Assembly: GCA_039096225.1 (NCBI GenBank) | Contig: JBBPEB010000009.1 | Coordinates: 1,550,001-1,614,000 of the forward strand | Length of the DNA stretch: 64,000 nucleotides | Source of the DNA: Blastocystis sp. Blastoise | Lineage: Eukaryota; Protista; Bigyra: Opalinata | Reading direction: 5' to 3' | In this document: piece after piece, positions 1 to 64,000 of the stretch | Layout: every line of letters starts with the position of its first letter | Numbering within the stretch: position 1 is the stretch's first letter | Made by a program: the position numbers and the translations under genes | The notes under the pieces: generated by a model | What the model saw: the letters and a program-made list of their open reading frames with translations, nothing else | Told to the model about the DNA's origin: nothing | Database searches by the model: none

Positions 1-18
1 AGTATTATTAAATATTGT

Positions 19-1186
19 CTATTCGGGATTAAAAAGCTCATCAATATCGATATTATCACTGTTCATGAATGAAGACTCAGAAGAATCAACATATGGAAGA
101 TTACATCTTATGAATAATATTTTTGCAGTTTTACTGAAACTTAAACGGTTTCTAAGCTTAGTTTGAACAAGAAGTAACTGTGACCATACTCTCTCGGAAA
201 AACCACTCGACGAAGGAGCATCATCAAGTAGCAATGCTAGAGAAGACAAGCTCTTCTCAAAGAAATTTACAGTCTGCCAGTACATCTTATTGTTATTATA
301 ATTTAGGCAGTTGATAATTTGATTTTGTATGAAAACTCCATCATTATGTGCATAATTAAGAAATGATGAATACAACTCTCTATTATCTGATTCTTGTAAA
401 TATTCCATTATAGCTTGCACATCATCTGGATTATTTATTATTTCATTTTTATGTTGAATATTAAGGTAATATGCCAAAATGTACAATTGGTGAGTATAAA
501 AGTATTTTCTTTTGGATAAACACCTATCAAATATTTCCTTATACATAGATTCATTACTAACATGTATAAACTGTTTATAATAAAAGTAGACATCTGAAAT
601 TGAAGATCCATTAGCTTCAAGCTTTTCAACAGAATTTTTACATATAACTAGAATATCAAATATAGAAACACAAGACTTCCAAAATGAATTATCGTTTAGA
701 CTAATAATAAAATCTTTATTTTTTTTCTTCTTTATGTTTGGATCCATAATTTTGCAATTGATCTTTATGATCAAGTAGCCATTTTAATGAAGAGTACTCT
801 GACCACCATCTGGTCGGGCAATACAATTTAGGAGTATTATCACAATAGTTATGACCAGCTTCAATACATAATTCAACTCTATCAGCAACATGATATTTAA
901 AATATATAGAAATAGCATTAACTTTATTAACTATATTCATTGGGGAATAATAGTGTCTAGGAAAGTCTTCAGAACTAATAAAGTCACCTAGTAACAGCTC
1001 TCCCATATGTGAAGCACATCCAAAAAAATACAATTCGTTAATATTATTACAGAAAGAATCATGACAAGAAACTAATGGCAGTATATTTTCATTAGACATA
1101 TCATCAGTTTTGGTGTCTACATATATATAAATAATTTAACTAATAACGATATGTATAAATAAATTAATATAAATAATGAAAGCAAT

Positions 1187-1217
<31 letters not shown>

Positions 1218-1867
1218 TGGTTCATATTGTGGTATCTGTGAACTATTATTTCTTAATTGATTCTGAGCGTTTCTGATTTTTTCAATAAGTTTTTCACGAC
1301 TTGATATATTAGCGGCACAATTATCAGACACTATTCCCTTGACTTTATTCACACCTATTCTTAGCATACAGTCATATATAACATATGCAATTGAATCTGA
1401 TGTCTCACCACAATATGTAACATTATATATGCAATACAAATATGGCTTATGTTCTATAATTGCAACAACATTTAGAAATTTCTCTTGATTTATATTAGTT
1501 GTACCTGTAATAATATAATAATATAATAATATAATAATATAATAATATAATAATATAATAATATAATAATATAATAATATAATAATATAATAATATAATA
1601 ATATAATATTATAATAATATAATATTTTAATAATATAATATTATAAAAATATAATAATATAATAATATAATAATATATATACCATCAAATGATAGATATA
1701 CTCTAGTTGCATTTCGAATCCTTTCTTCCACTATTTCGTAAATCTTATAGAAGGTGTTATCCAAGTGTCTGTTACTTAACGAATGCCTTTTTGGTAACTT
1801 GTACTGTGAGTTAATATCACTAAACATTTGAATAAGGTATTTGTTCTCAACTTGCGAAAAAGGTGTA

Positions 1868-1918
<51 letters not shown>

Positions 1919-2113
1919 TTGTAGTTAAAAAATAGCACAATAGATCATCATAAAATCTATCAACACTCATTTCATTATCAACTGGTATCATAGTATTAGA
2001 TTCACCTAGATGATCAACCTGCTCAATGTCTAAGTTAACGTGATGAATACGTAACTTATATGCAGTTTGACATAATGTATTTTTGGTACTAGATAGCGTG
2101 TCTTTATGATTAT
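19..2113 (-). pseudogene. hAT-family DDE transposase, 3' part (multi-exon), disrupted by PLV insertion and a +1 frameshift
   Basis: Spliced motifs: NTPFSQVEN..YKLPKRHSLS, YLSFDG (D1), GIVSDNCAAN (D2), GCASH (CxxH), PTRW, PSSSGFSERVWS..RNRLS (catalytic E and dimerisation domain). GT-AG introns, e.g. 1869-1918. Frameshift at the T8 run 719-726 between ORFs 716..1099 and 19..774. Confidence 0.9.
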
Positions 2114-2233
2114 TAATTCTTCCGTTCTTCGAACTGCAGAAGGGGGTATGCAAACCCCGCATAGAGTCTGCGCGACGCGCGCAGCCATAAGCGGGGAAGT
2201 CATCCCCCCTTTTTGTTCTCGACGGAAGAATTA
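2114..2233. repeat. GC-rich imperfect terminal palindrome (hairpin), left
   Basis: Nested pairings TAATTCTTCCGT/ACGGAAGAATTA, GAAC/GTTC, AGGGGG/CCCCCT, ATG/CAT, CCCCGC/GCGGGG, CTGCGCG/CGCGCAG; apex at 2175-2177. Confidence 0.9.
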
Positions 2234-2805
2234 ATAACATTTCTGAAGTAAAATAACCATGGGAGTGTAGGGTAGTGTGTGTGTGTATTTATTTTTTCCC
2301 ATGTTTATTTATTTTTAATTTATTTGTGTTCCGATTCCAACGTGAAACGTAAAGTGATCAAGGAGAAACTCATAGTAATCATAAAAGAAATAAAATACAC
2401 ACTCACACCCTCCCCTTTACAGGGAATATTCATGGGAAATGGCTCCATCGTTGGTAAAGTGAGTAAAATAATCACGGGAATACAGAAAGAAATACGAAAA
2501 GAAGCACAGAATGTGCTAAATAAACACACACCCCGACCCTCCCTTTATATAGAGAAAAGATGAAATGGATGGTTCTATCTAAAAAGAAATAATAGAAATA
2601 ATCACGGGAATATATAAAAATAAAAATGTATGTATAGTGATCAATAAATAATATAAAAAGTCATGATAATCATAAAAAAATATATAAAAAGAGTAAAGTG
2701 ATCAAGGTATGTATTTATAGTGGGTGAAAGAAAAGCTGGTGGTGGTGTGGTCTTGTAAAAAGATGTACCCACCACCACGATTATAACGAGAGACTTTTGG
2801 AAACA
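2114..2805 (+). repeat. Left terminal inverted repeat (~692 bp)
   Basis: Reverse complement of 26434-27126 with about 10 substitutions and one 1-bp indel, counted by eye. Confidence 0.97.
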
Positions 2806-2834
2806 TGAGCGACCGATATGGAAAAATATAAATT

Positions 2835-2882
2835 TTCTAGAACATTCTAGAACATTCTCGAAACTTCTAGAACATTCGAGAA
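2835..2882. promoter_or_regulatory. HSE-like nGAAn array (10 units) upstream of YR1
   Basis: TTCtaGAAcaTTCtaGAAcaTTCtcGAAacTTCtaGAAcaTTCgaGAA, ~90 bp before ATG 2971. Confidence 0.75.
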
Positions 2883-2970
2883 CATGAGAATCTTAGATAT
2901 TTTATTTTGATTTTCTTATGTATTATTCTTTTGAAAATAGAAGTTTTAGAGATTCTACTTGAGAAAATCA

Positions 2971-3906
2971 ATGAAAAATACAAATTATGACAAGTATCTT
3001 TTGGTTATACAGAATTCAAATTATTCTGATATTTGGAAAAAACGTTTAACCAATTATTTCAATTTATATATTTTCCCATTACCATTTAAAAAGTTCTCAG
3101 AATTCTTAAAGAATCCTTATTCATTCATGGATTATATGGTAAATGAACGTAAAATCAAAATTAGTCCAATGAAATCGTTATGTGAATTGATATTATTTAT
3201 TATACGTAATGTTTCTTCATTAAATAAAGAAGGTATTTTAAATAAATGGTGTGAATTTTATGTGATTATTAATGCAATGTATGAAAAATATCTGGATAAT
3301 AAGAAACGCACTTTGATTCAAGATCTTATTAAAGATGGTATTACGACTCCATATTTACATGAATATCACGATAAATTAGAAAATTATAATCCATTACGAT
3401 TAATATTAGATTTTTACTCCTATCTTCCTCCTGCTCGTGCTGATTATGCTCAATTATTCATTCTAACTCCAGAAGATACTATTGATCCAGCTATTCATAA
3501 GAATTATATTGTTTATGATAAAGAGAAACACACTGGTTCTATTCTATTAAATGATTATAAAACTGCTGGTAAATACTCTACAATTCAATTAGATGCACCA
3601 AAAGAATTGATTGAAGATCTAGAATTACTCTTAAAAAGAAATCCAAATCGTAAATTTATATTTGAATCTTCTGTAAGAACTGGATTTACTACTAAAGCAT
3701 TTGATTGGTTTGTGAATAAGCATTTAAAACAAATCCATCCAAAATTAACCATTAATGCATTAAGAAAATTATATGCTACAACTACAACCAATACATTCCA
3801 AGATATAGAAAATTCTGCTTCTGCTTTATGTCATAATGATTATACACATATTAATTCTTATGTATCTTTAGAAAATAATAATTTATTTAAAAAATTAATT
3901 GAATAA
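2971..3906 (+). CDS. Tyrosine recombinase/integrase 1
   Basis: Catalytic motifs PPARADY (R), LNDYKT (K), INALRK (xxxR), LCH and INSY (H and Y). Confidence 0.85.
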   Translation: MKNTNYDKYLLVIQNSNYSDIWKKRLTNYFNLYIFPLPFKKFSEFLKNPYSFMDYMVNERKIKISPMKSLCELILFIIRNVSSLNKEGILNKWCEFYVIINAMYEKYLDNKKRTLIQDLIKDGITTPYLHEYHDKLENYNPLRLILDFYSYLPPARADYAQLFILTPEDTIDPAIHKNYIVYDKEKHTGSILLNDYKTAGKYSTIQLDAPKELIEDLELLLKRNPNRKFIFESSVRTGFTTKAFDWFVNKHLKQIHPKLTINALRKLYATTTTNTFQDIENSASALCHNDYTHINSYVSLENNNLFKKLIE

Positions 3907-3972
3907 TTTTTAATATTTGTTTTGTTTAATAATTTTAATAACTAAACAACTAGTAATAAAAGGATATAAAAA

Positions 3973-4347
3973 TTAATTAAAAGGTAAGAAAGATAGATTA
4001 TTATTATTATTTTGATATTGATTTTGTTGTTGATTACTTTTCATAGTTGGCATAAACATATTATTGGGTTGAATAAGATTCTTATCCTCTTGATATTGAT
4101 TCTCATTCTTCATATATTGTTTATCCAATAGCATTTCAAGACGTTGATGAATCACAGGATCATCTATATAAAGTAACATGTTTCTACAATAACTCAATTG
4201 CAAATCACTAAGATTCTTGTTGTTATTATTATTTAAAAATTGTTCTAATAGATTCGCTATTTCATTCTTTTTGGATTTAATTCCTTCTTCTTTTAGATTC
4301 TTCATCACACGACAAAAATAAGAATAACTAAGATATTTCTTGTTCAT
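3973..4347 (-). CDS. Viral hypothetical protein (124 aa)
   Basis: ATG-initiated ORF preceded by a CCAAT box and an HSE-like array. Confidence 0.65.
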   Translation of the reverse strand: MNKKYLSYSYFCRVMKNLKEEGIKSKKNEIANLLEQFLNNNNNKNLSDLQLSYCRNMLLYIDDPVIHQRLEMLLDKQYMKNENQYQEDKNLIQPNNMFMPTMKSNQQQNQYQNNNNNLSFLPFN

Positions 4348-4442
4348 TATTTAAATTAGCCAATGATTAAACAAAACAAATTAATTATATAAAACACTAA
4401 TATAATAAATTAAAGATTCTACAAATAGAGCCAGTTCAAAAT

Positions 4443-4465
4443 GAATGTTCTAGAATGTTCTAGAA
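4443..4465. promoter_or_regulatory. HSE-like array (5 units)
   Basis: GAAtgTTCtaGAAtgTTCtaGAA, ~95 bp upstream of the ORF starting at 4347. Confidence 0.65.
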
Positions 4466-4605
4466 CGTTTCTTGGACATATAAAAGTAAAGTAAAATATA
4501 TATAATAATAAGAACAATTTCAATAACTGACAGTATTTCATTTACATTCTCTAAAATTTCTGCACTACGATCTAAGTAGTAATTGCCAAATCGTTTCTTT
4601 GTCAT
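4450..4605 (-). CDS. Small viral membrane protein (51 aa, one TM helix)
   Basis: ATG at 4605; hydrophobic stretch ILSVIEIVLIIIYILLYFYM followed by basic residues; own upstream HSE array and downstream TGTTTTGTT. Confidence 0.5.
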   Translation of the reverse strand: MTKKRFGNYYLDRSAEILENVNEILSVIEIVLIIIYILLYFYMSKKRSRTF

Positions 4606-4669
4606 TATAGTATTAAATAATAAACAAAACAAATTAATTATACAAAATATTAATATAATAAATTAAAGA

Positions 4670-4687
4670 TTCTAGAATATTCTAGAA
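4670..4687. promoter_or_regulatory. HSE-like array (4 units)
   Basis: TTCtaGAAtaTTCtaGAA upstream of the ORF starting at 4605. Confidence 0.6.
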
Positions 4688-4691
4688 TGTT

Positions 4692-5285
4692 TTAACAAGG
4701 CATAAGATTTCCATTAGAAAGTAAATAAAGTAAAGAATAATAAAAGCAACCATTTGCATTACTTGTAGTTTTTTGGTGTTGAATAGGATTATATTGAATA
4801 TTATGATTTTGAATAAATGATTTTGAGAAAGTAGGTTCATTTCCTAATGATGAATAGTGTTCTATGTTTTTATTACCATTATAAATAACAGCTTCAAAAT
4901 GACCATTATAAGGATCACTAGGACTTTCATGAAAGATCATATTAAATTTAGTTTGATCTTGATCTATATTTTGTTCAAAATCATCATAACTATTATAATA
5001 ATTATAAGATTGAGAATTTGTTTTATTTAATTGTTTCATAACATTTTCAGCACGATCACAAGCAACAGAAGAAGTAGGTTTATTTAAATAAGCATAATTA
5101 TATAATTGAGATATTAGAGAATTTGGTATATTACAATATTGAGATAGAGTTTGCTTAAAATTATCAGGGGATCTAGGAGTAACATGACGAGTTTTATCAG
5201 ATATAATAGGATTATCACAATTCATTGAATTTTGAATAAGTTTTTCATCTTTACTCTTTACCAGATCCCCTCCCCTGAGTTTTTT
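4692..5285 (-). CDS. Adenain-like capsid maturation cysteine protease, probably expressed as a -1 frameshift fusion to the upstream core protein (first in-frame ATG at 5225)
   Basis: GHFEAVIY..EHYSSLG..YNPIQHQ..NGCFYYSL matches the H...(D)SxG...Q...C pattern of adenain/PLV proteases; the ORF-track start at 5312 is TTG. Confidence 0.8.
   Translation of the reverse strand, partial: KKLRGGDLVKSKDEKLIQNSMNCDNPIISDKTRHVTPRSPDNFKQTLSQYCNIPNSLISQLYNYAYLNKPTSSVACDRAENVMKQLNKTNSQSYNYYNSYDDFEQNIDQDQTKFNMIFHESPSDPYNGHFEAVIYNGNKNIEHYSSLGNEPTFSKSFIQNHNIQYNPIQHQKTTSNANGCFYYSLLYLLSNGNLMPC
5164..5285 (-). promoter_or_regulatory. Putative -1 programmed ribosomal frameshift signal (A AAA AAC plus stem-loop)
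   Basis: Heptamer 5285-5279 is correctly phased in the core ORF; 8-nt spacer; GGGGAUCUGG (5270-5261) pairs with CUAGAUCCCC (5176-5167), extended by GAGUAA/UUACUC and AUGA/UCAU. Confidence 0.75.
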
Positions 5286-6886
5286 GATAACATATACTTC
5301 TTTTCTTTCCAAAACATTTGCTCACCTCTATCTAATATTTCATTATTATCCATCTTCTGTTTTATTGTTTGTAATTGTTTTAAATCATTTTTAGCTACCT
5401 TACGTTTCCTTTGTTCTACTTGTGCAGGTATTACAAAATCTGTATAAGCTGTTACCAATGGAGGTAAATCACCACCTCTTTTCTTTTTAGCTTCTTTTCC
5501 TCTTCTCATTCGTTCTAAGAATTCTTCTTTACTTAATTTAACTCGACCACCATAACCTCTACGTTTAGCTCTTCTTGCAGCTATTCGTTTATCCCTTTCA
5601 TCTTCTTTCCATTTTCTATCGACTTTCTCTTTATCATTTTGAGGGAAACCATAAATCTTATAAGGATAACTTTGTTCATCACGAGACATTGGCTTATAAG
5701 GTTGAGGAGGTTGAGGTTGAGGAGGTCTAACAACTTGTTGTTGTGGAGGTGGTGGAGGTTGAACAACGGGTTGTGGATGTAATCTATCATCTTCGTCAAG
5801 AGCATCTTGCATTTCATCAGCTACATCATAATATCCTTCAAACATCTTATTTATAGTATTTCCTGAACCTATTTGTTTTTTCATTTCATTTAATGCTTGT
5901 TGACGTTTTAATTTTTCCATTTCAAATTCCATATCATTTAATTCACTTGACTGTTGTGCCAAATGTGTATCATAATAAGCTTTTCTACCTTTAGCAAAAG
6001 AATCCATACCTTTATCAACTACACCTAAAAGAGCTGGTGCATAATTCATAACTCCATCCCAGAATCCACCACCTCTTTTAACTCTTAATATACCATCACC
6101 ACTTTCAGCTGAATCTAAATCTATATATTTTGGTATAATTGAAGGTCTTAACATTCTTCTTAATTTTGGATTCTTAATCATTTTCTTATTTTTAATTGCA
6201 TTCATAATTGCTGAAGCAACAGATATAGGAATCTTTCCACCACGTTTAATTTTATGTTCATAGAATCTTTTGAATTCATCATCAAGATCATGATGACCAT
6301 CACCAACATATTGAGCTAAAATAGCTAATGCATCACGAGCTTTTCTATTAGCTTTTTTATCTACAATAGCATCTCTTATATCTAATACATTTCGTTGATA
6401 CATATCTTTTACTTTATTTTTAATTGCATCACCAATACCAGAACCTTGATTATTCTCTAATTTATTGATTTCTGATTTATTTGGAATAATTCCTCTACCA
6501 GATTTACGTCTTGGTTTACATGGATTTAATACTTTATATTGACGATCTTCACCATCTATTTTATCTTCTTCTGGACCAGCTGCTTTCATTACACCTTTAC
6601 CTGCTGCTCTAGCACGAATTAAAGCACCATTTCCTTGTGGAACAGCATCTTTACCAAATGTTTTAGAACGATCTACATAATCATCTTCTTTACCATCATG
6701 TATTTCTTTACTTTCTAAAGTAGACACAGGCATAGATGAATTTGGACCTATTTCATGAAATATTGGATTATATTGATCCATTTTATGTAATGGCTGTGTA
6801 TTATATCGCCTATATTCTTTTCCTGTTGAAATTAAATTCATACCAAAAGTACCAGGACTTGGCATTCCTAAGATACAACTTTGCAT
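5258..6886 (-). CDS. Putative virion core polyprotein (basic; multiple xGG and GxG protease sites; amphipathic helix)
   Basis: KRGG x3, YGG, GNGAL, GKGVM, GRGII, GSGIG, GDGIL, GEGIW; Lys/Arg-rich segments; FWDGVMNYAPALLGVV follows RGGG. Confidence 0.7.
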   Translation of the reverse strand: MQSCILGMPSPGTFGMNLISTGKEYRRYNTQPLHKMDQYNPIFHEIGPNSSMPVSTLESKEIHDGKEDDYVDRSKTFGKDAVPQGNGALIRARAAGKGVMKAAGPEEDKIDGEDRQYKVLNPCKPRRKSGRGIIPNKSEINKLENNQGSGIGDAIKNKVKDMYQRNVLDIRDAIVDKKANRKARDALAILAQYVGDGHHDLDDEFKRFYEHKIKRGGKIPISVASAIMNAIKNKKMIKNPKLRRMLRPSIIPKYIDLDSAESGDGILRVKRGGGFWDGVMNYAPALLGVVDKGMDSFAKGRKAYYDTHLAQQSSELNDMEFEMEKLKRQQALNEMKKQIGSGNTINKMFEGYYDVADEMQDALDEDDRLHPQPVVQPPPPPQQQVVRPPQPQPPQPYKPMSRDEQSYPYKIYGFPQNDKEKVDRKWKEDERDKRIAARRAKRRGYGGRVKLSKEEFLERMRRGKEAKKKRGGDLPPLVTAYTDFVIPAQVEQRKRKVAKNDLKQLQTIKQKMDNNEILDRGEQMFWKEKKYMLSKNSGEGIW

Positions 6887-6961
6887 TTTTTTATTTCAAT
6901 TATAAAATTATTTATAAACAAAACAAATATATTAATAAAAAATAAATTTAACATTAAAAAT

Positions 6962-7555
6962 TTATAAATTAGTTAAATCAATAATAGTATCATTACTATT
7001 AGTATTCTTCGTAGATTTATCGATGACTTTAATAGAACGAGCATATAAACCAATATAATACTTGTTATTATAACGATGAATACCATGTATTGTAAATAGT
7101 ACTTTACATAACGTATTTGGTGGAATATACTTTTCACGTATTTCTTCGTAAGTTAACTTAGGATCTTTACCGATATTAATCTTCTTATCTCTTTTATCAG
7201 TGATATCAATAGTAACATTCTTCGATGCATTAATAGGTACTTTAATTGTAATCTTATATTTACCATTATCCATACGTACAAAATTAACAATATCACCATC
7301 AGGACATAATTCACATAATTTACGATAAAGTTCTTTATAAGCAGTTAAGAATACTTGATTATCATCTTCAATTGTTAATAAAGTCCATTTATCACGTGTA
7401 ACAATATAACCAAATAAACATGGTGTAGCATCAGTAGAAATACATACACGATGATTATTATTTAAAAGAACAGCATTTTCTTTGGTGTCATCCCATTGTA
7501 AATTAAAGTTAGAAGTATCAAGAATAGTAGGTTTTTTAAATTCAGTTGAAGACAT
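6962..7555 (-). CDS. Putative OB-fold single-stranded DNA-binding protein
   Basis: Beta-rich pattern YKITIKVP..IPPNTLCKVLFTIHGIHRYNNKYYIGLYARSIKV resembles viral gp2.5/NCLDV-type SSBs; HSE array upstream. Confidence 0.55.
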   Translation of the reverse strand: MSSTEFKKPTILDTSNFNLQWDDTKENAVLLNNNHRVCISTDATPCLFGYIVTRDKWTLLTIEDDNQVFLTAYKELYRKLCELCPDGDIVNFVRMDNGKYKITIKVPINASKNVTIDITDKRDKKINIGKDPKLTYEEIREKYIPPNTLCKVLFTIHGIHRYNNKYYIGLYARSIKVIDKSTKNTNSNDTIIDLTNL

Positions 7556-7632
7556 TTTTAGTTAAGTATTTAGTAAAAATATAAGTATTTTAATACTAAT
7601 ATTTTACGATATTCTTTTCAAATGAATCAATT

Positions 7633-7680
7633 TTCGAGAAGGTTCGAGAAGGTTCTAGAATGTTCGAGAAGGTTCTAGAA
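7633..7680. promoter_or_regulatory. HSE-like array (10 units) upstream of the SSB-like gene
   Basis: TTCgaGAAggTTCgaGAAggTTCtaGAAtgTTCgaGAAggTTCtaGAA. Confidence 0.75.
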
Positions 7681-7873
7681 AAAAAAGAACACTTGAATAA
7701 TCTAATGGAAACATTTTAACGGAATCGAACCATGATACTGTGGTTACATATTTCTTTAATAGATCCATTAGACCATTCAAGAATTCTATTTGAAACTATT
7801 CTATTCTCCATTTAAACTTTGTGTAATTAATTTAAAAAATAAACAAAACAAAATAATTAATTAAATAAATAAA

Positions 7874-8401
7874 TTAATGATCAAATATTTCAGACATAGA
7901 AGGAATAGAATATTCGGATAATAATGAAACAATTTCTTTAGAATCATCATGAATCTGTTTTAAATCTTGTTTCTGACTTTCAATCTTTGTTTTTAAATGA
8001 TCAACAGTACAATAAATACTATTTAATATATTATCAGCCGTTTCCATAGTTTGAAATAAAGATTCGAATTGACTGGATATATTTGTTAACTCCTCATTTG
8101 TAAATAATAAAGCTTGCTTATTAGGATTTGTATTTACTTGATCTTGAAATTGTATTGGTTCATTGTTAACCGAATGATATCTATCTGGATTTTTAGATAC
8201 GTAAACATCATTGATTGGATGAATTTCTTGAGGTGGATCTTCAAACATGATTTCGTCACGCGAATTAAAACAGAAATCATTATCATTGGGTAAAGCCATA
8301 GGATTTTCAGAAACACTATTTTCAAATGGATTCAACAAGGGGGATATCATGGCTTGACCGAAAGGGGATAAACTGGCAGAAAGACTATCAGGAATTTCCA
8401 T
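7874..8401 (-). CDS. Viral hypothetical protein (acidic/Pro-rich N-terminus, coiled-coil C-terminus)
   Basis: 175-aa ATG ORF with downstream TGTTTTGTT motif. Confidence 0.7.
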   Translation of the reverse strand: MEIPDSLSASLSPFGQAMISPLLNPFENSVSENPMALPNDNDFCFNSRDEIMFEDPPQEIHPINDVYVSKNPDRYHSVNNEPIQFQDQVNTNPNKQALLFTNEELTNISSQFESLFQTMETADNILNSIYCTVDHLKTKIESQKQDLKQIHDDSKEIVSLLSEYSIPSMSEIFDH

Positions 8402-8509
8402 GATTATTTAAACCTTCAAAAGTATTTTTATACAATATATTAAATATACTATTTTTAGTGTACAGTTCTTCATTTCAGTTGCTAACAAAAGCCTATTGCT
8501 TCCAGCTGG

Positions 8510-8688
8510 AAAATAAGCCAATAAAATAACTTATTTCGTATGACACATCGTCGTCATCGTCTAATTGTGTTTTACTAATTTTTTTATCCAATCAGATTAC
8601 AGATGCCAACTATACTCGTCATTGAAACACAAATAAAAAATGCTAAGTCGACAAAATTAGCCAATCAAATGAACCTTCTAGAACATTC
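8510..8688. promoter_or_regulatory. Divergent promoter with three CCAAT boxes and a 4-unit HSE
   Basis: AGCCAATA (~8516), TCCAATCA (~8587), AGCCAATCA (~8659), GAAccTTCtaGAAcaTTC (8671-8688). Confidence 0.55.
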
Positions 8689-8799
8689 CATAGAGATTCT
8701 ACACTGTCTCCTAGAATATTTAATATTCCATTTAAATGTATTATTTATTTCATTTTGATAAATACAAATTTTCTCTCTGTAACGATATTCGCGATTATA

Positions 8800-9423
8800 A
8801 TGCAATTTAATCTTTCTGCTGATTCCCGTAAATGTCTTCAAACTGTTCGTATGGAACTTCTAAAGAATTCTAAGAAGGCTGTTGAAGTTCATAAGAATGT
8901 TCTTCGTGATATTGATTTACATCAGTCTCAATTGAATAGAGAAAAGAATCTATTGGGTATTGCAAAATCTAAAGAACGTCTTGCTTCTTTCGAAGTCGAA
9001 AACTATAGATCAGCTTTAAAACGTATAAACGCGGTTATTAAAGGTCTTGAAGATTATGAAGAATTCGCTGCTGATATTTATACTCAACAACTTAATGAAG
9101 AACAAGATATTCAAGATATTATCAATACTGAAGATCTTTTAGAAAGTGATAGAACTACTATTTTATGTTCTGAAGATTCTAAAGAACATTCGAATTCTAA
9201 AGATGATGATTTTGATATTATGAAATTCCATATGGAAGATGGATTCCTTTATGATGAAAAAGGTAAAGTTTATTCTTATGAAGTTGTTCATGCTAAGAGT
9301 ATTAACAAGATTAAAAGAGATCCTTCAAAACAAATGTATTTCTGGGATGGTATTTTATATGATAAGAATGGATGGCCTCATTCATGTACATATATTAATA
9401 GTCAAGAACCAATTGAAATTTAA
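8800..9423 (+). CDS. Viral hypothetical protein (coiled coil plus two C-terminal DGxLYDxxG repeats)
   Basis: ATG at 8800; EDGFLYDEKG and WDGILYDKNG. Confidence 0.75.
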   Translation: MQFNLSADSRKCLQTVRMELLKNSKKAVEVHKNVLRDIDLHQSQLNREKNLLGIAKSKERLASFEVENYRSALKRINAVIKGLEDYEEFAADIYTQQLNEEQDIQDIINTEDLLESDRTTILCSEDSKEHSNSKDDDFDIMKFHMEDGFLYDEKGKVYSYEVVHAKSINKIKRDPSKQMYFWDGILYDKNGWPHSCTYINSQEPIEI

Positions 9424-9533
9424 TTTATTTTCTTGTTTATTTTTCTATTTTTACTTATAAACTTGTAAAAAATCATTGAAAATTGTTTTGTTTATTGTAT
9501 ATACATTTAAAACACTAAAGTATAAAAATGATG

Positions 9534-9671
9534 TTCTAGAAGGTTCTAGAAGGTTCTAGAAGGTTCTAGAACATTTAAAAATATAAAGTAATATTTACTA
9601 TTATAGAATGTTCTAGAAGGTTCTTGAATGTTCTAGAAGGTTCTAGAAGCTTCTAAAACTGACTTCTAGAA
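9534..9671. promoter_or_regulatory. Two HSE-like arrays (8 and 10 units) upstream of the primase-helicase
   Basis: (TTCtaGAAgg)n at 9534-9571; GAAtgTTCtaGAAggTTCttGAAtgTTCtaGAAggTTCtaGAAgcTTC at 9606-9653. Confidence 0.78.
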
Positions 9672-9739
9672 TCTTTAATATATTATTTGTTTTAAATGTT
9701 GTATTATAATTATTTTCATTATTTATAAGTCAAATAATC

Positions 9740-12700
9740 ATGGAAAATTCACAAATTCATTTTGTTTATACTTTTGGTTCCTTTAATCATGATAATTCAA
9801 AAGATAATCATAGTGAAATTATTATACCAAATCCATTACCATTTTATAAAAGTCTATTTACTAATTACCAACATCAAAAAGAATTACTACATTATATTGA
9901 TTGTACTCCTTGTAATACATCAACTAATTATAGAAGATTATGGTTTGATTTAGATTATCACCAAATATCAAATGATTTTTCTTTTCTAACAGATTCTTTT
10001 ATTCATGAATTTATAGAAGAAATGTGTAATCATTGTATTCATTATTATAATCAAGAATTTATTTCGCTTGTGTATACAAAGAAAGAAGTGAATAAGAAGA
10101 CAGTTCATAATGAAATACATTATTCATGGGGAATTCATATATATACAAATTGGTTTGTAAATGGTGATTATTTATTTTTCTTATATAATAGTATGATTCT
10201 GAATACAAAATTGGTTGATTTATGTAAAATGAATAATTTAGATATAAAAGAATTCATTGATTATAATGTTATTGGTAAACCAAGAAAGAATAATGGTTGT
10301 ATGTTTCTTGGTTGTAGTAAAGATAATTCTCCATCTACTTATAAATTATACGAAGAATATACCAATAAATCATGGAAGAAAATAGATGATGAAATCGATG
10401 AACATTATTATTTCAAAACATTATTGAATTATAAGAATGAAGATGATATTATAAGTGATATTATTAATCCTATTATTTTTTCTAAATTAAAACAATATTC
10501 ACGTTATAAACGTTATTATGCAAGATTAAATAATTGTTCACGTACTATATTATGTTCTATACAAGATATTAAAGATATTCCTATGTTGATTTCTACAGAT
10601 ACTATATTGGATACTACAGCATCTAAAGAAGCTTTATTAGAACGATATTTATTATTGATTGGTTCTATTGAAGATATGAATTATTTTGAATCCCATAATA
10701 CTTGGTATAAATTATGTTGTGCAGCAAAACAGATTTGTAATACAACAAGAGGATTAGAATTATTTAAAAATTATTCATTACGTTATGGTCATGATCGAAG
10801 TGATGATGTAATTGAATCTACATGGAATCATATACAAGTTGATCCTACTCATTTATCGAATAATTATATTTTGAAGATATTAATGGATAATAAATTATTT
10901 AATAAAGATGATGATAATGATTTCATATTTATGTCTATTTTAGAATGTATTCAATCCTTTAATCTTGTAGATTCACAAACATTAGTTATGTTATTTCAAT
11001 TATTAGAATTTAATGAAATTGTTTCTATTATATTAGATAAAGATAATTTTATCTTATATACATTTGATGAATATAATATCTTAAGACGTTGTAAGAATAA
11101 TTATGATATTAATTTCTTTGAAACCAAAATAACTACATTTATGAAATCAATTGTAGAGAAATTCAAATTATCAAGATTATATTCTAAAGAGAATGAACAA
11201 CATCAAAAAATAGTTGATAAAATAATGTCTGCTTCTGTTACTAATGAATATCATTATAAAGAATGGTTGAATCGTTATTTGAAGACTTATGGTAAATCTT
11301 ATAAAGAATATTTAGATACTTATATGGTTCATAAAGAACGTGTTATCTATACACAACTTGGTTATTTATATCCAAAAGAATCAACAGAAGAAGATCCTAG
11401 ACAATATTATATCCAACCATATCATAAAGAAGATATGGTATTTGAAGATTTATTAATTGATACTGAATTTAATGTAAGTTGGAATATTAATAATGAACAG
11501 AAAGATATTATCCAATTATTTGAACAACATATTGCAAGATATTGTGAATTCGATAAGAAATATGAAAGTATTATGTTACGTATCTTAACCACTGCTTTCT
11601 ATGTCAATACTCAGAAAACTGTTTCTTATATATTATATGGTAGTACAGGTAGTAATGGTAAAACAATAACAACTGATTTAATTTCTCGTATTGTAGGTAG
11701 TAATCAATGTATTATAGTAAATCCAGATAATTTAGAAGAAACATCTATAGCTCCTAAGATTGTAGATATGTCTAATAAAACAATGTATTATATGAATGAA
11801 TTAATAGAAGAAGATGTTACTGGTAGAAAGAAAACATTTAATCCATTCTCTTCTAAAGTCTTTAAAGAAATAGCAGAAAAGAAAGAAGGTGCTAGTGCTC
11901 GTAAATTATTCAGTAATATATTTACAAAAGTTCATTTCACGGGTACTTTATTTATGACAAGTAATATCCAACCTACTGCTGTGAATGCTGGTCCTATTGA
12001 AAGAAGAGTTTGTTTCTTACCTTCATGTTGTCGTTATTTCCCTCCTGGTAATGCTAATTTATATGAAGATTATGTAGATCATAATTTACCTAAACGTAAA
12101 CAGACAGTAGAAAAGAGATTGAAACCAAATCATTATGAAATGGATTATACTTTATCCGATAAATTCTATCAGAATCGTTCAATTATCTTTAGTTATCTAG
12201 TAAGTAATTATTTCTATTCTAGTATGCAATTAGATATGCATGAATTAGATAATGAATATCATATAAGTGAATGTAAGAAACGATTCTTTGATCGTAGTAC
12301 AGAAGGATATGATTTGAAATCTTTTGTTGATAACCATATTACTATAGATCCTTATTATTTGAATGTAGTTACTATTGAAGATATTTTTAATAGTTATAAG
12401 AAAGTGAATAATAATAATCAATTTACGATTAAGAAAGATTTAGATAAATTTACAAATGCTTTATTTGGTTGTTTAAGTAGTAAAGATACATTCAATTCTA
12501 TAGATATTGTGAATATTCATAGAAAACATACTTCAAATTTCTATAAGGGAGGGAATGCTATTGGTATTTGTGGTTTAATGATTGATAATACTTATAATGA
12601 ATGTGTAGATACAGATTTATTCTGTTTATCCAATTGTTTATCTAAGAAAGAAGAAATTGTTTATAGTGAAGATCAATATCATAATACGTCATCAACAAAA

Positions 12701-12742
12701 CGAATTTTAATAGATAATACTTTATATGCTATACCAAATTAA
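9740..12742 (+). CDS. AEP primase(-polymerase)-PriCT2-D5-like SF3 helicase fusion
   Basis: AEP motifs LWFDLD, WGIHIY, FID; PriCT-2-like NTWYKLCCA..STWNHI; Walker A GSTGSNGKT, Walker B YYMNE, motif C FMTSN, Arg finger IERRV. Confidence 0.92.
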   Translation: MENSQIHFVYTFGSFNHDNSKDNHSEIIIPNPLPFYKSLFTNYQHQKELLHYIDCTPCNTSTNYRRLWFDLDYHQISNDFSFLTDSFIHEFIEEMCNHCIHYYNQEFISLVYTKKEVNKKTVHNEIHYSWGIHIYTNWFVNGDYLFFLYNSMILNTKLVDLCKMNNLDIKEFIDYNVIGKPRKNNGCMFLGCSKDNSPSTYKLYEEYTNKSWKKIDDEIDEHYYFKTLLNYKNEDDIISDIINPIIFSKLKQYSRYKRYYARLNNCSRTILCSIQDIKDIPMLISTDTILDTTASKEALLERYLLLIGSIEDMNYFESHNTWYKLCCAAKQICNTTRGLELFKNYSLRYGHDRSDDVIESTWNHIQVDPTHLSNNYILKILMDNKLFNKDDDNDFIFMSILECIQSFNLVDSQTLVMLFQLLEFNEIVSIILDKDNFILYTFDEYNILRRCKNNYDINFFETKITTFMKSIVEKFKLSRLYSKENEQHQKIVDKIMSASVTNEYHYKEWLNRYLKTYGKSYKEYLDTYMVHKERVIYTQLGYLYPKESTEEDPRQYYIQPYHKEDMVFEDLLIDTEFNVSWNINNEQKDIIQLFEQHIARYCEFDKKYESIMLRILTTAFYVNTQKTVSYILYGSTGSNGKTITTDLISRIVGSNQCIIVNPDNLEETSIAPKIVDMSNKTMYYMNELIEEDVTGRKKTFNPFSSKVFKEIAEKKEGASARKLFSNIFTKVHFTGTLFMTSNIQPTAVNAGPIERRVCFLPSCCRYFPPGNANLYEDYVDHNLPKRKQTVEKRLKPNHYEMDYTLSDKFYQNRSIIFSYLVSNYFYSSMQLDMHELDNEYHISECKKRFFDRSTEGYDLKSFVDNHITIDPYYLNVVTIEDIFNSYKKVNNNNQFTIKKDLDKFTNALFGCLSSKDTFNSIDIVNIHRKHTSNFYKGGNAIGICGLMIDNTYNECVDTDLFCLSNCLSKKEEIVYSEDQYHNTSSTKRILIDNTLYAIPN

Positions 12743-12786
12743 ATTTATATTTATTTTTTACTATAAAAAGTTGTTTTGTTTTAAAA

Positions 12787-14583
12787 TTAATAAAATTTAA
12801 ATTGTATTCCATGAAAATGTTTTTTAGGGACTTTGACTTTAAAGAATGCATTACTTTTATTTTTTTTACATAAACCATGACCCCGATGAATAGGTTCTAA
12901 AGGAGGCATAGTAGAAAGACTACGTAATGCATAAGTATCTGAATTATTCATAACTATAGGTGTAGAGTTTTCATCTTGAGTATTCTGTTGCATAAGAGAT
13001 GCTTGAGTATTCGTTAATTCTGAATCCGTTGTATTATTATGTAAATGATCAGGTAATAATTGTTTATTACGTATAAAACGATTATAACGATCTCTAGAAT
13101 TCTCTGGAACTTCTTCAGATTCTAATGAACATCCTACAGGTAATTCATTTTCTAAATCTGTTTTATCTGGATAATGATGCTTTAATAGATCTTTATAATA
13201 TCTTAATGTAATCATTATAGTATCATTATCTGATGAATATTGTTCTAGACTACTTAATATCGATTCTGATTTCATATTGAAATTCTCTTTACCAAATACA
13301 TCTTCATAGTCTTCTTCATATTGTTCTATACGATCATTAAATCGTTTACATAAAAATAATAATTTATTCAATTGATTAATTTCTCTTGTATAAGTAATAT
13401 TATTCATATCAATATGAAATGTTCTTGTTTTATTATCTAAATCTTGCAATTTAGTTGAATGAGAAGATAAATAAGGAGATATATAATTTTCCATATGTGT
13501 TGATTGACTATGTAACATCTTCATAATCGAATTTTCAAAGAGTTCTACACCTTTAGATTCGTGTTCTGAATCATTATGTTGGAATTGTGCTTCTCTTGAT
13601 AATCTATAATAATATTGAGCAAATAAATGTCTTATAATATCACAACCATTAATTAAAGAATTATTCTGTTGTGTTTTATAAATCCAGCCTAAATGGGGTT
13701 TTATATATTCATCACCAAATTTCAAATCACGTACTTTACCACCATTCTCAGTAACAAATAAATAATGTCTTGGAAATAAACGTAAGGATCTAGCTAAGAC
13801 ATTCAAATATTCTTCTGATAAATATTGATAAGTAGGATATTCATTCTTACCAATTTCAAATCGATTCTTTGTATCATTCACATGAATAGTCAAAGTATTT
13901 AAATCAATATAATTGGTTGTTCTTCTTAAGGATAAAGGAATTTGTTGACCACGAGTATAGATTACACAATCATTATAATCATTACGAGCACATAATGTAT
14001 CATAAGTTAAAACTAATAAATAACTATTCACATAATATAAATCATTAGGATTCTCTAAATAATTCTTTTTGGTGATATTAATGATTTCTCCCCAATCAGC
14101 TTCACAATTAATAATTTTCTGAGTGATTTCATAATGTCTTGAATAAGTAGCATCAATTTGTAAAGAACCCCATAAATGTTCCCATTTCTTTATATTTTGT
14201 GGAGTAAATGCTTTATAATTAATGATATCTTCATCATCTGTACAAATAGATATATTCTTCATTATATATGTAATCATTTGCATATAATTAGCTACTGTAG
14301 TATTGGATAATCCACCTTGTTGTCCAGGAGCTTCTGTTTGTGTATGTTGCATAACATTTTGAAATTGAAATGGATCTGTTAACACTTCTACACAAAAGAA
14401 TGGTTCTTCCATATCATCTATTTGAATTCGTTCTTCATTACGAAATTTCTTACATATTGTTTTGATCCATTTCTTCCAATTTATACTTGTTGATAATTGT
14501 ATTTTCTTCCAATGTAATAATTGATCTATACAATTTGTAAAGAATTCCTCACAATCTTTATCTGAATAACCTGTTGATTGCAT
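12787..14583 (-). CDS. Tyrosine recombinase 2 with long C-terminal extension
   Basis: LCARNDY (R), VNDTKN (K), DIIRHLFA (R), MLHSQSTHMENY (H, Y) are collinear with the YR1 motifs. Confidence 0.78.
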   Translation of the reverse strand: MQSTGYSDKDCEEFFTNCIDQLLHWKKIQLSTSINWKKWIKTICKKFRNEERIQIDDMEEPFFCVEVLTDPFQFQNVMQHTQTEAPGQQGGLSNTTVANYMQMITYIMKNISICTDDEDIINYKAFTPQNIKKWEHLWGSLQIDATYSRHYEITQKIINCEADWGEIINITKKNYLENPNDLYYVNSYLLVLTYDTLCARNDYNDCVIYTRGQQIPLSLRRTTNYIDLNTLTIHVNDTKNRFEIGKNEYPTYQYLSEEYLNVLARSLRLFPRHYLFVTENGGKVRDLKFGDEYIKPHLGWIYKTQQNNSLINGCDIIRHLFAQYYYRLSREAQFQHNDSEHESKGVELFENSIMKMLHSQSTHMENYISPYLSSHSTKLQDLDNKTRTFHIDMNNITYTREINQLNKLLFLCKRFNDRIEQYEEDYEDVFGKENFNMKSESILSSLEQYSSDNDTIMITLRYYKDLLKHHYPDKTDLENELPVGCSLESEEVPENSRDRYNRFIRNKQLLPDHLHNNTTDSELTNTQASLMQQNTQDENSTPIVMNNSDTYALRSLSTMPPLEPIHRGHGLCKKNKSNAFFKVKVPKKHFHGIQFKFY

Positions 14584-14650
14584 TATTAAAAATTAAATTA
14601 TTTATAAACAAAACAAATTTATTATTAATATTTTATAACATTTCATAGAA

Positions 14651-15073
14651 TTATAAATGAAGAGATTGAACAATAGAATCAACACTTATATTTAATTTCA
14701 TTAATTGAACAGCTAATTCTTGTATTGATTCATTTTGATTAGAATCAATTTCTTCTAATTCATTCAAGACTTCTGATATATGTTTGACTTCTTCTTCTAT
14801 AATCGTTTGTTGTATTTTCATTGTCTTATAATAGACTTTCTTTGTTTGTGGATTACAACAATTACAATGAATATCTATATTTTTAACAATTAATTGAAAG
14901 AATTCAGTTGATTTCTCAAATAAACATTTTATAGCTTTTATAATAAATTCTAATAAAGTATTTTTCTTTTCTATTTCTTCTTCGGATAATGTGGTTGTTG
15001 TTGAACTATCTGAACTTGTTGAACTTGTACTTGATAAAGAATGTAAGGATTCAGATACAGATTTAGGCTCCAT
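14651..15073 (-). CDS. Viral hypothetical protein (Ser/Thr-rich N-terminus, HCNCC cluster, coiled coil)
   Basis: 140-aa ATG ORF flanked by viral intergenic motifs. Confidence 0.7.
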   Translation of the reverse strand: MEPKSVSESLHSLSSTSSTSSDSSTTTTLSEEEIEKKNTLLEFIIKAIKCLFEKSTEFFQLIVKNIDIHCNCCNPQTKKVYYKTMKIQQTIIEEEVKHISEVLNELEEIDSNQNESIQELAVQLMKLNISVDSIVQSLHL

Positions 15074-15142
15074 TTTTTAATAATTTTTAAATGAATAATA
15101 TAACAAAACATTTTTTAATTTAAATGAAATGACTTAAAATAT

Positions 15143-17578
15143 TTATATATAAGAGATAGTTAATAAAACAACACAAGGATAATTACATGTTATAAAGAAC
15201 ATATTATCATGAGGTAATAACTTTAATAATTTACGATTACAATAATAAACATTCTTATTAATCTTATTCGATATACCTTCATATTTAATACCATTAGAAT
15301 AGTAATAAGGTAGATTTGTAGTATCAATAACATGAATATTATTCTCATATTCATTAGTAAAACATCTTAATGAAATAGGATATAAGTAATCAGTGGATTG
15401 ACCATACACTGATATAATTTGTATATTTGTTAAATATTGATATCCATAGACATTGGTTTTCTTCAATTCATAAATTAAATTCTTACTCGTACTAAAATCA
15501 CAATATACTTCATCATAAGCTTTGAAACGTATATCACTACCATTAGGTTCACATATATTACAAATGATATTTCCTTTGAATAATTCATCAAATCTTAAAT
15601 CTATATTATGATCAATTGTGATTGGAGAATTTATATTACTATAAGTAACATATTTATCAGATAAAGGAAAACTAAATGTAGGATAATATGATCCATTTAT
15701 ATATCCAGTACATAATTTAGATGCATTTGCTTGGATTGTATCTGTATCATTTTGAATAATAATATCTTTTAAGATCTTATTTTGGATATTCAATGTAGGA
15801 TATTCAGCATAGAATTGTGTGTCTGCTGTTTGACAATTCAAACATAATTTCTTAATAGTTTCACTTGGTTGAATCGTATCGACTGTATCTGAGAATTCTA
15901 AGAATCCTCTTAAAATACAATTATTATTAAAATTCACATATTGTTTATTTTTATCAGTATATCGTATAATAATATCTTGTATTGTATTCAAATAAGGAGA
16001 CACATTAATATTCATAATATCATGAAATTCATTATTGCCTTTATAATTATTCACATTGAATGAATATAAAGAATTCTGACTATTATCTACTATATTCGAT
16101 TGAGCTATTAACATTCCTTTTGGACGACTACTATCAATATTATGAATACCATAATTAATAATTTCATCATGACCTAATTTATTATAACCTAAGATTTCAC
16201 CTAATTCTTGAGCTTGAGAGAAATCTATATGATAACTATCAGTATAACACTTATAATTACCATCTAAATCAAGTGTATTCAAATCAGCTATTTTGTCTGG
16301 TATTAATTGTTTACCATAAGATACATACCAAGCAAAACATCCTTGTTCATCATAAACTAAATCAGGACGTATATTATGTAGAGCACCACGATACTTAAAT
16401 AAGGAGTGCTCTATATCTGTAGCTGTAAATGTGAATGACGTAGAATCAGTACCTTTACAAGATAAATATATTATATATCCATCCTTATTGTCCATAGTCT
16501 GAGTATCTTTGGATATACTTAAATAATCCGTATAAATTGTATTATTGATTGAACTTTCTAATAATTCATAGAATTTGTTTTCTGTGTAATTTCCAGGAGG
16601 AACAGTGAATGTAGTTTCATGAACACCATCATAACCACTCAATTGTCGAACAATCATTGTATTATATCCATCTTCCACAAAGACTGTTCTTTTAATTCTA
16701 TTTAATGTAATTTCCTCTTGAAGTGAAGTATATGTCAATGTTTCTGAATCTTCAAATAAGCCAGTGAATAATTGTTTTTCTAAACTGAGTATATTATTAC
16801 TTGACAATTGGAAATAAAATTTATGTTCATCAGCTAATACACATTTCATAATTCCATTAGAACCTTGTGTTGGAACAATATAACTTGAATGATCACTCAC
16901 ACCATCAGTAAAGAATTCATTCAATTCATAGATTCCTGTTGATGTAACAGGAACATTATAAGAAGTTAATTGAGGTCGATATATGGTTATAGTATCATCA
17001 TCATATCTCATCATTAAACGATTAAATTTATCACCCCATTTAGCTGATACACAACATACAGCTATCCACCAAAACTCTATATCCGTATAAGTACCTTTTG
17101 GAAAGTAAAAACCACGTCTTTTATTATAAATTGTAATTTCACAATACCAATCATCTCTATCAATGGTTATTGTTGGGGCTTCATTAATTTTGACAGTGTG
17201 ATCAATATCAGGAGAATCTTTTATTACTGGTCTATCACATACATCAAAATGACATAGTTCTAATAATTGTGGAATTGAATAATTTTTCTGATCTAAAGTG
17301 ATTGTATATACGGAACTATTACCATTGACACGAGTATTTATATATTTGAATATTTGTGTTTTTGTGAAAGTATCAAATAGAGGCACACTTTCACTACCAA
17401 TTAAATTAAGATCAATATAAGAAATGATATTTTTAGTGATATCAATAGAATTCGATAAATGTATATTGAATTGATTATCAATACAACGAACATCAATAGG
17501 GACTACATGTGTTTTAATACGAGTATCCTTCTCTTCTAATGAAGTCTGTTCTTCTTGATTATCTTCATCAAGTTCCAT
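15143..17578 (-). CDS. Large penton-type minor capsid protein with repeated insertion domains
   Basis: Penton motifs TITLDQKNYS, FPKGTYT, VPPGNYT, LGEILGY, LIAQSNIV, IIIRYTDKNKQYVNFNN; extra C-terminal ~250 aa. Confidence 0.7.
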   Translation of the reverse strand: MELDEDNQEEQTSLEEKDTRIKTHVVPIDVRCIDNQFNIHLSNSIDITKNIISYIDLNLIGSESVPLFDTFTKTQIFKYINTRVNGNSSVYTITLDQKNYSIPQLLELCHFDVCDRPVIKDSPDIDHTVKINEAPTITIDRDDWYCEITIYNKRRGFYFPKGTYTDIEFWWIAVCCVSAKWGDKFNRLMMRYDDDTITIYRPQLTSYNVPVTSTGIYELNEFFTDGVSDHSSYIVPTQGSNGIMKCVLADEHKFYFQLSSNNILSLEKQLFTGLFEDSETLTYTSLQEEITLNRIKRTVFVEDGYNTMIVRQLSGYDGVHETTFTVPPGNYTENKFYELLESSINNTIYTDYLSISKDTQTMDNKDGYIIYLSCKGTDSTSFTFTATDIEHSLFKYRGALHNIRPDLVYDEQGCFAWYVSYGKQLIPDKIADLNTLDLDGNYKCYTDSYHIDFSQAQELGEILGYNKLGHDEIINYGIHNIDSSRPKGMLIAQSNIVDNSQNSLYSFNVNNYKGNNEFHDIMNINVSPYLNTIQDIIIRYTDKNKQYVNFNNNCILRGFLEFSDTVDTIQPSETIKKLCLNCQTADTQFYAEYPTLNIQNKILKDIIIQNDTDTIQANASKLCTGYINGSYYPTFSFPLSDKYVTYSNINSPITIDHNIDLRFDELFKGNIICNICEPNGSDIRFKAYDEVYCDFSTSKNLIYELKKTNVYGYQYLTNIQIISVYGQSTDYLYPISLRCFTNEYENNIHVIDTTNLPYYYSNGIKYEGISNKINKNVYYCNRKLLKLLPHDNMFFITCNYPCVVLLTISYI

Positions 17579-17649
17579 ATTTTCTAATTTATAAAATAAT
17601 AATTTATATTAATTTTATTTTATTTATTAATATTTTTTTATTAAAAAAA

Positions 17650-19122
17650 ATGAGAATCTTAAGAATTAAAGATAATATTCCTATTCAAAGTGATACTGAT
17701 ATTCTATCAAGTCCTTATATCTTTCAATATCATTGGACTAATGTGGATAACACTTATATCAATTTCAATCAATCCTATTTGGATCTTACTGTCAAGGCAA
17801 CTGTCACAGATAAAGCTGGACCAGTTTCTGTTTATTTAGATGAAACAGGTACTTCTGTTAGTTTCACCTATGATCAATTATGTCAATATTTCTTGGATCA
17901 ATTAGTTCAAAAAGCTAATATTTATTCTATTATTGATTCCACTGATGTTGAAATGGTTTATACTTTACCTGATGGATCTGATCGTGCTTTGAAATATGAA
18001 GAAAACTGTACACATGCTTCACGTGGTCGTAAAATGATTTTATTAAAAGATATCAGTAAGAATGATTTAGAAAAATCTATGTATGGTGAAGATTTATCTG
18101 CAGATACTTATGAATTGAATTCTATTCGTTATATACGTGCACATCCAAATGAATCTATTCATATTGCTATTCCTTTATATCTCATTAGTGGTTTAGGTGT
18201 TGATGGAGATTCTTTAATATTAACTAAACATTTCAATATGCTATTTAGAACGAGTACAATTGAATCCTTAATTGATAATAATATGAGTATTTATTTCAAG
18301 AATGGTGGTGCTAAATTATCAACACAATGGTTACATCTAACTGATGAAAAATGGTTTAAGACATTTGAATTGGAATCAGCTACTATGAATTTAATGACTT
18401 ATAAAGATATTCAATTCCAAACGAATGAATTATATAAAACTATACCTACATGTATTCAAGTCGATTATCAAAATACAAGAATAACTAGTGATCATTTCAA
18501 TATCAATAGAGCTTTACCATTTATACCTGAATATATATTATACTGGTTTACAAATGGGTATAGTTCAACAACTATTAGTAATGTAGCTAGTCCATCTGTA
18601 TGGCCTAAATATCAAAGTTGTTTGATTGGTGATGTTCAAATGTTCCCTCAAACTGAATTCCCTACTCAAATGTATTATCATAATCTTACTACTAAAGGTC
18701 ATGTCTTCAATAATGAAGAAACTGCTAGTTTATCTTGTCCTAATAAAAATCTATATTGTTTATGGGCTGATAATTCAAATCCTGAAACTATTCTTAAATA
18801 TGATGAATGGATTAAACATCCTATTTATATTATTCCAACTAAAGCATTAATGAATATCCAATCAGATAGTGGTATAGAAATGAATTTTGATTGTAATCTA
18901 GATGTCCATGATATTGAATATGGTCATGCTGATTCATCTACTGTTCCTGATGGATATACATGTACATATAATGAAACTACTAAAATATGGACACCTGACA
19001 CTGGTGCTTCTTATGCCGTTGCTTCTCATGCTGGTATTTATAAACATATTAATACTGAACTAAATGAGAAGCATCCTTATACATTACATATGATTGCTGT
19101 ACGTAGTGTACGTGATATTTAA
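17650..19122 (+). CDS. Major capsid protein paralog A (double jelly-roll, inferred)
   Basis: ATG at 17650; YINFNQSYLDLTV and IAIPLYLISGL motifs typical of Polinton/PLV MCPs; collinear with 19299..20522. Confidence 0.75.
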   Translation: MRILRIKDNIPIQSDTDILSSPYIFQYHWTNVDNTYINFNQSYLDLTVKATVTDKAGPVSVYLDETGTSVSFTYDQLCQYFLDQLVQKANIYSIIDSTDVEMVYTLPDGSDRALKYEENCTHASRGRKMILLKDISKNDLEKSMYGEDLSADTYELNSIRYIRAHPNESIHIAIPLYLISGLGVDGDSLILTKHFNMLFRTSTIESLIDNNMSIYFKNGGAKLSTQWLHLTDEKWFKTFELESATMNLMTYKDIQFQTNELYKTIPTCIQVDYQNTRITSDHFNINRALPFIPEYILYWFTNGYSSTTISNVASPSVWPKYQSCLIGDVQMFPQTEFPTQMYYHNLTTKGHVFNNEETASLSCPNKNLYCLWADNSNPETILKYDEWIKHPIYIIPTKALMNIQSDSGIEMNFDCNLDVHDIEYGHADSSTVPDGYTCTYNETTKIWTPDTGASYAVASHAGIYKHINTELNEKHPYTLHMIAVRSVRDI

Positions 19123-19298
19123 ATTTAATATTTCTTACTTACTATTCTTAACGTTAACTTGTTTAATTAATTCTATTCTATTCTATATTCCAATCATTTG
19201 TTTTGTTATAAAAATTTAAATTAATTAATAATTATAAAATATTATTATTATTTTATTTTTATTTTTGTTAAAAAAATACATAAACAATAATTATTAAC

Positions 19299-20522
19299 AT
19301 GGAAGGATTCCCAAGACAATTCTTACCTTCAAAGGCAAATCAAACTATTAAACCTGTACAAATTCCTATTCTAGTTTCTACTAGTCAAGATTTATTAAAT
19401 CAACCTTATCCATTTGAATTCTTATATAATTCAGTTGATAGTCCTTTTATTGATTTCAGTAATTCATTCTTAGAACTGAATTTCAATATTACAACAAATG
19501 CAGCTACAACTAGTTCTGTTGTACAACATTCTAATATCTATAGTATTATTGATAAAATTACTACAGATCTTACGTTTGTATCTCCTACGGGTCAAGATAT
19601 TCTTATTAATTATTCTGAATCTTCTATTGAATCCAGTAAAGCAAGAAAATTTGTTACTATTAAAGAATTAAGTAAAGATGAAATTGATAAATCTATGTAT
19701 AGTATGACTGAATGCTTATATAATACAACATTAAGTAGTATTGCTGGAATGCAAAGTTCTACTAAAGCTCAAGTTATTATTCCTTTATCTCTTATTACTG
19801 GTCTTGGTACATTTGATTGTGCTATTAAAGTAAAATCTTTGAAGATGCAATTCGTTACAAATTATTTAAAGAATCTATTTACAGGTACGACTAAAATCAC
19901 TGCATTAACATTTGATCGTGTTTATATTCATCTTCAACAAATCTATGATATTAATTTTGGTAATGATCCACGTGCTTTGATTAAATGTATTCCTAATAAT
20001 TGTCAAATATCTGCATTTACTACACCTGTTTATTCAGAAACATTCTCAACAGCAGGTAAACCAACTCCACAACAATTCTTATCCAATAGAAGTGTTGTTT
20101 TCGTACCTGATTACTGTATGCTATATTTTACAACTCAAGAGAAGAGTATGATTCCTATTAAGACTGAATTATTGAAGATGTGTCAATTCCAAATTGGTGG
20201 TCAAAATATCTTACCTAAGACGGATTTCCCTACTACGTATAAAACAACGAATCCATCACAAATTATTCCTAATGCTATGCTTTATAATACTTGGAGATGT
20301 AATAGTCATCCTCAATCTCCTTTAAATGGTGAAAAGTGGTATGAACAACCTATTTATATATTCCCTATTTCAAGTGTTGTTGATGTCAATACTCGTAGTG
20401 GTTGTGAAGTTAATATCTCCTTATTAACTGAATATAATGGTGCAAATATTACTAGTGGTACTTATACTTTATATGCTCATTTTATATTTGTTAAATTTGT
20501 TAGAGATGGTGCAACCAATTAA
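19299..20522 (+). CDS. Major capsid protein paralog B (double jelly-roll, inferred)
   Basis: FIDFSNSFLELNF, VIIPLSLITGL, QFQIGGQNILP; size and position next to the penton and ATPase genes. Confidence 0.8.
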   Translation: MEGFPRQFLPSKANQTIKPVQIPILVSTSQDLLNQPYPFEFLYNSVDSPFIDFSNSFLELNFNITTNAATTSSVVQHSNIYSIIDKITTDLTFVSPTGQDILINYSESSIESSKARKFVTIKELSKDEIDKSMYSMTECLYNTTLSSIAGMQSSTKAQVIIPLSLITGLGTFDCAIKVKSLKMQFVTNYLKNLFTGTTKITALTFDRVYIHLQQIYDINFGNDPRALIKCIPNNCQISAFTTPVYSETFSTAGKPTPQQFLSNRSVVFVPDYCMLYFTTQEKSMIPIKTELLKMCQFQIGGQNILPKTDFPTTYKTTNPSQIIPNAMLYNTWRCNSHPQSPLNGEKWYEQPIYIFPISSVVDVNTRSGCEVNISLLTEYNGANITSGTYTLYAHFIFVKFVRDGATN

Positions 20523-20618
20523 TTTAATTATATAATATTTTCTTATTTGTATCAACTTTATATTAATCTTAAAAATATTGTTTTGTTTATCAATACATAA
20601 TTAATTTATTTAATAAAA

Positions 20619-21290
20619 ATGACATCAATATCTCATCTAAGTAAAATTACAAGTCAAATCTGTCATGAACAATTCAATTATACTTTGGATTTAGTAGGTA
20701 AAAATATAACTCATATCAATACATTAGTGAATACAAGTGATATCATTAATATTCCTGAATTCAATATTCAGTTTTTTGATAATGCTGGTAGATATACATT
20801 TCCAGCTGGAAATTATACTTTAGAAGATTTTTTAGATCAATTATATGAAATTGGAAAAAAAATGAAATCCTATGTTGAAGGAGAACCTTATGGTTTCAGC
20901 TATAATAAAGAAACTAAAACTTTTAAATCAAATCATTGGTTTGAATGTGGTCTTAGTTCTGGACTATTTAAATACTTAGGCATTAAATCACCATACTTTT
21001 CACCGGGTGATACAATCGTATTTACTGATGAATATATATCCAATAATATTTCATGGTATAAGATCTATATGTTACGTGTGTATTGTGATATTATTAATAA
21101 AGATAATGATTTAATTTCTATTCCTTTATATGCTAAACAAGGATTTGATAATACATTTGCTCTCAGTGATTTATCTATTCCATGTATTGATGGTAAATAT
21201 ACAGATATCCAATGGGAAGTATATGATCAATTAAATAATCCAATTGATTTATCAAATACAAATCTTTATATATACTTTACTGCATCTTAA
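20619..21290 (+). CDS. Minor capsid protein (penton, single jelly-roll)
   Basis: FPAGNYT, LFKYLGI, LRVYCDII, IQWEVYDQLNNPIDL are typical mCP motifs. Confidence 0.8.
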   Translation: MTSISHLSKITSQICHEQFNYTLDLVGKNITHINTLVNTSDIINIPEFNIQFFDNAGRYTFPAGNYTLEDFLDQLYEIGKKMKSYVEGEPYGFSYNKETKTFKSNHWFECGLSSGLFKYLGIKSPYFSPGDTIVFTDEYISNNISWYKIYMLRVYCDIINKDNDLISIPLYAKQGFDNTFALSDLSIPCIDGKYTDIQWEVYDQLNNPIDLSNTNLYIYFTAS

Positions 21291-21359
21291 TAAAATCATT
21301 TATTTATCTTTAACTTATCATTAATTATTTTTTGTTTTGTTGATTAAAATCATATAAAA

Positions 21360-22397
21360 ATGGTGAATAAAATAAATCCATTAAAAGAAACACGTAAAGG
21401 ATGTGGAGTCTTAGAATTTAAATATGGAAAATCACATCATAAAACATATGAATCAAAATTTATATTGATTATTGCAAGAACATTCTCAGGAAAATCTTTC
21501 TTAACTGTGAATCTCTTATGTTCTATGGATCTTAAAAATAAATATAAACAAGTCACAGTAATTTGTCCTGATGCATCCAATAAGAATGAATGTTATACAT
21601 CCTTTCAAGATATTTGTGAACATGCTGGAATTGATTATAAATGGTATGATTCTGTAGATGATAAATTTAAAAAGATTAAAACTGTTGATGAATTAGTCAA
21701 TACATATAAATTACCAGAACATAATTTTATTGTATTGGATGATATCTATCCATTATCTAGACAAACCAAACAATTGATTGTATCTATATTATCTAAAGGT
21801 CGTCATTATAAACAGAATGCTATTATATGTCTTCAAAGTCATACAGATGTCACGAATCAATCTATATTAAGTCAAGTATCTCATTTCTTTATTAATAGTC
21901 AAATCTTAAAACGTGATCCTGGATTCTTACCAGATAAATTAAAGATTATGCCATCAAATCTAAATGAAATTCTTACAGATGAAGAATTAATGAATGATCC
22001 ACATCAATTCTTTATGTTAAAACAAGGTAGTGATGATTTAACAATATGGACTAATCCTGATTGTGGTAGTAAACAGAATGTATATAAGATGGTAAAGAAA
22101 AGGAAATGGACAGAAGAAGATAGTGAAAAAGAGAAACGAGAAGAACAAGGTGAAGTATCAGGTAGTGGTATTAAACGTCCTAATGAACATATATCTACAT
22201 ATGAAAAGAAAATGAAGAAGTTTTTACCTGTTGAAGAAGAAGTCTCATTGAAAGGTATTGAACGAGATGAAAAAGATAAACCTAAAGAATCCATCTTACA
22301 AATCATACAAGATCAAATCATACAAGATAGTCAACGACGCATTTTTAATCCTTATTTAAATAAAAAACATTATTCTGGTTATCCTTCTTTTCATTAA
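21360..22397 (+). CDS. A32-like (FtsK/HerA) genome packaging ATPase
   Basis: Walker A IARTFSGKS, Walker B FIVLDD, SKGRHY Arg finger, ICLQS sensor. Confidence 0.92.
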   Translation: MVNKINPLKETRKGCGVLEFKYGKSHHKTYESKFILIIARTFSGKSFLTVNLLCSMDLKNKYKQVTVICPDASNKNECYTSFQDICEHAGIDYKWYDSVDDKFKKIKTVDELVNTYKLPEHNFIVLDDIYPLSRQTKQLIVSILSKGRHYKQNAIICLQSHTDVTNQSILSQVSHFFINSQILKRDPGFLPDKLKIMPSNLNEILTDEELMNDPHQFFMLKQGSDDLTIWTNPDCGSKQNVYKMVKKRKWTEEDSEKEKREEQGEVSGSGIKRPNEHISTYEKKMKKFLPVEEEVSLKGIERDEKDKPKESILQIIQDQIIQDSQRRIFNPYLNKKHYSGYPSFH

Positions 22398-22450
22398 TTT
22401 TTTTATATTTTAATTTGTTAAATAAACCATAATTATTTTATTGTTTTGTT

Positions 22451-23488
22451 ATGAGTTCAATTACAAAAAGATATTTAAAACAAAATTGTGATCCACGATT
22501 ATTTGGAGGATCACCACCAAAATCAAATAGACGTGATCTTTATCATAAACGTTATGTAAGATATGGAGGAACTGGTTTTGAAGAAATTGTTAGACAACAA
22601 GCTAAAGATGCTGATTGGGCTGATTTTAAAAATGGTGTCTATACTGCATTACCTATTTTAGGTACATTAGGAGCATTTGCTGGATATAATTATTATCAGA
22701 AACGTAAAGAACAAAAACGTCAAGAAAAAGCAAAAGAAGAAAAGAAAAGACAATTTGAAGAACATATTGAAGATGCTAATAGAGATGATGAATTATATAA
22801 CGATGATGATACTTATCAACCAAAGAGAATAACAAGAAAAATGATGGCTGATGATGATAAAGATTATAATAATGCAAATCTTGAAGATGAAAATTATGAT
22901 GATATATTTGGTCAAGGTATACATAGAAGGCATCAGAAACATCGTAAAGAACATGGGAGTCACCGAGAAAAAGAAAAGAAAACAAGTAAATTTGTAACTC
23001 CTCAAATAAAAATTATTGCTAAGAAGGCTATTCGTTCTAGTAATGTAAAGTCTAATAAGAAGAAATTACAAGATATTAAAGAACGATTACCTAAAAATGA
23101 TGAGCATGTGTCTGTACGTGATATTGTTAATGTCGTTATCGATAAAGAATATCCTATGGATCCAAAACAAAAGCATTCTATTATTGCGAATACTGCTATT
23201 AAAACTATTAAAACGATTGTTCCTATTGTAGTGAATGCATTAAAATACTATTATCCTTCTCTTGGTATCCCTATTGATTTCGCTTATAATATGATTACTA
23301 CTGATGATGATAAGAAACGTAAAGAAACTGCTGATAACTATTTTAAAAATCCTAGTGGAAGTGGTGTTACAAAAGAGAATGCTGAACGTTGTGGTGGTGC
23401 TCTTGTCAACTCTACATCCTTTGATACTACTACTAATTTAATTATTAATCTTGTTCAATTCTTCTTAAAAAAATTTCATTTAAATTAA
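22451..23488 (+). CDS. Putative virion core/membrane-interacting protein
   Basis: LFGG, RYGG, RCGG, GQGI and GSGV sites; hydrophobic helix GVYTALPILGTLGAFAGY; basic blocks. Confidence 0.65.
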   Translation: MSSITKRYLKQNCDPRLFGGSPPKSNRRDLYHKRYVRYGGTGFEEIVRQQAKDADWADFKNGVYTALPILGTLGAFAGYNYYQKRKEQKRQEKAKEEKKRQFEEHIEDANRDDELYNDDDTYQPKRITRKMMADDDKDYNNANLEDENYDDIFGQGIHRRHQKHRKEHGSHREKEKKTSKFVTPQIKIIAKKAIRSSNVKSNKKKLQDIKERLPKNDEHVSVRDIVNVVIDKEYPMDPKQKHSIIANTAIKTIKTIVPIVVNALKYYYPSLGIPIDFAYNMITTDDDKKRKETADNYFKNPSGSGVTKENAERCGGALVNSTSFDTTTNLIINLVQFFLKKFHLN

Positions 23489-23564
23489 TTATTTTAACTT
23501 TTATTATTTCATAATTAATTATTTGTTTTGTTATATAATTATTTTTAAATTAATACAATAAATA

Positions 23565-24362
23565 ATGCAAAGTAATTTAGGAGATAGTGTAACTCTCTAT
23601 GATATTTTATCAAGAAATCAGAAAAAACAATCTTGGGATCCATGGTTACCCAATTCATATATTTGTCAAGATGAACAACCTGTACAACCATTAGCACATG
23701 ATCCTAATGCCCAAGGATCTATGTATAGCTCAATGGCAGTTCAAGCATTAAGAAATCATGGTCAATCACCTGAAGATATGTTTATAGCTACTATGAATTC
23801 AGCTAAAGCTAATGGTGATACCAATAGATATACATCCATGTTATCTCAATGGCAAACGAATTATGGTATTCCTACTACAAGTAAGATATGGTATGATGCT
23901 AGTAATCCTAATAACTATCAATATGAAAAACTTATTCATACTGTAAGAAATCCTAATGAAGACTATACAGTGAAACCACAACCAGAATCCATGAATTCTA
24001 ATTTCACTGAAGAACAACCCAAACCAGAACCTGAAAAGAAACCTGAACACGAAAAGAAACCAGCTAAAGAACCTGAAACTAAACCTGAAACTGAAAAGAA
24101 ACCAGATAAAGAAGATGATAATACTCCAAAGAAATTTGAATTCGATATGAATTTACAACAAGATACCGACGAAAAAACATATTATAACGCCACTTATGGA
24201 AAGTATAAATTCAAATGGTATACTGATGGACCTATTGAATGCACCAATAGTGATGTTTTTGGAAATAATAATATATTCTACAAAAATAAAACATTATTTG
24301 TTGAAGCTAATGATAAATCAATGAATATTGACGATTATTTAAAAAATACTCATAATAATTAA
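23565..24362 (+). CDS. Viral hypothetical protein with KPE-rich linker
   Basis: 265-aa ATG ORF; PKPEPEKKPEHEKKPAKEPETKPE. Confidence 0.75.
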   Translation: MQSNLGDSVTLYDILSRNQKKQSWDPWLPNSYICQDEQPVQPLAHDPNAQGSMYSSMAVQALRNHGQSPEDMFIATMNSAKANGDTNRYTSMLSQWQTNYGIPTTSKIWYDASNPNNYQYEKLIHTVRNPNEDYTVKPQPESMNSNFTEEQPKPEPEKKPEHEKKPAKEPETKPETEKKPDKEDDNTPKKFEFDMNLQQDTDEKTYYNATYGKYKFKWYTDGPIECTNSDVFGNNNIFYKNKTLFVEANDKSMNIDDYLKNTHNN

Positions 24363-24450
24363 TGATACTATTAATATACTAACTATATAATATAAATAAT
24401 TTCTTTTTTTTGTTTTGTTTTAAAATTCATAATTATTTTATTAATTTAAA

Positions 24451-25941
24451 ATGATACAAAGTGCTCGTTTAAATGTTTCAAATAAAGGATTAGTAGGCGT
24501 AAATCATCGTGCTACTGGTCATGAATATCGAAATTATATTGTTCCAGGATCTATTCCTGATGGAGAAGAACGTTATCCAATTAATTATTCTATTGCTCCA
24601 AATTCATTATATGCTGTTAAGAAAATTGAAAGTAATATGGTCAATAGAGCAACATCCAATCCATTTTTCTCCTATTTATCAGAAACCAGACAAGATATTA
24701 TACAAAGTTCCTTAGAAGAATCAGAAGAAAGTGAACCAATAGATGAAGGATCTGGGTTATTACCTGATGGTAGAATTCCGAAGAACTTTACAAGAAAACT
24801 CATTTATGCTCATGATTATGTCTTACCTTATATGAAACAAAATCATATGTCTGATTATGCTAAATATTCAAGATTATTAAATCCTCGTACAATTGATAGT
24901 GCAATTGATTTTACTAAAAGAGATCGTGATGGTTATTTATATTCTAGAGGTGGTAATTTATTTTCTAATATTTATCACACTGTAAGTGATGTATACAATG
25001 TGTCTGATAAATTAACTGGAGGTATTAATAATATCACTCATGGAATAAGTAATGCTGTTGATTATGGTGCAAATAAATTCAAAGATCTCAAGAATTGGTG
25101 GAGAGATATTAATGTTGATCCAAAAGAAGGATTCAATGATATTAAAGGAAAACTTGTAAGTGATAGAAATAATTTATATGATAATTGGAAATTAACTGAT
25201 GATAATGAAGCTAAGAAAAAGAATAAATTATTAGCTGATAACTATTTTAGATTTGCTCATATGTCAGGTAATGATACTAAAGAACAAAGACTTAACAAAA
25301 CTAAATCTTTAGAAGATCAAGCAAAAACATTTCATAAAAATTATATTCCCTATGCAGAAAACCCTACATTTGTTAATAAAGTTGTTAATACTGCAACAAA
25401 TGTAGGAACACCAATTGTTAATGGTGTTAAAAAAGTTGCAAACTCTATTGTTAGTGGTACAAAGAACGTATTTAATAGTTTTTCTGATTGGTGGTATGGT
25501 AAAAATCCAGAAGAAGAAATACCACAAACAGAAAATCCAATAGAAACAAATAATAATGTTATATCAACTCCTTCATCTACCCCTGATACTCTAACTCTAG
25601 AAAATATTCATAATATTAATATAGAAGATTCAAATCCTCCAAATTTAATTCCTCTTATGAATGATCCTACTGCTCCTTTACCTGATATTGTTCCAATGTC
25701 TCAAGCAATAACGAATAAATTCACTCCAAATAATACACCTGTAGCCCCGATTCCTAATCCAGTAGAAAATGTAACTCTTGAAAATAATAATAAACGAAAT
25801 AAAAAAGAAGATGATGAATTTCAATCATTTGATGAAGATGATGGTGAGGTATTTTATGATCTCGAAGAAGGTAATGGATTACGTAGAAAAAGACGTATTT
25901 CAAAAAATAAAAAATTAAGAAATAAACGTAGAAAACATTAG
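24451..25941 (+). CDS. Putative virion core protein with amphipathic helices and basic tail
   Basis: EGSGLL, SRGGNL and EGNGLR sites; two amphipathic segments ending in WW; RRKRR tail. Confidence 0.7.
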   Translation: MIQSARLNVSNKGLVGVNHRATGHEYRNYIVPGSIPDGEERYPINYSIAPNSLYAVKKIESNMVNRATSNPFFSYLSETRQDIIQSSLEESEESEPIDEGSGLLPDGRIPKNFTRKLIYAHDYVLPYMKQNHMSDYAKYSRLLNPRTIDSAIDFTKRDRDGYLYSRGGNLFSNIYHTVSDVYNVSDKLTGGINNITHGISNAVDYGANKFKDLKNWWRDINVDPKEGFNDIKGKLVSDRNNLYDNWKLTDDNEAKKKNKLLADNYFRFAHMSGNDTKEQRLNKTKSLEDQAKTFHKNYIPYAENPTFVNKVVNTATNVGTPIVNGVKKVANSIVSGTKNVFNSFSDWWYGKNPEEEIPQTENPIETNNNVISTPSSTPDTLTLENIHNINIEDSNPPNLIPLMNDPTAPLPDIVPMSQAITNKFTPNNTPVAPIPNPVENVTLENNNKRNKKEDDEFQSFDEDDGEVFYDLEEGNGLRRKRRISKNKKLRNKRRKH

Positions 25942-26015
25942 TTAATTTTAATTTATTTTATTTATTATTATTTTAAAAAACTAAACAATTTGTTTTGTTA
26001 TTTATAAAAATTAAT

Positions 26016-26183
26016 TTAAAAATCAATAAAATTCTTGATATAATCTTCGTAATCATCCTCACTTTCAGTTTGAATAGTATCCATTTCAGAATCACTATCA
26101 CTTAATTCATCAACTTCAAAATTTCCATAAGGTTTCCAATTACCTTCTTTATAATCTGGAGCAAATTGCTTTGGAGAATCCAT
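26016..26183 (-). CDS. Small acidic viral protein (55 aa)
   Basis: MDSPKQ...EDDYEDYIKNFIDF; HSE array directly upstream. Confidence 0.6.
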   Translation of the reverse strand: MDSPKQFAPDYKEGNWKPYGNFEVDELSDSDSEMDTIQTESEDDYEDYIKNFIDF

Positions 26184-26229
26184 AATAAATAGTATAAAAA
26201 TAGAAAAAAATGCATAATACAATTTATTA

Positions 26230-26267
26230 TTCTAGAAGTTTCGAGAATGTTCTAGAATATTCTAGAA
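26230..26267. promoter_or_regulatory. HSE-like array (8 units)
   Basis: TTCtaGAAgtTTCgaGAAtgTTCtaGAAtaTTCtaGAA. Confidence 0.72.
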
Positions 26268-26433
26268 AATTGATATACATCCCGCCACATAAAACCACTG
26301 GAACACAATTAGTTTCCCCAGTTTCCCCAATATAATTGTGTTTTTGTGTTCCAAAATCCCTCATTTTTACTATTTTAAGCAATTTGATTGGACAATTCAC
26401 GATGACGCATCCTATTTCCATAACGGTTACCCT

Positions 26434-27126
26434 TGTTTCCAAAAGTCTCTCGTTATAATCGTGGTGGTGGGTACATCTTTTTACAAGACCACACCACCAC
26501 CAGCTTTTCTTTCACCCACTATAAATACATACCTTGATCACTTTACTCTTTTTATATATTTTTTTATGATTATCATGACTTTTTATATTTTTTATTGATC
26601 ACTATACATACATTTTTATTTTTATATATTCCCGTGATTATTTTTATTATTTCTTTTTTAGATAGAACCATCCATTTCATCTTTTCTCTATATAAAGGGA
26701 GGGTCGGGGTGTGTGTTTATTTAGCACATTCTGTGCTTCTTTTCGTATTTCTTTCTGTATTCCCGTGATTATTTTACTCACTTTACCAACGATGGAGTCA
26801 TTTTCCATGAATATTTCCTGTAAAGGGGAGGGTTGGACTGTGTATTTTATTTCTTTTATGATTACTATGAGTTTCTCCTTGATCACTTTACGTTTCACGT
26901 TGGAATCGGAACACAAATAAATTAAAAATAAATAAACATGGGAAAAAATAAATACACACACACACTACCCTACACTCACATGGTTATTTTACTTCAGAAA
27001 TGTTATTAATTCTTCCGTCGAGAACAAAAAGGGGGGATGTCTTCCCCGCTTATGGCTGCGCGCGTCGCGCAGACTCTATGCGGGGTTTGCATACCCCCTT
27101 CTGCAGTTCGAAGAACGGAAGAATTA
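26434..27126 (-). repeat. Right terminal inverted repeat (~693 bp)
   Basis: Mirror of 2114-2805; the mirrored ORF pairs 2279..2563 and 26677..26961 confirm the alignment. Confidence 0.97.
27007..27126. repeat. GC-rich imperfect terminal palindrome (hairpin), right
   Basis: Inverted copy of 2114-2233 with one substitution. Confidence 0.9.
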
Positions 27127-27281
27127 TTATATTCTTTCGATAGATGATCAATATAACGTGTAAAATTTCTAAGATGTTTCATAGAGCAAATAGGACAAGT
27201 GTATAATTTTGTTTTCTCATCATAGCACGCCAACTTTTGAATACATTCATGTATAGTAGACATCAATATGTGTTTGCTCAT
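27127..27281 (-). pseudogene. hAT transposase 5' part (BED-type Zn finger), separated from the rest by the PLV
   Basis: MSKH...LYTCPICSMKH...YIDHLSKEY joins in frame to NHKDTLSS at 2113 once the virus and one target-duplication copy are removed. Confidence 0.8.
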
Positions 27282-27481
27282 TTGAAAATAATACAAAAAT
27301 ATCAAGCAATAATCAAGCAATATGATAAAAAATAATTATTTTAAGAAAAATAACAAAATTATAGATAAAAATCACGGTTATTCGTGTAATAGGATGTAAT
27401 TTGAAAAATTTCAGATAATTACGCAAAATTTTTCACATTTTTGCGTAATTTGTAACGGCGTAATTACAGGTTCCATCTCTA

Positions 27482-28589
27482 GAGGATAATATAATTCTTG
27501 TTTTACTTTATTTTTGTAATAATAATTTTTATTATTCAAAATTACTTTTAGTGATTTAGTAGCATGTTGATAAGCAGGGGATGACAAGTTTTGTTATAAG
27601 AAAGTGAATTATATTGATCAATTCAGAAATTGAGTTGCTAAAATTAGTATAATTCAACGAAAAGATTGATAATATAATATAGATAGTCTAGTAGTATGGT
27701 TTATAAACATAATAAATACATTATGTTTTCAATAATTACCTATAGTTTAGTTATTTTTAGATATTATGTGGTTTTCAATAGTGCATTTCTTAGATTATTG
27801 TAATATAATTAATATTTTAAATATTAGTCGGCCCAATATTGAAAAATAATGATAATGCTGATTAGCATCTCTGCTTGAAAAGAGAATCAATTACTCTCAT
27901 CACAAAATCTTATATAACAATAGTGTAGTAGCAATACCAAATAATAAGTTATTTTTCACATATGAAGTTCAGATCAACTACATAAAAATGGATTATACAT
28001 TAAATAATGGGAATGTAACTTTTTATATTATTGGAGCATAGTAAAACTAATAATAACTTTAAGATATGTGGCATATAAATATAATATTATTTCATAATTA
28101 TGTCTGTTCATAACCTATATTATCATCTATTTTCATTATTATTCGTAACTAATAAAATATTTCATGAAATATCTATTTATTTACGTGTATTTCTACAAAT
28201 GAAAAGCAGATTTGAAAAGAAGCAGATCTTTGAAATTTAATTATTTTTAAATAATATTACATTAATAATACATATATCTAATATAAATATAAGGTTATAA
28301 ACAATATATTGCTAATCAAATATCTAAAAAACTCAAAATGCTGATTATGTTCAGGATTATATGAATAAAGGTTACTATAAGAAGGAATACATATAAATTT
28401 GAATATGCTCAAATATGTCATCCTTCTCTATTTGCAAGTAAAACAATCAATTATGGAAATTACCCTTATTTTAAACAAGAAAATGTATTTCCCCTAATTA
28501 ACATATTATGTAGAATTGAAAAATACAAACTAGAGTGTTTAATTAATCTAATTACAAAAATAAAGTAAAACAAGAATTATATTATCCTC
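27482..28589. mobile_element. Non-autonomous TIR element (MITE-like, ~1.1 kb)
   Basis: Perfect 39-bp inverted repeats at 27482-27520 and 28551-28589 (GAGGATAATATAATTCTTG...); no long ORF inside. Confidence 0.7.
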
Positions 28590-29974
28590 AATTAAATTTT
28601 ATTATTTTGAATCGTAAATATAATCATACTGAAACTAATTTTATTATAAAAAACCATAAATATTTTTTCGAACAAGAATTTTATTCAAGTCCAAAAAAAA
28701 TTTATTAGGACTGTATGATAAGAAAACAATTGCTCCATTATGAAAATGGAATTCCCACGATTAATTACTGTGTTTTTAGTGTGTTTTTAAAAACAAATTT
28801 TTTTAATCATTTGAGAGTGTATGAATGAAATAAAGATAAATTATGATTACAATAGTATGTATAATGCTACTATTAAATGTAGGTTTATCGTTTCATGGAA
28901 TGGAATGTTATTAATATATTAAAAATCAGATTATAATGAATGTCTCGTTATTCTAAATGTTTAAAAGGATTGTTTTAATGATCACGATAATCTGGAATTC
29001 AAAATCATAATAAAAATAGTCTTAGAAATTATAGCTAAAATATAATTAATAATATTTTTATTCTTTATATGATAATATATAATTTTCAATTATTAATATA
29101 TTAAAAAATTAATGAATTTATAGAGTTTTGAATATTTATATAGCTATCCTTCAATGAATATTAGAAGGAATCGTGAATTTTCGTTCATTTCTTCTTGCCT
29201 ATAGTAGCATATTGAGTTTCTGTTATCTGGCAAGTTAATATACTTGTTAATATATCTTATGATTTGAATAGTGTATGTAAAACTATGACGAATCTATAAA
29301 AGAATGAATCTGATCAGAAAAATATAAAATTTTTCGTATAATACACATTCAGACACAATAGATGGATTCACAGAAAAAAAAATATTCTCAAATAAAATGA
29401 TTATGAGAATTACTAACAGTGGATGATCAGTCTGGAGGCATCCAATAATGATTTAATTTATTATAGAACATGTATTATAGTTTTTCTACATTCATCTAGC
29501 ATTTATTAAGACAGTAAAAGCTATAATTCTTCTGAAACATTTAAATATATTTATCAACGTGTTTATATAAATACAGAATGCATTGTTTGTACTGGATTCC
29601 GTTGAATAAACTATATAAACTCACAATAATAATCCTCATATCAACAAAAAAGTAAAAAAATGAAATAAAAAGCTTGTATTTTTAGAATACAACTAGTTGA
29701 TATTCTTATGAATAATTTTCTAGTTGCAGGTATATTTCCATAATAATCGTGGGTGGTTGTCAGTACAGAATAGAGCCAGAAAAGATTCGAGTTTCTTAAA
29801 GAAAACAGAAACTTTCAAGTTTGTTTTTATGTCTTTAGTTATTCCTATTGAAAGTGAGTAAATCGGTATAATTTGAAATTGATATATATCCGAGCGTATT
29901 TGTATCGAAGTTTAAATTCATATTTTATAAAACAGTTCAATTCAAGTTATTCAGATAATTCATATTATAAATAG

Positions 29975-32451
29975 ATGGAGGAGATTCTAGATGAGACTTA
30001 TTTGGATGAACGACAACATTTATTAGATAATCTCAAAAGTCAAATTGATTATTACTTTACAAAAGAAAATTTAAGTTCTGATGGATATCTGTTATCGTTG
30101 ATGAATGAGCATTATTATGTTCCATTATCATGTATATTGGAGTTTAAGAGAGTTTCTAGGTTGACTGATGATATTAGTGATCTTGTAGAAGCTCTTGAAA
30201 CATCAAAGATTGTAGAATTAAATGCTGATCATACGATGATACGGCCAAGAATTGTTTTTGAAAAACGATGTATAATAATAAGAGATATTGATACAACAAT
30301 TTCTAAAGATGTTATGTATTCATTGTTTGATTCACCAAATAATATATGTAATATAAAAACAGATATAGGAAATACATGGTAATTCTAATAATTTTTTTTT
30401 GGAATCTATGTTTATTATTTTATTTTTATTAATTATATATATAGGTTTATTACATTTGATACAGAAGAAGAAGCAGCAAAAGAATTGTGTTCTTTGAAGT
30501 CAAAACGATATAATAATGAACCAATTAAAGCACGACTTAAAAGTGAGCGAATTTTCAAACAATATAAAAAACAAAATATGAGTATATTGATGTTTATTAT
30601 CTATGTGCTAATTATATTTATGTTTATTATATATATGTTTATTATATATATGTTTATTATCTATGTATTAATTATCTATGTGTTAATTATCTATGAAACA
30701 TTCTATAGTATCAGCAGAATATGAGTTAAATAAACAGAATCATATTATTAATTCAAATATATGTATATATACTACATAATAGACTATATATATCATTATT
30801 AATATATATATATATTATCAATTCCATCATCATCTTCTTCTTCTTCTCTCTCTTCACCTCTTCCTTCTCTCCCGTTATCTCTACCTTCTCTTCCTACACC
30901 TTCCACTTCCCGCCAATCTTCCCTCCCTTTCTATTTATCGTATTATGACCGAGATATCGATCCCACTCTCTATGTTCAACCCGCATTTCTTAAGAGAAAA
31001 ACATATAATAAAGAGAAAGAGAAAGAGAAAGAGAATACTATTAATGAACACCAAAGTGAAGATGAAAAGTATTTTTTTTTATTTATTATTATGTTTATTA
31101 ATGTTTATTAATGTTTATTAGTGTTTATTATTATATTTATTATTATATTTATTATTATATTTATTATTATATTTATTATTATTACCATTATTATTACCAT
31201 TATTATTACCATTATTATTATATACATCTACTCTCTTCATTATGATTATCCTGTATATTTCATTTAGTTCCGATTTATCAGAAATAGATATAAATACTTC
31301 TATCTCACAAGAATTTCTCCAAAACACAAATAATTCCCCAATTAATAATGTTATTCCCGTATATATTATTATTACTATTCTTATTTATTATACATATATA
31401 TGATTGTTTTTAATAGACTATACACTATATATTTAGTATGCATGTCCTCCTCTATATCTACCACAACAACTAAATGTCCCACGGGAATTTGGATATAAAA
31501 AAAATTTTAAAAAATATACTTCTGTAGAAATCTATGATATTGTTCAAGTATATATATTTTTATTATATTTATGATTTTTATTATATTATTTATATTTATT
31601 ATATTTTATATATATAGAATTTAACAGATATATCGTTACCTGATTCAATTCAACCAGGAGATCATTCTGATGTATATATATATATATATATATGTTTATA
31701 ATTATTAATATTGTAAATATATATAATTAGTATTAGAATTATATATATATATATATATAGGTATTAGTAGAAGCAAATCGTCAATTATTAGAACGAGGTC
31801 GAACTGTCTCCTTTGATGAAGCCATTTCTATAGGTATATATATACATATGTAATATATATATAATTATATGTCAATTAATTATTTACTATCATTTTTTTT
31901 AACTTTATAAAGTATATATATAAACATATATATATATATATATAGGAAGGCCTAGAATCTTATCAGTAACTCATTTGGATTATATATCAATGATCGATAT
32001 ATCTTTTGAAGATACTGTATATCAAGAACGAATGAAGAAAGAACGATATAGAAAGAAAAACAAAAAGTATTATTATTATATATATTATATTTATTATTAT
32101 TATAACATTTATTATATTTATTATTATTATATAATTATATTTATTATAATATTCTTTATATAGACATATACAACAGAATCTTTCGGTTAACCAATGTATA
32201 TATACATATATAATAAATCTATAACACAAACTAATATATATATAGTATCTGAATCAACAGAAGAAGAACAATTGCCAACTATGCATATAAAACAACAAAT
32301 AAATAAATCGAAAAAGAAACCAAAACCATTAACAAAAAAAATATCAAAACATAATCCTATAAAACAAATATCTACTAAAGAAAATAAATCAAAATCAAAT
32401 ATCAAATCAGAAATTTCAAAAGAACCCATTCGTAAACATTCCATAAAATAG
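29975..32451 (+). CDS. La-related protein (La motif plus RRM, LARP4-like), multi-exon
   Basis: LKSQIDYYFTKENLSSDGYL..VPLSCILEFKRV; RRM IIIRDI..NTWFITFDTEEEA across an intron. Confidence 0.85.
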
Positions 32452-33252
32452 AGTTCATTCTTTAATTTATACATATTAGAAATTTTTTTAATTTTGATTA
32501 CATTTCTGAAACAATTTTTACTATTATTAAATATTTATAAACACTTTTCCATCTCATTTTTTTCCACACTCATTTTGAATTCATCATTTTCCACTTTTAA
32601 TATTTTCCAATCTATTCTTTTGTTTTTGTGAAATCAAGTATCTCCATTATGTATGTATTCGTTATCAAATACAGTCATTTTTATGTAAACATCATTTTTA
32701 ATTATGAAATCAATATATATTTATTCTTTATATCTTATAGTTTGCAAATTGAAACTTTTTAAATATCACAACTATAAGAATGATCATGAATGATGACAAA
32801 AAGTTGTCATTATTTACTTTTAATCTTTTGATCTAATAAATAAATATTATTAAAATTGATCTTTCAAATTCAAATAGTAAAAAAACATATAGATCCACAT
32901 TTTCAATAGAATAAAACCAAAAAATAAAAAAAAATATAAAACTTACGAGAGAAGACTATTCTTTAAAAGGAAATACTCATGTTATTCATAAATCTGTTTT
33001 ACGATCACTTTACATTTCTTCCGATTTTTTTTCCTTCTCTTTCATTTAATTGGTTGTAAAAAAAGTTGACGAAACATATTAAAAATGACCACAAATTCAT
33101 GGATTCTCCTGAATCCATGAATGAAAAAATGAAAAATACGCTTAAAAAAACAAAATTTCTTTGGGAGATTTGCGGTAATCAAAAAAGGTGAAAAAGTATG
33201 AGAGATATAACTTGGTTACTTTAAATATATTTCTTTAGGATAATACGGCATC

Positions 33253-35132
33253 ATGAACTTTTTATCATTAAAAGTTATTCTTGCATTGGTTTTTGTTCTT
33301 TCGGTTCATGCTGATGAGCAAAAGGATAACGCAGGACTTCTTGAAAAGTATAATCAATTTTATTTTGAGACAAAAGGTTATATGAAATATGGTAAACTCA
33401 GTCAGAAATCAGTCAGATATGCGTATGCCATATATTCTAGTGGTCTTTCTCAACTCATGAGTCATTATTGTTCTATATAGTAGTTCCTTAAAGAAGCAAG
33501 AAGTATCTAATAGTAATTCTGCTAAGGCGTATATATTATTAGCTATAAAATTATTTAATTATTTTATATCCTCTAGTGAAATCAGCAAAGAATCTGTTCA
33601 AACTCCTGTAGTTTCTACGTATATATATATTGAGATTATATATAGTCATCTATTGTAATATTGTATATATAGTCCACCTACTCCTGCTCCTACAAGGTAT
33701 ATTAATTAAGTTTACATATATATATTTATTTTAATATTATATATATATATAGTCCACCTACTCCTGCTCCTACAAGGTATATTAATTAAGTTTACATATA
33801 TATATTTATTTTAATATTATATATATATATAGTCCACCTACTCCTGCTCCTACACCTAAGCCAACAACTGCCCCGTATATATACTATTCATTATATATAT
33901 ATATATATATAGTGTTCCTGAAGGTCCTCTAAAATATGAAAAATTAACTTATAATAATTATTATTTATATTATTATTTATTAATTATTATTTTATTATTA
34001 TATATATATTAATATTCGCTACATATTACTATAGATCAGATTCCTGTATGTGATAAATTAAAGATTTATTATATACCCATTGGTGGTCTTGGAAATCAAA
34101 TGAATTTATTCATGTTTTTATATCTTATTTCTTCAATAGAAAAAATACCTGTTTATAGTATATATATATTATTATTATTATTTATATGTTATTATTATCT
34201 ATATTATTATTCTGACTTTTCTATATTGAACAATAATACATATATATAATAACATATATATAGTTCCTGAACATAATATGTTTGCGTATCAATATACATT
34301 AAAAGAATTTTTCCCTGGTCAGTTTCAAAAATATAGTTGGGATGTGTTTTTAGATGCTTTAAGTAACGTGAGTAGACGTCATCCTAAAGGCCCTAATTGG
34401 TTTAATATTAATGGTTTTAGAGGAAGAAGAAGAGTAGAAGCTATGGTGAATAATCGTAATTTATGTGATTACTATCCAAAGTATAAAAGATGGAATGAAA
34501 TATGGGTATATGGTTATGAAATTATACCTGATTTAATATATGAACATCCTCTTGGACTTTATAATAATACATTAACAGAATTAGGTTTATATCATAACGA
34601 AATATATAATCATTCTCCTCCTGGTCATCCTTTTAGATATGAATTTTATTTATTTAATACATATATGAAACCTTATAAGAGAATTACGGATTATATGTTA
34701 CAGAAATTCCCTACATATCAAAAAGATAATTATTTAAGTGTACATATACGTTTTGGTAAATCTTATTCAGATTTAAATGATACACCTAAGAATAGATATA
34801 ATGGTAATCCTTTCTATCCTTTACTTGTAGCTATTCGTAATCGATTAAACCAAACAGGATTACAATATGCTTATATTGCTAGTGATTCTTCTTCATTCAA
34901 AAGTTATATGAAACGAGAATTAGGAGATAAAGTATTAACTTTAGATTTAGGTAAGATTGTTCACACAGATCTTCTATTTAATAAGGACTTAAAGTCATTA
35001 GAAGATAATGGTGTCATTGCTTTAGCCGAATTATATCTTCTTTCTAATGGTAAAGATTGCATCGGTTCAGCTGCATCCAGTTTCAGTCATCTTGCATGCT
35101 CTAACATTCAAACAAACGCTCTTATGACATAA
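33253..35132 (+). CDS. Fucosyltransferase-like protein with signal peptide and Pro/Thr-rich stalk, multi-exon
   Basis: N-terminal signal; GGLGNQM, SVHIRFG, YIASD, AELYLLS..SSFS GDP-fucose-binding motifs. Confidence 0.8.
33665..33853 (+). repeat. 80-bp tandem exon-plus-intron repeat
   Basis: agTCCACCTACTCCTGCTCCTACA recurs at 33671, 33751 and 33831 with identical introns between. Confidence 0.92.
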
Positions 35133-36178
35133 TTAAAATTTATTATTATATATCTATTGCTATTTTTTCTTCTCGTTCATTATTTCTTGTTCGTATATTT
35201 TTCCTATTATATGAAAAATAATGAAATTAAAAAGATTGCTTTGTTGTTATATTTTATAAAACAAATGGGATCTTATTTTTATGCAATTTCACTCTTAACC
35301 AAATTATCATACATATGCTCATTGAAAACAATTGTTGTTATGAAACAAAAATCTCATTAAAGACTTTTATAAAATAAAAAAAATATTTGTAAAAATATTG
35401 TATAAAAATGTATTATTTATATTTCAACAATAACATTTTTTTTTATTTCGAAAAAAAATGTTAGTTATAGTTTTTATCTATACTACATCTTAATATATGT
35501 ATTCTATTAAAAAATAATTGTAATCAGAAGAGACATGAATTATGAAAACGTTTGAGACATCACTCATTATTAAGATCTATTTGGTTTCTTTATTGTAAAT
35601 CAGTAAAACTTCAAATAAATATATTATGAATGAAAGAAAGCAAAAAAAAAAAGAAATAGAGATTATTATATCATCTGTTAAATTCAAAATAATAATTCTC
35701 ATTTATATCCCTATTAATATATATTAATAATAAATTATTTAAGGGTTATTTATAAAGAAATTACCATACATATAAAGATTTAAACCAATCAATTCGTTTT
35801 ATAAATATCCCTAGTCAAGAAAGTCTCTATTGAAACAAATAGAAAACAAAAATCCAGTCAATTCCTCATTCGATGCTGAATTGATGACATCATTAAGATA
35901 AACTATCAAAAAAAATAATCATGGGAATTTGTAAAGGAATAGGCAGATATATCTATAAAAACCAGCTTTTTTATTTCTGTGTTTCTTCAGTCAAAGACTC
36001 TCTCCGTAGGGAATGAGGAAATGAAGAGACGTTTGTCAATTCTCAGAAAACATTACGTTTTATCTTTTGTTTGACAGTTTTTAAAGATTCTTGTAATCTT
36101 TATTCATAGTAAGTATTTATTCACAAGGATCCATCTAATCTTAATATTATTTTTCTATATAGATATTTACAAGTTATA

Positions 36179-37136
36179 ATGTCATCCGATCTTGATGAAA
36201 ATTCTCCAAATTATGATAGTAACGCAAAGGTACGATCTATTGATTGACTCTAGAATATATAATTTGTTTAGAGAAAAAAGAATCTCAAATCTTCTGTGTT
36301 AGGTTCAGAAAAAACGGGTATTTTATATTGAACTATTTTTATAACAATCAGTATTATTCAATTTGATGTTTGAAAGAATTATTTATGCATTCATTTGGGT
36401 ATTATAAATAGAATTCCTTTTTTATAGGAAGATGGACAAAAGAAGAACATGAATTATTTCTACTAGGACTTAGTAAATATGGAAAAGAATGGAAGAAAAT
36501 AGCAGCTCTTGTAAGATATATATAAATTTGTTTTCAATTTTTTTATTATGATTCACATATTTTATGAATTCATTTATATAGATAAAAACAAGGACAATAG
36601 TTCAAGTTCGTACACATGCTCAGAAATATTTTATTAAATCAAGATCTGTATAAAAATATATAGCGACATAAAATATTTTTTTTTTTTTTTAAATAAATTA
36701 TATATATATATATAGAATAGTATGATTTCTTCGGATTCATTAACAACCAAAAATGAGAATAGTATAAATACTTCAATTCATTCTGACCAATCAAATACTC
36801 CTACAAATATAAATAGTTCGAATACTACTGTTATTATGAAGAATAGTAATAATAATGAATATTCAAAATCGTATATACCTATAGCAACAAAGCCTTTAAT
36901 TAAGCGTTCCTATAGTAATAATGATACTTCTTATATAAGGTCTACATTAAAAGATAACTCAAATAATATATATACTACTCTACGTCATTCTTCTTCTTCT
37001 TCTTCTTCTTTATCTATATATAACACGAATACAAATTCAAGCTCTCCTTTAAATGGTTTCCAATATAATAATATTATAAATAATAATAATTATAATAATA
37101 AAGATTTTAATAATAAAGATTTTAATAATAAAGATT

Positions 37137-37183
<47 letters not shown>

Positions 37184-37714
37184 TCATTTAATGTGCTAAA
37201 CCCAAATAATTCTTCTACAACATCAATATCCTCATTCTATTCGAATTCTTACACTGACTCTTTTTTCTCTGAACCAATCGTTACAAGAGAAGAAGCTTCG
37301 TCAATGTTCTCTATTTTCCCCTGTTTTCAGTATATATATATATATATTCAATTATTATTGATTATTCTATAATTATATTTTTAATACTTTCATTTTATAT
37401 TCTAATTCTCTTAATAAATACATTATAATTTCTTTATATCTATATTTTACACTTATATATTATCTGAATATAACTAATAATATATATATATATATATATA
37501 TAGAGATGATTATCATGAGTCTCCTTCTCTTCCTCGTTCTTCTTCTTATTCTACATATATAAATAATAATAATATTACCAAACAATATAACAAATATCCT
37601 CTGTTTTCTTCTTCTTCTTCTTCTTCTCCTTCTTCTGTTTCTTTCTTAAAAACATCAACTGTTCCATATATTAATAATAATAATATGTCAGTTAATATTC
37701 ACAAACTTCAATAA
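36179..37714 (+). CDS. SHAQKYF-class MYB transcription factor, multi-exon
   Basis: GRWTKEEHELFLLGLSKYGKEWKKIAAL / IKTRTIVQVRTHAQKYF. Confidence 0.88.
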
Positions 37715-37827
37715 ATTTATCTATCTCAATACCGTTTTCTATATATAAAGAGAGAAAATAAGAAATGCTTGTACTATATATTCTATACATAATATATATC
37801 ATTTCTTCATTATATATATAGACATTT

Positions 37828-38020
37828 GTTATTACCTCATTCTTCTTGTTCTATTATTAAAAGTTATATATATACATATACATATATATATATATTTAGA
37901 TTTTCGTTATTACCTCATTCTTCTTGTTCTATTATTAAAAGTTATATATATATACATACATATATATATTTAGATTTTTGTTATTACCTCATTCTTCTTG
38001 TTCTATTATTAAAAGTTATA
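37828..38020 (+). repeat. Three-copy ~75-bp tandem repeat downstream of the MYB gene
   Basis: GTTATTACCTCATTCTTCTTGTTCTATTATTAAAAGTTATATA at 37828, 37906 and 37980. Confidence 0.9.
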
Positions 38021-39020
38021 TACATATATATATATTTTTTTTTGAAAACTCATTTTTTATTGTTCTTTTCGTTTTTATTATTTATATTTATAAGATAAAT
38101 ATATATTTGCTATTGCAATACTATATACGTATTGTTATCAATTCATATATTTATATATATTTATAATAATTCTTTTCACACTCATTTTCACATTTGTTTT
38201 TTTTTATCTTTGTATTTTAAAAAGTTTTTATTTCTCATATAATATACTCTTCTATAAAAAATTCTTTTATTATTTTCAATTCATTCATTTATTCTTTTAT
38301 TCATTAAACTACATTTTATTACTTGTATTATATATTATATTTAATAATTCATTTATAATAGTCATGTTTCTATATGCTTCTATTTATTTCATGTATTCTA
38401 TTCTTTATTACCTACTTTTATTTCAATTATTTCTTATTATACTTTGTACTCTTTGTATATATATTCAATTTCTATCTACAATTATTTGTTTTGTTATATA
38501 TATCTATATATATATCTCATTGTCTCTTTTTTTTAATATAATTTTTTTATATTTATTATTAATAAATTTATATATAGTTCACATAGTGTATATATTTTTT
38601 TATTTTGATTTTTTCTTTGCTTTCTCAATACAAAAATAGTTTTTATTTATTATTCAAATTATATATTTAGTTTAGTTTTTTTTACTTTTAGTTATATATA
38701 TTTATAGTTGACATTTGTTGATTTAAAAGACATTCATTATTATTGTTTTATCAATTTTAAATTGATTATAAAGATTATTATTTATTATTTGTTTAATGAA
38801 AAACTAACTGAATAGAATAGCTTGAAAAAAATATATATACATATAAAACATAACAAATCTATAAATAATAATTGTCTTTCAAAGTATAAAAAATATATAT
38901 AATGACAACAATAGATATATATAATGATAACCATATAATAACATACTTGTGATTATATAAATTATATAAAAGTTATATTATAAAAGTTATATATATTAAT
39001 AATATAACTATAGATAATGA

Positions 39021-40090
39021 TTACTTTGGTTCATTAACATAATGATTTGGGAACGTAAATGTTTCTCGTGGCGGGAAACGGAATATTTTTTGACGACCAA
39101 AAAAGGGTTGAACATCATAAGCAAATGATAATGAAACTTGTTTTCCTCTAAAGATTATATATAATATATATAGAGATAGACGTAAAAGAATTATTAGAAT
39201 TATTATTAGAATTATGATTATTTTTTATAATTATTAATTATTATTATAATTATGATCATTAATCATTATTAGAATTATGATTATTAATTATAAATAAAAA
39301 AAAAAGTTAAAAAAAATATTTTTGATATAAATAGGAGAAGATATAAATATAAAAAATATATATATAAATATATAAATATTATATAATAATATTAATATAA
39401 ATATACCTTAATGTTTTTCCCATGTCTCTAGGTAAATATTCATTCATAATACTAATTCCCGTGAAAGTAGAGTTCTTTGGATCCATATGAATACGATCCC
39501 AAATAATCATTTCTTGACGTTTCTATATATAATAATAATAAACACATTAATAATAATAACAGTATATAAATAAAAAAATAGAATAATACATAACAAATAG
39601 GTAAATAAATAAAATAAAAAATATATAAATACATAATCAGGTGAAGTATAATTCATTACAACAAAAGCATATAAAGAACGAACATTCCAATTCCATTCTC
39701 CAGAAAGATCTATAATAAAAATAAAACATATTTAGAAATATGAAATTTATGTGCTAAAAACGAAAACAATATAAATATACCATATGTTAAATTAAAAGTC
39801 ATAATACAACTATCAAATTCATCTCCAGTACCGTAAAGATCAATAGGCCCACTAAATAGAAAAGTGATAAGAATACATCATTTAAAAATTGATGATAGTA
39901 AAAATAAATAAGACTATATAGAAAAGAATTAAAAAAAATACAATCTTAAAATTCTATCAGCACTAAGTTTGGATACATTTCCAGGATGGGGATACATTTC
40001 AACAAGAAGTGCACAACAAATACACATGGCAGCTAAACACCAAACTGATGTATAGAAAACATTTGATGCTCTTGTATAATACGAATACAT
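39021..40090 (-). CDS. SPCS3: Signal peptidase complex subunit 3 (SPC22/23), multi-exon
   Basis: MYSYYTRASNVF plus TM segment; DLSGEWNWNVRSLYAFVVMNY; DMGKTLRGKQVSLSFAYDVQPFFG. Confidence 0.8.
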
Positions 40091-40340
40091 AACTGATTAT
40101 AGAAAGTATATAGTATTAAATGAATTATAATACAACAAAGAACAAATAGAATAAGTTATTCATGTTCGTCTGATATTCGTAGGAATTGTAGAAAAACCGA
40201 ATGAAAAACGAAAAAAATAATGGAAAACATTTTATTTTCAAAAAACAGAAGTTGTTATTATTTTGTTTCATAGTCAAAACTATTTCTTATATCAAATTAT
40301 TCTTGATATCTGATTTAGAAAATACTATATATTTGAATAC

Positions 40341-41802
40341 ATGAATTATACAGAAGAACCTAAAGTACATAATTCTCCATTGATACGTAAAATGTACAAT
40401 AAATTAATAATTGTGATGCTAGCATTAGCAACATTGTTCGTAATCGTTTCGTTTTATACATGTCTTCCTTCTTTCATAAATGCATGTCGTGGTGATTCCC
40501 TAAGAAGACGAGATATTAAATATGATACAAATATGTATGTCTTTATGAATTTATTTATTTATTTTTTAACTATTTTTTTATTATATATTATTATAGAGGT
40601 AAATATGAACATTTGGTAGAACATATTCGTAAAACAGATTTAAGTCGTTTAAAAGAAGAAATTTATCTTGATTATACTGGTATGTTTTTTAAATATTTTT
40701 TAATATTTTTTAATGTTTTTTAATGTTTTTTGATGATATTTTAATTTTATTTTAATATATATATATAATATATATGATAGGTTCTGGATTATACCGTGAT
40801 TCTCAAGTTGATTCTATAACAAAACAGATGAAATCAACATTATTTGGGAATCCACACAGTGATTCTCCCTCATCATTAAAGGCCGATGCAATTGTCGAAG
40901 TATACTGTTTTTAGTATTGTTTATTATTTATTTAACCTTTTTTTTTAATTTATTATTTTTTTAGTTATATTATTTATTTATTCTAATAATATATATCATA
41001 TTATTACATATAATTATATATATCATTATATATATTATTATTATTAATATATAGGGTATGAGAGATCGAATATTAAAATGGTTTGATGCGGATCCTGAGA
41101 AATATACTGTTATATTTACTTCTGGAGCTACTGGTATATATATATATTATTACATAATCAAGAATATAATAATAATTATTATTATTATAATTATTATTAT
41201 TGTATACTATTTAGGTGCGTTGCATATGATTGGTGAGTCATTTCCTTGGTCACGTGATTCTCATTATTATTATTTACAAGAAAATCATAATTCTGTTCTT
41301 GGAATTCGTCAGTTTGCGGGGGATCATGGTGCGTCATTTCATGTAGTGAAAGAACAAGAAATGTTAAATATACCAAAAAATCCATATACAAAAGAAAATA
41401 GACTATTTCCATTAAAAGAAGGAGAAGACGAAATATTTAATTTATTTGCTTATCCTTTAGAAGAAAATTTCTCAGGTATATATATATATAATATAGTATA
41501 TTCATAGTGTTTTTTTTTTTAATATTACATAAGAATTCTTTTATTAAAATTATAGTTGTATATATAATGAAATTGTTTTTTTTTTATTTTAAAATTTTTA
41601 TACAGATATAGATTTATAATATAATTATTATATATATTATATTTATAATATATATAGGTAAGATATTTCCTTTAGAATATATACAGAGAGTACAGGGGTA
41701 TGATTCATTTGAAAAGAAGGGAAGATGGCTTGTATTGTTAGGTATATATATATATAATTATTATTATTATTATGTTTAATCATTTATAATAATAATAATA
41801 AT

Positions 41803-41833
<31 letters not shown>

Positions 41834-42055
41834 GATGCTGCAGCTTATGTTCCTACTCATCATCTTAATTTAACTCAATATAATCCTGATTTTGTCACTA
41901 TTTCCTTCTATAAAATATTTGGTTTTCCCACGGGAACAGGTTGTTTGATAGTGAAAAAGGATGCTATTACTTATTTAAATAAAGTATATTGGGGAGGAGG
42001 TAGTGTCATTCAGACCATTAGTGGCGATAAAGGATCTATTCGGTATATATATATA

Positions 42056-42110
<55 letters not shown>

Positions 42111-43193
42111 AACATAATAGTATCTCATATAATATTAATAATTAATATAATAATAATAATTAATATCTCAATAATAATCAATATAATAATAAACATAATA
42201 TAATTATTATAGGATATAATAATTTACTCTATATATATATATATAGTCTCCCTGGTCGTCTTCCCCGTAAATATGAAGATGGTACTTCTAATTTTATGAG
42301 TATAATACAATTAGAAGAGGGCTTTAAAGCTATAGAATCAGTAGGAGGATATACTACTATTACTCCTTATATGAACTATCTTACCAAAGAATTGTATATA
42401 TATATATATATTCTGTTATTCTTATATATATATATTATTTATATAATTTGTTTTCATATAAATATTATAAATATCATAAATATAAAATATATATATATAT
42501 ATCTTAGATACCAAGGGTTATCCTCGCTGCGTCATCGTAACAATAATCCAGTTCTTCAAATTTATGGGAACCATGGAAATACTGTAGAATTATATGGAAA
42601 TTATTATTCCCGCGAGGATTTAAATAAAACTATATATGATACTATTCAAGGAAGTATTGTTACTTGCAATGTTTGTATATATTTATTATATAAAACATAT
42701 TTATTAAATATATTATTATTATTTATATAACACATATATATTAAATATATTTTCTAGTAGCAGAAGATGGTACTATAATTGATTTTATGGAAGTGGAACG
42801 AATGGCAGCAAAACATCATTTACATGTACGTTCTGGTTGGCATTGTAATCCAGGTGCTACTTTCAAATCATTAAATATGAAAGAAGAAGAAGTATATATT
42901 TATATATCTATAATTTAATTGAATATATATGTACTTTTAATATCGTGAAATATAAATATATTTTATAAACGTTTATGTATCATTAATTATATTGTAAAAT
43001 AATATTTATATAGGTAATCCGTCAAATAGAAAGTCATTCTTGTACTTCTTCCTATCAATGTCCACACCAAGAAGCAATTACTGTAATCAATGGCACTTTA
43101 GCAGGAGGTATTCGACTCTCTTTAGGTTATTTATCTACTATTGAAGATGTTAATGCAGTTATTCATTTCTTTAAACAATATTATTCTCATTAA
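40341..43193 (+). CDS. Molybdenum cofactor sulfurase-like PLP enzyme (class V) with N-terminal TM anchor and no MOSC domain
   Basis: IYLDYTG, GNPHS, IFTSGATGAL, ENHNSVLGIR, LDAAAY, ISFYKIFGFPTG, EDGT, RSGWHCNPGA, RLSLGY. Confidence 0.88.
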
Positions 43194-43371
43194 ATATTTT
43201 TTTATGAGTTCATTCTCTGATTTCTTTTCCGTTCTCTTTATTTATGGTGGATATTTATTTCATAATAATTTAATTCTCAACATAAGTTGTTTATGCTCAT
43301 AAAAAGACTGTTTTCAATATTGTAACATCAAAAATGAAATAAAAATAAAAATAAATAAAAATAAAAAGATA

Positions 43372-43453
43372 TGCACGAAGCGGGACTCGAACCCGCGCAT
43401 GCGAACATACTACGGCCTTAACGTAGCTCCTTAGACCACTCGGACATCCGTGC
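43372..43453 (-). tRNA. tRNA-Leu(AAG)
   Basis: GCACGGA acceptor stem, anticodon arm CTACG-TTAAGGC-CGTAG, long variable arm, GGTTCGAGTCC. Confidence 0.95.
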
Positions 43454-43784
43454 TTCTTATTATCGTATCTTTAACTATCTTGCTGAGTTCACTAGCAATA
43501 TCCTATGATTTCTTAAAAAAAAATAATATAATTTTTTGATTAGTTTCTTATATGTTGTTTAATTTACATGAATTACTATTTGAATAGTTGTAGATCAATC
43601 ATAACATATTAAATTGCATCTCAAAAAAGTTTTTTGAAAATTATTTTTTTTAGAATATGTGCTCATCTTTTTTAAACGTTATGTATTATCTCAAAAAGAG
43701 CGTTTCTAATCAAAGATAGTATCCTTACGATATTTAAAAACCTGTTTAGCCTTCTACATACTTTTCGAAGAGTCTTTTATTAAC

Positions 43785-43938
43785 AAATCAAGGTTTGCCA
43801 TAGCCTACTTAGCGTTGGGACTCGACCCCCAGAAAAGTTTTTGCCTCACGCCTTGAGCCGCCAGAAGTACCCAAAAAAATGGCTCATTTGGAAATTCTTT
43901 ACCCCAGCAGAGTCTTCATGGCGAGCACTGATTTCACT
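43785..43938 (-). ncRNA. Candidate structured non-coding RNA (unidentified)
   Basis: GC-rich island; nested long-range pairings AAAUCA/UGAUUU, GCCAU/AUGGC, CUGCU/AGUAG, UGAGCC/GGCUCA, GCGU/ACGC. Confidence 0.4.
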
Positions 43939-44491
43939 CTTTTTTTTACTTTTTCCATGTTTCTTATTTCATAAAAAGGTGATATACGCACATTATAACT
44001 CTCTAATGAATGTATACCAATTAGATATAAAATATTCAAACAGAATTCTAAGCATAATGCATCAATCGAAAATGAACAGTATAAATTGAATTATTAAATA
44101 CTTTATATGAAATGCAACCAATTTCAGAACGTCACTCTTTTCAAGACTTATATAAAATAAGTTGATTCCTAAAGAATAGCTAATTATCAGAAGGTTTTTA
44201 TAGATGTTTCACGTCACAAAGCCAGTCAATAATATAGAATAATTAAATTTATGTTCTTGTTTTTGTAAACCGAGAAAAAATAAATATTTCATGAAAAAGA
44301 AATGAAAAAATAAAAACCCTAAAAACAATTGTTAAGCGGGAATACCATACAAACTCGCTTTCATTTCTTATTTTTCTATGAAAAATTATAAAACTAAATA
44401 TTTTTTTAATTCTTAATTGTTTCTTTGTTATTTCTTTATTTATTCATTAATACTATATTTAAATTCTCTTTAAATAATTAAAATTAAATTG

Positions 44492-46678
44492 ATGAAATAT
44501 TTTTCGGTTCTATTGTTGCTTCCATTCATATGTGTTGGATTCTTTTATGTTTATACAAGGTAAATTTGTGTATCGATGTTTTCTTTATGCTATAAAATAG
44601 ATATACAAAAAAGAATGATTGGTTTATTGCTATCAAAAACAATGAGTCAGAAAAAGTATGTTGTTTATGATGTTTATTAACTTTTTAGATCGATAACATA
44701 CGTTTAACATTTAACCCGGAAGTGTTTTCTTTTAGTTTTGTGTCACAAATGACGTATATTCTTAATCTATTAATCTAAATTCATTTTTAGGGTAGAACGC
44801 TTGTGTTATTTTCCATATTTGATAAAAAGATGGAATGGGTAACTATATATATACTAATTTATATTGTAGTTTAAAATTTTATCATTTTTTTAATTTTATC
44901 ATTTTTTTTTATTATTTTTTAATTTTATCATTTTTTTTTAATAGTGATTTTTCAATTGCCGTTTATTTACCTGAAAAAAATGTTACAACATTTTGTGATT
45001 TTCAGAAACAGTCAAATTTACCTAGTTCTGTTCATTTTATAGAATATATAACAAAAAATACAACTATATATCCGATTAATAAATTAAGAAATATAGCAAT
45101 TAAAGGTTGTAAAACGACTCATTTCTGGTTAACTGATATTGATATGTGGCCTAGTAGTATATATAAATTATATTCTATTTATTATTTATAATTTATAATT
45201 ATTTTTTTATAATATTTAATATTATATTTGTTATATTTACGCAATATTGCGAATATTAATATATTAATGAAATTATTATCTTAAATTCATTATGTTTTTT
45301 TTAAGCAATATATACATAATATAATATCTTTATTATTTGAACCATAATTTTTATATTAAATAATATATATATATTCTTTTATATGTGTATCTACTCTTAT
45401 ATCTATTATAGCTACACTATATGCTTCTCTAATTACTCTTCCTTATTCTATATTATCTGATAATAAACAAGCTATTATTGTTCCTGCTTTTGAGTATCAT
45501 TTCCGTGAGGAATGTAATAGTTTTAGTAATTGCTCTTCGTTGTATATTGATTCATTATATATATAATTTATACTCAAAAGAAATATATTTTTTTTTCATA
45601 TTATAATAATGTTCATTTTATTATATTAAATATATTTTTATTATTTTATTTTCTTTATTATTATATGTATATATGAATTGTATATATTATATATATAGAG
45701 TAAATACTAGTCTACCCACCGATAAAGAAAGTTTACTTGATTGTATTAAAAAGTGGAATTGCGCTTCCTTTAGAAAACGACACATGACTCATGTATATAT
45801 ATTATTATTATGTTTATTATGTTTATTATATTTATTATATTTATTATATTTATTATATTTATTATATTTATTATGTTTATTATATTTATTATGTTTATTA
45901 TGTTTATTATATTTATTATGTTTATTATATTTATTATGTTTATTATATTTATTATGTTTATTATATTTATTATATTTATTATATTTATTGATTGTTTCAT
46001 CTTTATTATTCTACATATATATATATATAGACTTATTTATTTGATCAATGGTATTCTCCTTTATATCATAATCCAATTACTCCCGTTATATGCTTTCTGG
46101 GAAGCAAACAAGAACCGTATATATATATATATATATTATATTATATTTATTGATTACTATCATTAATTATATAAACTTTTTTATTATTATATTATATAAT
46201 GTTATTATTCTATAATATAATATATATATATAGTTATGTTGTATTGAAGAAAACTAATGATTTACCATTATTTAATGAAGAATTCATTAATTACGGTTGG
46301 AATAAGATACAATGGATAGAACATCTTAGATATACTGGTTATAACTTTTCTATTCTTTCAAATGCTTTTGGAATAGATGTTCCTCATCCTCGGTATATAT
46401 ATATATATATATATATAATACTGTATAAATAGTATTATACATATTTATATTTATATATTATTACTTTTATTATTATTATACTTATTATTATTATAACTTA
46501 TATTCATATTTTATAAATAAGAATATTATGATTTAACTATAGTACACAATTACGAACATCATATGAGAAGCGTGTGTCACAGAAAACAGAAGCAAAAGAA
46601 GACATGAAAATAATATATTCTCATTTTATTGAACAATTACATAAACAACCGGATAGAAGCATCACTAAAATATGCTAA
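44492..46678 (+). CDS. Glycosyltransferase family 49 (LARGE/B4GAT1-like), multi-exon
   Basis: YPINKLRNIAI..WLTDIDMWP (DxD), IIVPAFE, EPYVV, FINYGWNK, DVPH. Confidence 0.88.
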
Positions 46679-47223
46679 TTATACACTATTTTATTTATTT
46701 CATTGATTTCAATTTATGTATATATATTTTTTATATGGTTTTATAGATATCAAATATTATTCTATATTTTTTTTTTCATAGATTATTATTTTTCTACTTT
46801 AAATTTTCATTTATATTGTTTCTTTTATTCAATATTATGTAATTTTTTTCTGTTTCATATAAATTTATATTGATTTTCATTCAAACATCATTTAAACATT
46901 TTTATAATGTTTATTATTTCTATTGAATGTTTCTATTTATTTTCTCTTTTTTTTTTTAATTTTTTATGATGTTTACTAAATATTATATAATTAATTTCAT
47001 ATCTATATATCAATATAATCATATATTATAAACATCACTGTGATTTAAGAGAATTTATTACGAACCTTAAATTTCTATATAATCATTCTAATATCTGTTA
47101 TGTTGTACTTCTCTATTTAGTTAAAAATTAATGATCACCACTATATTGTTTAAAAAAGAACATTTAATTAAAGAACATAAAAAAAATATTATTTTTGTCT
47201 GAATATATTAAATAAACAAAGAT

Positions 47224-48522
47224 ATGCGATCCATTCAATTTTGGATTGCGTATTGCATTGTTCTCCTTCACTTTTATCTATATATAAAGTCATCCAACAA
47301 CAATATCCTTTTCAATACACCAGTATATATTGTTTATTCTTAAATAATACCTCGCTTTTGGTAATACGAAATATTTGTATTTGATGATTACTCTATTTAG
47401 AAAGCCATCGACCAACTATTTTTTCCATGTGCAGTTACAAATGAACATACTTCCAACAAAAATTTATGTCAGGTGTATTTATTTATTTATGTATTACGTC
47501 TGATAAAACAAATTGCAAATATATTATATAGATCTTCTCCTTTTCGGAAACCTTCGAAAGAAAAAGAAGTATTCGTCCAGAGTTTCTTAAAGAGTGAAGA
47601 TAGGAAAACTTTAAAGGAACGTATATGTTTATTTTTATAAGAAAAAGCTTAGAATCAATCAAATTATCATTCTTTTTATACTAAATTATATAATTTTGTT
47701 TATTTAAATATATATGTTTTCTTATATTCATTATTTATATATCATAAAAGTTTATTTATATGAATAGAACCAAAAAAGTCCTTGTTACATATTTCTCTCA
47801 ACCATTTATTTCGTAATGAAACGATTCTATCCCCTGAAAATATGAAATTACCGCGGTTATCCAATAATTCTAGACAATGTAGTAACATACAATCTTTAGA
47901 ATCATTTACAAAAAATTATACAAAAATATATAACAATAGATATCGTGATATATATTATAATAGTATATTATTATAATTATTATTTTATTTTATAATAATA
48001 TATATATACTATACTTTTTTTTATTATTTAAATAGTATTCTATATATTTAACGTATTTATTTTTTATTTAGACAAATATCGTTTTTTCCCTCGTGTTAAA
48101 ATAACTGAAATGAACTTTAGTGTATGTATATATCTATATTTATTTATTTGTTTATGCATATATTAAAAGCTTCATATTATATATATATATAGGAAGATTC
48201 CATGTAAATTATTATTATTAATAATACTAGTATTATTACTATATAGACCTTTATTAACATTAGCAGTAACGTTTGTCACAAGTGATGTATATATAGTGTT
48301 ATTTATTATGAATATATATTTAAAAATATTATATATATATATATTGTTTATATATACTTAGATCGATCAAAAGAAATGTATTCAAATGTCCACGTTGTCT
48401 CTATTAAAATCCTTTATCCCTTATATTATTCCTGTTGTATACACAAAAGATCCAATTTGGATTAATATATGTAAAGAACAAAAAATCAAATATTATACAG
48501 ATTTTAAGTAAATTTATATATT

Positions 48523-48568
<46 letters not shown>

Positions 48569-49153
48569 TTAGAACTAATTATTATGGAACTCCCATTTTT
48601 CCTACTATGATGTTAGATTTGGAACACAATTTCAAATCTACTTTTTATGGATATATAAATGGAGATATATTATTACATAGTCGTATTCTATATACATTAA
48701 TGTATATAAAGCAACTTATAAACAGTCATAAAATTAAAGATAAAGTATTATATATATATTACTATTATTATTATAAATTTGTATTATATTTTTTATTCTC
48801 ATTTTTCATTATAATTTTATTTATGATTAATATAGAATTTATTATATTTATGCTTATTATCATATTTATTATTATATTTATATATACATTAATATACCCT
48901 ATATATTTTATTATGTAAATCTTCATTATATATTACTAAATATTAATGTGTAGGTATTTCTCAGTGGTCGTCGAATAAACGTTCCTTTCGCGAAACTGTC
49001 TCCATTACCTTGGTCACTCTATAAACGAGATATATATTTAGAAGATTTAGCTTTTGACAATAATTTCTTTTATAGTTATGCATTAGTATATTTATATTAT
49101 TATTATTATTCTTATTATTATTATATTTATTATTATTATATTTATTATTATTA

Positions 49154-49236
<83 letters not shown>

Positions 49237-49762
49237 AATTCTTTTTCATTTTTTTTATATATTATTTTAGTTTTAAAAATTTAATTACTATATTTTACTA
49301 TATATAGGATTATTTTATATTTACTCCTAGTACATTTCTGTGGTCCGAAATGAAGCCAGTTGTTATAGGAAGACCCTCAATAGATAATTATTTAGTACAA
49401 TATGCTAATACAAGAAGTAGTACTATAGATAGCTTTGATAGCACAAATACAAGTATATAGATATTATTATTATTATTATGTTTAATATCATTATCATTTA
49501 GTTTATTTAATCTGTTAATATTATTATTTGTATAATCTTTATTATGCTTATAGTATACGTTAATATTATTATTATTATTATTACAATTAAAGAATAATCA
49601 TTATTATGTTTATTATTATAGTTCTATGTATTCATCAGACAGGCGATGACGGTAATTTAGCGGGTCACCTACCCAAGAAAGACCAACAGTGGAATCGTAA
49701 AATGATATCAGATATTTCTCAGGATGGAACTGTTGAGTTATCTATGTATATACTAAGTATAT

Positions 49763-49800
<38 letters not shown>

Positions 49801-50809
49801 TCAACTATAGACATATTTTTTATTCATTATATATATATAGCTTATACTCATGATCATACATTTTATTTATTCCCGCAATTATATTCCTATAAAATTCCTT
49901 ATGGTGATTTATATTCTGAAGATGATTATCATTTCTTTTCCGTTTATATTCCTCAGCGCGGGAAACGCTGTTTATTTATTGGAGAAGGGGTTTTGGCGGG
50001 AAGTCTGACACATTTATGTGAATATACTGAAGCAGTTTTACTTATCGATCAATTAAATATGTATATATTTATTAGACTTTATATTCTGATGTATATTATA
50101 ATAATTATTATTATACTACTTATATTACTATTATTATTGTATAGTAAAAGTCCATTGCAGCTAGATCCAGTGAAGCACGTAAATATAACTTATATACACA
50201 AACCCTATAAAAAGTATTTATTAAAATAATATTTCATAAATATAATTATTTATCTTTTTTTTTATTTATCATTATTATTATTATTCATTATTACATAATA
50301 ATCATATATATAAATAGTGTTTTATACCCAAGTTTAGAAGTTTCTAATGATTTTGAAAATTATGCTTTGGCGGTAAGACAATTACCTGGAAAATTTGATA
50401 CTGTTATTTTAGATGGACGAGTGCAGTTATTCATGTTTATGAGTGTATATATATATATATTATTATTGTTGATATATTTATAAATATTATTATTATTTTT
50501 TTTTTATTATGAAAGGTTATATAAATATATGTATTTATAAGAATATCTTAAAGTTTATAAATCAATTTAAATAATACTTATATATATAGATACAAAGTAA
50601 ATTAGAAAATGATGCTTATATATTTATACATGATTGGAATGTATACGCTTATTCTTTTCAATCAGTTATACATAATTTCGATATTATTCAAATGTATATA
50701 TATATAATTATTATTATTATTATTATTATTATTTTATAGCCTTAAAACTCGTCATTATCCCGCGGGAAACTTACATCCTGGATTAGCTTTATTACAAGTA
50801 GCGTCTTAA
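47224..50809 (+). CDS. Type II membrane GT-A-like protein with a possible C-terminal methyltransferase-like domain, multi-exon
   Basis: N-terminal TM; YGYINGDILL, GRR, DYFIF, IGRPSIDNYL, IHQ; C-terminal FDTVILDGR and YIFIHDW. Confidence 0.6.
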
Positions 50810-51838
50810 TTTCTTTTTAATATTCATTTATTAAAATATTTTCTTGTTCAATAGTATATTTTCTTATTTCTTGTTCTCTAATCTATTTTTTAAATACTAT
50901 TATAGTGTAATTCTATTAGTTTTCTCTGTTAGTTGTGAATCCCTCTTTTTTATCACTTCTACAATTAAGCATTTATTCTCATTTGATTTATTATTGACTT
51001 ATAGTGCCTGTTTAAATTTTTAATGTTGTTTATTCCACTTTTCTACGTCCAAAAATCATATTCTATATTGTTTTTCATCTTAAATTTCACATATATGTAA
51101 TTCGCGTTTATTATATATCAAATGCGCATCAACTATATCATATATTAATAACAGAAAATAAGCATAAAAGTTCATCAAACAAAATATTTCTCATTTTCTT
51201 CAAATAATTGTTCTTCTTTTTATCTTATTACATCAATTTTTTCTTTTATTCATATTATATTCTATTCAAATCAAGAATAAGATGAAAACAAAAGAAAAAT
51301 GAAAACAATAGAAAAAGAATTCTTTTCATTCGAGTCAGTTTAAAATTGGGGAATTTATGTCAGAGAGAAATGATAGAAAACCGTGGTTTTTCTGAATCAT
51401 TTTTATTCTTACTATTCTACGAATTCGATTAGAAAAGAGGGGATAAAGAAAGAATAAAAAAATAGTTTCTTCTGTTTTGGATGTCTATACATAAATATCT
51501 TTCTCGATTTATTATAATTCGTATGACTCATTGGATTAAATATGCACTGAGATAACAAGAAATCATTTAATTCATTTCCTATTATGTAAAAGGAGAAGAA
51601 AAATAAATGATTTTTTATAAGCATCCAAAAAGAGAATACAAATCGAATGCAAGAAGTTTTCCACTTTTTCTAATCGAATTATTTTCATTCTTTCTCTAGA
51701 AAGTTTCGACATTTTCACGGTTATTTATCTCGAAAAGTTTCTCCAATAATTATTCTTTTTGTAAACGTTTTTAAGTTGGCAAAGGTTTCTTTATAGATTT
51801 CACATTCATTCCAAGTATTATTGAGTTTTTTATTTTGT

Positions 51839-53077
51839 ATGATGACAAGACAGAATACGTCGTTGTACACTCCACCAACAAATCACTCCGTTTTTGGTAC
51901 ATTTTCAAAAATAGTTATTCATTATATGTGTATAGGGACTTTTGTAAGTAAATTCTTCTTTGGTGGAATGTCAGGAGCAGTTTCGAAGACTGTTTGTGCC
52001 CCTTTCTCTCGACTAACAGTTTTATTAGAAACAAGTGTTACTCTTCCAAGTAGTTGTTATTCAAGTCAAATGGTTTCGAAGCAAAGCAAGATTGTAGGAA
52101 CTATGAAAAATATTTATACGAAAGAAGGTATATAAAGTCAATTTATTGTTCTGTCTTTTTTTATTATTATTATTTCTTGCTATTTTGAATAATCAATATT
52201 ATTATCGAACAATGTTTATTCTTTATATGAATGTAATTTTATTGAAATCATTATAATCTTCTTGAAAAGAATATATACATATATATATATTTTCAACCCA
52301 TTATGAACTATTCATCATTTTTTTATATTATAATATATCATATATATATAAATTCAATTTTATTATCCTTATATACTATACCTATAAATAGGATTAAAAG
52401 GTTTTTTTCGAGGTAATCTTGTAGATATAATGAAAGGTTTTCCTTATTCTGCAGTTTCTTATTGTTCTTATGAATTCTTTTCTTATGCAATTGATCCACA
52501 TTTACATGGAAAATATCGAAAAATGAAAAGTCGATTTTTATCAGGTGCTTTTGCAGGTATGTGCTCTGTTTCTGTAACGTATCCAATCGATTTATTTCGT
52601 ACACAATTATATGTAAGTAAAACAGGAAAAATATCCGAAGTATATTATAATTCAATGAATGCTTTTCGAAAATATGGTATTTCTGCTTTTTATAGAGGAT
52701 TATTTGTATGTATATTAGCTATTATGCCCAATATGGCAATTAATTTCACTTCTTATGAATATTACCGTGAATTTTTATCGAAACATACAAATATCCCTGT
52801 GTGGCTACATGGTATATTATGTGGAATGTGTAGTAGTGTTACTGCTAATACTATTACTTATCCTCTACATATGATTCAAAGAAATCTACAAGTAGATGGA
52901 TTATATAATAATAATAGACAATATCATAATATTAAATTATGTATTGAACATATATATAAATCAAATGGGATTAAAGGATTCTATTATGGATTATTACCTC
53001 AATATCTTAAAGCTATACCAAAATCTGCTTGCTCATTTGCTATTTATGAAAAATTAAAAGAAATATTTAAAATGTAA
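51839..53077 (+). CDS. Mitochondrial carrier family (SLC25) protein
   Basis: Three repeats with Px[DE]-type motifs (APFSRL, YPIDLFRTQL, YPLHMIQRNL); GIKGFYYGL. Confidence 0.92.
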
Positions 53078-53899
53078 ATAAATATAAAGTTTTATTTATG
53101 TATAATATATTTGGAGATAGTCATAAAATTAATATTTATAATATTGATTTTTCTTTTAATATATATATATTCTACATATATATAATGTATTCTATAAATA
53201 TATATTTCTGGGTTATTTTAATATATATATATATAAACTTATTATTAATACTTTTCATATATATTTGTATGCTTTTTTTATTGTTTTTCTCTTTTTGTTT
53301 TTTATTCTGTTTTTCTAATACATTTTTGTATGTTAAATATCTTTTTCATTTTCACTTTTCTAATAAATATCGAATATAAATAAATATTAATATATTCATT
53401 TATATATTCGATCTATTAAAAATACTTTATATTTATTCGCAAAGTATCTTTTTTCTCCTTTTATTTAAGTTTCTTCGTTTGCTTTCTTTTGTGCATTATT
53501 TCACTTGGTTTCATTTTTATTTTATTGTTATGTTTCATAATTAGTTTTTTTTTATTATATATTATCATATAATAAATAAAAATAATTGTTATGAAAAAGC
53601 TAAAACAAAAAATATATTCATATTGACATAAAGATAAACGTGATTAGTTTTTTTTTTCTAATAAAAAAGGATAGAATAAGAAATAAAAAGAAAAATAAAA
53701 TATTCTTAATTAAACGAATAAAATGAATCATGTTATTATATATACATATAAGTGAAAATATTCATTTAATTATGATTGAATATCCTAATAACAATTTTAT
53801 GTTATTATATATATGTATATATAAAAAATATAAAAAACAAAAATAAAAAAAAAAGAATAAAATATTCATATATTTATATAGAGCTATTAATGTATACAT

Positions 53900-54437
53900 T
53901 TATTTAGTTATAAGTTCAAATGTTCCAGGTTCTAAATATTTAAATGGTCGATTTTCCACGGGAAGTTGATCTGAATAATCAGTAAATGGCGGGATATCTG
54001 GTTCATCCAATAGATTTCTAATCATATGAATTATTTGAGAAAGAGAAGTATGTTTATGATCTCGAATAGTAACTGTATCTATTGTCATAAAATTATCATT
54101 CTTTTTACTTGTCACGTGAATTGGTAATAAAGGTGAAGTTTCTGTCTATATATATATAATGTATATGTATTATGTATTTATATATTATAATATATTTATT
54201 ATGTATTTATTATTATTATTATTATTATATATATATACTTCTTGTTCTTTAATGTGTTGTTTAATAGTTTTATTTTGTGAATATACAATAAAGGTATTCA
54301 TAGTGAATTTTGTCTATTTATATATATATATTCTTAGATAAGATATTATATATATATATATACAATCCAAATAATCATCGGTATTTCACCAATATACATA
54401 ATAATATTGTATATATATTAAGGATATATATAATGAA

Positions 54438-54511
<74 letters not shown>

Positions 54512-54758
54512 GGATATAGCCAAAAGATGTCCAAAGTTATTTATATATAATAAAAATATAAATAAAATCTCCAGAACAAATCCACCTAAAGCAACATATC
54601 CCTTATATATATAAATAATAATAATAATTATTATTATATATTATATATATTAAACACTGTTATATATTTATTAATATTATTATTACTATATACTTATATG
54701 CCAATTGTTTAAATCGACTATTAATCCAGTCTTGAGCAACATATATCGTATATATAGC

Positions 54759-54801
<43 letters not shown>

Positions 54802-54968
54802 AGGAATAAGAGGAATGAGGTATAACAGACTTCGCGAATAATTATATGATAACTATATATATATATATTATTATTATTATTATTATTAATATATACAGGG
54901 AAATAATTGGCAATAGTGTCCCAAGTGATAAACGAAAGAACAATAATATCCAAATAACAAGATAAACA

Positions 54969-55003
<35 letters not shown>

Positions 55004-55097
55004 AGAATAAAAATGAATTAGTATATATATATTATATACGTTGTTATCAATATCTTTATAAACCATTTCATATTTCGAGCTCCAATACACATATTTA

Positions 55098-55177
<80 letters not shown>

Positions 55178-56081
55178 ATAAAATAGTTTATTATATTAAT
55201 TATATGTCTATATACATGCAATGATGATCAAACTTATAAACACAATTATCACAAAGTGAACAATGAGATACTAACGGTGATCTATATATATATAATAATA
55301 ATAATAATAAATTATTATTATATATATACCTATATATATGACATGTACGGCACCATTTTATATTAAATGATTCAGTTGGAGTATTATATTTCTATATATA
55401 TATATATATATAGTATATCACAAATAATATAATATTCTATATATAATCTCTCATTCAATAAATAAACATATAAATATATATAATATACATATATATATCT
55501 CATTTAATAAATAAATATATAATATATATATTTTATTCAAATAATATAATTATGTATATAATATCTTATTCAATAAATAAATATATATAATATATACTAT
55601 ATCACAAATAATATATATATATATATACTAACATAGGAATAGGTTGTTGTCCTTCTTGAACTTCAGGAGCAGGATCTCGTTTTAATATACCTGGATCCGC
55701 TATATATACATATATATATTCGTTAATATATAAATAATAATCAATTGTATTCTTTGAATTTACTTGTGAATCCTTTGAAAACTACATAAGCATGATAAAG
55801 AAGTATAAATGTATATAAAAACCAAACGGAAACCAACCATGGTTCCCAGTTCATTCGCATAGCAACTTCCAAAAACACTAAACATTCTATAAACTAATTA
55901 GATAAAAAATATACAAACAGTCATAGCAACAAATCGAAATCCTATAAGAACAGGGACACAATTCGAAATTGTGGCCGTCTCTGCAGGTCCCAGAATGTAT
56001 TTCCCATTCTTGTATACCCTGCACTTTCCAATCTATAACAGCATAGACTAATAATGGAATGATGATCCATACTGAAGACAT
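53900..56081 (-). CDS. DHHC palmitoyltransferase, multi-exon
   Basis: DPGIL; [35 protein letters not shown]. Confidence 0.92.
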
Positions 56082-56524
56082 ATTTTTTTCTTTCTAATTC
56101 AATTCAACGTATTTCGATAATAAATTAATATGCCGATATACCACTATATCCGAAATAAATCGCTACTGTACTTTTGTTTATATTTAAAAAAATATTTTCA
56201 TACTAATTCAGTTATACACTAATATGAGTTTTATTTAATTTCAGAAATCCTAAAGAATTTCTAATTAAAAATTTGAAATTTCCATGAAATAATGTCATTT
56301 TACAGTGAAACACTCATTATTCTCAAAGAATTAAAAAATGTTCTTCAAGTTTTATTGATTTTGAACCATAATAACCTCATTCATATGTTATAAGATAAAA
56401 TATTCAAATAAATTCAAATTAACATCATTAAAGTGTGAAATAAAGAAATAAAGAAATAAATCATAGTGAAATCATGTGACACATGAACTAATTGTATAAC
56501 GAAGTAGTAAACACAAACTATCAA

Positions 56525-56597
56525 GCGGGTTTAGCTCAGATGGAAGAGCGTAGGTCTCATAATCCTAAGGTCGTGAGTTCGATCCTCACAACCCGCA
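56525..56597 (+). tRNA. tRNA-Met(CAT), elongator type
   Basis: GCGGGTT/AACCCGC acceptor stem, CTCATAA anticodon loop, TTCGATC T-loop. Confidence 0.95.
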
Positions 56598-57074
56598 CAT
56601 TTTTTTCATTAAATTTTTTTTTTGTTTTTATTATTTTATATATATTTCGTTAGTTTATAATTTGAGCCATTTCTTTTATTTGTAAACAGATAAAGGTATG
56701 AAAGTAAAGTAATTTTAAACACATATCAACAGCCATCGCCCTTAATAAATATTCTTTTATTCTAGATGGTCTTTAAAATGCCACAATTAAATTGCTCATT
56801 ATCATTTACAATTTGATTCTTAAATATTTAAAGTGGAAAGTTGTGAAGATTGTCAATGTAGAGAATTTCTCAAATACAAATTCAGTATAAATCAATATAG
56901 ATAATTAAATAAGGAATCAAAGAATTATTTTCACATAAATAAGTAGAAAAAATGAAATTAAAATAGGCAAGAAACGAAATCTTCGTCTTCGTTTTTGTCA
57001 TATGAACAGAGATATTATTCTTGTTAACTCATAAATATATTATATATTATTTTTCATATAAATTAGTAAAAATA

Positions 57075-58342
57075 ATGAAAAAGGTGACAGTAGGTGCTAT
57101 TCAATTCACTTGCTCGTAACTACTATTTTGTCAAATTATTTTATCTTTTTAGTGATGATTATGATGAGAATATTCGACATGCTTCTTCATTAATACAAGA
57201 AGCTGTCTCTAAAGGAGCTCAAATCGTGTTGTTACCTGAATTGTTTACAAATATCTATTTTTGTAAAGTATTTTTTTTAGTATTATTATTCATTCATTAT
57301 AATATATATTTAGGATAGAGACGTGAAGTATTTTGAATTGGCAGAAGAAGTTCCAGATAGTAAAACAATTAAATACTTTCAAAAACTTGCCAAAGAATTA
57401 AAAGTCGTATTACCAATAAGTTTTTTTGAGAAATCGAATCAAGTTTATTATAACTCATTAGCAGTATATTCATCTATGTTATTATCATTATATTCTTATT
57501 CCCGTGATTATTCAGGTTATTGATGCCGATGGTACTCTTATAGGTATATATAGAAAAACACATATTCCTGGAGCACCTGGATATAGAGTATGTATATTAT
57601 TATGTTTATAATATTTATTATGTTTATTATGTTTATTATATTTATTATTATGTTTATTATGTTTATTATATTTATTATTATGTTTATTATTATTATTATA
57701 TAGGAGAAGTTTTATTTTGCTCCTGGAGATACGGGTTTTAAAGTGTTTCATACGCAATATGCAAATATAGGTATATATTAATATACTTATTATTATCATA
57801 CTACCTATAATTATATTGATACTATTTATTTATATCATTATATTTTTGATACCTGTTTCAATAACTATTACAAGTATATATATATATATATATAGGGATA
57901 GGTATCTGTTGGGATCAATGGTTCCCAGAAAGCGCGCGTATTCTTGCCATTGGCGGGGCTGAACTCATATGTATATATCATTATTATTATATACTTATTA
58001 TTATGATGTTTATTGCTAATAGTATATGTATTATTATCGTATTTTATTTTTATCGTATTTTATTTTTATCTTCTTCTATTATTATACTTCTTCTATTATT
58101 ATCTTCTTCTATTATTATCTTCTTCTATTATTATCTTCTTCTATTATTATGCTTATTCTATTATTATCTTCTTCTATTATTATCTTCTTCTATTATTATC
58201 TTCTTCTATTATTATACTTCTTCTATTATTATACTTATTCCACATATTCTCTAGTCTATCCCACGTGCTTAGGGAGTAGTATCCAACACCCCGAAGTGGA
58301 TTATAGAACTCGATGGAGACGCGTCATGCAAGGACATGCTGT

Positions 58343-58422
<80 letters not shown>

Positions 58423-59014
58423 ATTATTTTTGGCTTTCATTTATATATATTACTTGTGTATAGATATCTCAATAATAATAAGAATAAATCATATAATAAT
58501 AATAATTAATTATATAATAATAATAATAAATCATATAATAATAATTAATTATATAATAATAAATCATATAATAATAATAATAATATAGGCTAATATTATA
58601 CCTGTGATTGCCGCCAATCGAATTGGGCGCGAAACTAGTCCCTTATGCACTATGGACTTTTTCGGTATATATATTACTAATACTAATACTAATATATATA
58701 TATAGGTACTTCTTTTATTTGTAATGAGATTGGAGATATATTGGAAGATGCAGGTATATAATAATAATAACTATATATATATATATAGTTGATAAGAATG
58801 ATTGTGTTATCGTACATGAGTTTAATTTAACGGAAATAAACAGTCTTCGTGACGAAATGGGTCAATTCAGGTATTTATATATATATATTATATTATTATA
58901 TTTCATTTATATCTATTATTAATAATACTATATTCTTTATATATATATAGAGATCGTCGTCCGAATTTATATACTTCTCTAACAACTCTTGATGGACGAA
59001 ATGAATATTGTTAA
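57075..59014 (+). CDS. aguB: N-carbamoylputrescine amidase (nitrilase superfamily), multi-exon
   Basis: LLPELF (E), YRKTHIP (K), GICWDQWFPE (C), EKFYFAPGDTGF, VMQGHA, AANRIG. Confidence 0.9.
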
Positions 59015-59330
59015 ATATATATATATATATAGTCTTTTATACTAGCAAATAATACTTTCTTCAATTGATTATCTATTACTGTAATCATAATAAATATATA
59101 ATAAAAACAGTTGTTTTCTAAAAGTAATTTATTTGATTATATAATCACATAAAGCAATTAATTTCTATATTGATAAGAAATATAACTCATTATAAAGACA
59201 ATAACAACAATATTATATATTCATAAAAACAAAAATACATTTATATACAAACAGCCCCAAAATAATAAAATTAAATAAAAAAAATTTAATTTAAAAAAAG
59301 AAAAAAAATATAAATATATAATGAAATAAA

Positions 59331-59487
59331 TTAAACAAACTTCTTTTTTCCTTTGATTTGATCTTTAATATTTCTTTTTGCATTAAATTTAGAAAATATA
59401 TCAGATCGATTCATATTCTTTGATTTTATATTAATAGACGTTGTATTCTCTTTACCCACAAATACTTTCTGCTTTAATTCCACAATT

Positions 59488-59523
<36 letters not shown>

Positions 59524-60672
59524 TATGGAATAAAATAATGATTTAAACAAAAAGTATTATATATATTTATATAATAAGTAGGAGACAATTATATATACCT
59601 TTAATTTCAGGATGTTCTAAGAATATCGATAAAACTTCTTTTGTCCAATTAGGATTCATTGTTAATATAGAAGGAGAAAAAGAAGTATTTTTATCATTAT
59701 CATTATTAGTATTACTATTATTAGTAGTAGTAGTAGCATCTATATTCGTATCTTTATTTATATTCGTATCTTTATTCTTATCTATATCCGTATCTTTATT
59801 TATATTATTATCTATATTTGCATCTTTATTTTTATTTATATCCGTATCTTTACTTTTATCTATATCCATATCTATATTTGTATCTATATGTACTTTTTGT
59901 TCAAGAGGAATACTCAAATCGATATCTATATCGTTATTATCTTTTGTATTATTACTATCATTCTTTATACTACTCTCTTTTATATCATTATTTACTTGAT
60001 TATCCTTATTTATTTCTTCAATAGTTACTTTATTTAGTTTATTATTTGAATCTTCCATATTATTATTACTATTATTATTACTATTAGCCGATATAATTGG
60101 GTTATTATTATTCACTATTTCTATAGGAGTCACATCATTTGATAACGAAGATATGGACTCATTAATTGTGTTTTTGTGTTCTGTGATACTATTCTTTAAA
60201 AGCGTATCTTTTGATTTAATGAAATCCTCAATAGATATGCCTTCATTATGATTAATATCCTTTATATATATACCTTTCTCTTTCTCCTTTTCATCCTCTT
60301 TCTTCTCTCCTTCTTTCTCTTCTTCATTCCGATATATACTATTTTCAATGGATTTATTCTTATCTATAATATCTTCTTGATTCATTTCCGTGGGAATATT
60401 CACATCATTGACATCATTTACATCCTTATCCCCGTGGGAATCGTCTTCTACTTGTAATAACTTCATTTTCTCTTCATATTCTTGTTGTCTCTTTAATTTA
60501 GCTTCCTTTTTCACTTTCATATAATCAAGATATTCGCGGTTATTTTCAATCCATTCTCCAATACCAATAAATTCTGCAGTATTCTTATGAGTTCGTTTAT
60601 AAAGTGCCACATAATCGTGGTTATTTAATGACGGTATATATACATGAGGAGGATCAGTATATAGAATTAAGG

Positions 60673-60722
<50 letters not shown>

Positions 60723-61321
60723 TATATATAGTTTTATATATTATATATATAAATAGTTATATATATAAAAGGATATATAGAGATAGGATCTTTAATAAAT
60801 TGAATAGTATTACTAGGTAATCGAATCTTAAGTAACTTATATATATATACATCTATATATATAGTAAAATCAATATAGTCAATAATTTATATATAGAAAG
60901 AGACGATATAATGAATAAGCAGAGTTTACTTATATATATATACATTTGGATCTTCTATAAAAAGACATGGATAGTGTCTGAAAACCGTTGAAATTGGCTG
61001 AATATACCAGGGAATAAAGGCGAGTGTTGTGGGCTGGGGAGACGACGGAACGGTCTGCTTATAACTCTCTTCAATATCTCTATATATATATAATATAATA
61101 AAGATTGATATTATGTATATAGTTCTTATGAATACAATAAACATGTTGTATTATATAATATCAAAATATTTGTATATTTAATATATAAAACATATGTTTA
61201 TATATATAATACATATATTATATATTCTATATATATACGTTAGAGTGATGCACTTTGCGTCATAGAGGGTGAATCCCATGCTTTCTTCACGTACTATAGA
61301 AACACACACTCCTCCCAATCC

Positions 61322-61353
<32 letters not shown>

Positions 61354-61683
61354 TAAATATATAATATAACATATATAATATAATATATATATATAGGATT
61401 AAACATATAATATAATATATATATAGGATTAAATATACAAAAACGATATAAACATATATATATATATACCCTTGTCTTGTCCATAAAGTTGTTCTTCCGT
61501 AACGGGTAGTGGTTTTTCTGTGCTGATATCCTTTTCAGAGTTATTAAGAGAAGGATTTCCCGCCTTTGGAGGAATTGGCGGGGATAACAGATCATTTAAA
61601 AGAGGGTGAATGGCGGATGCAGAAGATAAATCGATAACCGCGGGAATATCTTGAGGAGAAGAAAGAGAACTTTCAGAATTCGG

Positions 61684-61730
<47 letters not shown>

Positions 61731-61931
61731 TGAAATAAATAATAAATACCTTCTTTATTTGTTTCAACTTGTGATTCATTTTGAATATTTTGGCGGGTAT
61801 TTTCAGAAAGCGCGGGAAGTTGTTTACATATATCTCGACATAAAGAACGTATATACACTCCAGACTCACATTTTATATACATATCTACCTATATATATAT
61901 ATATATATAGAAGTATAATAATAGTTGATAC

Positions 61932-61969
<38 letters not shown>

Positions 61970-62047
61970 TTCAGGATGGTCTCCCTCTCTAAAGTTTTCT
62001 ATATGTATATCATATATATGTACATCACGTATCTTAGGGGTTACAGG

Positions 62048-62090
<43 letters not shown>

Positions 62091-63082
62091 TATTATAATA
62101 AAATATTAAAAGAGACAATGTATTCTATTATAAACAATATAATAATAAATATAATAATACTTTTCCTTCTTTATATAAATCACTCAGACGTTTTCCGTCT
62201 TGCTTAACAGCGCTGAAAATAGGAACTTCTTGCTTAATATCACCTTTAAACCTATATATAATAATAATAATAATAAACATAATAATAATAATAAACATAA
62301 TAATAATAATAATAAATATAATAATAATAATAATAATAAACATAATAATAATATATACTGAGATAATAGTCTCTCGATATCTTCTTTCTTTATATAATTA
62401 CATACACGATCAGCAATAATAGGTCTATATATATAAACTAATATATAAACTAATATATATATCTAATTGATTATTATTAAAAATAGACAGATATATATAA
62501 ATGCCTATATATATATATATATAGATACGAGTCAAGATCAATTGATTCTGTCTTAATTCCAAGTCTCCACGTGGATTTATATACTTTTATACTTGGCATA
62601 TACTATAAATAGAAACAAAATTATTTTTTTTTAAATCATTCATTTATCTATGAAAACAAAATAATATTACATAAATACATTCAGTAACTTTGTGGCTGAG
62701 CCAATAGCAATAGGAAGTATACCTTCAGCAGCTTTATCTAGTGTACCACCATGACCAATATCCTTTCGATTCAGTATTTTCTTTAAACGAACAACGCAAT
62801 CATTAGATGTCATACCTAATAGTTATAAAAATAAAATAATAATACCAAATTACAACATTAAATACCTTTTGTTTTATACAAATTAATAAACCCAGACCAA
62901 TTTGTAAAATTATCTTTCTTAAGGTTTGATCTATAATTTTTCTTAACTTGATCTTCAGTCTCATTCAATGTTTCAGACTCCATGGACAATTGGCGAAGAA
63001 AAGTTAATGATTGAGTCAACCTTGTTTGCTTCTTCCATATTGTATTAATGGAATATGAAGCCTTTGTTAAAAAAGAATTCAT
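59331..63082 (-). CDS. truB: tRNA pseudouridine-55 synthase TruB-like protein with low-complexity insertions and probable targeting peptide, multi-exon
   Basis: [58 protein letters not shown]. Confidence 0.9.
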
Positions 63083-63282
63083 GACTCACGTAATAAAACA
63101 AAAGAATTTATAAATCCTATAATCGTGAGAAATTACCAAATATTTGAACAAAAATGAGAGAATTCCGTAGAAATAAAGAAAACACTTTTGTTATTGTTCT
63201 GCTTTCATATTCTTTCACTCTTCATTATTCTAAAGTAATTTATTAAACTTCAGAGTGTTGACATATATTTAAATAAGAGGAA

Positions 63283-64000
63283 ATGGATAATCACCAAAAT
63301 TTCCTCACATCAGGTGTTCATCAAGGTGCTAATGATCAAGAAAGAAGTCAAATAACAGATTTTTCTATAGAATATATTCCATTAGATCATGCTAGTATGT
63401 TATATTATTATTTTTGATGTAATAGTTTGAAATGCTAACACTCTTTTTTAGTTGTATTGAATCCAACAGCATTACTTGGATCTACATTGCATCCTACAAA
63501 TGAATTCGCTGTTCTACCAGGGAATCAAAGAACACTTCCATCAGTATTCAGTATTATGCCTCCTGAAATCTCTGTTCATCCACGAGACTATATGGATATA
63601 ACTGGATCATTGCAGATAAGTCATATGGGAATTCCTGAAATGTCTAATTTAAATCAGCCTTCTCTTCCTCAACAATCTTCATTACCTAAAGACATTCAAC
63701 CACGTAAAATGCAAAATCAAGTCATTATTCCCATGGTAAGGATATATATATATATTATATATGTTATGTTATAAAAGATATTTACAAGAGAATTCAAATT
63801 GTTTATAAATATTGTTTAGATTTCTTATCTATATAATATATATAGGAATATTCAAATGACAATTCTTCTATAAAAGAGGATCCATCACGTGCGTCGTTAT
63901 ATAAATTATTCGAAATACAACCTCCAAAACGTGTACGAACTGCTTATAATTTTTTTGCCCAATCATGTTTTGATTCATTAAAAAAAGAAAATAACACACA
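63283..64000 (+). CDS. Partial gene, probably an HMG-box protein (runs off the window)
   Basis: Spliced ORF ending PPKRVRTAYNFFAQ, the typical start of an HMG box. Confidence 0.6.

Follow-up and report, generated by a model that had tools for sequence, protein, structure and literature searches.

Palindromes at the ends of TIRs have been described in endogenous virophages (subtypes 1, 2, 5 and 6) and in a Polinton-like virus (PLV; subtype 4) of Halocafeteria seosinensis (bioRxiv 10.64898/2026.07.28.741278, July 2026). According to the accessible part of that preprint, they occur preferentially in non-pPolB virophages and PLVs, are tied to particular rve integrases (the example given is 52 nt long), and were found by a screen for arms of at least 20 that allowed up to 4 mismatches and a gap of up to 10; hairpin-priming is proposed there for such ends, as an untested idea. 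In poxviruses, mismatched hairpins within long TIRs are made by cruciform resolution and needed for packaging, a function which the mismatches themselves could serve (PMC8956199, accessible sections). These hairpins are AT-rich, their resolution depends on the A22 Holliday-junction resolvase acting at a CRS promoter element, and the viruses do not integrate (same source).

PLVs are defined, in the available text of PMC10120064, by an integrase (tyrosine recombinase, YR, or rve) together with a replication gene (pPolB or primase-helicase). Those which combine a YR with a primase-helicase have been reported in association with entomopoxviruses (PMC11296320), in Tetraselmis (S2x; 10.1101/2025.10.09.676808) and in the cryptophyte cluster C1 (PMC12220804), and true TSDs are rare among them (10 of 232 in cluster C1; PMC12220804). 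A terminal palindrome is not described in the accessible text of these three papers, where the string “palindrom” is absent from all of them and “hairpin” from 10.1101/2025.10.09.676808 and PMC12220804. The available text of 10.1101/2022.07.28.501842 gives a linear genome with incompletely assembled ends, with no “hairpin” and one unrelated “palindrom”, and that of PMC11788076 adds nothing further on PLV ends.

Other systems join a YR to folded DNA ends. Phaeovirus EVEs of Ectocarpus carry an integrating YR and a telomere resolvase, a second enzyme of the YR superfamily; integration involves minimal core homology, and fold-back reads point to a hairpin-ended linear form (PMC13236599, accessible part). 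These are giant viruses, and their recognisable protelomerase linearises an internal telRL-like site (a 6-bp palindrome), not the integration ends. In integrons, the attC crossover lies near the base of the stem. The attC site, an imperfect hairpin, is recombined by a YR through a single strand exchange, and replication resolves the product (PMC3458562, in part). It differs from the ends described below in belonging to bacterial cassettes with one site per circle, and no sequence likeness is claimed. Euplotes Tec3 is said to have palindromic ends. It encodes a YR (PMC3212892, in part).

Here, we analysed a window of 64,000 nucleotides from Blastocystis sp. Blastoise (contig JBBPEB010000009.1, positions 1,550,001 to 1,614,000). 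An element of 25,013 bp with 18 main ORFs lies at 2114-27126, and each of its ends is exactly an imperfect palindrome (Table 1).

Table 1. Coordinates of the integrated element, its ends, its main genes and the flanking host sequence (positions in the window)
Feature	Position	Strand	Remarks
Left TIR	2114..2824	.	711 bp
Right TIR	26415..27126	.	712 bp, 97.8% identical to left
Left terminal imperfect palindrome (hairpin), 120 nt	2114..2233	.	Perfect 12-bp basal arms 2114-2125, 2222-2233
Right terminal palindrome	27007..27126	.	Same isomer, one substitution vs left; from fold and TIR alignment
TTAT, left copy of 4-bp junction repeat	2110..2113	+	Extends left stem to 16 bp when included
TTAT, right copy of 4-bp junction repeat	27127..27130	+	Directly outside right end
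Degenerate dyad, candidate YR core site	2222..2249	.	11-bp arm, 6-bp spacer, 11-bp arm matching 7/11
Mirror copy of degenerate dyad	about 26991-27018		
Tyrosine recombinase 1 (YR1), 311 aa	2971..3906	+	Adjoins left TIR
Tyrosine recombinase 2 (YR2), 598 aa	12787..14583	-	Cre/Xer-like fold in residues ~30-385 (model)
Primase-helicase, 1000 aa	9740..12742	+	PHROGs phrog_1156 DNA primase, E 2.4e-9, residues 574-749
Major capsid protein paralog 1	17539..19122	+	ORF 527 aa; true start probably later
Major capsid protein paralog 2, double jelly-roll	19299..20522	+	Predicted structure
Packaging-type P-loop ATPase	21360..22397	+	Within capsid block; PHROGs phrog_2666, E 1.2e-10
Candidate minor capsid (penton) ORFs	20619-21290 and 15143-17578		
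5' part of interrupted host gene or hAT-like transposon	27127..27482	-	Zinc-finger (C2H2-like) N-terminus
3' part of interrupted hAT-like transposase gene, intron-containing	19..2113	-	Dimer_Tnp_hAT E 0.081, weak

The element is a PLV of the YR and primase-helicase type. It has a double-jelly-roll (DJR) major capsid protein (MCP), a packaging ATPase, and a YR integrase together with a primase-helicase, and its 25,013 bp and TIRs of 711 and 712 bp agree with the 15-30 kb and the TIRs of hundreds of bp of PLVs. As regards Polintons/Mavericks in the strict sense, no pPolB was found, nor an rve match with a 5-6 bp TSD. For capsid paralog 2 (model pLDDT 75.7), the top row of Foldseek is the Sputnik MCP (E 4.6e-13, TM 0.45, 13% identity), followed by the capsids of iridovirus, PR772, PRD1, PBCV-1 and mavirus with similar TM and identity, and in the Atlas structure rows DJR-like clusters (PF21738) ranked above those of the Sputnik type. 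The two tandem capsid paralogs share 28% identity (E 5e-39). Family profile searches returned no maturation protease among the element ORFs. The ATPase is probably A32-like, and the primase-helicase is probably D5-like, to judge from its motifs; searches against PDB sequences with the primase-helicase and with YR1 were uninformative.

The two recombinases barely align with each other (E 0.059) and look unrelated. YR1 matches Pfam Phage_integrase at E 0.084, under the cut-off, and its look-alikes are Preplasmiviricota clusters (score 0.98), one of which carries PF00589 on 16% of its members. Five close relatives keep the residues R, K, R, H and Y, presumably the catalytic ones to judge from YR motifs. 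For YR2, the model is of low confidence (pLDDT 52.6) and most resembles Cre (Z 11.2, rmsd 5.1, 240 aligned) and XerA (Z 10.3), with the protelomerase TelA below both (Z 5.8, rmsd 7.6, 256 aligned). Foldseek gave no match for this model at E <=0.001 (best XerA, E 0.1), and family searches found no telomere resolvase in the element proteins.

None of the 18 element ORFs matches a polB or rve family in the family searches, of which Pfam missed the capsids and YR2 as well, and the pPolB motif is absent from the 13 ORFs scanned, that is, those other than the five assigned as YRs, capsids and ATPase. To judge from the sequence, the case for an absence of pPolB from the element is strong but not absolute. 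Because neither the motif (0 of 13) nor a family match (0 of 18) was found, protein priming is unlikely, and with a protein-primed polymerase undetected the element needs another way of copying its ends.

Some further features of the gene complement are given as side observations. The C-terminal pattern of a 197-aa ORF (6962-7555, - strand), which has no family match, recalls the T7 gp2.5-like ssDNA-binding proteins of large DNA viruses, and a protein of that kind would suit strand-displacement replication. In a 177-aa ORF (4692-5225, - strand), a His motif followed by a Cys motif recalls, by eye, a permuted OTU-like cysteine protease. Moreover, arrays of alternating GAA/TTC triplets with 5-bp spacing lie at 2835-2882, 4443-4465, 4670-4687, 7633-7680, 8671-8688, 9534-9653 and 26230-26267, with 43 matches, all within the virus, against 0.71 expected. 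They match the consensus of the eukaryotic heat-shock element, and they stand upstream of YR1, the primase-helicase and other genes, which suggests a stress-inducible provirus.

On either strand, each of the terminal 120-mers forms a single long hairpin (DNA MFE folding, four folds). For the left end the values are -33.2 (+) and -37.5 (-) kcal/mol with z of -6.95 and -7.47, for the right end -37.8 (+) and -33.5 (-) kcal/mol with z of -8.98 and -6.10, and for each of the four folds 0 of 200 shuffles folded as well. A scan of the + strand (6388 windows of 120 nt, step 10) has a mean of -6.8 kcal/mol (sd 3.4) and a best value of -34.5, and its six best folds all overlap the two hairpins. The earlier note, made from the letters of this stretch, had placed GC-rich imperfect hairpins of 120 bp at both termini, and this proves correct, with exact coordinates and z between -6.1 and -9.0. 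Its description of a perfect 12-bp basal stem, internal loops and a GC apex likewise agrees with the folds of the termini, which it had proposed as a check. Above the perfect 12-bp stem, the hairpin has an offset stem of 3 bp and a purine/pyrimidine stem of 7 bp. These are followed by 3 bp, a 4x4 loop, 6 pairs rich in G-C and a further 2 bp, and at the apex a GC stem of 7 bp closes on a loop of 3 nt. The basal 12-mer occurs at 2114, 2222, 27007 and 27115 only. All of the 41 pairs in the left top-strand fold are Watson-Crick (25 G-C and 16 A-T), and 40 of them are common to the bottom-strand fold. At 53%, the GC content of the hairpin exceeds that of the remaining TIR sequence (32%), of the element body (26%) and of the host DNA (22%).

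Both ends carry the same isomer, as had been claimed: the one difference between the 120-mers is at base 2200, a position left unpaired when the left end folds. With two ends (n=2) this is a coin toss, with no bearing on flip/flop. Rfam gives three weak matches within 1900-3000, all under the gathering score and none on the hairpin. A transcription-end hairpin of the virophage type was considered and set aside, for no gene is directed into the left hairpin. In IMG/VR, the arm-gap-arm pattern finds four stretches, all mid-contig, with folds of -8.5 to -18.1 kcal/mol and unrelated interiors, which we ascribe to chance. Of three sequencing runs, one has related sequence (share 0.28); its contigs cover 27 of 30 bins of 1925-14800, the bin of the hairpin being uncovered, and show a single opposite-strand joint (14579/14676, depth 2) far from the element ends, and the other two runs contribute no contigs. 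None of these results says anything on topology.

In two further accounts the fold has no function of its own. The palindrome could be a decayed, functionless relic of an old fold-back accident, in which strands annealed at a broken end, and persist through TIR homogenisation; accidental annealing is given as an alternative in the available text of the Halocafeteria preprint (10.64898/2026.07.28.741278). However, mismatches are confined to the interior, the basal 12 bp pairing perfectly; the segment has twice the GC of its surroundings and is not copied from the adjoining TIR sequence; and recent activity of the family is suggested by its about 20 near-identical copies. We consider such a relic very improbable. 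The palindrome could also act as double-stranded DNA, its boxes forming a dyad array to which the recombinases or a packaging protein bind, with the fold a by-product of symmetry. Its stems are indeed spaced by mostly symmetric loops (4x4, 1x1), and two YRs and several ORFs without assigned function could bind there. But the arms shift register (ungapped self-complementarity is 44/120), pairing continues up to a 3-nt loop, and the boxes are unlike one another and GC-rich, all of which suits base pairing better; a binding array seems to us improbable, if slightly less so than a relic.

If the ends are taken as symmetric (2114 and 27126), direct repeats of just two lengths flank the element, 1 bp and 4 bp (TTAT); two random 4-mers of the host are identical in 1.5% of cases. 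The TIR ends and the flanking TTAT repeat place the host junction exactly at the base of the outer arm, where the earlier note had put it. Just one of three reading frames is open beside the junction on each side, and if the host gene was intact the duplication is of 4 or 1 bp, because continuity of the gene needs 1 modulo 3. On the same assumption, a blunt insertion without duplication breaks the host reading frame and was rejected. The 5' part of the interrupted minus-strand gene has a C2H2-like finger, and its 3' part looks like a hAT transposase, with weak Pfam support. As a separate observation, a candidate transposon end lies near 27482, and the virus sits inside hAT-like transposase coding sequence.

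The left TTAT is the exact 4-mer that would precede the outer arm in a folded end or in a head-to-head junction. TTAT or ATAA makes up 5.6% of host 4-mers, and at the right junction only 2 of 4 flanking bases fit the folded-end continuation. Just past the junction repeat, host positions 27131-27139 agree with the viral outer arm at 8 of 9 bases, in a register shifted by two. Tested as a 15-mer, the likeness of the host sequence right of the site to the viral arm is marginal, with 134 of 4000 random host sites as good; an earlier 9-mer test gave 4/73,740, with the site itself counted, and is less fair.

At the inner base of the hairpin, a degenerate dyad is a candidate YR core site, judged by its letters. 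Its 6-bp spacer is centred on the junction 4-mer, which reads TTAT on the lower strand, and the dyad straddles the inner base; 1.3% of element or host positions match the dyad arm as well as the observed 7/11. Both the TTAT continuation (5.6%) and the inner-base dyad (1.3%) were noticed post hoc in AT-rich DNA and are suggestive only. Generally, a YR site has inverted arms of 11-13 bp and a spacer of 6-8 bp (PMC3212892, accessible part). This canonical geometry fits the element if its two outer arms abut, as in a hypothetical circle, and the inner base fits it partly (7/11). The left and right 6-bp overlaps are identical at 5 of 6 positions. The 12-bp basal arm likely has a second job as a recombinase arm, because the element has two tyrosine recombinases, of which the earlier note made no use. 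The geometry of the dyad fits a YR which cuts the folded end at its base, and a circle with abutting outer arms fits equally.

Such an excised circle would make the abutting outer arms a YR attachment site, with perfect 11-bp inverted arms and a 6-bp overlap, and its GC interior would fold transiently, as a cruciform or displaced strand, to serve the primase-helicase as an origin or to act as an attC-like substrate. A circle needs a stable palindromic junction of 1.4 kb, formed by the abutting 711-bp TIRs, which is a poor stable form, and it leaves the same spacer and second arm at the inner base unexplained. In its favour, the arms of 11-12 bp and the 6-bp overlap match the usual YR site (PMC3212892, in part), the 5 of 6 agreement of the overlaps and the host frame test both fit, and the host 15-mer resembles the viral arm, at the marginal level and out of register by 2. 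Cryptons leave direct repeats of 4 or 6 bp (PMC3212892); the inverted repeats of YR and primase-helicase PLVs have been proposed as att site and origin (PMC11296320), and YR-PLVs are generally presumed to circularise (PMC12220804), as far as the accessible text of these papers goes. We regard the circle as the main rival of our leading reading (below), and as slightly less probable. One form of it, with a single palindrome at the junction, is excluded: a simple crossover would strip one end, and both ends keep the palindrome.

Our leading reading is that the free genome is linear with terminal hairpins, which we put forward tentatively, as somewhat short of an even chance. The palindrome likely folds into a mismatched hairpin that would cap this linear genome and whose base a YR would likely cut. 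In this process, the primase-helicase, with a polymerase borrowed from the host or a helper virus, would copy round the hairpins and produce head-to-head junctions. Each junction would extrude as a cruciform with its branch point on the TTAT spacer and four recombinase arms around it, and one YR would resolve it into hairpin-ended monomers. When the end is folded, the dyad at the hairpin base would stay intact duplex. Integration would start with a YR cut at the edge of the spacer, in the strand that enters the outer arm. The 5' end so freed would be joined to a TTAT target in the host DNA, and copying of the hairpin once it had unfolded would leave a full palindrome at each end.

What speaks for hairpin ends is that the GC-rich, wholly Watson-Crick stems are strong on both strands in a background of 22-26% GC, that the junction lies exactly at the outer arm, that the flanking 4-mer is that of a folded end, and that the inner-base dyad matches at 7/11. 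The improbability of protein priming also counts in favour, as do the precedents of the poxviruses, the phaeoviruses, the attC sites and the Halocafeteria elements. On the other side, the right junction fits at only 2 of 4 bases, and a circle with a 6-bp overlap explains both junctions fully. The low-confidence model of YR2 ranks Cre and Xer above TelA. Poxvirus hairpins are AT-rich, whereas that of the element is GC-rich. A true 4-bp target duplication by joining of the 5' end would also need a cut stagger opposite to that of ordinary YRs, which counts against the reading. The proposal of the earlier note, a linear free genome with fold-back self-priming whose integration opens the hairpin at its base, is thus upheld in part: no protein-primed polymerase is detectable, the junction is at the outer-arm base, the stems are GC-rich and Watson-Crick, and there is a YR-like dyad, but the junction letters fit a circular YR intermediate equally well.

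The hairpin and circle readings may be successive stages, since excision as a circle can be followed by linearisation, and two YRs would suit this; a short-lived excision circle may also exist alongside the hairpin-ended form. The strictest version, a DJR virus with poxvirus-style mismatched hairpin telomeres, in which the YR site at the hairpin base both resolves the junctions and integrates the linear genome with no circle, is in our view unlikely. In the literature searched, direct integration by a YR from a hairpin-ended linear genome is a route undescribed for integrating eukaryotic viruses.

In order to compare, we set the element beside the described systems. Like the Halocafeteria elements, it has a palindrome inside the TIR and beside the target duplication, a stramenopile host and non-pPolB replication. 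Unlike them, it has two YRs and no rve match, and its palindrome is 120 nt long with several internal loops; the near-perfect arms and the association with rve seen there were not found, and by inspection the palindrome, with its ungapped 44/120, would fail the screen applied in the accessible text of that preprint. The idea of hairpin-priming for such ends is already published, and what is new is the long, mismatched, YR-linked form with a candidate recombinase site at its base. With poxvirus telomeres the element shares an incompletely paired hairpin in long TIRs, at the very TIR end, as well as a related capsid fold and a packaging-type ATPase. AT-richness is not shared, for the element hairpin has 53% GC and 25 of its 41 pairs are G-C, and the YRs are the sole candidates for resolution. 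The published PLVs with a YR and a primase-helicase, as far as their available text goes, resemble the element in gene set, size, TIRs, a YR in place of rve and the lack of pPolB, and they differ from it in that it has two unrelated-looking YRs and two capsid paralogs. The phaeoviruses are alike in YR integration and in a second YR-superfamily enzyme.

The element belongs to a family of many copies. Identical or near-identical proteins are labelled Blastocystis sp. Blastoise, and clusters at 90% identity hold 19 helicase, 21 YR2, 15 terminal-ORF, 11 ATPase, 10 YR1 and 9 capsid sequences, on contigs of at least 13 different lengths among the matches listed. By these counts the assembly probably contains about 20 near-identical copies, and the family looks recently active. 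Remoter copies, with ATPase identity of 45-69%, carry the same label. A search with the capsid found 87 proteins, the majority in ENA and Logan assemblies with identities of 55-63%, and several capsid or YR relatives lie on contigs of 20-24 kb. Those of 23.7-24.1 kb would be about the length of one complete genome if its TIRs were collapsed. YR2 has few relatives (7 out of 1.84 billion representatives), and queries with the ATPase, capsid and YR1 gave no related loci in IMG/VR or in JGI contigs (viral, metagenome and genome).

The capsid and YR family of the ENA and Logan assemblies is a candidate for a virus group not yet described. In the Blastocystis literature searched, supplementary datasets aside, no description of the family was found: the accessible text of PMC10690189 (Blastocystis) contains none of “polinton”, “capsid” or “maverick”, that of PMC10120064, whose supplementary datasets could list related capsids, has no mention of Blastocystis, and that of 10.1101/2024.03.23.586382 gave no description of such a family either.

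In summary, the virus family is apparently undescribed and present many times over in a single assembly; its about 20 near-identical copies offer some 40 ends for a count of flip and flop, while the divergent relatives on metagenomic contigs of ~24 kb allow a covariation test. The heat-shock-element-like arrays suggest a way of inducing the virus. With this element, terminal hairpins would be known from YR-type as well as rve-type elements, and the mismatches of its hairpins would link the ends of PLVs to the telomeres of poxviruses and asfarviruses.

Follow-up and report, generated by a model that had tools for sequence, protein, structure and literature searches.

Eight arrays of alternating TTC and GAA triplets lie inside an integrated virus in this DNA, and the question they raise is what reads them: a heat shock factor (HSF) of the host, a protein of the virus, another host activator, or nothing at all.

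An integrated virus with eight arrays

The window, that is, the whole 64-kb stretch analysed, contains a eukaryote-integrated virus genome of 25.0 kb (Table 1). It has inverted repeats of ~710 bp at both termini and two genes for double-jelly-roll capsid proteins, and close copies of it are labelled Blastocystis sp. Insertions of Polinton-like viruses (PLVs) are described as 15–30 kb long (PMC10120064), a range that includes this element with its terminal repeats. A double-jelly-roll major capsid protein was recognized from a predicted model and a fold match, and its second paralog through alignment; of the alternatives pPolB or primase-helicase, the latter was identified by its phrog_1156 match. 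The fold of capsid protein 2 best matched the capsid of the virophage Sputnik (E 8e-12) and also matched PRD1 P3 (E 7e-10), and the capsid sequence had only 10 relatives at E ≤ 0.001. Clustering at 90% gave 9–21 distinct sequences per gene for five larger element genes. Sister families of the provirus are 43–52% identical. Queries with the ATPase, the primase-helicase alignment, and the capsid alignment confirmed no locus of sister-element DNA in viral, metagenome, or genome contigs; one locus with arrays before a frame 30% like the start of the ATPase, but lacking the P-loop, was rejected as a chance resemblance.

Table 1. Positions of the provirus, its arrays, and its genes in the window
Feature	Positions	Strand	Remarks
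Endogenous Polinton-like provirus	2114..27126	none	TTAT at either flank
Left terminal inverted repeat	2114..2824	+	first ~120 nt a G+C-rich hairpin, z -6.7
Array 1	2835..2882	none	10 nGAAn units; 88 bp upstream of YR1
YR1, putative tyrosine recombinase	2971..3906	+	311 aa; catalytic-type motifs by eye, aligned with YR2
124-aa ORF	3973..4347	-	four helices predicted
Array 2	4443..4465	none	5 units; 95 bp upstream of 124-aa ORF; overlaps end of 51-aa ORF
51-aa ORF	4450..4605	-	hydrophobic stretch
Array 3	4670..4687	none	4 units; 64 bp upstream of 51-aa ORF (start 4605)
SSB-like gene	6962..7555	-	197 aa; Atlas matches 0.94-0.95 to viral clusters
Array 4	7633..7680	none	10 units; 77 bp upstream of SSB-like gene
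Array 5	8671..8688	none	4 units; 111 bp upstream of 207-aa ORF; preceded by three CCAAT boxes (8516, 8586, 8659)
207-aa ORF	8800..9423	+	relatives within own cluster only
18-aa ORF	9476-9420	-	ORF start 9476
Array 6	9534..9571	none	8 units; 57 bp upstream of 18-aa minus-strand ORF, 168 bp upstream of primase-helicase
Array 7	9606..9653	none	10 units; 86 bp upstream of primase-helicase
Primase-helicase	9740..12742	+	1000 aa; phrog_1156 DNA primase, E 2.4e-9
YR2, second putative tyrosine recombinase	12787..14583	-	motifs by eye; no upstream array
Capsid protein 1	17650..19122	+	paralog of capsid protein 2, 31% identity in alignment
Capsid protein 2, predicted double jelly roll	19299..20522	+	model pLDDT 64.7
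Putative packaging ATPase	21360..22397	+	P-loop; phrog_2666, E 1.2e-10
55-aa acidic ORF	26016..26183	-	ORF
Array 8	26230..26267	none	8 units; inverted copy of array 1; 46 bp upstream of 55-aa ORF
Right terminal inverted repeat	26415..27126	-	97-98% identical to left repeat

YR1 had no match in Pfam, PHROG, or PDB, YR2 likewise had no profile or PDB match, and PDB sequence searches with the YR alignment and with the primase-helicase alignment returned nothing significant; the P-loop of the primase-helicase is kept in all seven rows of its alignment. The viral Atlas clusters matched by the SSB-like gene carry DUF5871/DUF2738 on 10–18% of their members, and we take these clusters to be SSBs. A fold search with the 124-aa ORF gave no match, the 207-aa ORF had no usable match in the Atlas, and the 223-aa and 811-aa ORFs showed no similarity to each other.

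We scanned the whole window for alternating TTC/GAA triplets on a 5-bp grid and found exactly eight arrays of 4 to 10 units each, all at the positions given by the sequence-only reading, and no further array of at least three units. In 100 block-wise order-2 Markov resamplings, the expectation was 1.55 arrays of three units and 0.04 of four, and longer ones did not occur. TTCTAGAA is present in 21 copies in the element and in none elsewhere in the window, whereas TTC-N1-GAA and TTC-N3-GAA show no comparable excess (12 and 16 in the element versus 13 and 18 outside). A single 47-bp unit, present twice in opposite orientations (96%), makes up arrays 1 and 8, which lie at the inner edges of the terminal repeats; next to arrays 2 and 3 there is a duplicated 57-bp unit (93%). 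We therefore count about six independent arrays. The flanking host DNA is free of arrays, as had been noticed earlier, but this says little because no heat-shock gene was recognized there.

Resemblance to heat shock elements

Heat shock elements (HSEs) are inverted repeats of nGAAn (PMC12366260), and each of the eight arrays has at least three such pentamers in a row; the proposal that they follow the HSF-site pattern thus agrees with the published definition. The sequence-only reading had also held that only the spacers vary and that selection therefore acts on nGAAn. The former follows from how an array is defined, and array 6 comes close to a simple tandem repeat of 10 bp; a less circular test nevertheless agrees with the latter: in imperfect cores adjoining perfect ones, six of eight mismatches fall at the centre position (binomial 0.004). 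In 12 bacterial-looking arrays, by comparison, 37 of 47 mismatches affect the outer base, which indicates that those arrays keep TCTAGA and not nGAAn. Array variation in the provirus spares the TTC and GAA triplets, unlike that in the look-alike bacterial repeats. A similar array was found at another locus upstream of an Hsp70-family gene.

Promoter position and 3′ signals

Seven arrays end 46 to 111 bp ahead of an ATG, which bears out the ~45–110 bp proposed for YR1, the SSB-like gene, the primase-helicase, and four small genes. No array lies within 7.9 kb upstream of the capsid, ATPase, or YR2 starts, again as proposed. In addition, AGAAT(C/A)TTTAAT occurs four times in 64 kb against 0.48 expected, the pattern being derived from these same sites; all four copies are at or directly past an array and are aimed at an ATG 57–76 bp away. 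Weaker forms come after arrays 1, 4, and 8, and with two mismatches allowed the motif is barely above chance (31 versus 22). Because of the ATG distance of seven arrays and the ATG-directed motif shared by four, we read the arrays as promoters. CCAAT boxes were rejected as further evidence: five non-coding element matches to one pattern all lie near arrays, but six matches are coding and three are in host DNA.

The poly(A)-type motif TGTTTTGTT follows 16 of 20 element stop codons at 11–76 nt (0.84 expected). It corresponds to the published Blastocystis poly(A) motif (PMC5608401) with one additional T; the exact published form is absent from the 64-kb window. Run X1, which may be DNA, yielded 75 contig pieces across 26 of the 30 bins of 1950-14700, and runs X2 and X3 yielded none; such contigs cannot rank genes, and we base no conclusion on them. 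In one contig, a 10-letter T run lies loose before 9419 and may, as a hint only, mark polyadenylation of an 18-aa ORF transcript.

Alternative readers of the arrays

One alternative, which we consider unlikely, is that the arrays bind a virus-coded protein (the primase-helicase, a recombinase, or the product of a small ORF) and work, as phage iterons and baculovirus hr regions do, as origins dispersed over the element or as enhancers specific to the virus. The alternating TTC/GAA grid is shared with phage origins inside initiator genes, where there is no HSF: among IMG/VR loci with at least six units, the grid lies within a long reading frame in 55 of 68, and 10 of the 13 array-bearing frames tested are phage replication initiators. 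The phage loci differ, however, in having one array, intragenic, with mixed bases at pentamer position 1. HSF prefers A at this position, and A occupies it in 42 of the 51 units that make up the seven left arrays versus 14 of 65 units of ten phage-origin loci, the units not being independent. Together with the 34-bp spacer between them, which has only 3 G+C, arrays 6 and 7 make an imperfect palindrome of 115 bp that is A+T-rich at its centre and adjoins the primase-helicase. This is an origin-like layout, and an iteron origin (repeats by the initiator plus an A+T-rich stretch) fits this pair but not the five promoters elsewhere. The placement of arrays 1 and 8 at the terminal repeats would also suit a viral protein, and the terminal hairpins are another candidate origin. 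The narrow array-to-ATG distance and the directional motif argue against such sites, as does the lack of a known DNA-binding family among the element ORFs, though most of these match no family.

It is quite unlikely that the arrays serve a host factor other than HSF that recognizes TTC-N2-GAA, or an HSF-family protein without a stress role in this anaerobe. The promoter position and the host-type 3′ signals are compatible with any host activator, and Blastocystis promoters are described as little known (PMC6395660), but the strict head-to-head, tail-to-tail alternation in 5-bp steps is the HSF signature, and the other two spacings are not enriched in the element. A third alternative, in which slippage and the copying of a single intergenic cassette multiplied 10-bp palindromic tandem repeats that are under no selection, is very improbable, since spacers vary between and within arrays around constant triplets and all arrays lie at gene starts, while the 16-kb right block and the host DNA have none, even though array 6 is nearly a pure repeat, arrays 1/8 and 2/3 are duplicated, and bacterial intergenic regions carry TCTAGA tandem arrays.

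A proposed role of host HSF in early gene expression

We infer that the arrays are probably HSEs through which host HSF drives the early genes of the virus. The element, in which no RNA polymerase gene was recognized among 18 ORFs, would be transcribed by host RNA polymerase II; HSF trimers would bind the 4–10-unit arrays; and YR1, the SSB-like protein, the primase-helicase, and four small proteins would be made first. The array-less capsid and ATPase genes would come later, under other control. The earlier claim that arrays mark the recombination and replication genes holds for the primase-helicase, the SSB-like gene, and YR1 but fails for YR2, which has no array; the resulting split (three of four such genes versus 0/3 to 0/5 virion genes, Fisher p 0.14 to 0.048) is weak, statistically thin, and confounded by gene clustering.

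A literature search on a Blastocystis HSF found no paper, and the supplements of three genome papers contained no HSF entry in the part examined. PF00447 gave no match in four large viral records, and likewise none in the control sequences. An HSF motif had two matches across all collected loci, both ascribed to chance. No repressor or switch was found in the provirus.

If HSF is the reader, we slightly favour a role in waking a silent provirus under stress over one as an activator already at work in cells that are growing or have just been infected. Stress-induced excision would be a further, less likely step. It is likewise conceivable, but doubtful, that this is a helper-independent PLV whose entire early programme (recombinase, SSB, primase-helicase) is directly HSF-gated, with its release from ~twenty chromosomal copies under heat, oxygen, or proteotoxic stress as the result. 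It would then be one instance of a strategy shared with CRESS viruses, which show arrays of a similar kind. Such a release would parallel prophage induction in a eukaryote, and we offer the analogy with SOS as a lead.

Blastocystis can be transfected with reporters, and one working promoter has been reported (PMC6395660); the arrays are candidate strong or inducible promoters for this genus. Integrated PLVs are numerous in protist genomes, and the promoters of this provirus would point, gene by gene, to a host factor and a trigger in a cultivable genus.

Comparison with known systems

HSE-driven transposons and HSF-aided viral reactivation are already known; no report of HSE or HSF control in PLVs was found in the literature searched. 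The Dictyostelium transposon DIRS-1 is HSE-driven. Further examples are ONSEN (PMC13602373), LTR retrotransposons of Macrostomum (PMC12801592), and HSE-carrying Helitrons of Caenorhabditis (PMC6927752). Like the provirus, these are mobile elements with clustered nGAAn sites readable by host HSF. They have one promoter region or donated HSEs to host genes, whereas the provirus is a capsid-coding DNA virus with such sites at seven candidate promoters.

Latent animal viruses offer a parallel to what we propose here, in that host HSF works on their promoters as latency ends: HSF2 at KSHV ORF50 and EBV BZLF1 (PMC12047821), and an HSE in HIV-1 reactivation (PMC9367301). HSF acts there at one master promoter, whereas the provirus has long perfect arrays at each array-led predicted replication or recombination gene, YR2 excepted.

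The MELD viruses of Blastocystis are likewise midsize dsDNA viruses with divergent virion genes, but they have PolB and a retroviral-type integrase (PMC8502044) in place of the primase-helicase and the two putative tyrosine recombinases of the provirus. Endogenous giant viruses of Ectocarpus resemble it as tyrosine-recombinase proviruses of a stramenopile, and an environmental cue reactivates them; the Ectocarpus provirus is, however, a giant virus that low temperature wakes in reproductive cells, and the words "HSF" and "promoter" do not occur in the main text of that paper (PMC13236599).

Mavirus/EMALEs and Tetraselmis PLVs are, like the provirus, small integrated dsDNA viruses in which promoter motifs predict the trigger. 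Their motifs match late promoters of the helper virus, and the source ties mavirus induction to the viral factory and not to host stress (10.1101/2025.10.09.676808). The motif of the provirus, by contrast, matches a host factor.

Arrays and promoter layout

The element, a Polinton-like (PLV) provirus, carries eight arrays of alternating TTC/GAA triplets on a 5-bp grid, at exactly the positions that the sequence-only reading had claimed (table); its further claim that the flanking host DNA is free of them also held, as no other array with at least three nGAAn pentamers (units) occurs anywhere in the 64-kb window. Resampling of the window gave a chance expectation of 0.04 for 4-unit arrays and none for longer ones. 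Head-to-head spacers across the arrays were TA (20), GA/TC (6), and TT (1), and tail-to-tail spacers were CA/TG (10), CC/GG (9), and five others. Because arrays 1 and 8 share one 47-bp unit, inverted relative to each other, and a 57-bp duplication lies next to arrays 2 and 3, the independent arrays number about six, not eight. Between array 8 and the right terminal repeat, approximately 137 bp (26277-26414) without a left-end counterpart include a CCAAT box as well as the word TGACG.

Features of the element, in window coordinates
Feature	Position	Strand	Remarks
Terminal inverted repeats	2114-2824, 26415-27126		about 710 bp each; bound 25.0 kb
Array 1	2835-2882		10 units
Array 2	4443-4465		5 units
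Array 3	4670-4687		4 units
Array 4	7633-7680		10 units
Array 5	8671-8688		4 units
Array 6	9534-9571		8 units
Array 7	9606-9653		10 units
Array 8	26230-26267		8 units
YR1, putative tyrosine recombinase	2971-3906		alignable with YR2; recombinase-type motifs by eye
18-aa basic ORF	9420-9476	-	faces array 6
YR2, putative tyrosine recombinase	12787-14583		alignable with YR1; recombinase-type motifs by eye
Two paralogous double-jelly-roll capsid genes (490 and 407 aa)	17650-20522		tandem; 31% identity

Seven arrays end 46 to 111 bp before an ATG, close to the proposed 45 to 110 bp, and the genes they lead are those proposed: YR1, the SSB-like gene, the primase-helicase, and four small ORFs (124, 51, 207, and 55 aa). 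Array 6 is placed between the 18-aa ORF, which it faces, and array 7; at the stop of this ORF, one contig of X1 (a sequencing run of guessed kind, which may be DNA) has a loose 10-T run. As for the supposed split between gene classes, the capsid, ATPase, and YR2 genes all lack an upstream array, yet the difference is statistically thin (Fisher p 0.048-0.14) and is confounded by gene clustering. AGAAT(C/A)TTTAAT, a pattern derived from these very sites, occurs four times in the window versus 0.48 expected; all four copies lie at or after an array and are directed toward an ATG 57 to 76 bp away, and weaker forms trail arrays 1, 4, and 8. Judged from sequence, this layout, in which an oriented motif follows a symmetric array and the spacing to the ATG stays steady, is that of a promoter. 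In addition, of 20 stop codons, 16 are followed by TGTTTTGTT, against an expectation of 0.84; the published Blastocystis poly(A) motif (PMC5608401) is one T shorter, which suggests host-type transcription of the element.

Genes and relatives of the element

TTAT is present at both flanks of the element. Each terminal repeat opens with a G+C-rich hairpin of approximately 120 nt (left copy folded, z -6.7), a candidate origin or recombinase site; the end hairpins (2114-2234 and 27006-27126) are closed by a 13-bp inverted repeat. The 407-aa ORF has a predicted double-jelly-roll fold (pLDDT 64.7) and matches the Sputnik capsid (E 8e-12). For the 1000-aa ORF (primase-helicase) the match is to a family of primases, and for the 345-aa ORF to one of P-loop ATPases. 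The 197-aa SSB-like ORF resembles viral DUF2738/DUF5871 clusters, which we take to be single-strand binding proteins. YR1 and YR2, which may serve different steps, gave no matches in profile searches; an array was found at YR1 only, and YR2 also has no 3' motif. The 177-aa ORF at 4692-5225 (-) carries a GHFEAV stretch reminiscent of OTU-type proteases and had no profile matches. Left of the provirus, two ORFs at 19-1099 (-) resemble, by their motifs, fragments of a hAT-type transposase; a Pfam search of one of them gave no support.

Clusters at 90% held 19 sequences for the primase-helicase, 10 for YR1, 21 for YR2, 15 and 9 for the capsids, and 11 for the ATPase, and the listed named members were labelled Blastocystis sp. 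throughout; the element therefore represents a young multi-copy family, probably with a Blastocystis host. Relatives at 43-52% across the helicase region belonged to a second family labelled Blastocystis sp. and to ENA/Logan records. Searches of viral, metagenome, and genome contigs yielded no sister-element DNA.

Comparison with look-alike arrays

The arrays agree with the published heat shock element (HSE) definition (PMC12366260). The TTC/GAA pattern by itself proves little as to heat shock factor (HSF). Among 68 IMG/VR loci with at least six units, 55 had the array inside a frame of at least 100 codons, and 10 of the 13 such frames tested were phage replication initiators; these in-frame grids are probably origin repeats that mimic HSEs. 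The initiator frames with 6-10-unit grids are those of loci L006, L010, L022, L023, L026, L031, L034, L041, L042, and L052. A second set comprised 12 bacterial-looking loci (five Pfam-supported) picked from the 113 distinct loci in metagenomes that have three TTCTAGAA cores. Bacterial contigs L084:5001, L114:114, L128:5001, L139:5001, and L157:171 show TCTAGA tandem arrays of 10-bp period between genes, often near a start codon.

HSF prefers A at pentamer position 1, and this base was found in 42 of 51 units of the element's seven left arrays, compared with 14 of 65 units from phage loci. Mismatches of imperfect neighbouring cores were central in 6 of 8 cases in the element and at an outer base in 37 of 47 in the bacterial arrays. 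Both features appear to set the element apart from the two sets, as tendencies only, because units are not independent.

The element's profile is common to the arrays of seven CRESS virus contigs, and CRESS made up 6 of 12 matches in one array search, three of these being close kin. The CRESS arrays are possibly HSF-driven promoters in ssDNA viruses. Arrays of the TTCTAGAA type with 5-6 units lie in non-coding DNA of L053:1484, L068:998, L076:4978, L077:254, L083:3767, L079:315, and L074:446; Rep lies 99-135 bp beyond the array in L053, L068, L076, and L083, and some of the seven contigs have a TATA-like box. Two other small contigs bear TTCTAGAA arrays, L160:2928 near a Parvo_NS1-like frame and L120:1490-1640 near the contig end.

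Discussion

The feature is real and unusually clean: on sequence grounds, a PLV-type provirus bears a set of candidate early promoters of the HSE type. We consider it fairly probable that host HSF binds the arrays and would thereby switch on the recombinase, SSB-like, primase-helicase, and small genes, the virion genes coming afterwards under other control. The bolder part of this reading, in which stress triggers silent copies, is held tentatively; an HSF at work in cells that are growing or have just been infected would fit the sequence equally well. Binding of the arrays by a viral protein is the main rival and seems unlikely; in its favour, the 34 bp between arrays 6 and 7, immediately ahead of the primase-helicase, contain three G+C.

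The literature searched under Blastocystis and heat shock factor contained no Blastocystis HSF, and no HSF entry appeared in the supplementary files searched for PMC5608401 and PMC3681718, whose other files may list one, or in the two files of PMC3129679. Another stramenopile is reported to have HSFs (PMC3681718). Publications on Blastocystis viruses describe PolB-type MELD viruses (PMC8502044) and old reports of particles (PMC12835684). No HSE in Polinton-like viruses was found in the literature searched; its coverage was incomplete, so this virus family may already have a published description.

The arrays point to a candidate host trigger for the reactivation of PLVs, one that lends itself to testing. 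DIRS-1 is an HSE-driven transposon. So are Helitrons (PMC6927752), ONSEN (PMC13602373), and LTR elements of Macrostomum (PMC12801592); HSF is involved in the reactivation of herpesviruses (PMC12047821) and HIV (PMC9367301), and a Drosophila Polinton showed a slight rise following heat shock (PMC10627563). Other proviruses are woken differently: cold wakes those of Ectocarpus (PMC13236599), and giant viruses wake integrated virophages and PLVs via matching late promoters (10.1101/2025.10.09.676808, 10.64898/2026.07.28.741278).

Follow-up and report, generated by a model that had tools for sequence, protein, structure and literature searches.

A likely gag-pro-like −1 ribosomal frameshift between a putative core protein and a clan CE protease in a Polinton-like virus of Blastocystis

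Programmed −1 ribosomal frameshifting is familiar in RNA viruses, retroelements and phage tail genes; proteases of the adenain, ASFV pS273R and I7L type are stand-alone genes with a start of their own. The adenovirus adenain entries found in the PMC11071296 supplement begin with Met. In the retroviral gag-pro junctions of MMTV, HTLV-I/II and BLV the slip site is A_AAA_AAC, followed by a spacer of 6-8 nt, and the same heptamer is listed for astroviruses (PMC3835772); the structural precursor is read in frame 0 and the maturation protease in frame −1. The locus described here, contained in a 64,000-nt stretch of DNA from Blastocystis sp. Blastoise (the window), is alike in heptamer, spacer length and order of the frames. 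It differs in that gag-pro comes with an aspartic protease and a reverse transcriptase, whereas the window contains a dsDNA double-jelly-roll virus with a clan CE cysteine protease and no reverse transcriptase; moreover, the gag-pro stimulator is a compact pseudoknot, while in the window a long-range bulged stem is predicted. The Gag, aspartic protease and reverse transcriptase expected of retroviral gag-pro-pol were not matched by Pfam among 17 ORFs of the element, and the protease is a His/Cys enzyme; the system, which likely works like gag-pro, does not belong to that group.

For DNA viruses, Buck et al. (2024; PMC11071296) reported KnotInFrame results that point to −1 slippage in some pentons of adintoviruses and to potential fusions of hexon with adenain. 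The “Hexain” and extended pentons of adintoviruses and adabscoviruses resemble the present junction, as a −1 slip is predicted to lead from a virion protein to adenain in midsize eukaryotic dsDNA viruses; however, the partner in “Hexain” is the major capsid protein of animal viruses, in a brief prediction, whereas in the window it is a GG-rich core-like precursor of a protist virus, for which fused relatives provide natural controls. An earlier note on this DNA had regarded such a frameshift as undescribed for Polinton-like viruses: given the related −1 frameshifts predicted by Buck et al., this is too broad. That brief computational prediction was the sole mention of −1 frameshifting in Polinton-like viruses found in a literature covered in part, which does not establish absence from print. 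The junction is a real feature of the window, and its likely reading is a −1 frameshift of the gag-pro kind in a DNA virus of a protist.

The viral element and the two genes at the junction

The features are collected in Table 1. The size and terminal inverted repeats (TIRs) of the element fit what is expected of Polinton-like/MELD viruses (TIRs, 15-40 kb), and the low-confidence model of the major capsid protein (MCP) matched the structures of the Sputnik MCP (E 2.7e-7), PRD1 P3 and PBCV-1, and also a “MELD virus sp.” protein (E 1.2e-11), thus providing the capsid fold typical of the group. Together with the replication and packaging genes and with 20 near-identical core proteins named as Blastocystis sp. 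Blastoise, these features identify an endogenous Polinton-like/MELD virus of the gut protist. The ATPase is putatively of the A32/FtsK type, A32 having been assigned by eye from the sequence. A tyrosine-recombinase/integrase Pfam match was weak (E 0.08, under the cut-off), and neither PolB nor rve was matched among the 17 element ORFs scanned with Pfam; a 598-aa ORF (12787-14583), also without a Pfam match, resembles, as judged by eye, another tyrosine recombinase. Two MCP paralogues stand in tandem (17539-19122 and 19299-20522; 28% identity). Arrays of 10-bp repeats with a TTCTAGAA core, possibly recombinase or promoter sites, are found where the TIRs end on their inner side and within long gaps between genes (2822-2895, 7620-7693, 9521-9681 and 26217-26290). 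To the left of the element are two minus-strand ORFs (19-1099), which we take to resemble pieces of a hAT-type transposase by their motifs.

Table 1. Coordinates in the window of the viral element and of the features at the core-protease junction; (-), minus strand
Feature	Position	Strand	Remarks
Complete endogenous Polinton-like/MELD virus	2111..27129	.	25.0 kb; TIRs, MCP, primase-helicase, ATPase
Terminal inverted repeats	2111-2872 + 26230-27129		~760 bp; 96-98% complementary
Double jelly-roll MCP	19299-20522		low-confidence structure model, pLDDT 47
Primase-helicase	9740-12742		primase PHROG, E 2.4e-9
Packaging-type ATPase	21360-22397		P-loop, within morphogenetic block; PHROG match named terminase, E 1.2e-10
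Putative core (virion precursor) polyprotein, 542 aa	5258..6886	(-)	basic; repeated GG/GxG motifs
Slippery heptamer A_AAA_AAC	5279..5285	(-)	codons S534-K535-N536; in phase, −1 frame open
Spacer, 7 nt	5272..5278	(-)	with A5271, forms 5′ arm of alternative register
5′ arm of predicted stimulator	5245..5271	(-)	5271-5261 (11 bp), 4-nt bulge with core stop, 5256-5251 (6 bp), 5249-5245 (5 bp)
3′ arm of predicted stimulator	5164..5190	(-)	5182-5166 contiguous; 5190-5186; within protease codons
Clan CE (adenain/Ulp1-like) cysteine protease, 195 aa after the slip	4692..5279	(-)	predicted fusion 536+195 = 731 aa
Ten −1-frame codons, SKDEKLIQNS	5226..5255	(-)	after core stop, up to ATG 5225; protein-level conservation
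First ATG of protease frame (177-aa ORF)	5223..5225	(-)	rival start
Possible 23-nt GT-AG intron (rival)	5275..5297	(-)	would join core and protease in frame; from enumeration of GT-AG pairs
TGTTTTGTT 3′ motif, first past core stop	4623..4631	(-)	behind protease, +627 from core

The 542-aa protein is rich in Lys and Arg (K+R 19%, pI 9.6) and matched no Pfam and no PHROG family; its designation as a core protein is putative and made by analogy. A 496-aa ORF (24451-25941) has its N-terminal 60 residues in common with the core protein (E 2e-5) and carries GG/GxG motifs, which makes it a candidate second protease substrate.

The protease had no direct Pfam match and no PHROG family, and its assignment is based on motifs and fold. 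His, Gln and Cys (codons 4901, 4775 and 4748; H141, Q183 and C192 of the 209-aa frame) are invariant in 8/8 aligned sequences and follow the order of clan CE proteases. The structure model (pLDDT 62.5) gave CE-type hits among the Foldseek matches listed, with E > 0.001, and in VIA the ranks 1-26 were, with few exceptions, of CE type (Z up to 6.4, with rmsd 3.6 and 118 aligned); the top fold matches, short of firm thresholds, were SENPs, NopD, ASFV pS273R and I7L, with adenain at rank 26. A distant homologue, P0072, is similar to Peptidase_C5 clusters (0.94-0.96). The protease thus resembles adenain, Ulp1, pS273R and poxvirus I7L in residue order, fold and GG-containing candidate substrates; it differs from them in being, as predicted, the C-terminal domain of a precursor and in its usual catalytic acid. 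In clan CE proteases an acid, or Asn, is expected about 16-17 residues after the His. The Asp of the D-S-x-G motif, present in P0072, is replaced by Ser at codon 157 (4853) and in 5 close relatives aligned; because of this replacement activity is likely but not assured, and a conserved Glu two residues past the His might act as the substitute acid.

Slippery heptamer, predicted stem and shared transcript

The core ORF ends in UUA UCA AAA AAC UCA GGG GAG GGG AUC UGG UAA. It contains two in-phase heptamers, and only A_AAA_AAC at 5285-5279 has a −1 frame open through to the end of the protease; on the minus strand this frame runs without a stop between 5321 and 4692 and reads LRGGDL after the slip. 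Thus, an in-phase X_XXY_YYZ heptamer, as in canonical −1 programmed frameshift signals, lies within the overlap, and the sequence and the open-frame check bear out the earlier claim of a correctly phased slip site with the protease in the −1 frame; that this is the MMTV/HTLV slip site agrees with the tabulation in PMC3835772. By itself the heptamer is weak evidence, with a chance of ~8% within a 21-codon overlap; AAC accounts for 5% of the Asn codons in the element. LRGG|DL, put forward as an exact adenain site echoing KRGG in the core, does fit the (M/I/L)xGG consensus, but the match is uninformative and was rejected as evidence, because P4 is not conserved: the core KRGG sites have K there and the fused relatives have other residues.

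Folding of the junction on the minus strand, which had been proposed as a check, predicts a stable stem exceeding all controls at element codon usage. Most pairs of GGGGAUCUGG/CUAGAUCCCC and GAGUAA/UUACUC, both of which had been pointed out by eye, have pairing probabilities of 0.8-1.0; the 8-nt spacer given at that time becomes 7 nt, since A5271-U5166 adds a pair and brings the first helix to 11 bp. A third helix likewise appears in the prediction, with GAUGA/UCGUC in place of AUGA/UCAU. The two strands of the alternative register, UCAGGGGA and UCCCCUGA, are complementary. The predicted structure (11+6 bp) thus starts within the 5-9 nt downstream of the heptamer that are usual for such signals. 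The stem region folds at -31.2 kcal/mol (z = -2.9; 2/200 shuffles equal or better), a value reached by 0/945 of the 113-nt windows in element ORFs (best -27.4), and it ranks best among 28 in-phase heptamers, being also the sole one with a long −1 ORF (197 codons; others <=15). Synonymous recodings matched its stability in 0/500 cases at element codon usage and in 7/500 with uniform codons; the codons of the stem junction are used at 1-8% in the element, and CUC, AGG, GGG and CUG, read in the −1 frame of the 5′ arm, at 1-2% each. The pairing spans ~105 nt, and a strong local hairpin is absent from the prediction. Against the stem counts the finding that P0070, a fused relative, likewise has GG-L and TPRSP, the residues under the two arms; because of this retention, the stem can reflect synonymous choices only. 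Four Rfam matches were obtained, all so far under the gathering score that they are to be taken as a generic hairpin.

As concerns the transcript, the 3′ motif TGTTTTGTT is present, exact, within 77 nt after 15/18 ORFs, and two more ORFs have it with one mismatch; alone among the 18, the core lacks it (<=1 mismatch) within 90 nt of the stop. The observation that the core-protease junction has no 3′ motif was therefore correct, and the location of the next one behind the protease suggests that core and protease are carried on one mRNA. There are 16 copies of the motif in the 25-kb element (2111-27129), against two in the 36.9 kb of host DNA (27130-64000), and it resembles the downstream gene element known from human-type Blastocystis. 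According to PMC10690189, this element is not enriched in tortoise isolates of Blastocystis; the virus may retain a 3′-processing signal that host genes lost or never had. Two 57-nt repeats (93% identical; 4368-4677), each with a 3′ motif, surround a 51-codon hydrophobic ORF (4605-4450, minus strand).

The 21 core copies all end in the identical 14 residues KKYMLSKNSGEGIW (21/21), whereas variation affects 21 of the 52 columns ahead of them, with two alleles upstream; recombination among copies could be an alternative cause of the identical ends. The gene models of the 20 named copies are never fused (0/20), and no separate protease gene model from Blastocystis sp. Blastoise turned up beside them. 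Contigs from one sequencing run (0.20 share) cover parts of 4300-7700 at ~96-99%, with 5212-5667 uncovered; a single one spans the 3′ stem arm, with no listed difference inside the arm.

Fused and split relatives

Relatives were compared as proteins only. Core and protease form one in-frame ORF in three related lineages (P0024/P0018/P0002, P0070 and P0071), each of which has GG or GxG immediately ahead of the protease domain. In P0070 the protease is 64% identical and GG-L is retained at the position of LRGGDL; this protein also extends by ~140 unrelated, partly low-complexity residues beyond the protease end, where the DNA-encoded stop may be absent, as in some Blastocystis genes, or a gene call may have been merged. 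In the P0024 cluster (30 members) 11 of the 15 members listed span the junction in frame and the other 4 are protease-only pieces; because such pieces occur in a fused cluster, separately called proteases prove little.

The strongest single argument for frameshifting comes from the ten codons that separate the core stop from ATG 5225. Their products are identical at 5/10 positions in P0005 and P0008, 6/10 in P0024 and P0018, and 7/10 in P0070, and in the structure model the region is part of a predicted helix (10-19). Since 5-7/10 residues are identical in 5/5 relatives, the segment is protease-frame coding; judged by this conservation at the protein level, translation of the −1 ORF begins ahead of any start codon of its own, and ribosomes must therefore enter the protease frame before the first ATG.

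Split cores occur in other relatives. In the P0055 lineage (20 members) the core stops at TLKGLAGF in 14 of 15 listed, a sequence that fits U_UUA_AAA followed by a −1 GG at the same spacing, although this fit is post hoc and has a background of 0.13-0.75% per position. A candidate partner of this core is the P0001 protease, unfused in 15/15 members, which are stand-alone 177- or 190-aa ORFs or shorter pieces on contigs of up to 24 kb. In the core tree, split P0055 groups with fused P0024/P0018 (98/96), apart from the core of the window, and monophyly of the split cores was rejected (p-AU 0.03) for a group named post hoc from the tree and with three gappy rows; because of these two features, repeated switching between fused and split forms is a suggestion only. 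The branching of the protease tree was unresolved.

A similar junction is found in Blastocystis MELD virus BK012044 (Starrett et al. 2021, PMC8502044), the protein list of which was taken from the PMC11071296 supplement. It shares the Blastocystis host, while the window MCP matches a “MELD virus sp.” protein, and its adenain, similar by eye in the YLN, DPxNGH and Q..C motifs, adjoins a GG-rich protein and overlaps it in −1. BK012044 encodes pPolB and an rve integrase, whereas the window element has a primase-helicase and tyrosine-recombinase-like genes. In the supplement parts searched, family motifs were found in BK012044 alone for PMC11071296 and in no entry for PMC8502044; the passages of the latter paper that were available make no mention of an overlap or frameshift in BK012044. 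As listed, the BK012044 adenain is devoid of any Met, and its first 38 residues are the exact −1 reading of the last 37 codons plus stop of the adjoining protein, as deduced by hand; the two frames, taken together, require A_AAA_AAG in phase and a run of eight A (A8). Eukaryotic ribosomes slip poorly on heptamers with a final G. At the level of sequence, and on one record checked by hand, the junction of this distant relative shares the architecture of the window, an A9-to-A8 error in the record being possible. A weak bulged stem seen by eye 6 nt past the BK012044 heptamer was given no weight.

Competing explanations and proposed mechanism

A programmed −1 frameshift, by which a minority of ribosomes yields the 731-aa core-protease fusion, is the probable explanation of the junction; the earlier proposal of such a fusion is the best-supported reading, thanks to the fused relatives, the conserved upstream codons and the Met-less BK012044 protease. 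The protease could otherwise be made alone from ATG 5225, by reinitiation 33 nt past the core stop or from a short separate mRNA, the overlap being the relic of an ancestral fusion that lost one base. Met is kept there in 4/5 relatives compared, with Leu in P0070, which counts against frameshifting; the catalytic region falls downstream of this ATG, and the P0001 proteases are stand-alone or shorter ORFs in 15/15 members. However, the conserved SKDEKLIQ would go untranslated, the heptamer, the stem and the rare codons would be unexplained, the gap has a GC content of 22% vs 5-12% in other short gaps, and the BK012044 protease could not start in this way, having no Met in its record; independent initiation at ATG 5225 is thus considered improbable. 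Leaky scanning to the same ATG is ruled out by 62 upstream ATGs. Slightly less credence is given to alternative splicing of a short intron that joins core and protease, the best candidate being a 23-nt GT-AG intron with GTATAT and CAG ends: its removal would excise the heptamer and keep the GG|DL junction, and the invariance of the 21 copies starts upstream of the heptamer, near the donor. Nevertheless, introns of Blastocystis are reported to measure exactly 30 bp in isolates from humans and more than that in those from tortoises (PMC10690189), and a length of 30 bp cannot shift the frame in BK012044; moreover, a spliced fused model is present in 0/20 named copies despite RNA-seq-guided annotation, many GT-AG pairs would give a fusion by chance, and the stem would be unexplained.

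An assembly artefact, with a true A7 and a single in-frame gene as in the relatives, is very unlikely. The ORFs do fuse with one extra A, in-frame fused relatives are known, the assembly is nanopore-based, and polishing of multicopy viral inserts can create false frameshifts (PMC10120064). Yet the assembly is reported to have been polished with Illumina data (Polypolish, POLCA), the 18 ORFs of the element remain intact despite a further 19 A/T6 runs and 5 of 7-8 within them, an in-frame gene would need neither stem nor rare codons, and split cores are found in other data sets too; the copies also agree (21/21), but this was rejected as independent proof against a polishing error, since one polishing run is common to all. 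Least probable of all is transcriptional slippage, in which one A added to the A-run in a minority of mRNAs would give the same fusion: the runs are A6 in the window and A8 in the BK012044 record, but a stem at a 7-nt ribosome spacing suits translation, and other A6-A8 runs are tolerated in ORFs. Moreover, A6 is short for polymerase slippage.

Heptamer, predicted stem and overlap together indicate that a fraction of ribosomes likely makes, by a −1 frameshift, the fusion that relatives encode as one gene. In the mechanism proposed, the two ORFs would be carried on a single mRNA, on which a minority of ribosomes, held by the predicted long-range stem, would slip back by one base at A_AAA_AAC and produce the 731-aa fusion, while the remainder would stop at the 542-aa core; the slip would thereby set a sub-stoichiometric level of protease. 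By analogy with gag-pro, the fusion would enter the particle along with the core precursor; a cut at the end of the GG encoded right behind the slip site, as expected by analogy with clan CE maturation proteases, would then free the protease, which in turn would mature GG-containing precursors.

A more tentative but conceivable reading is that the gag-pro strategy of retroviruses was reached by convergence in a family of DNA viruses of Blastocystis, which would have switched repeatedly between an in-frame gene and a −1 frameshift with differing heptamers, namely A_AAA_AAC in the window, A_AAA_AAG in BK012044 and perhaps U_UUA_AAA in the P0055 lineage. The locus is a sharply defined and cheaply testable case with natural in-frame controls. 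If the frameshift is real, it would show how the maturation protease is dosed and packaged in Polinton-like viruses, would provide a case of a long-range stem stimulator acting on stramenopile ribosomes, would explain Met-less or “missing” protease genes in the annotation of these viruses, and would caution against calling such junctions decay; if the repeated switching is true as well, protease dosage would be an evolvable dial in preplasmiviricot maturation.
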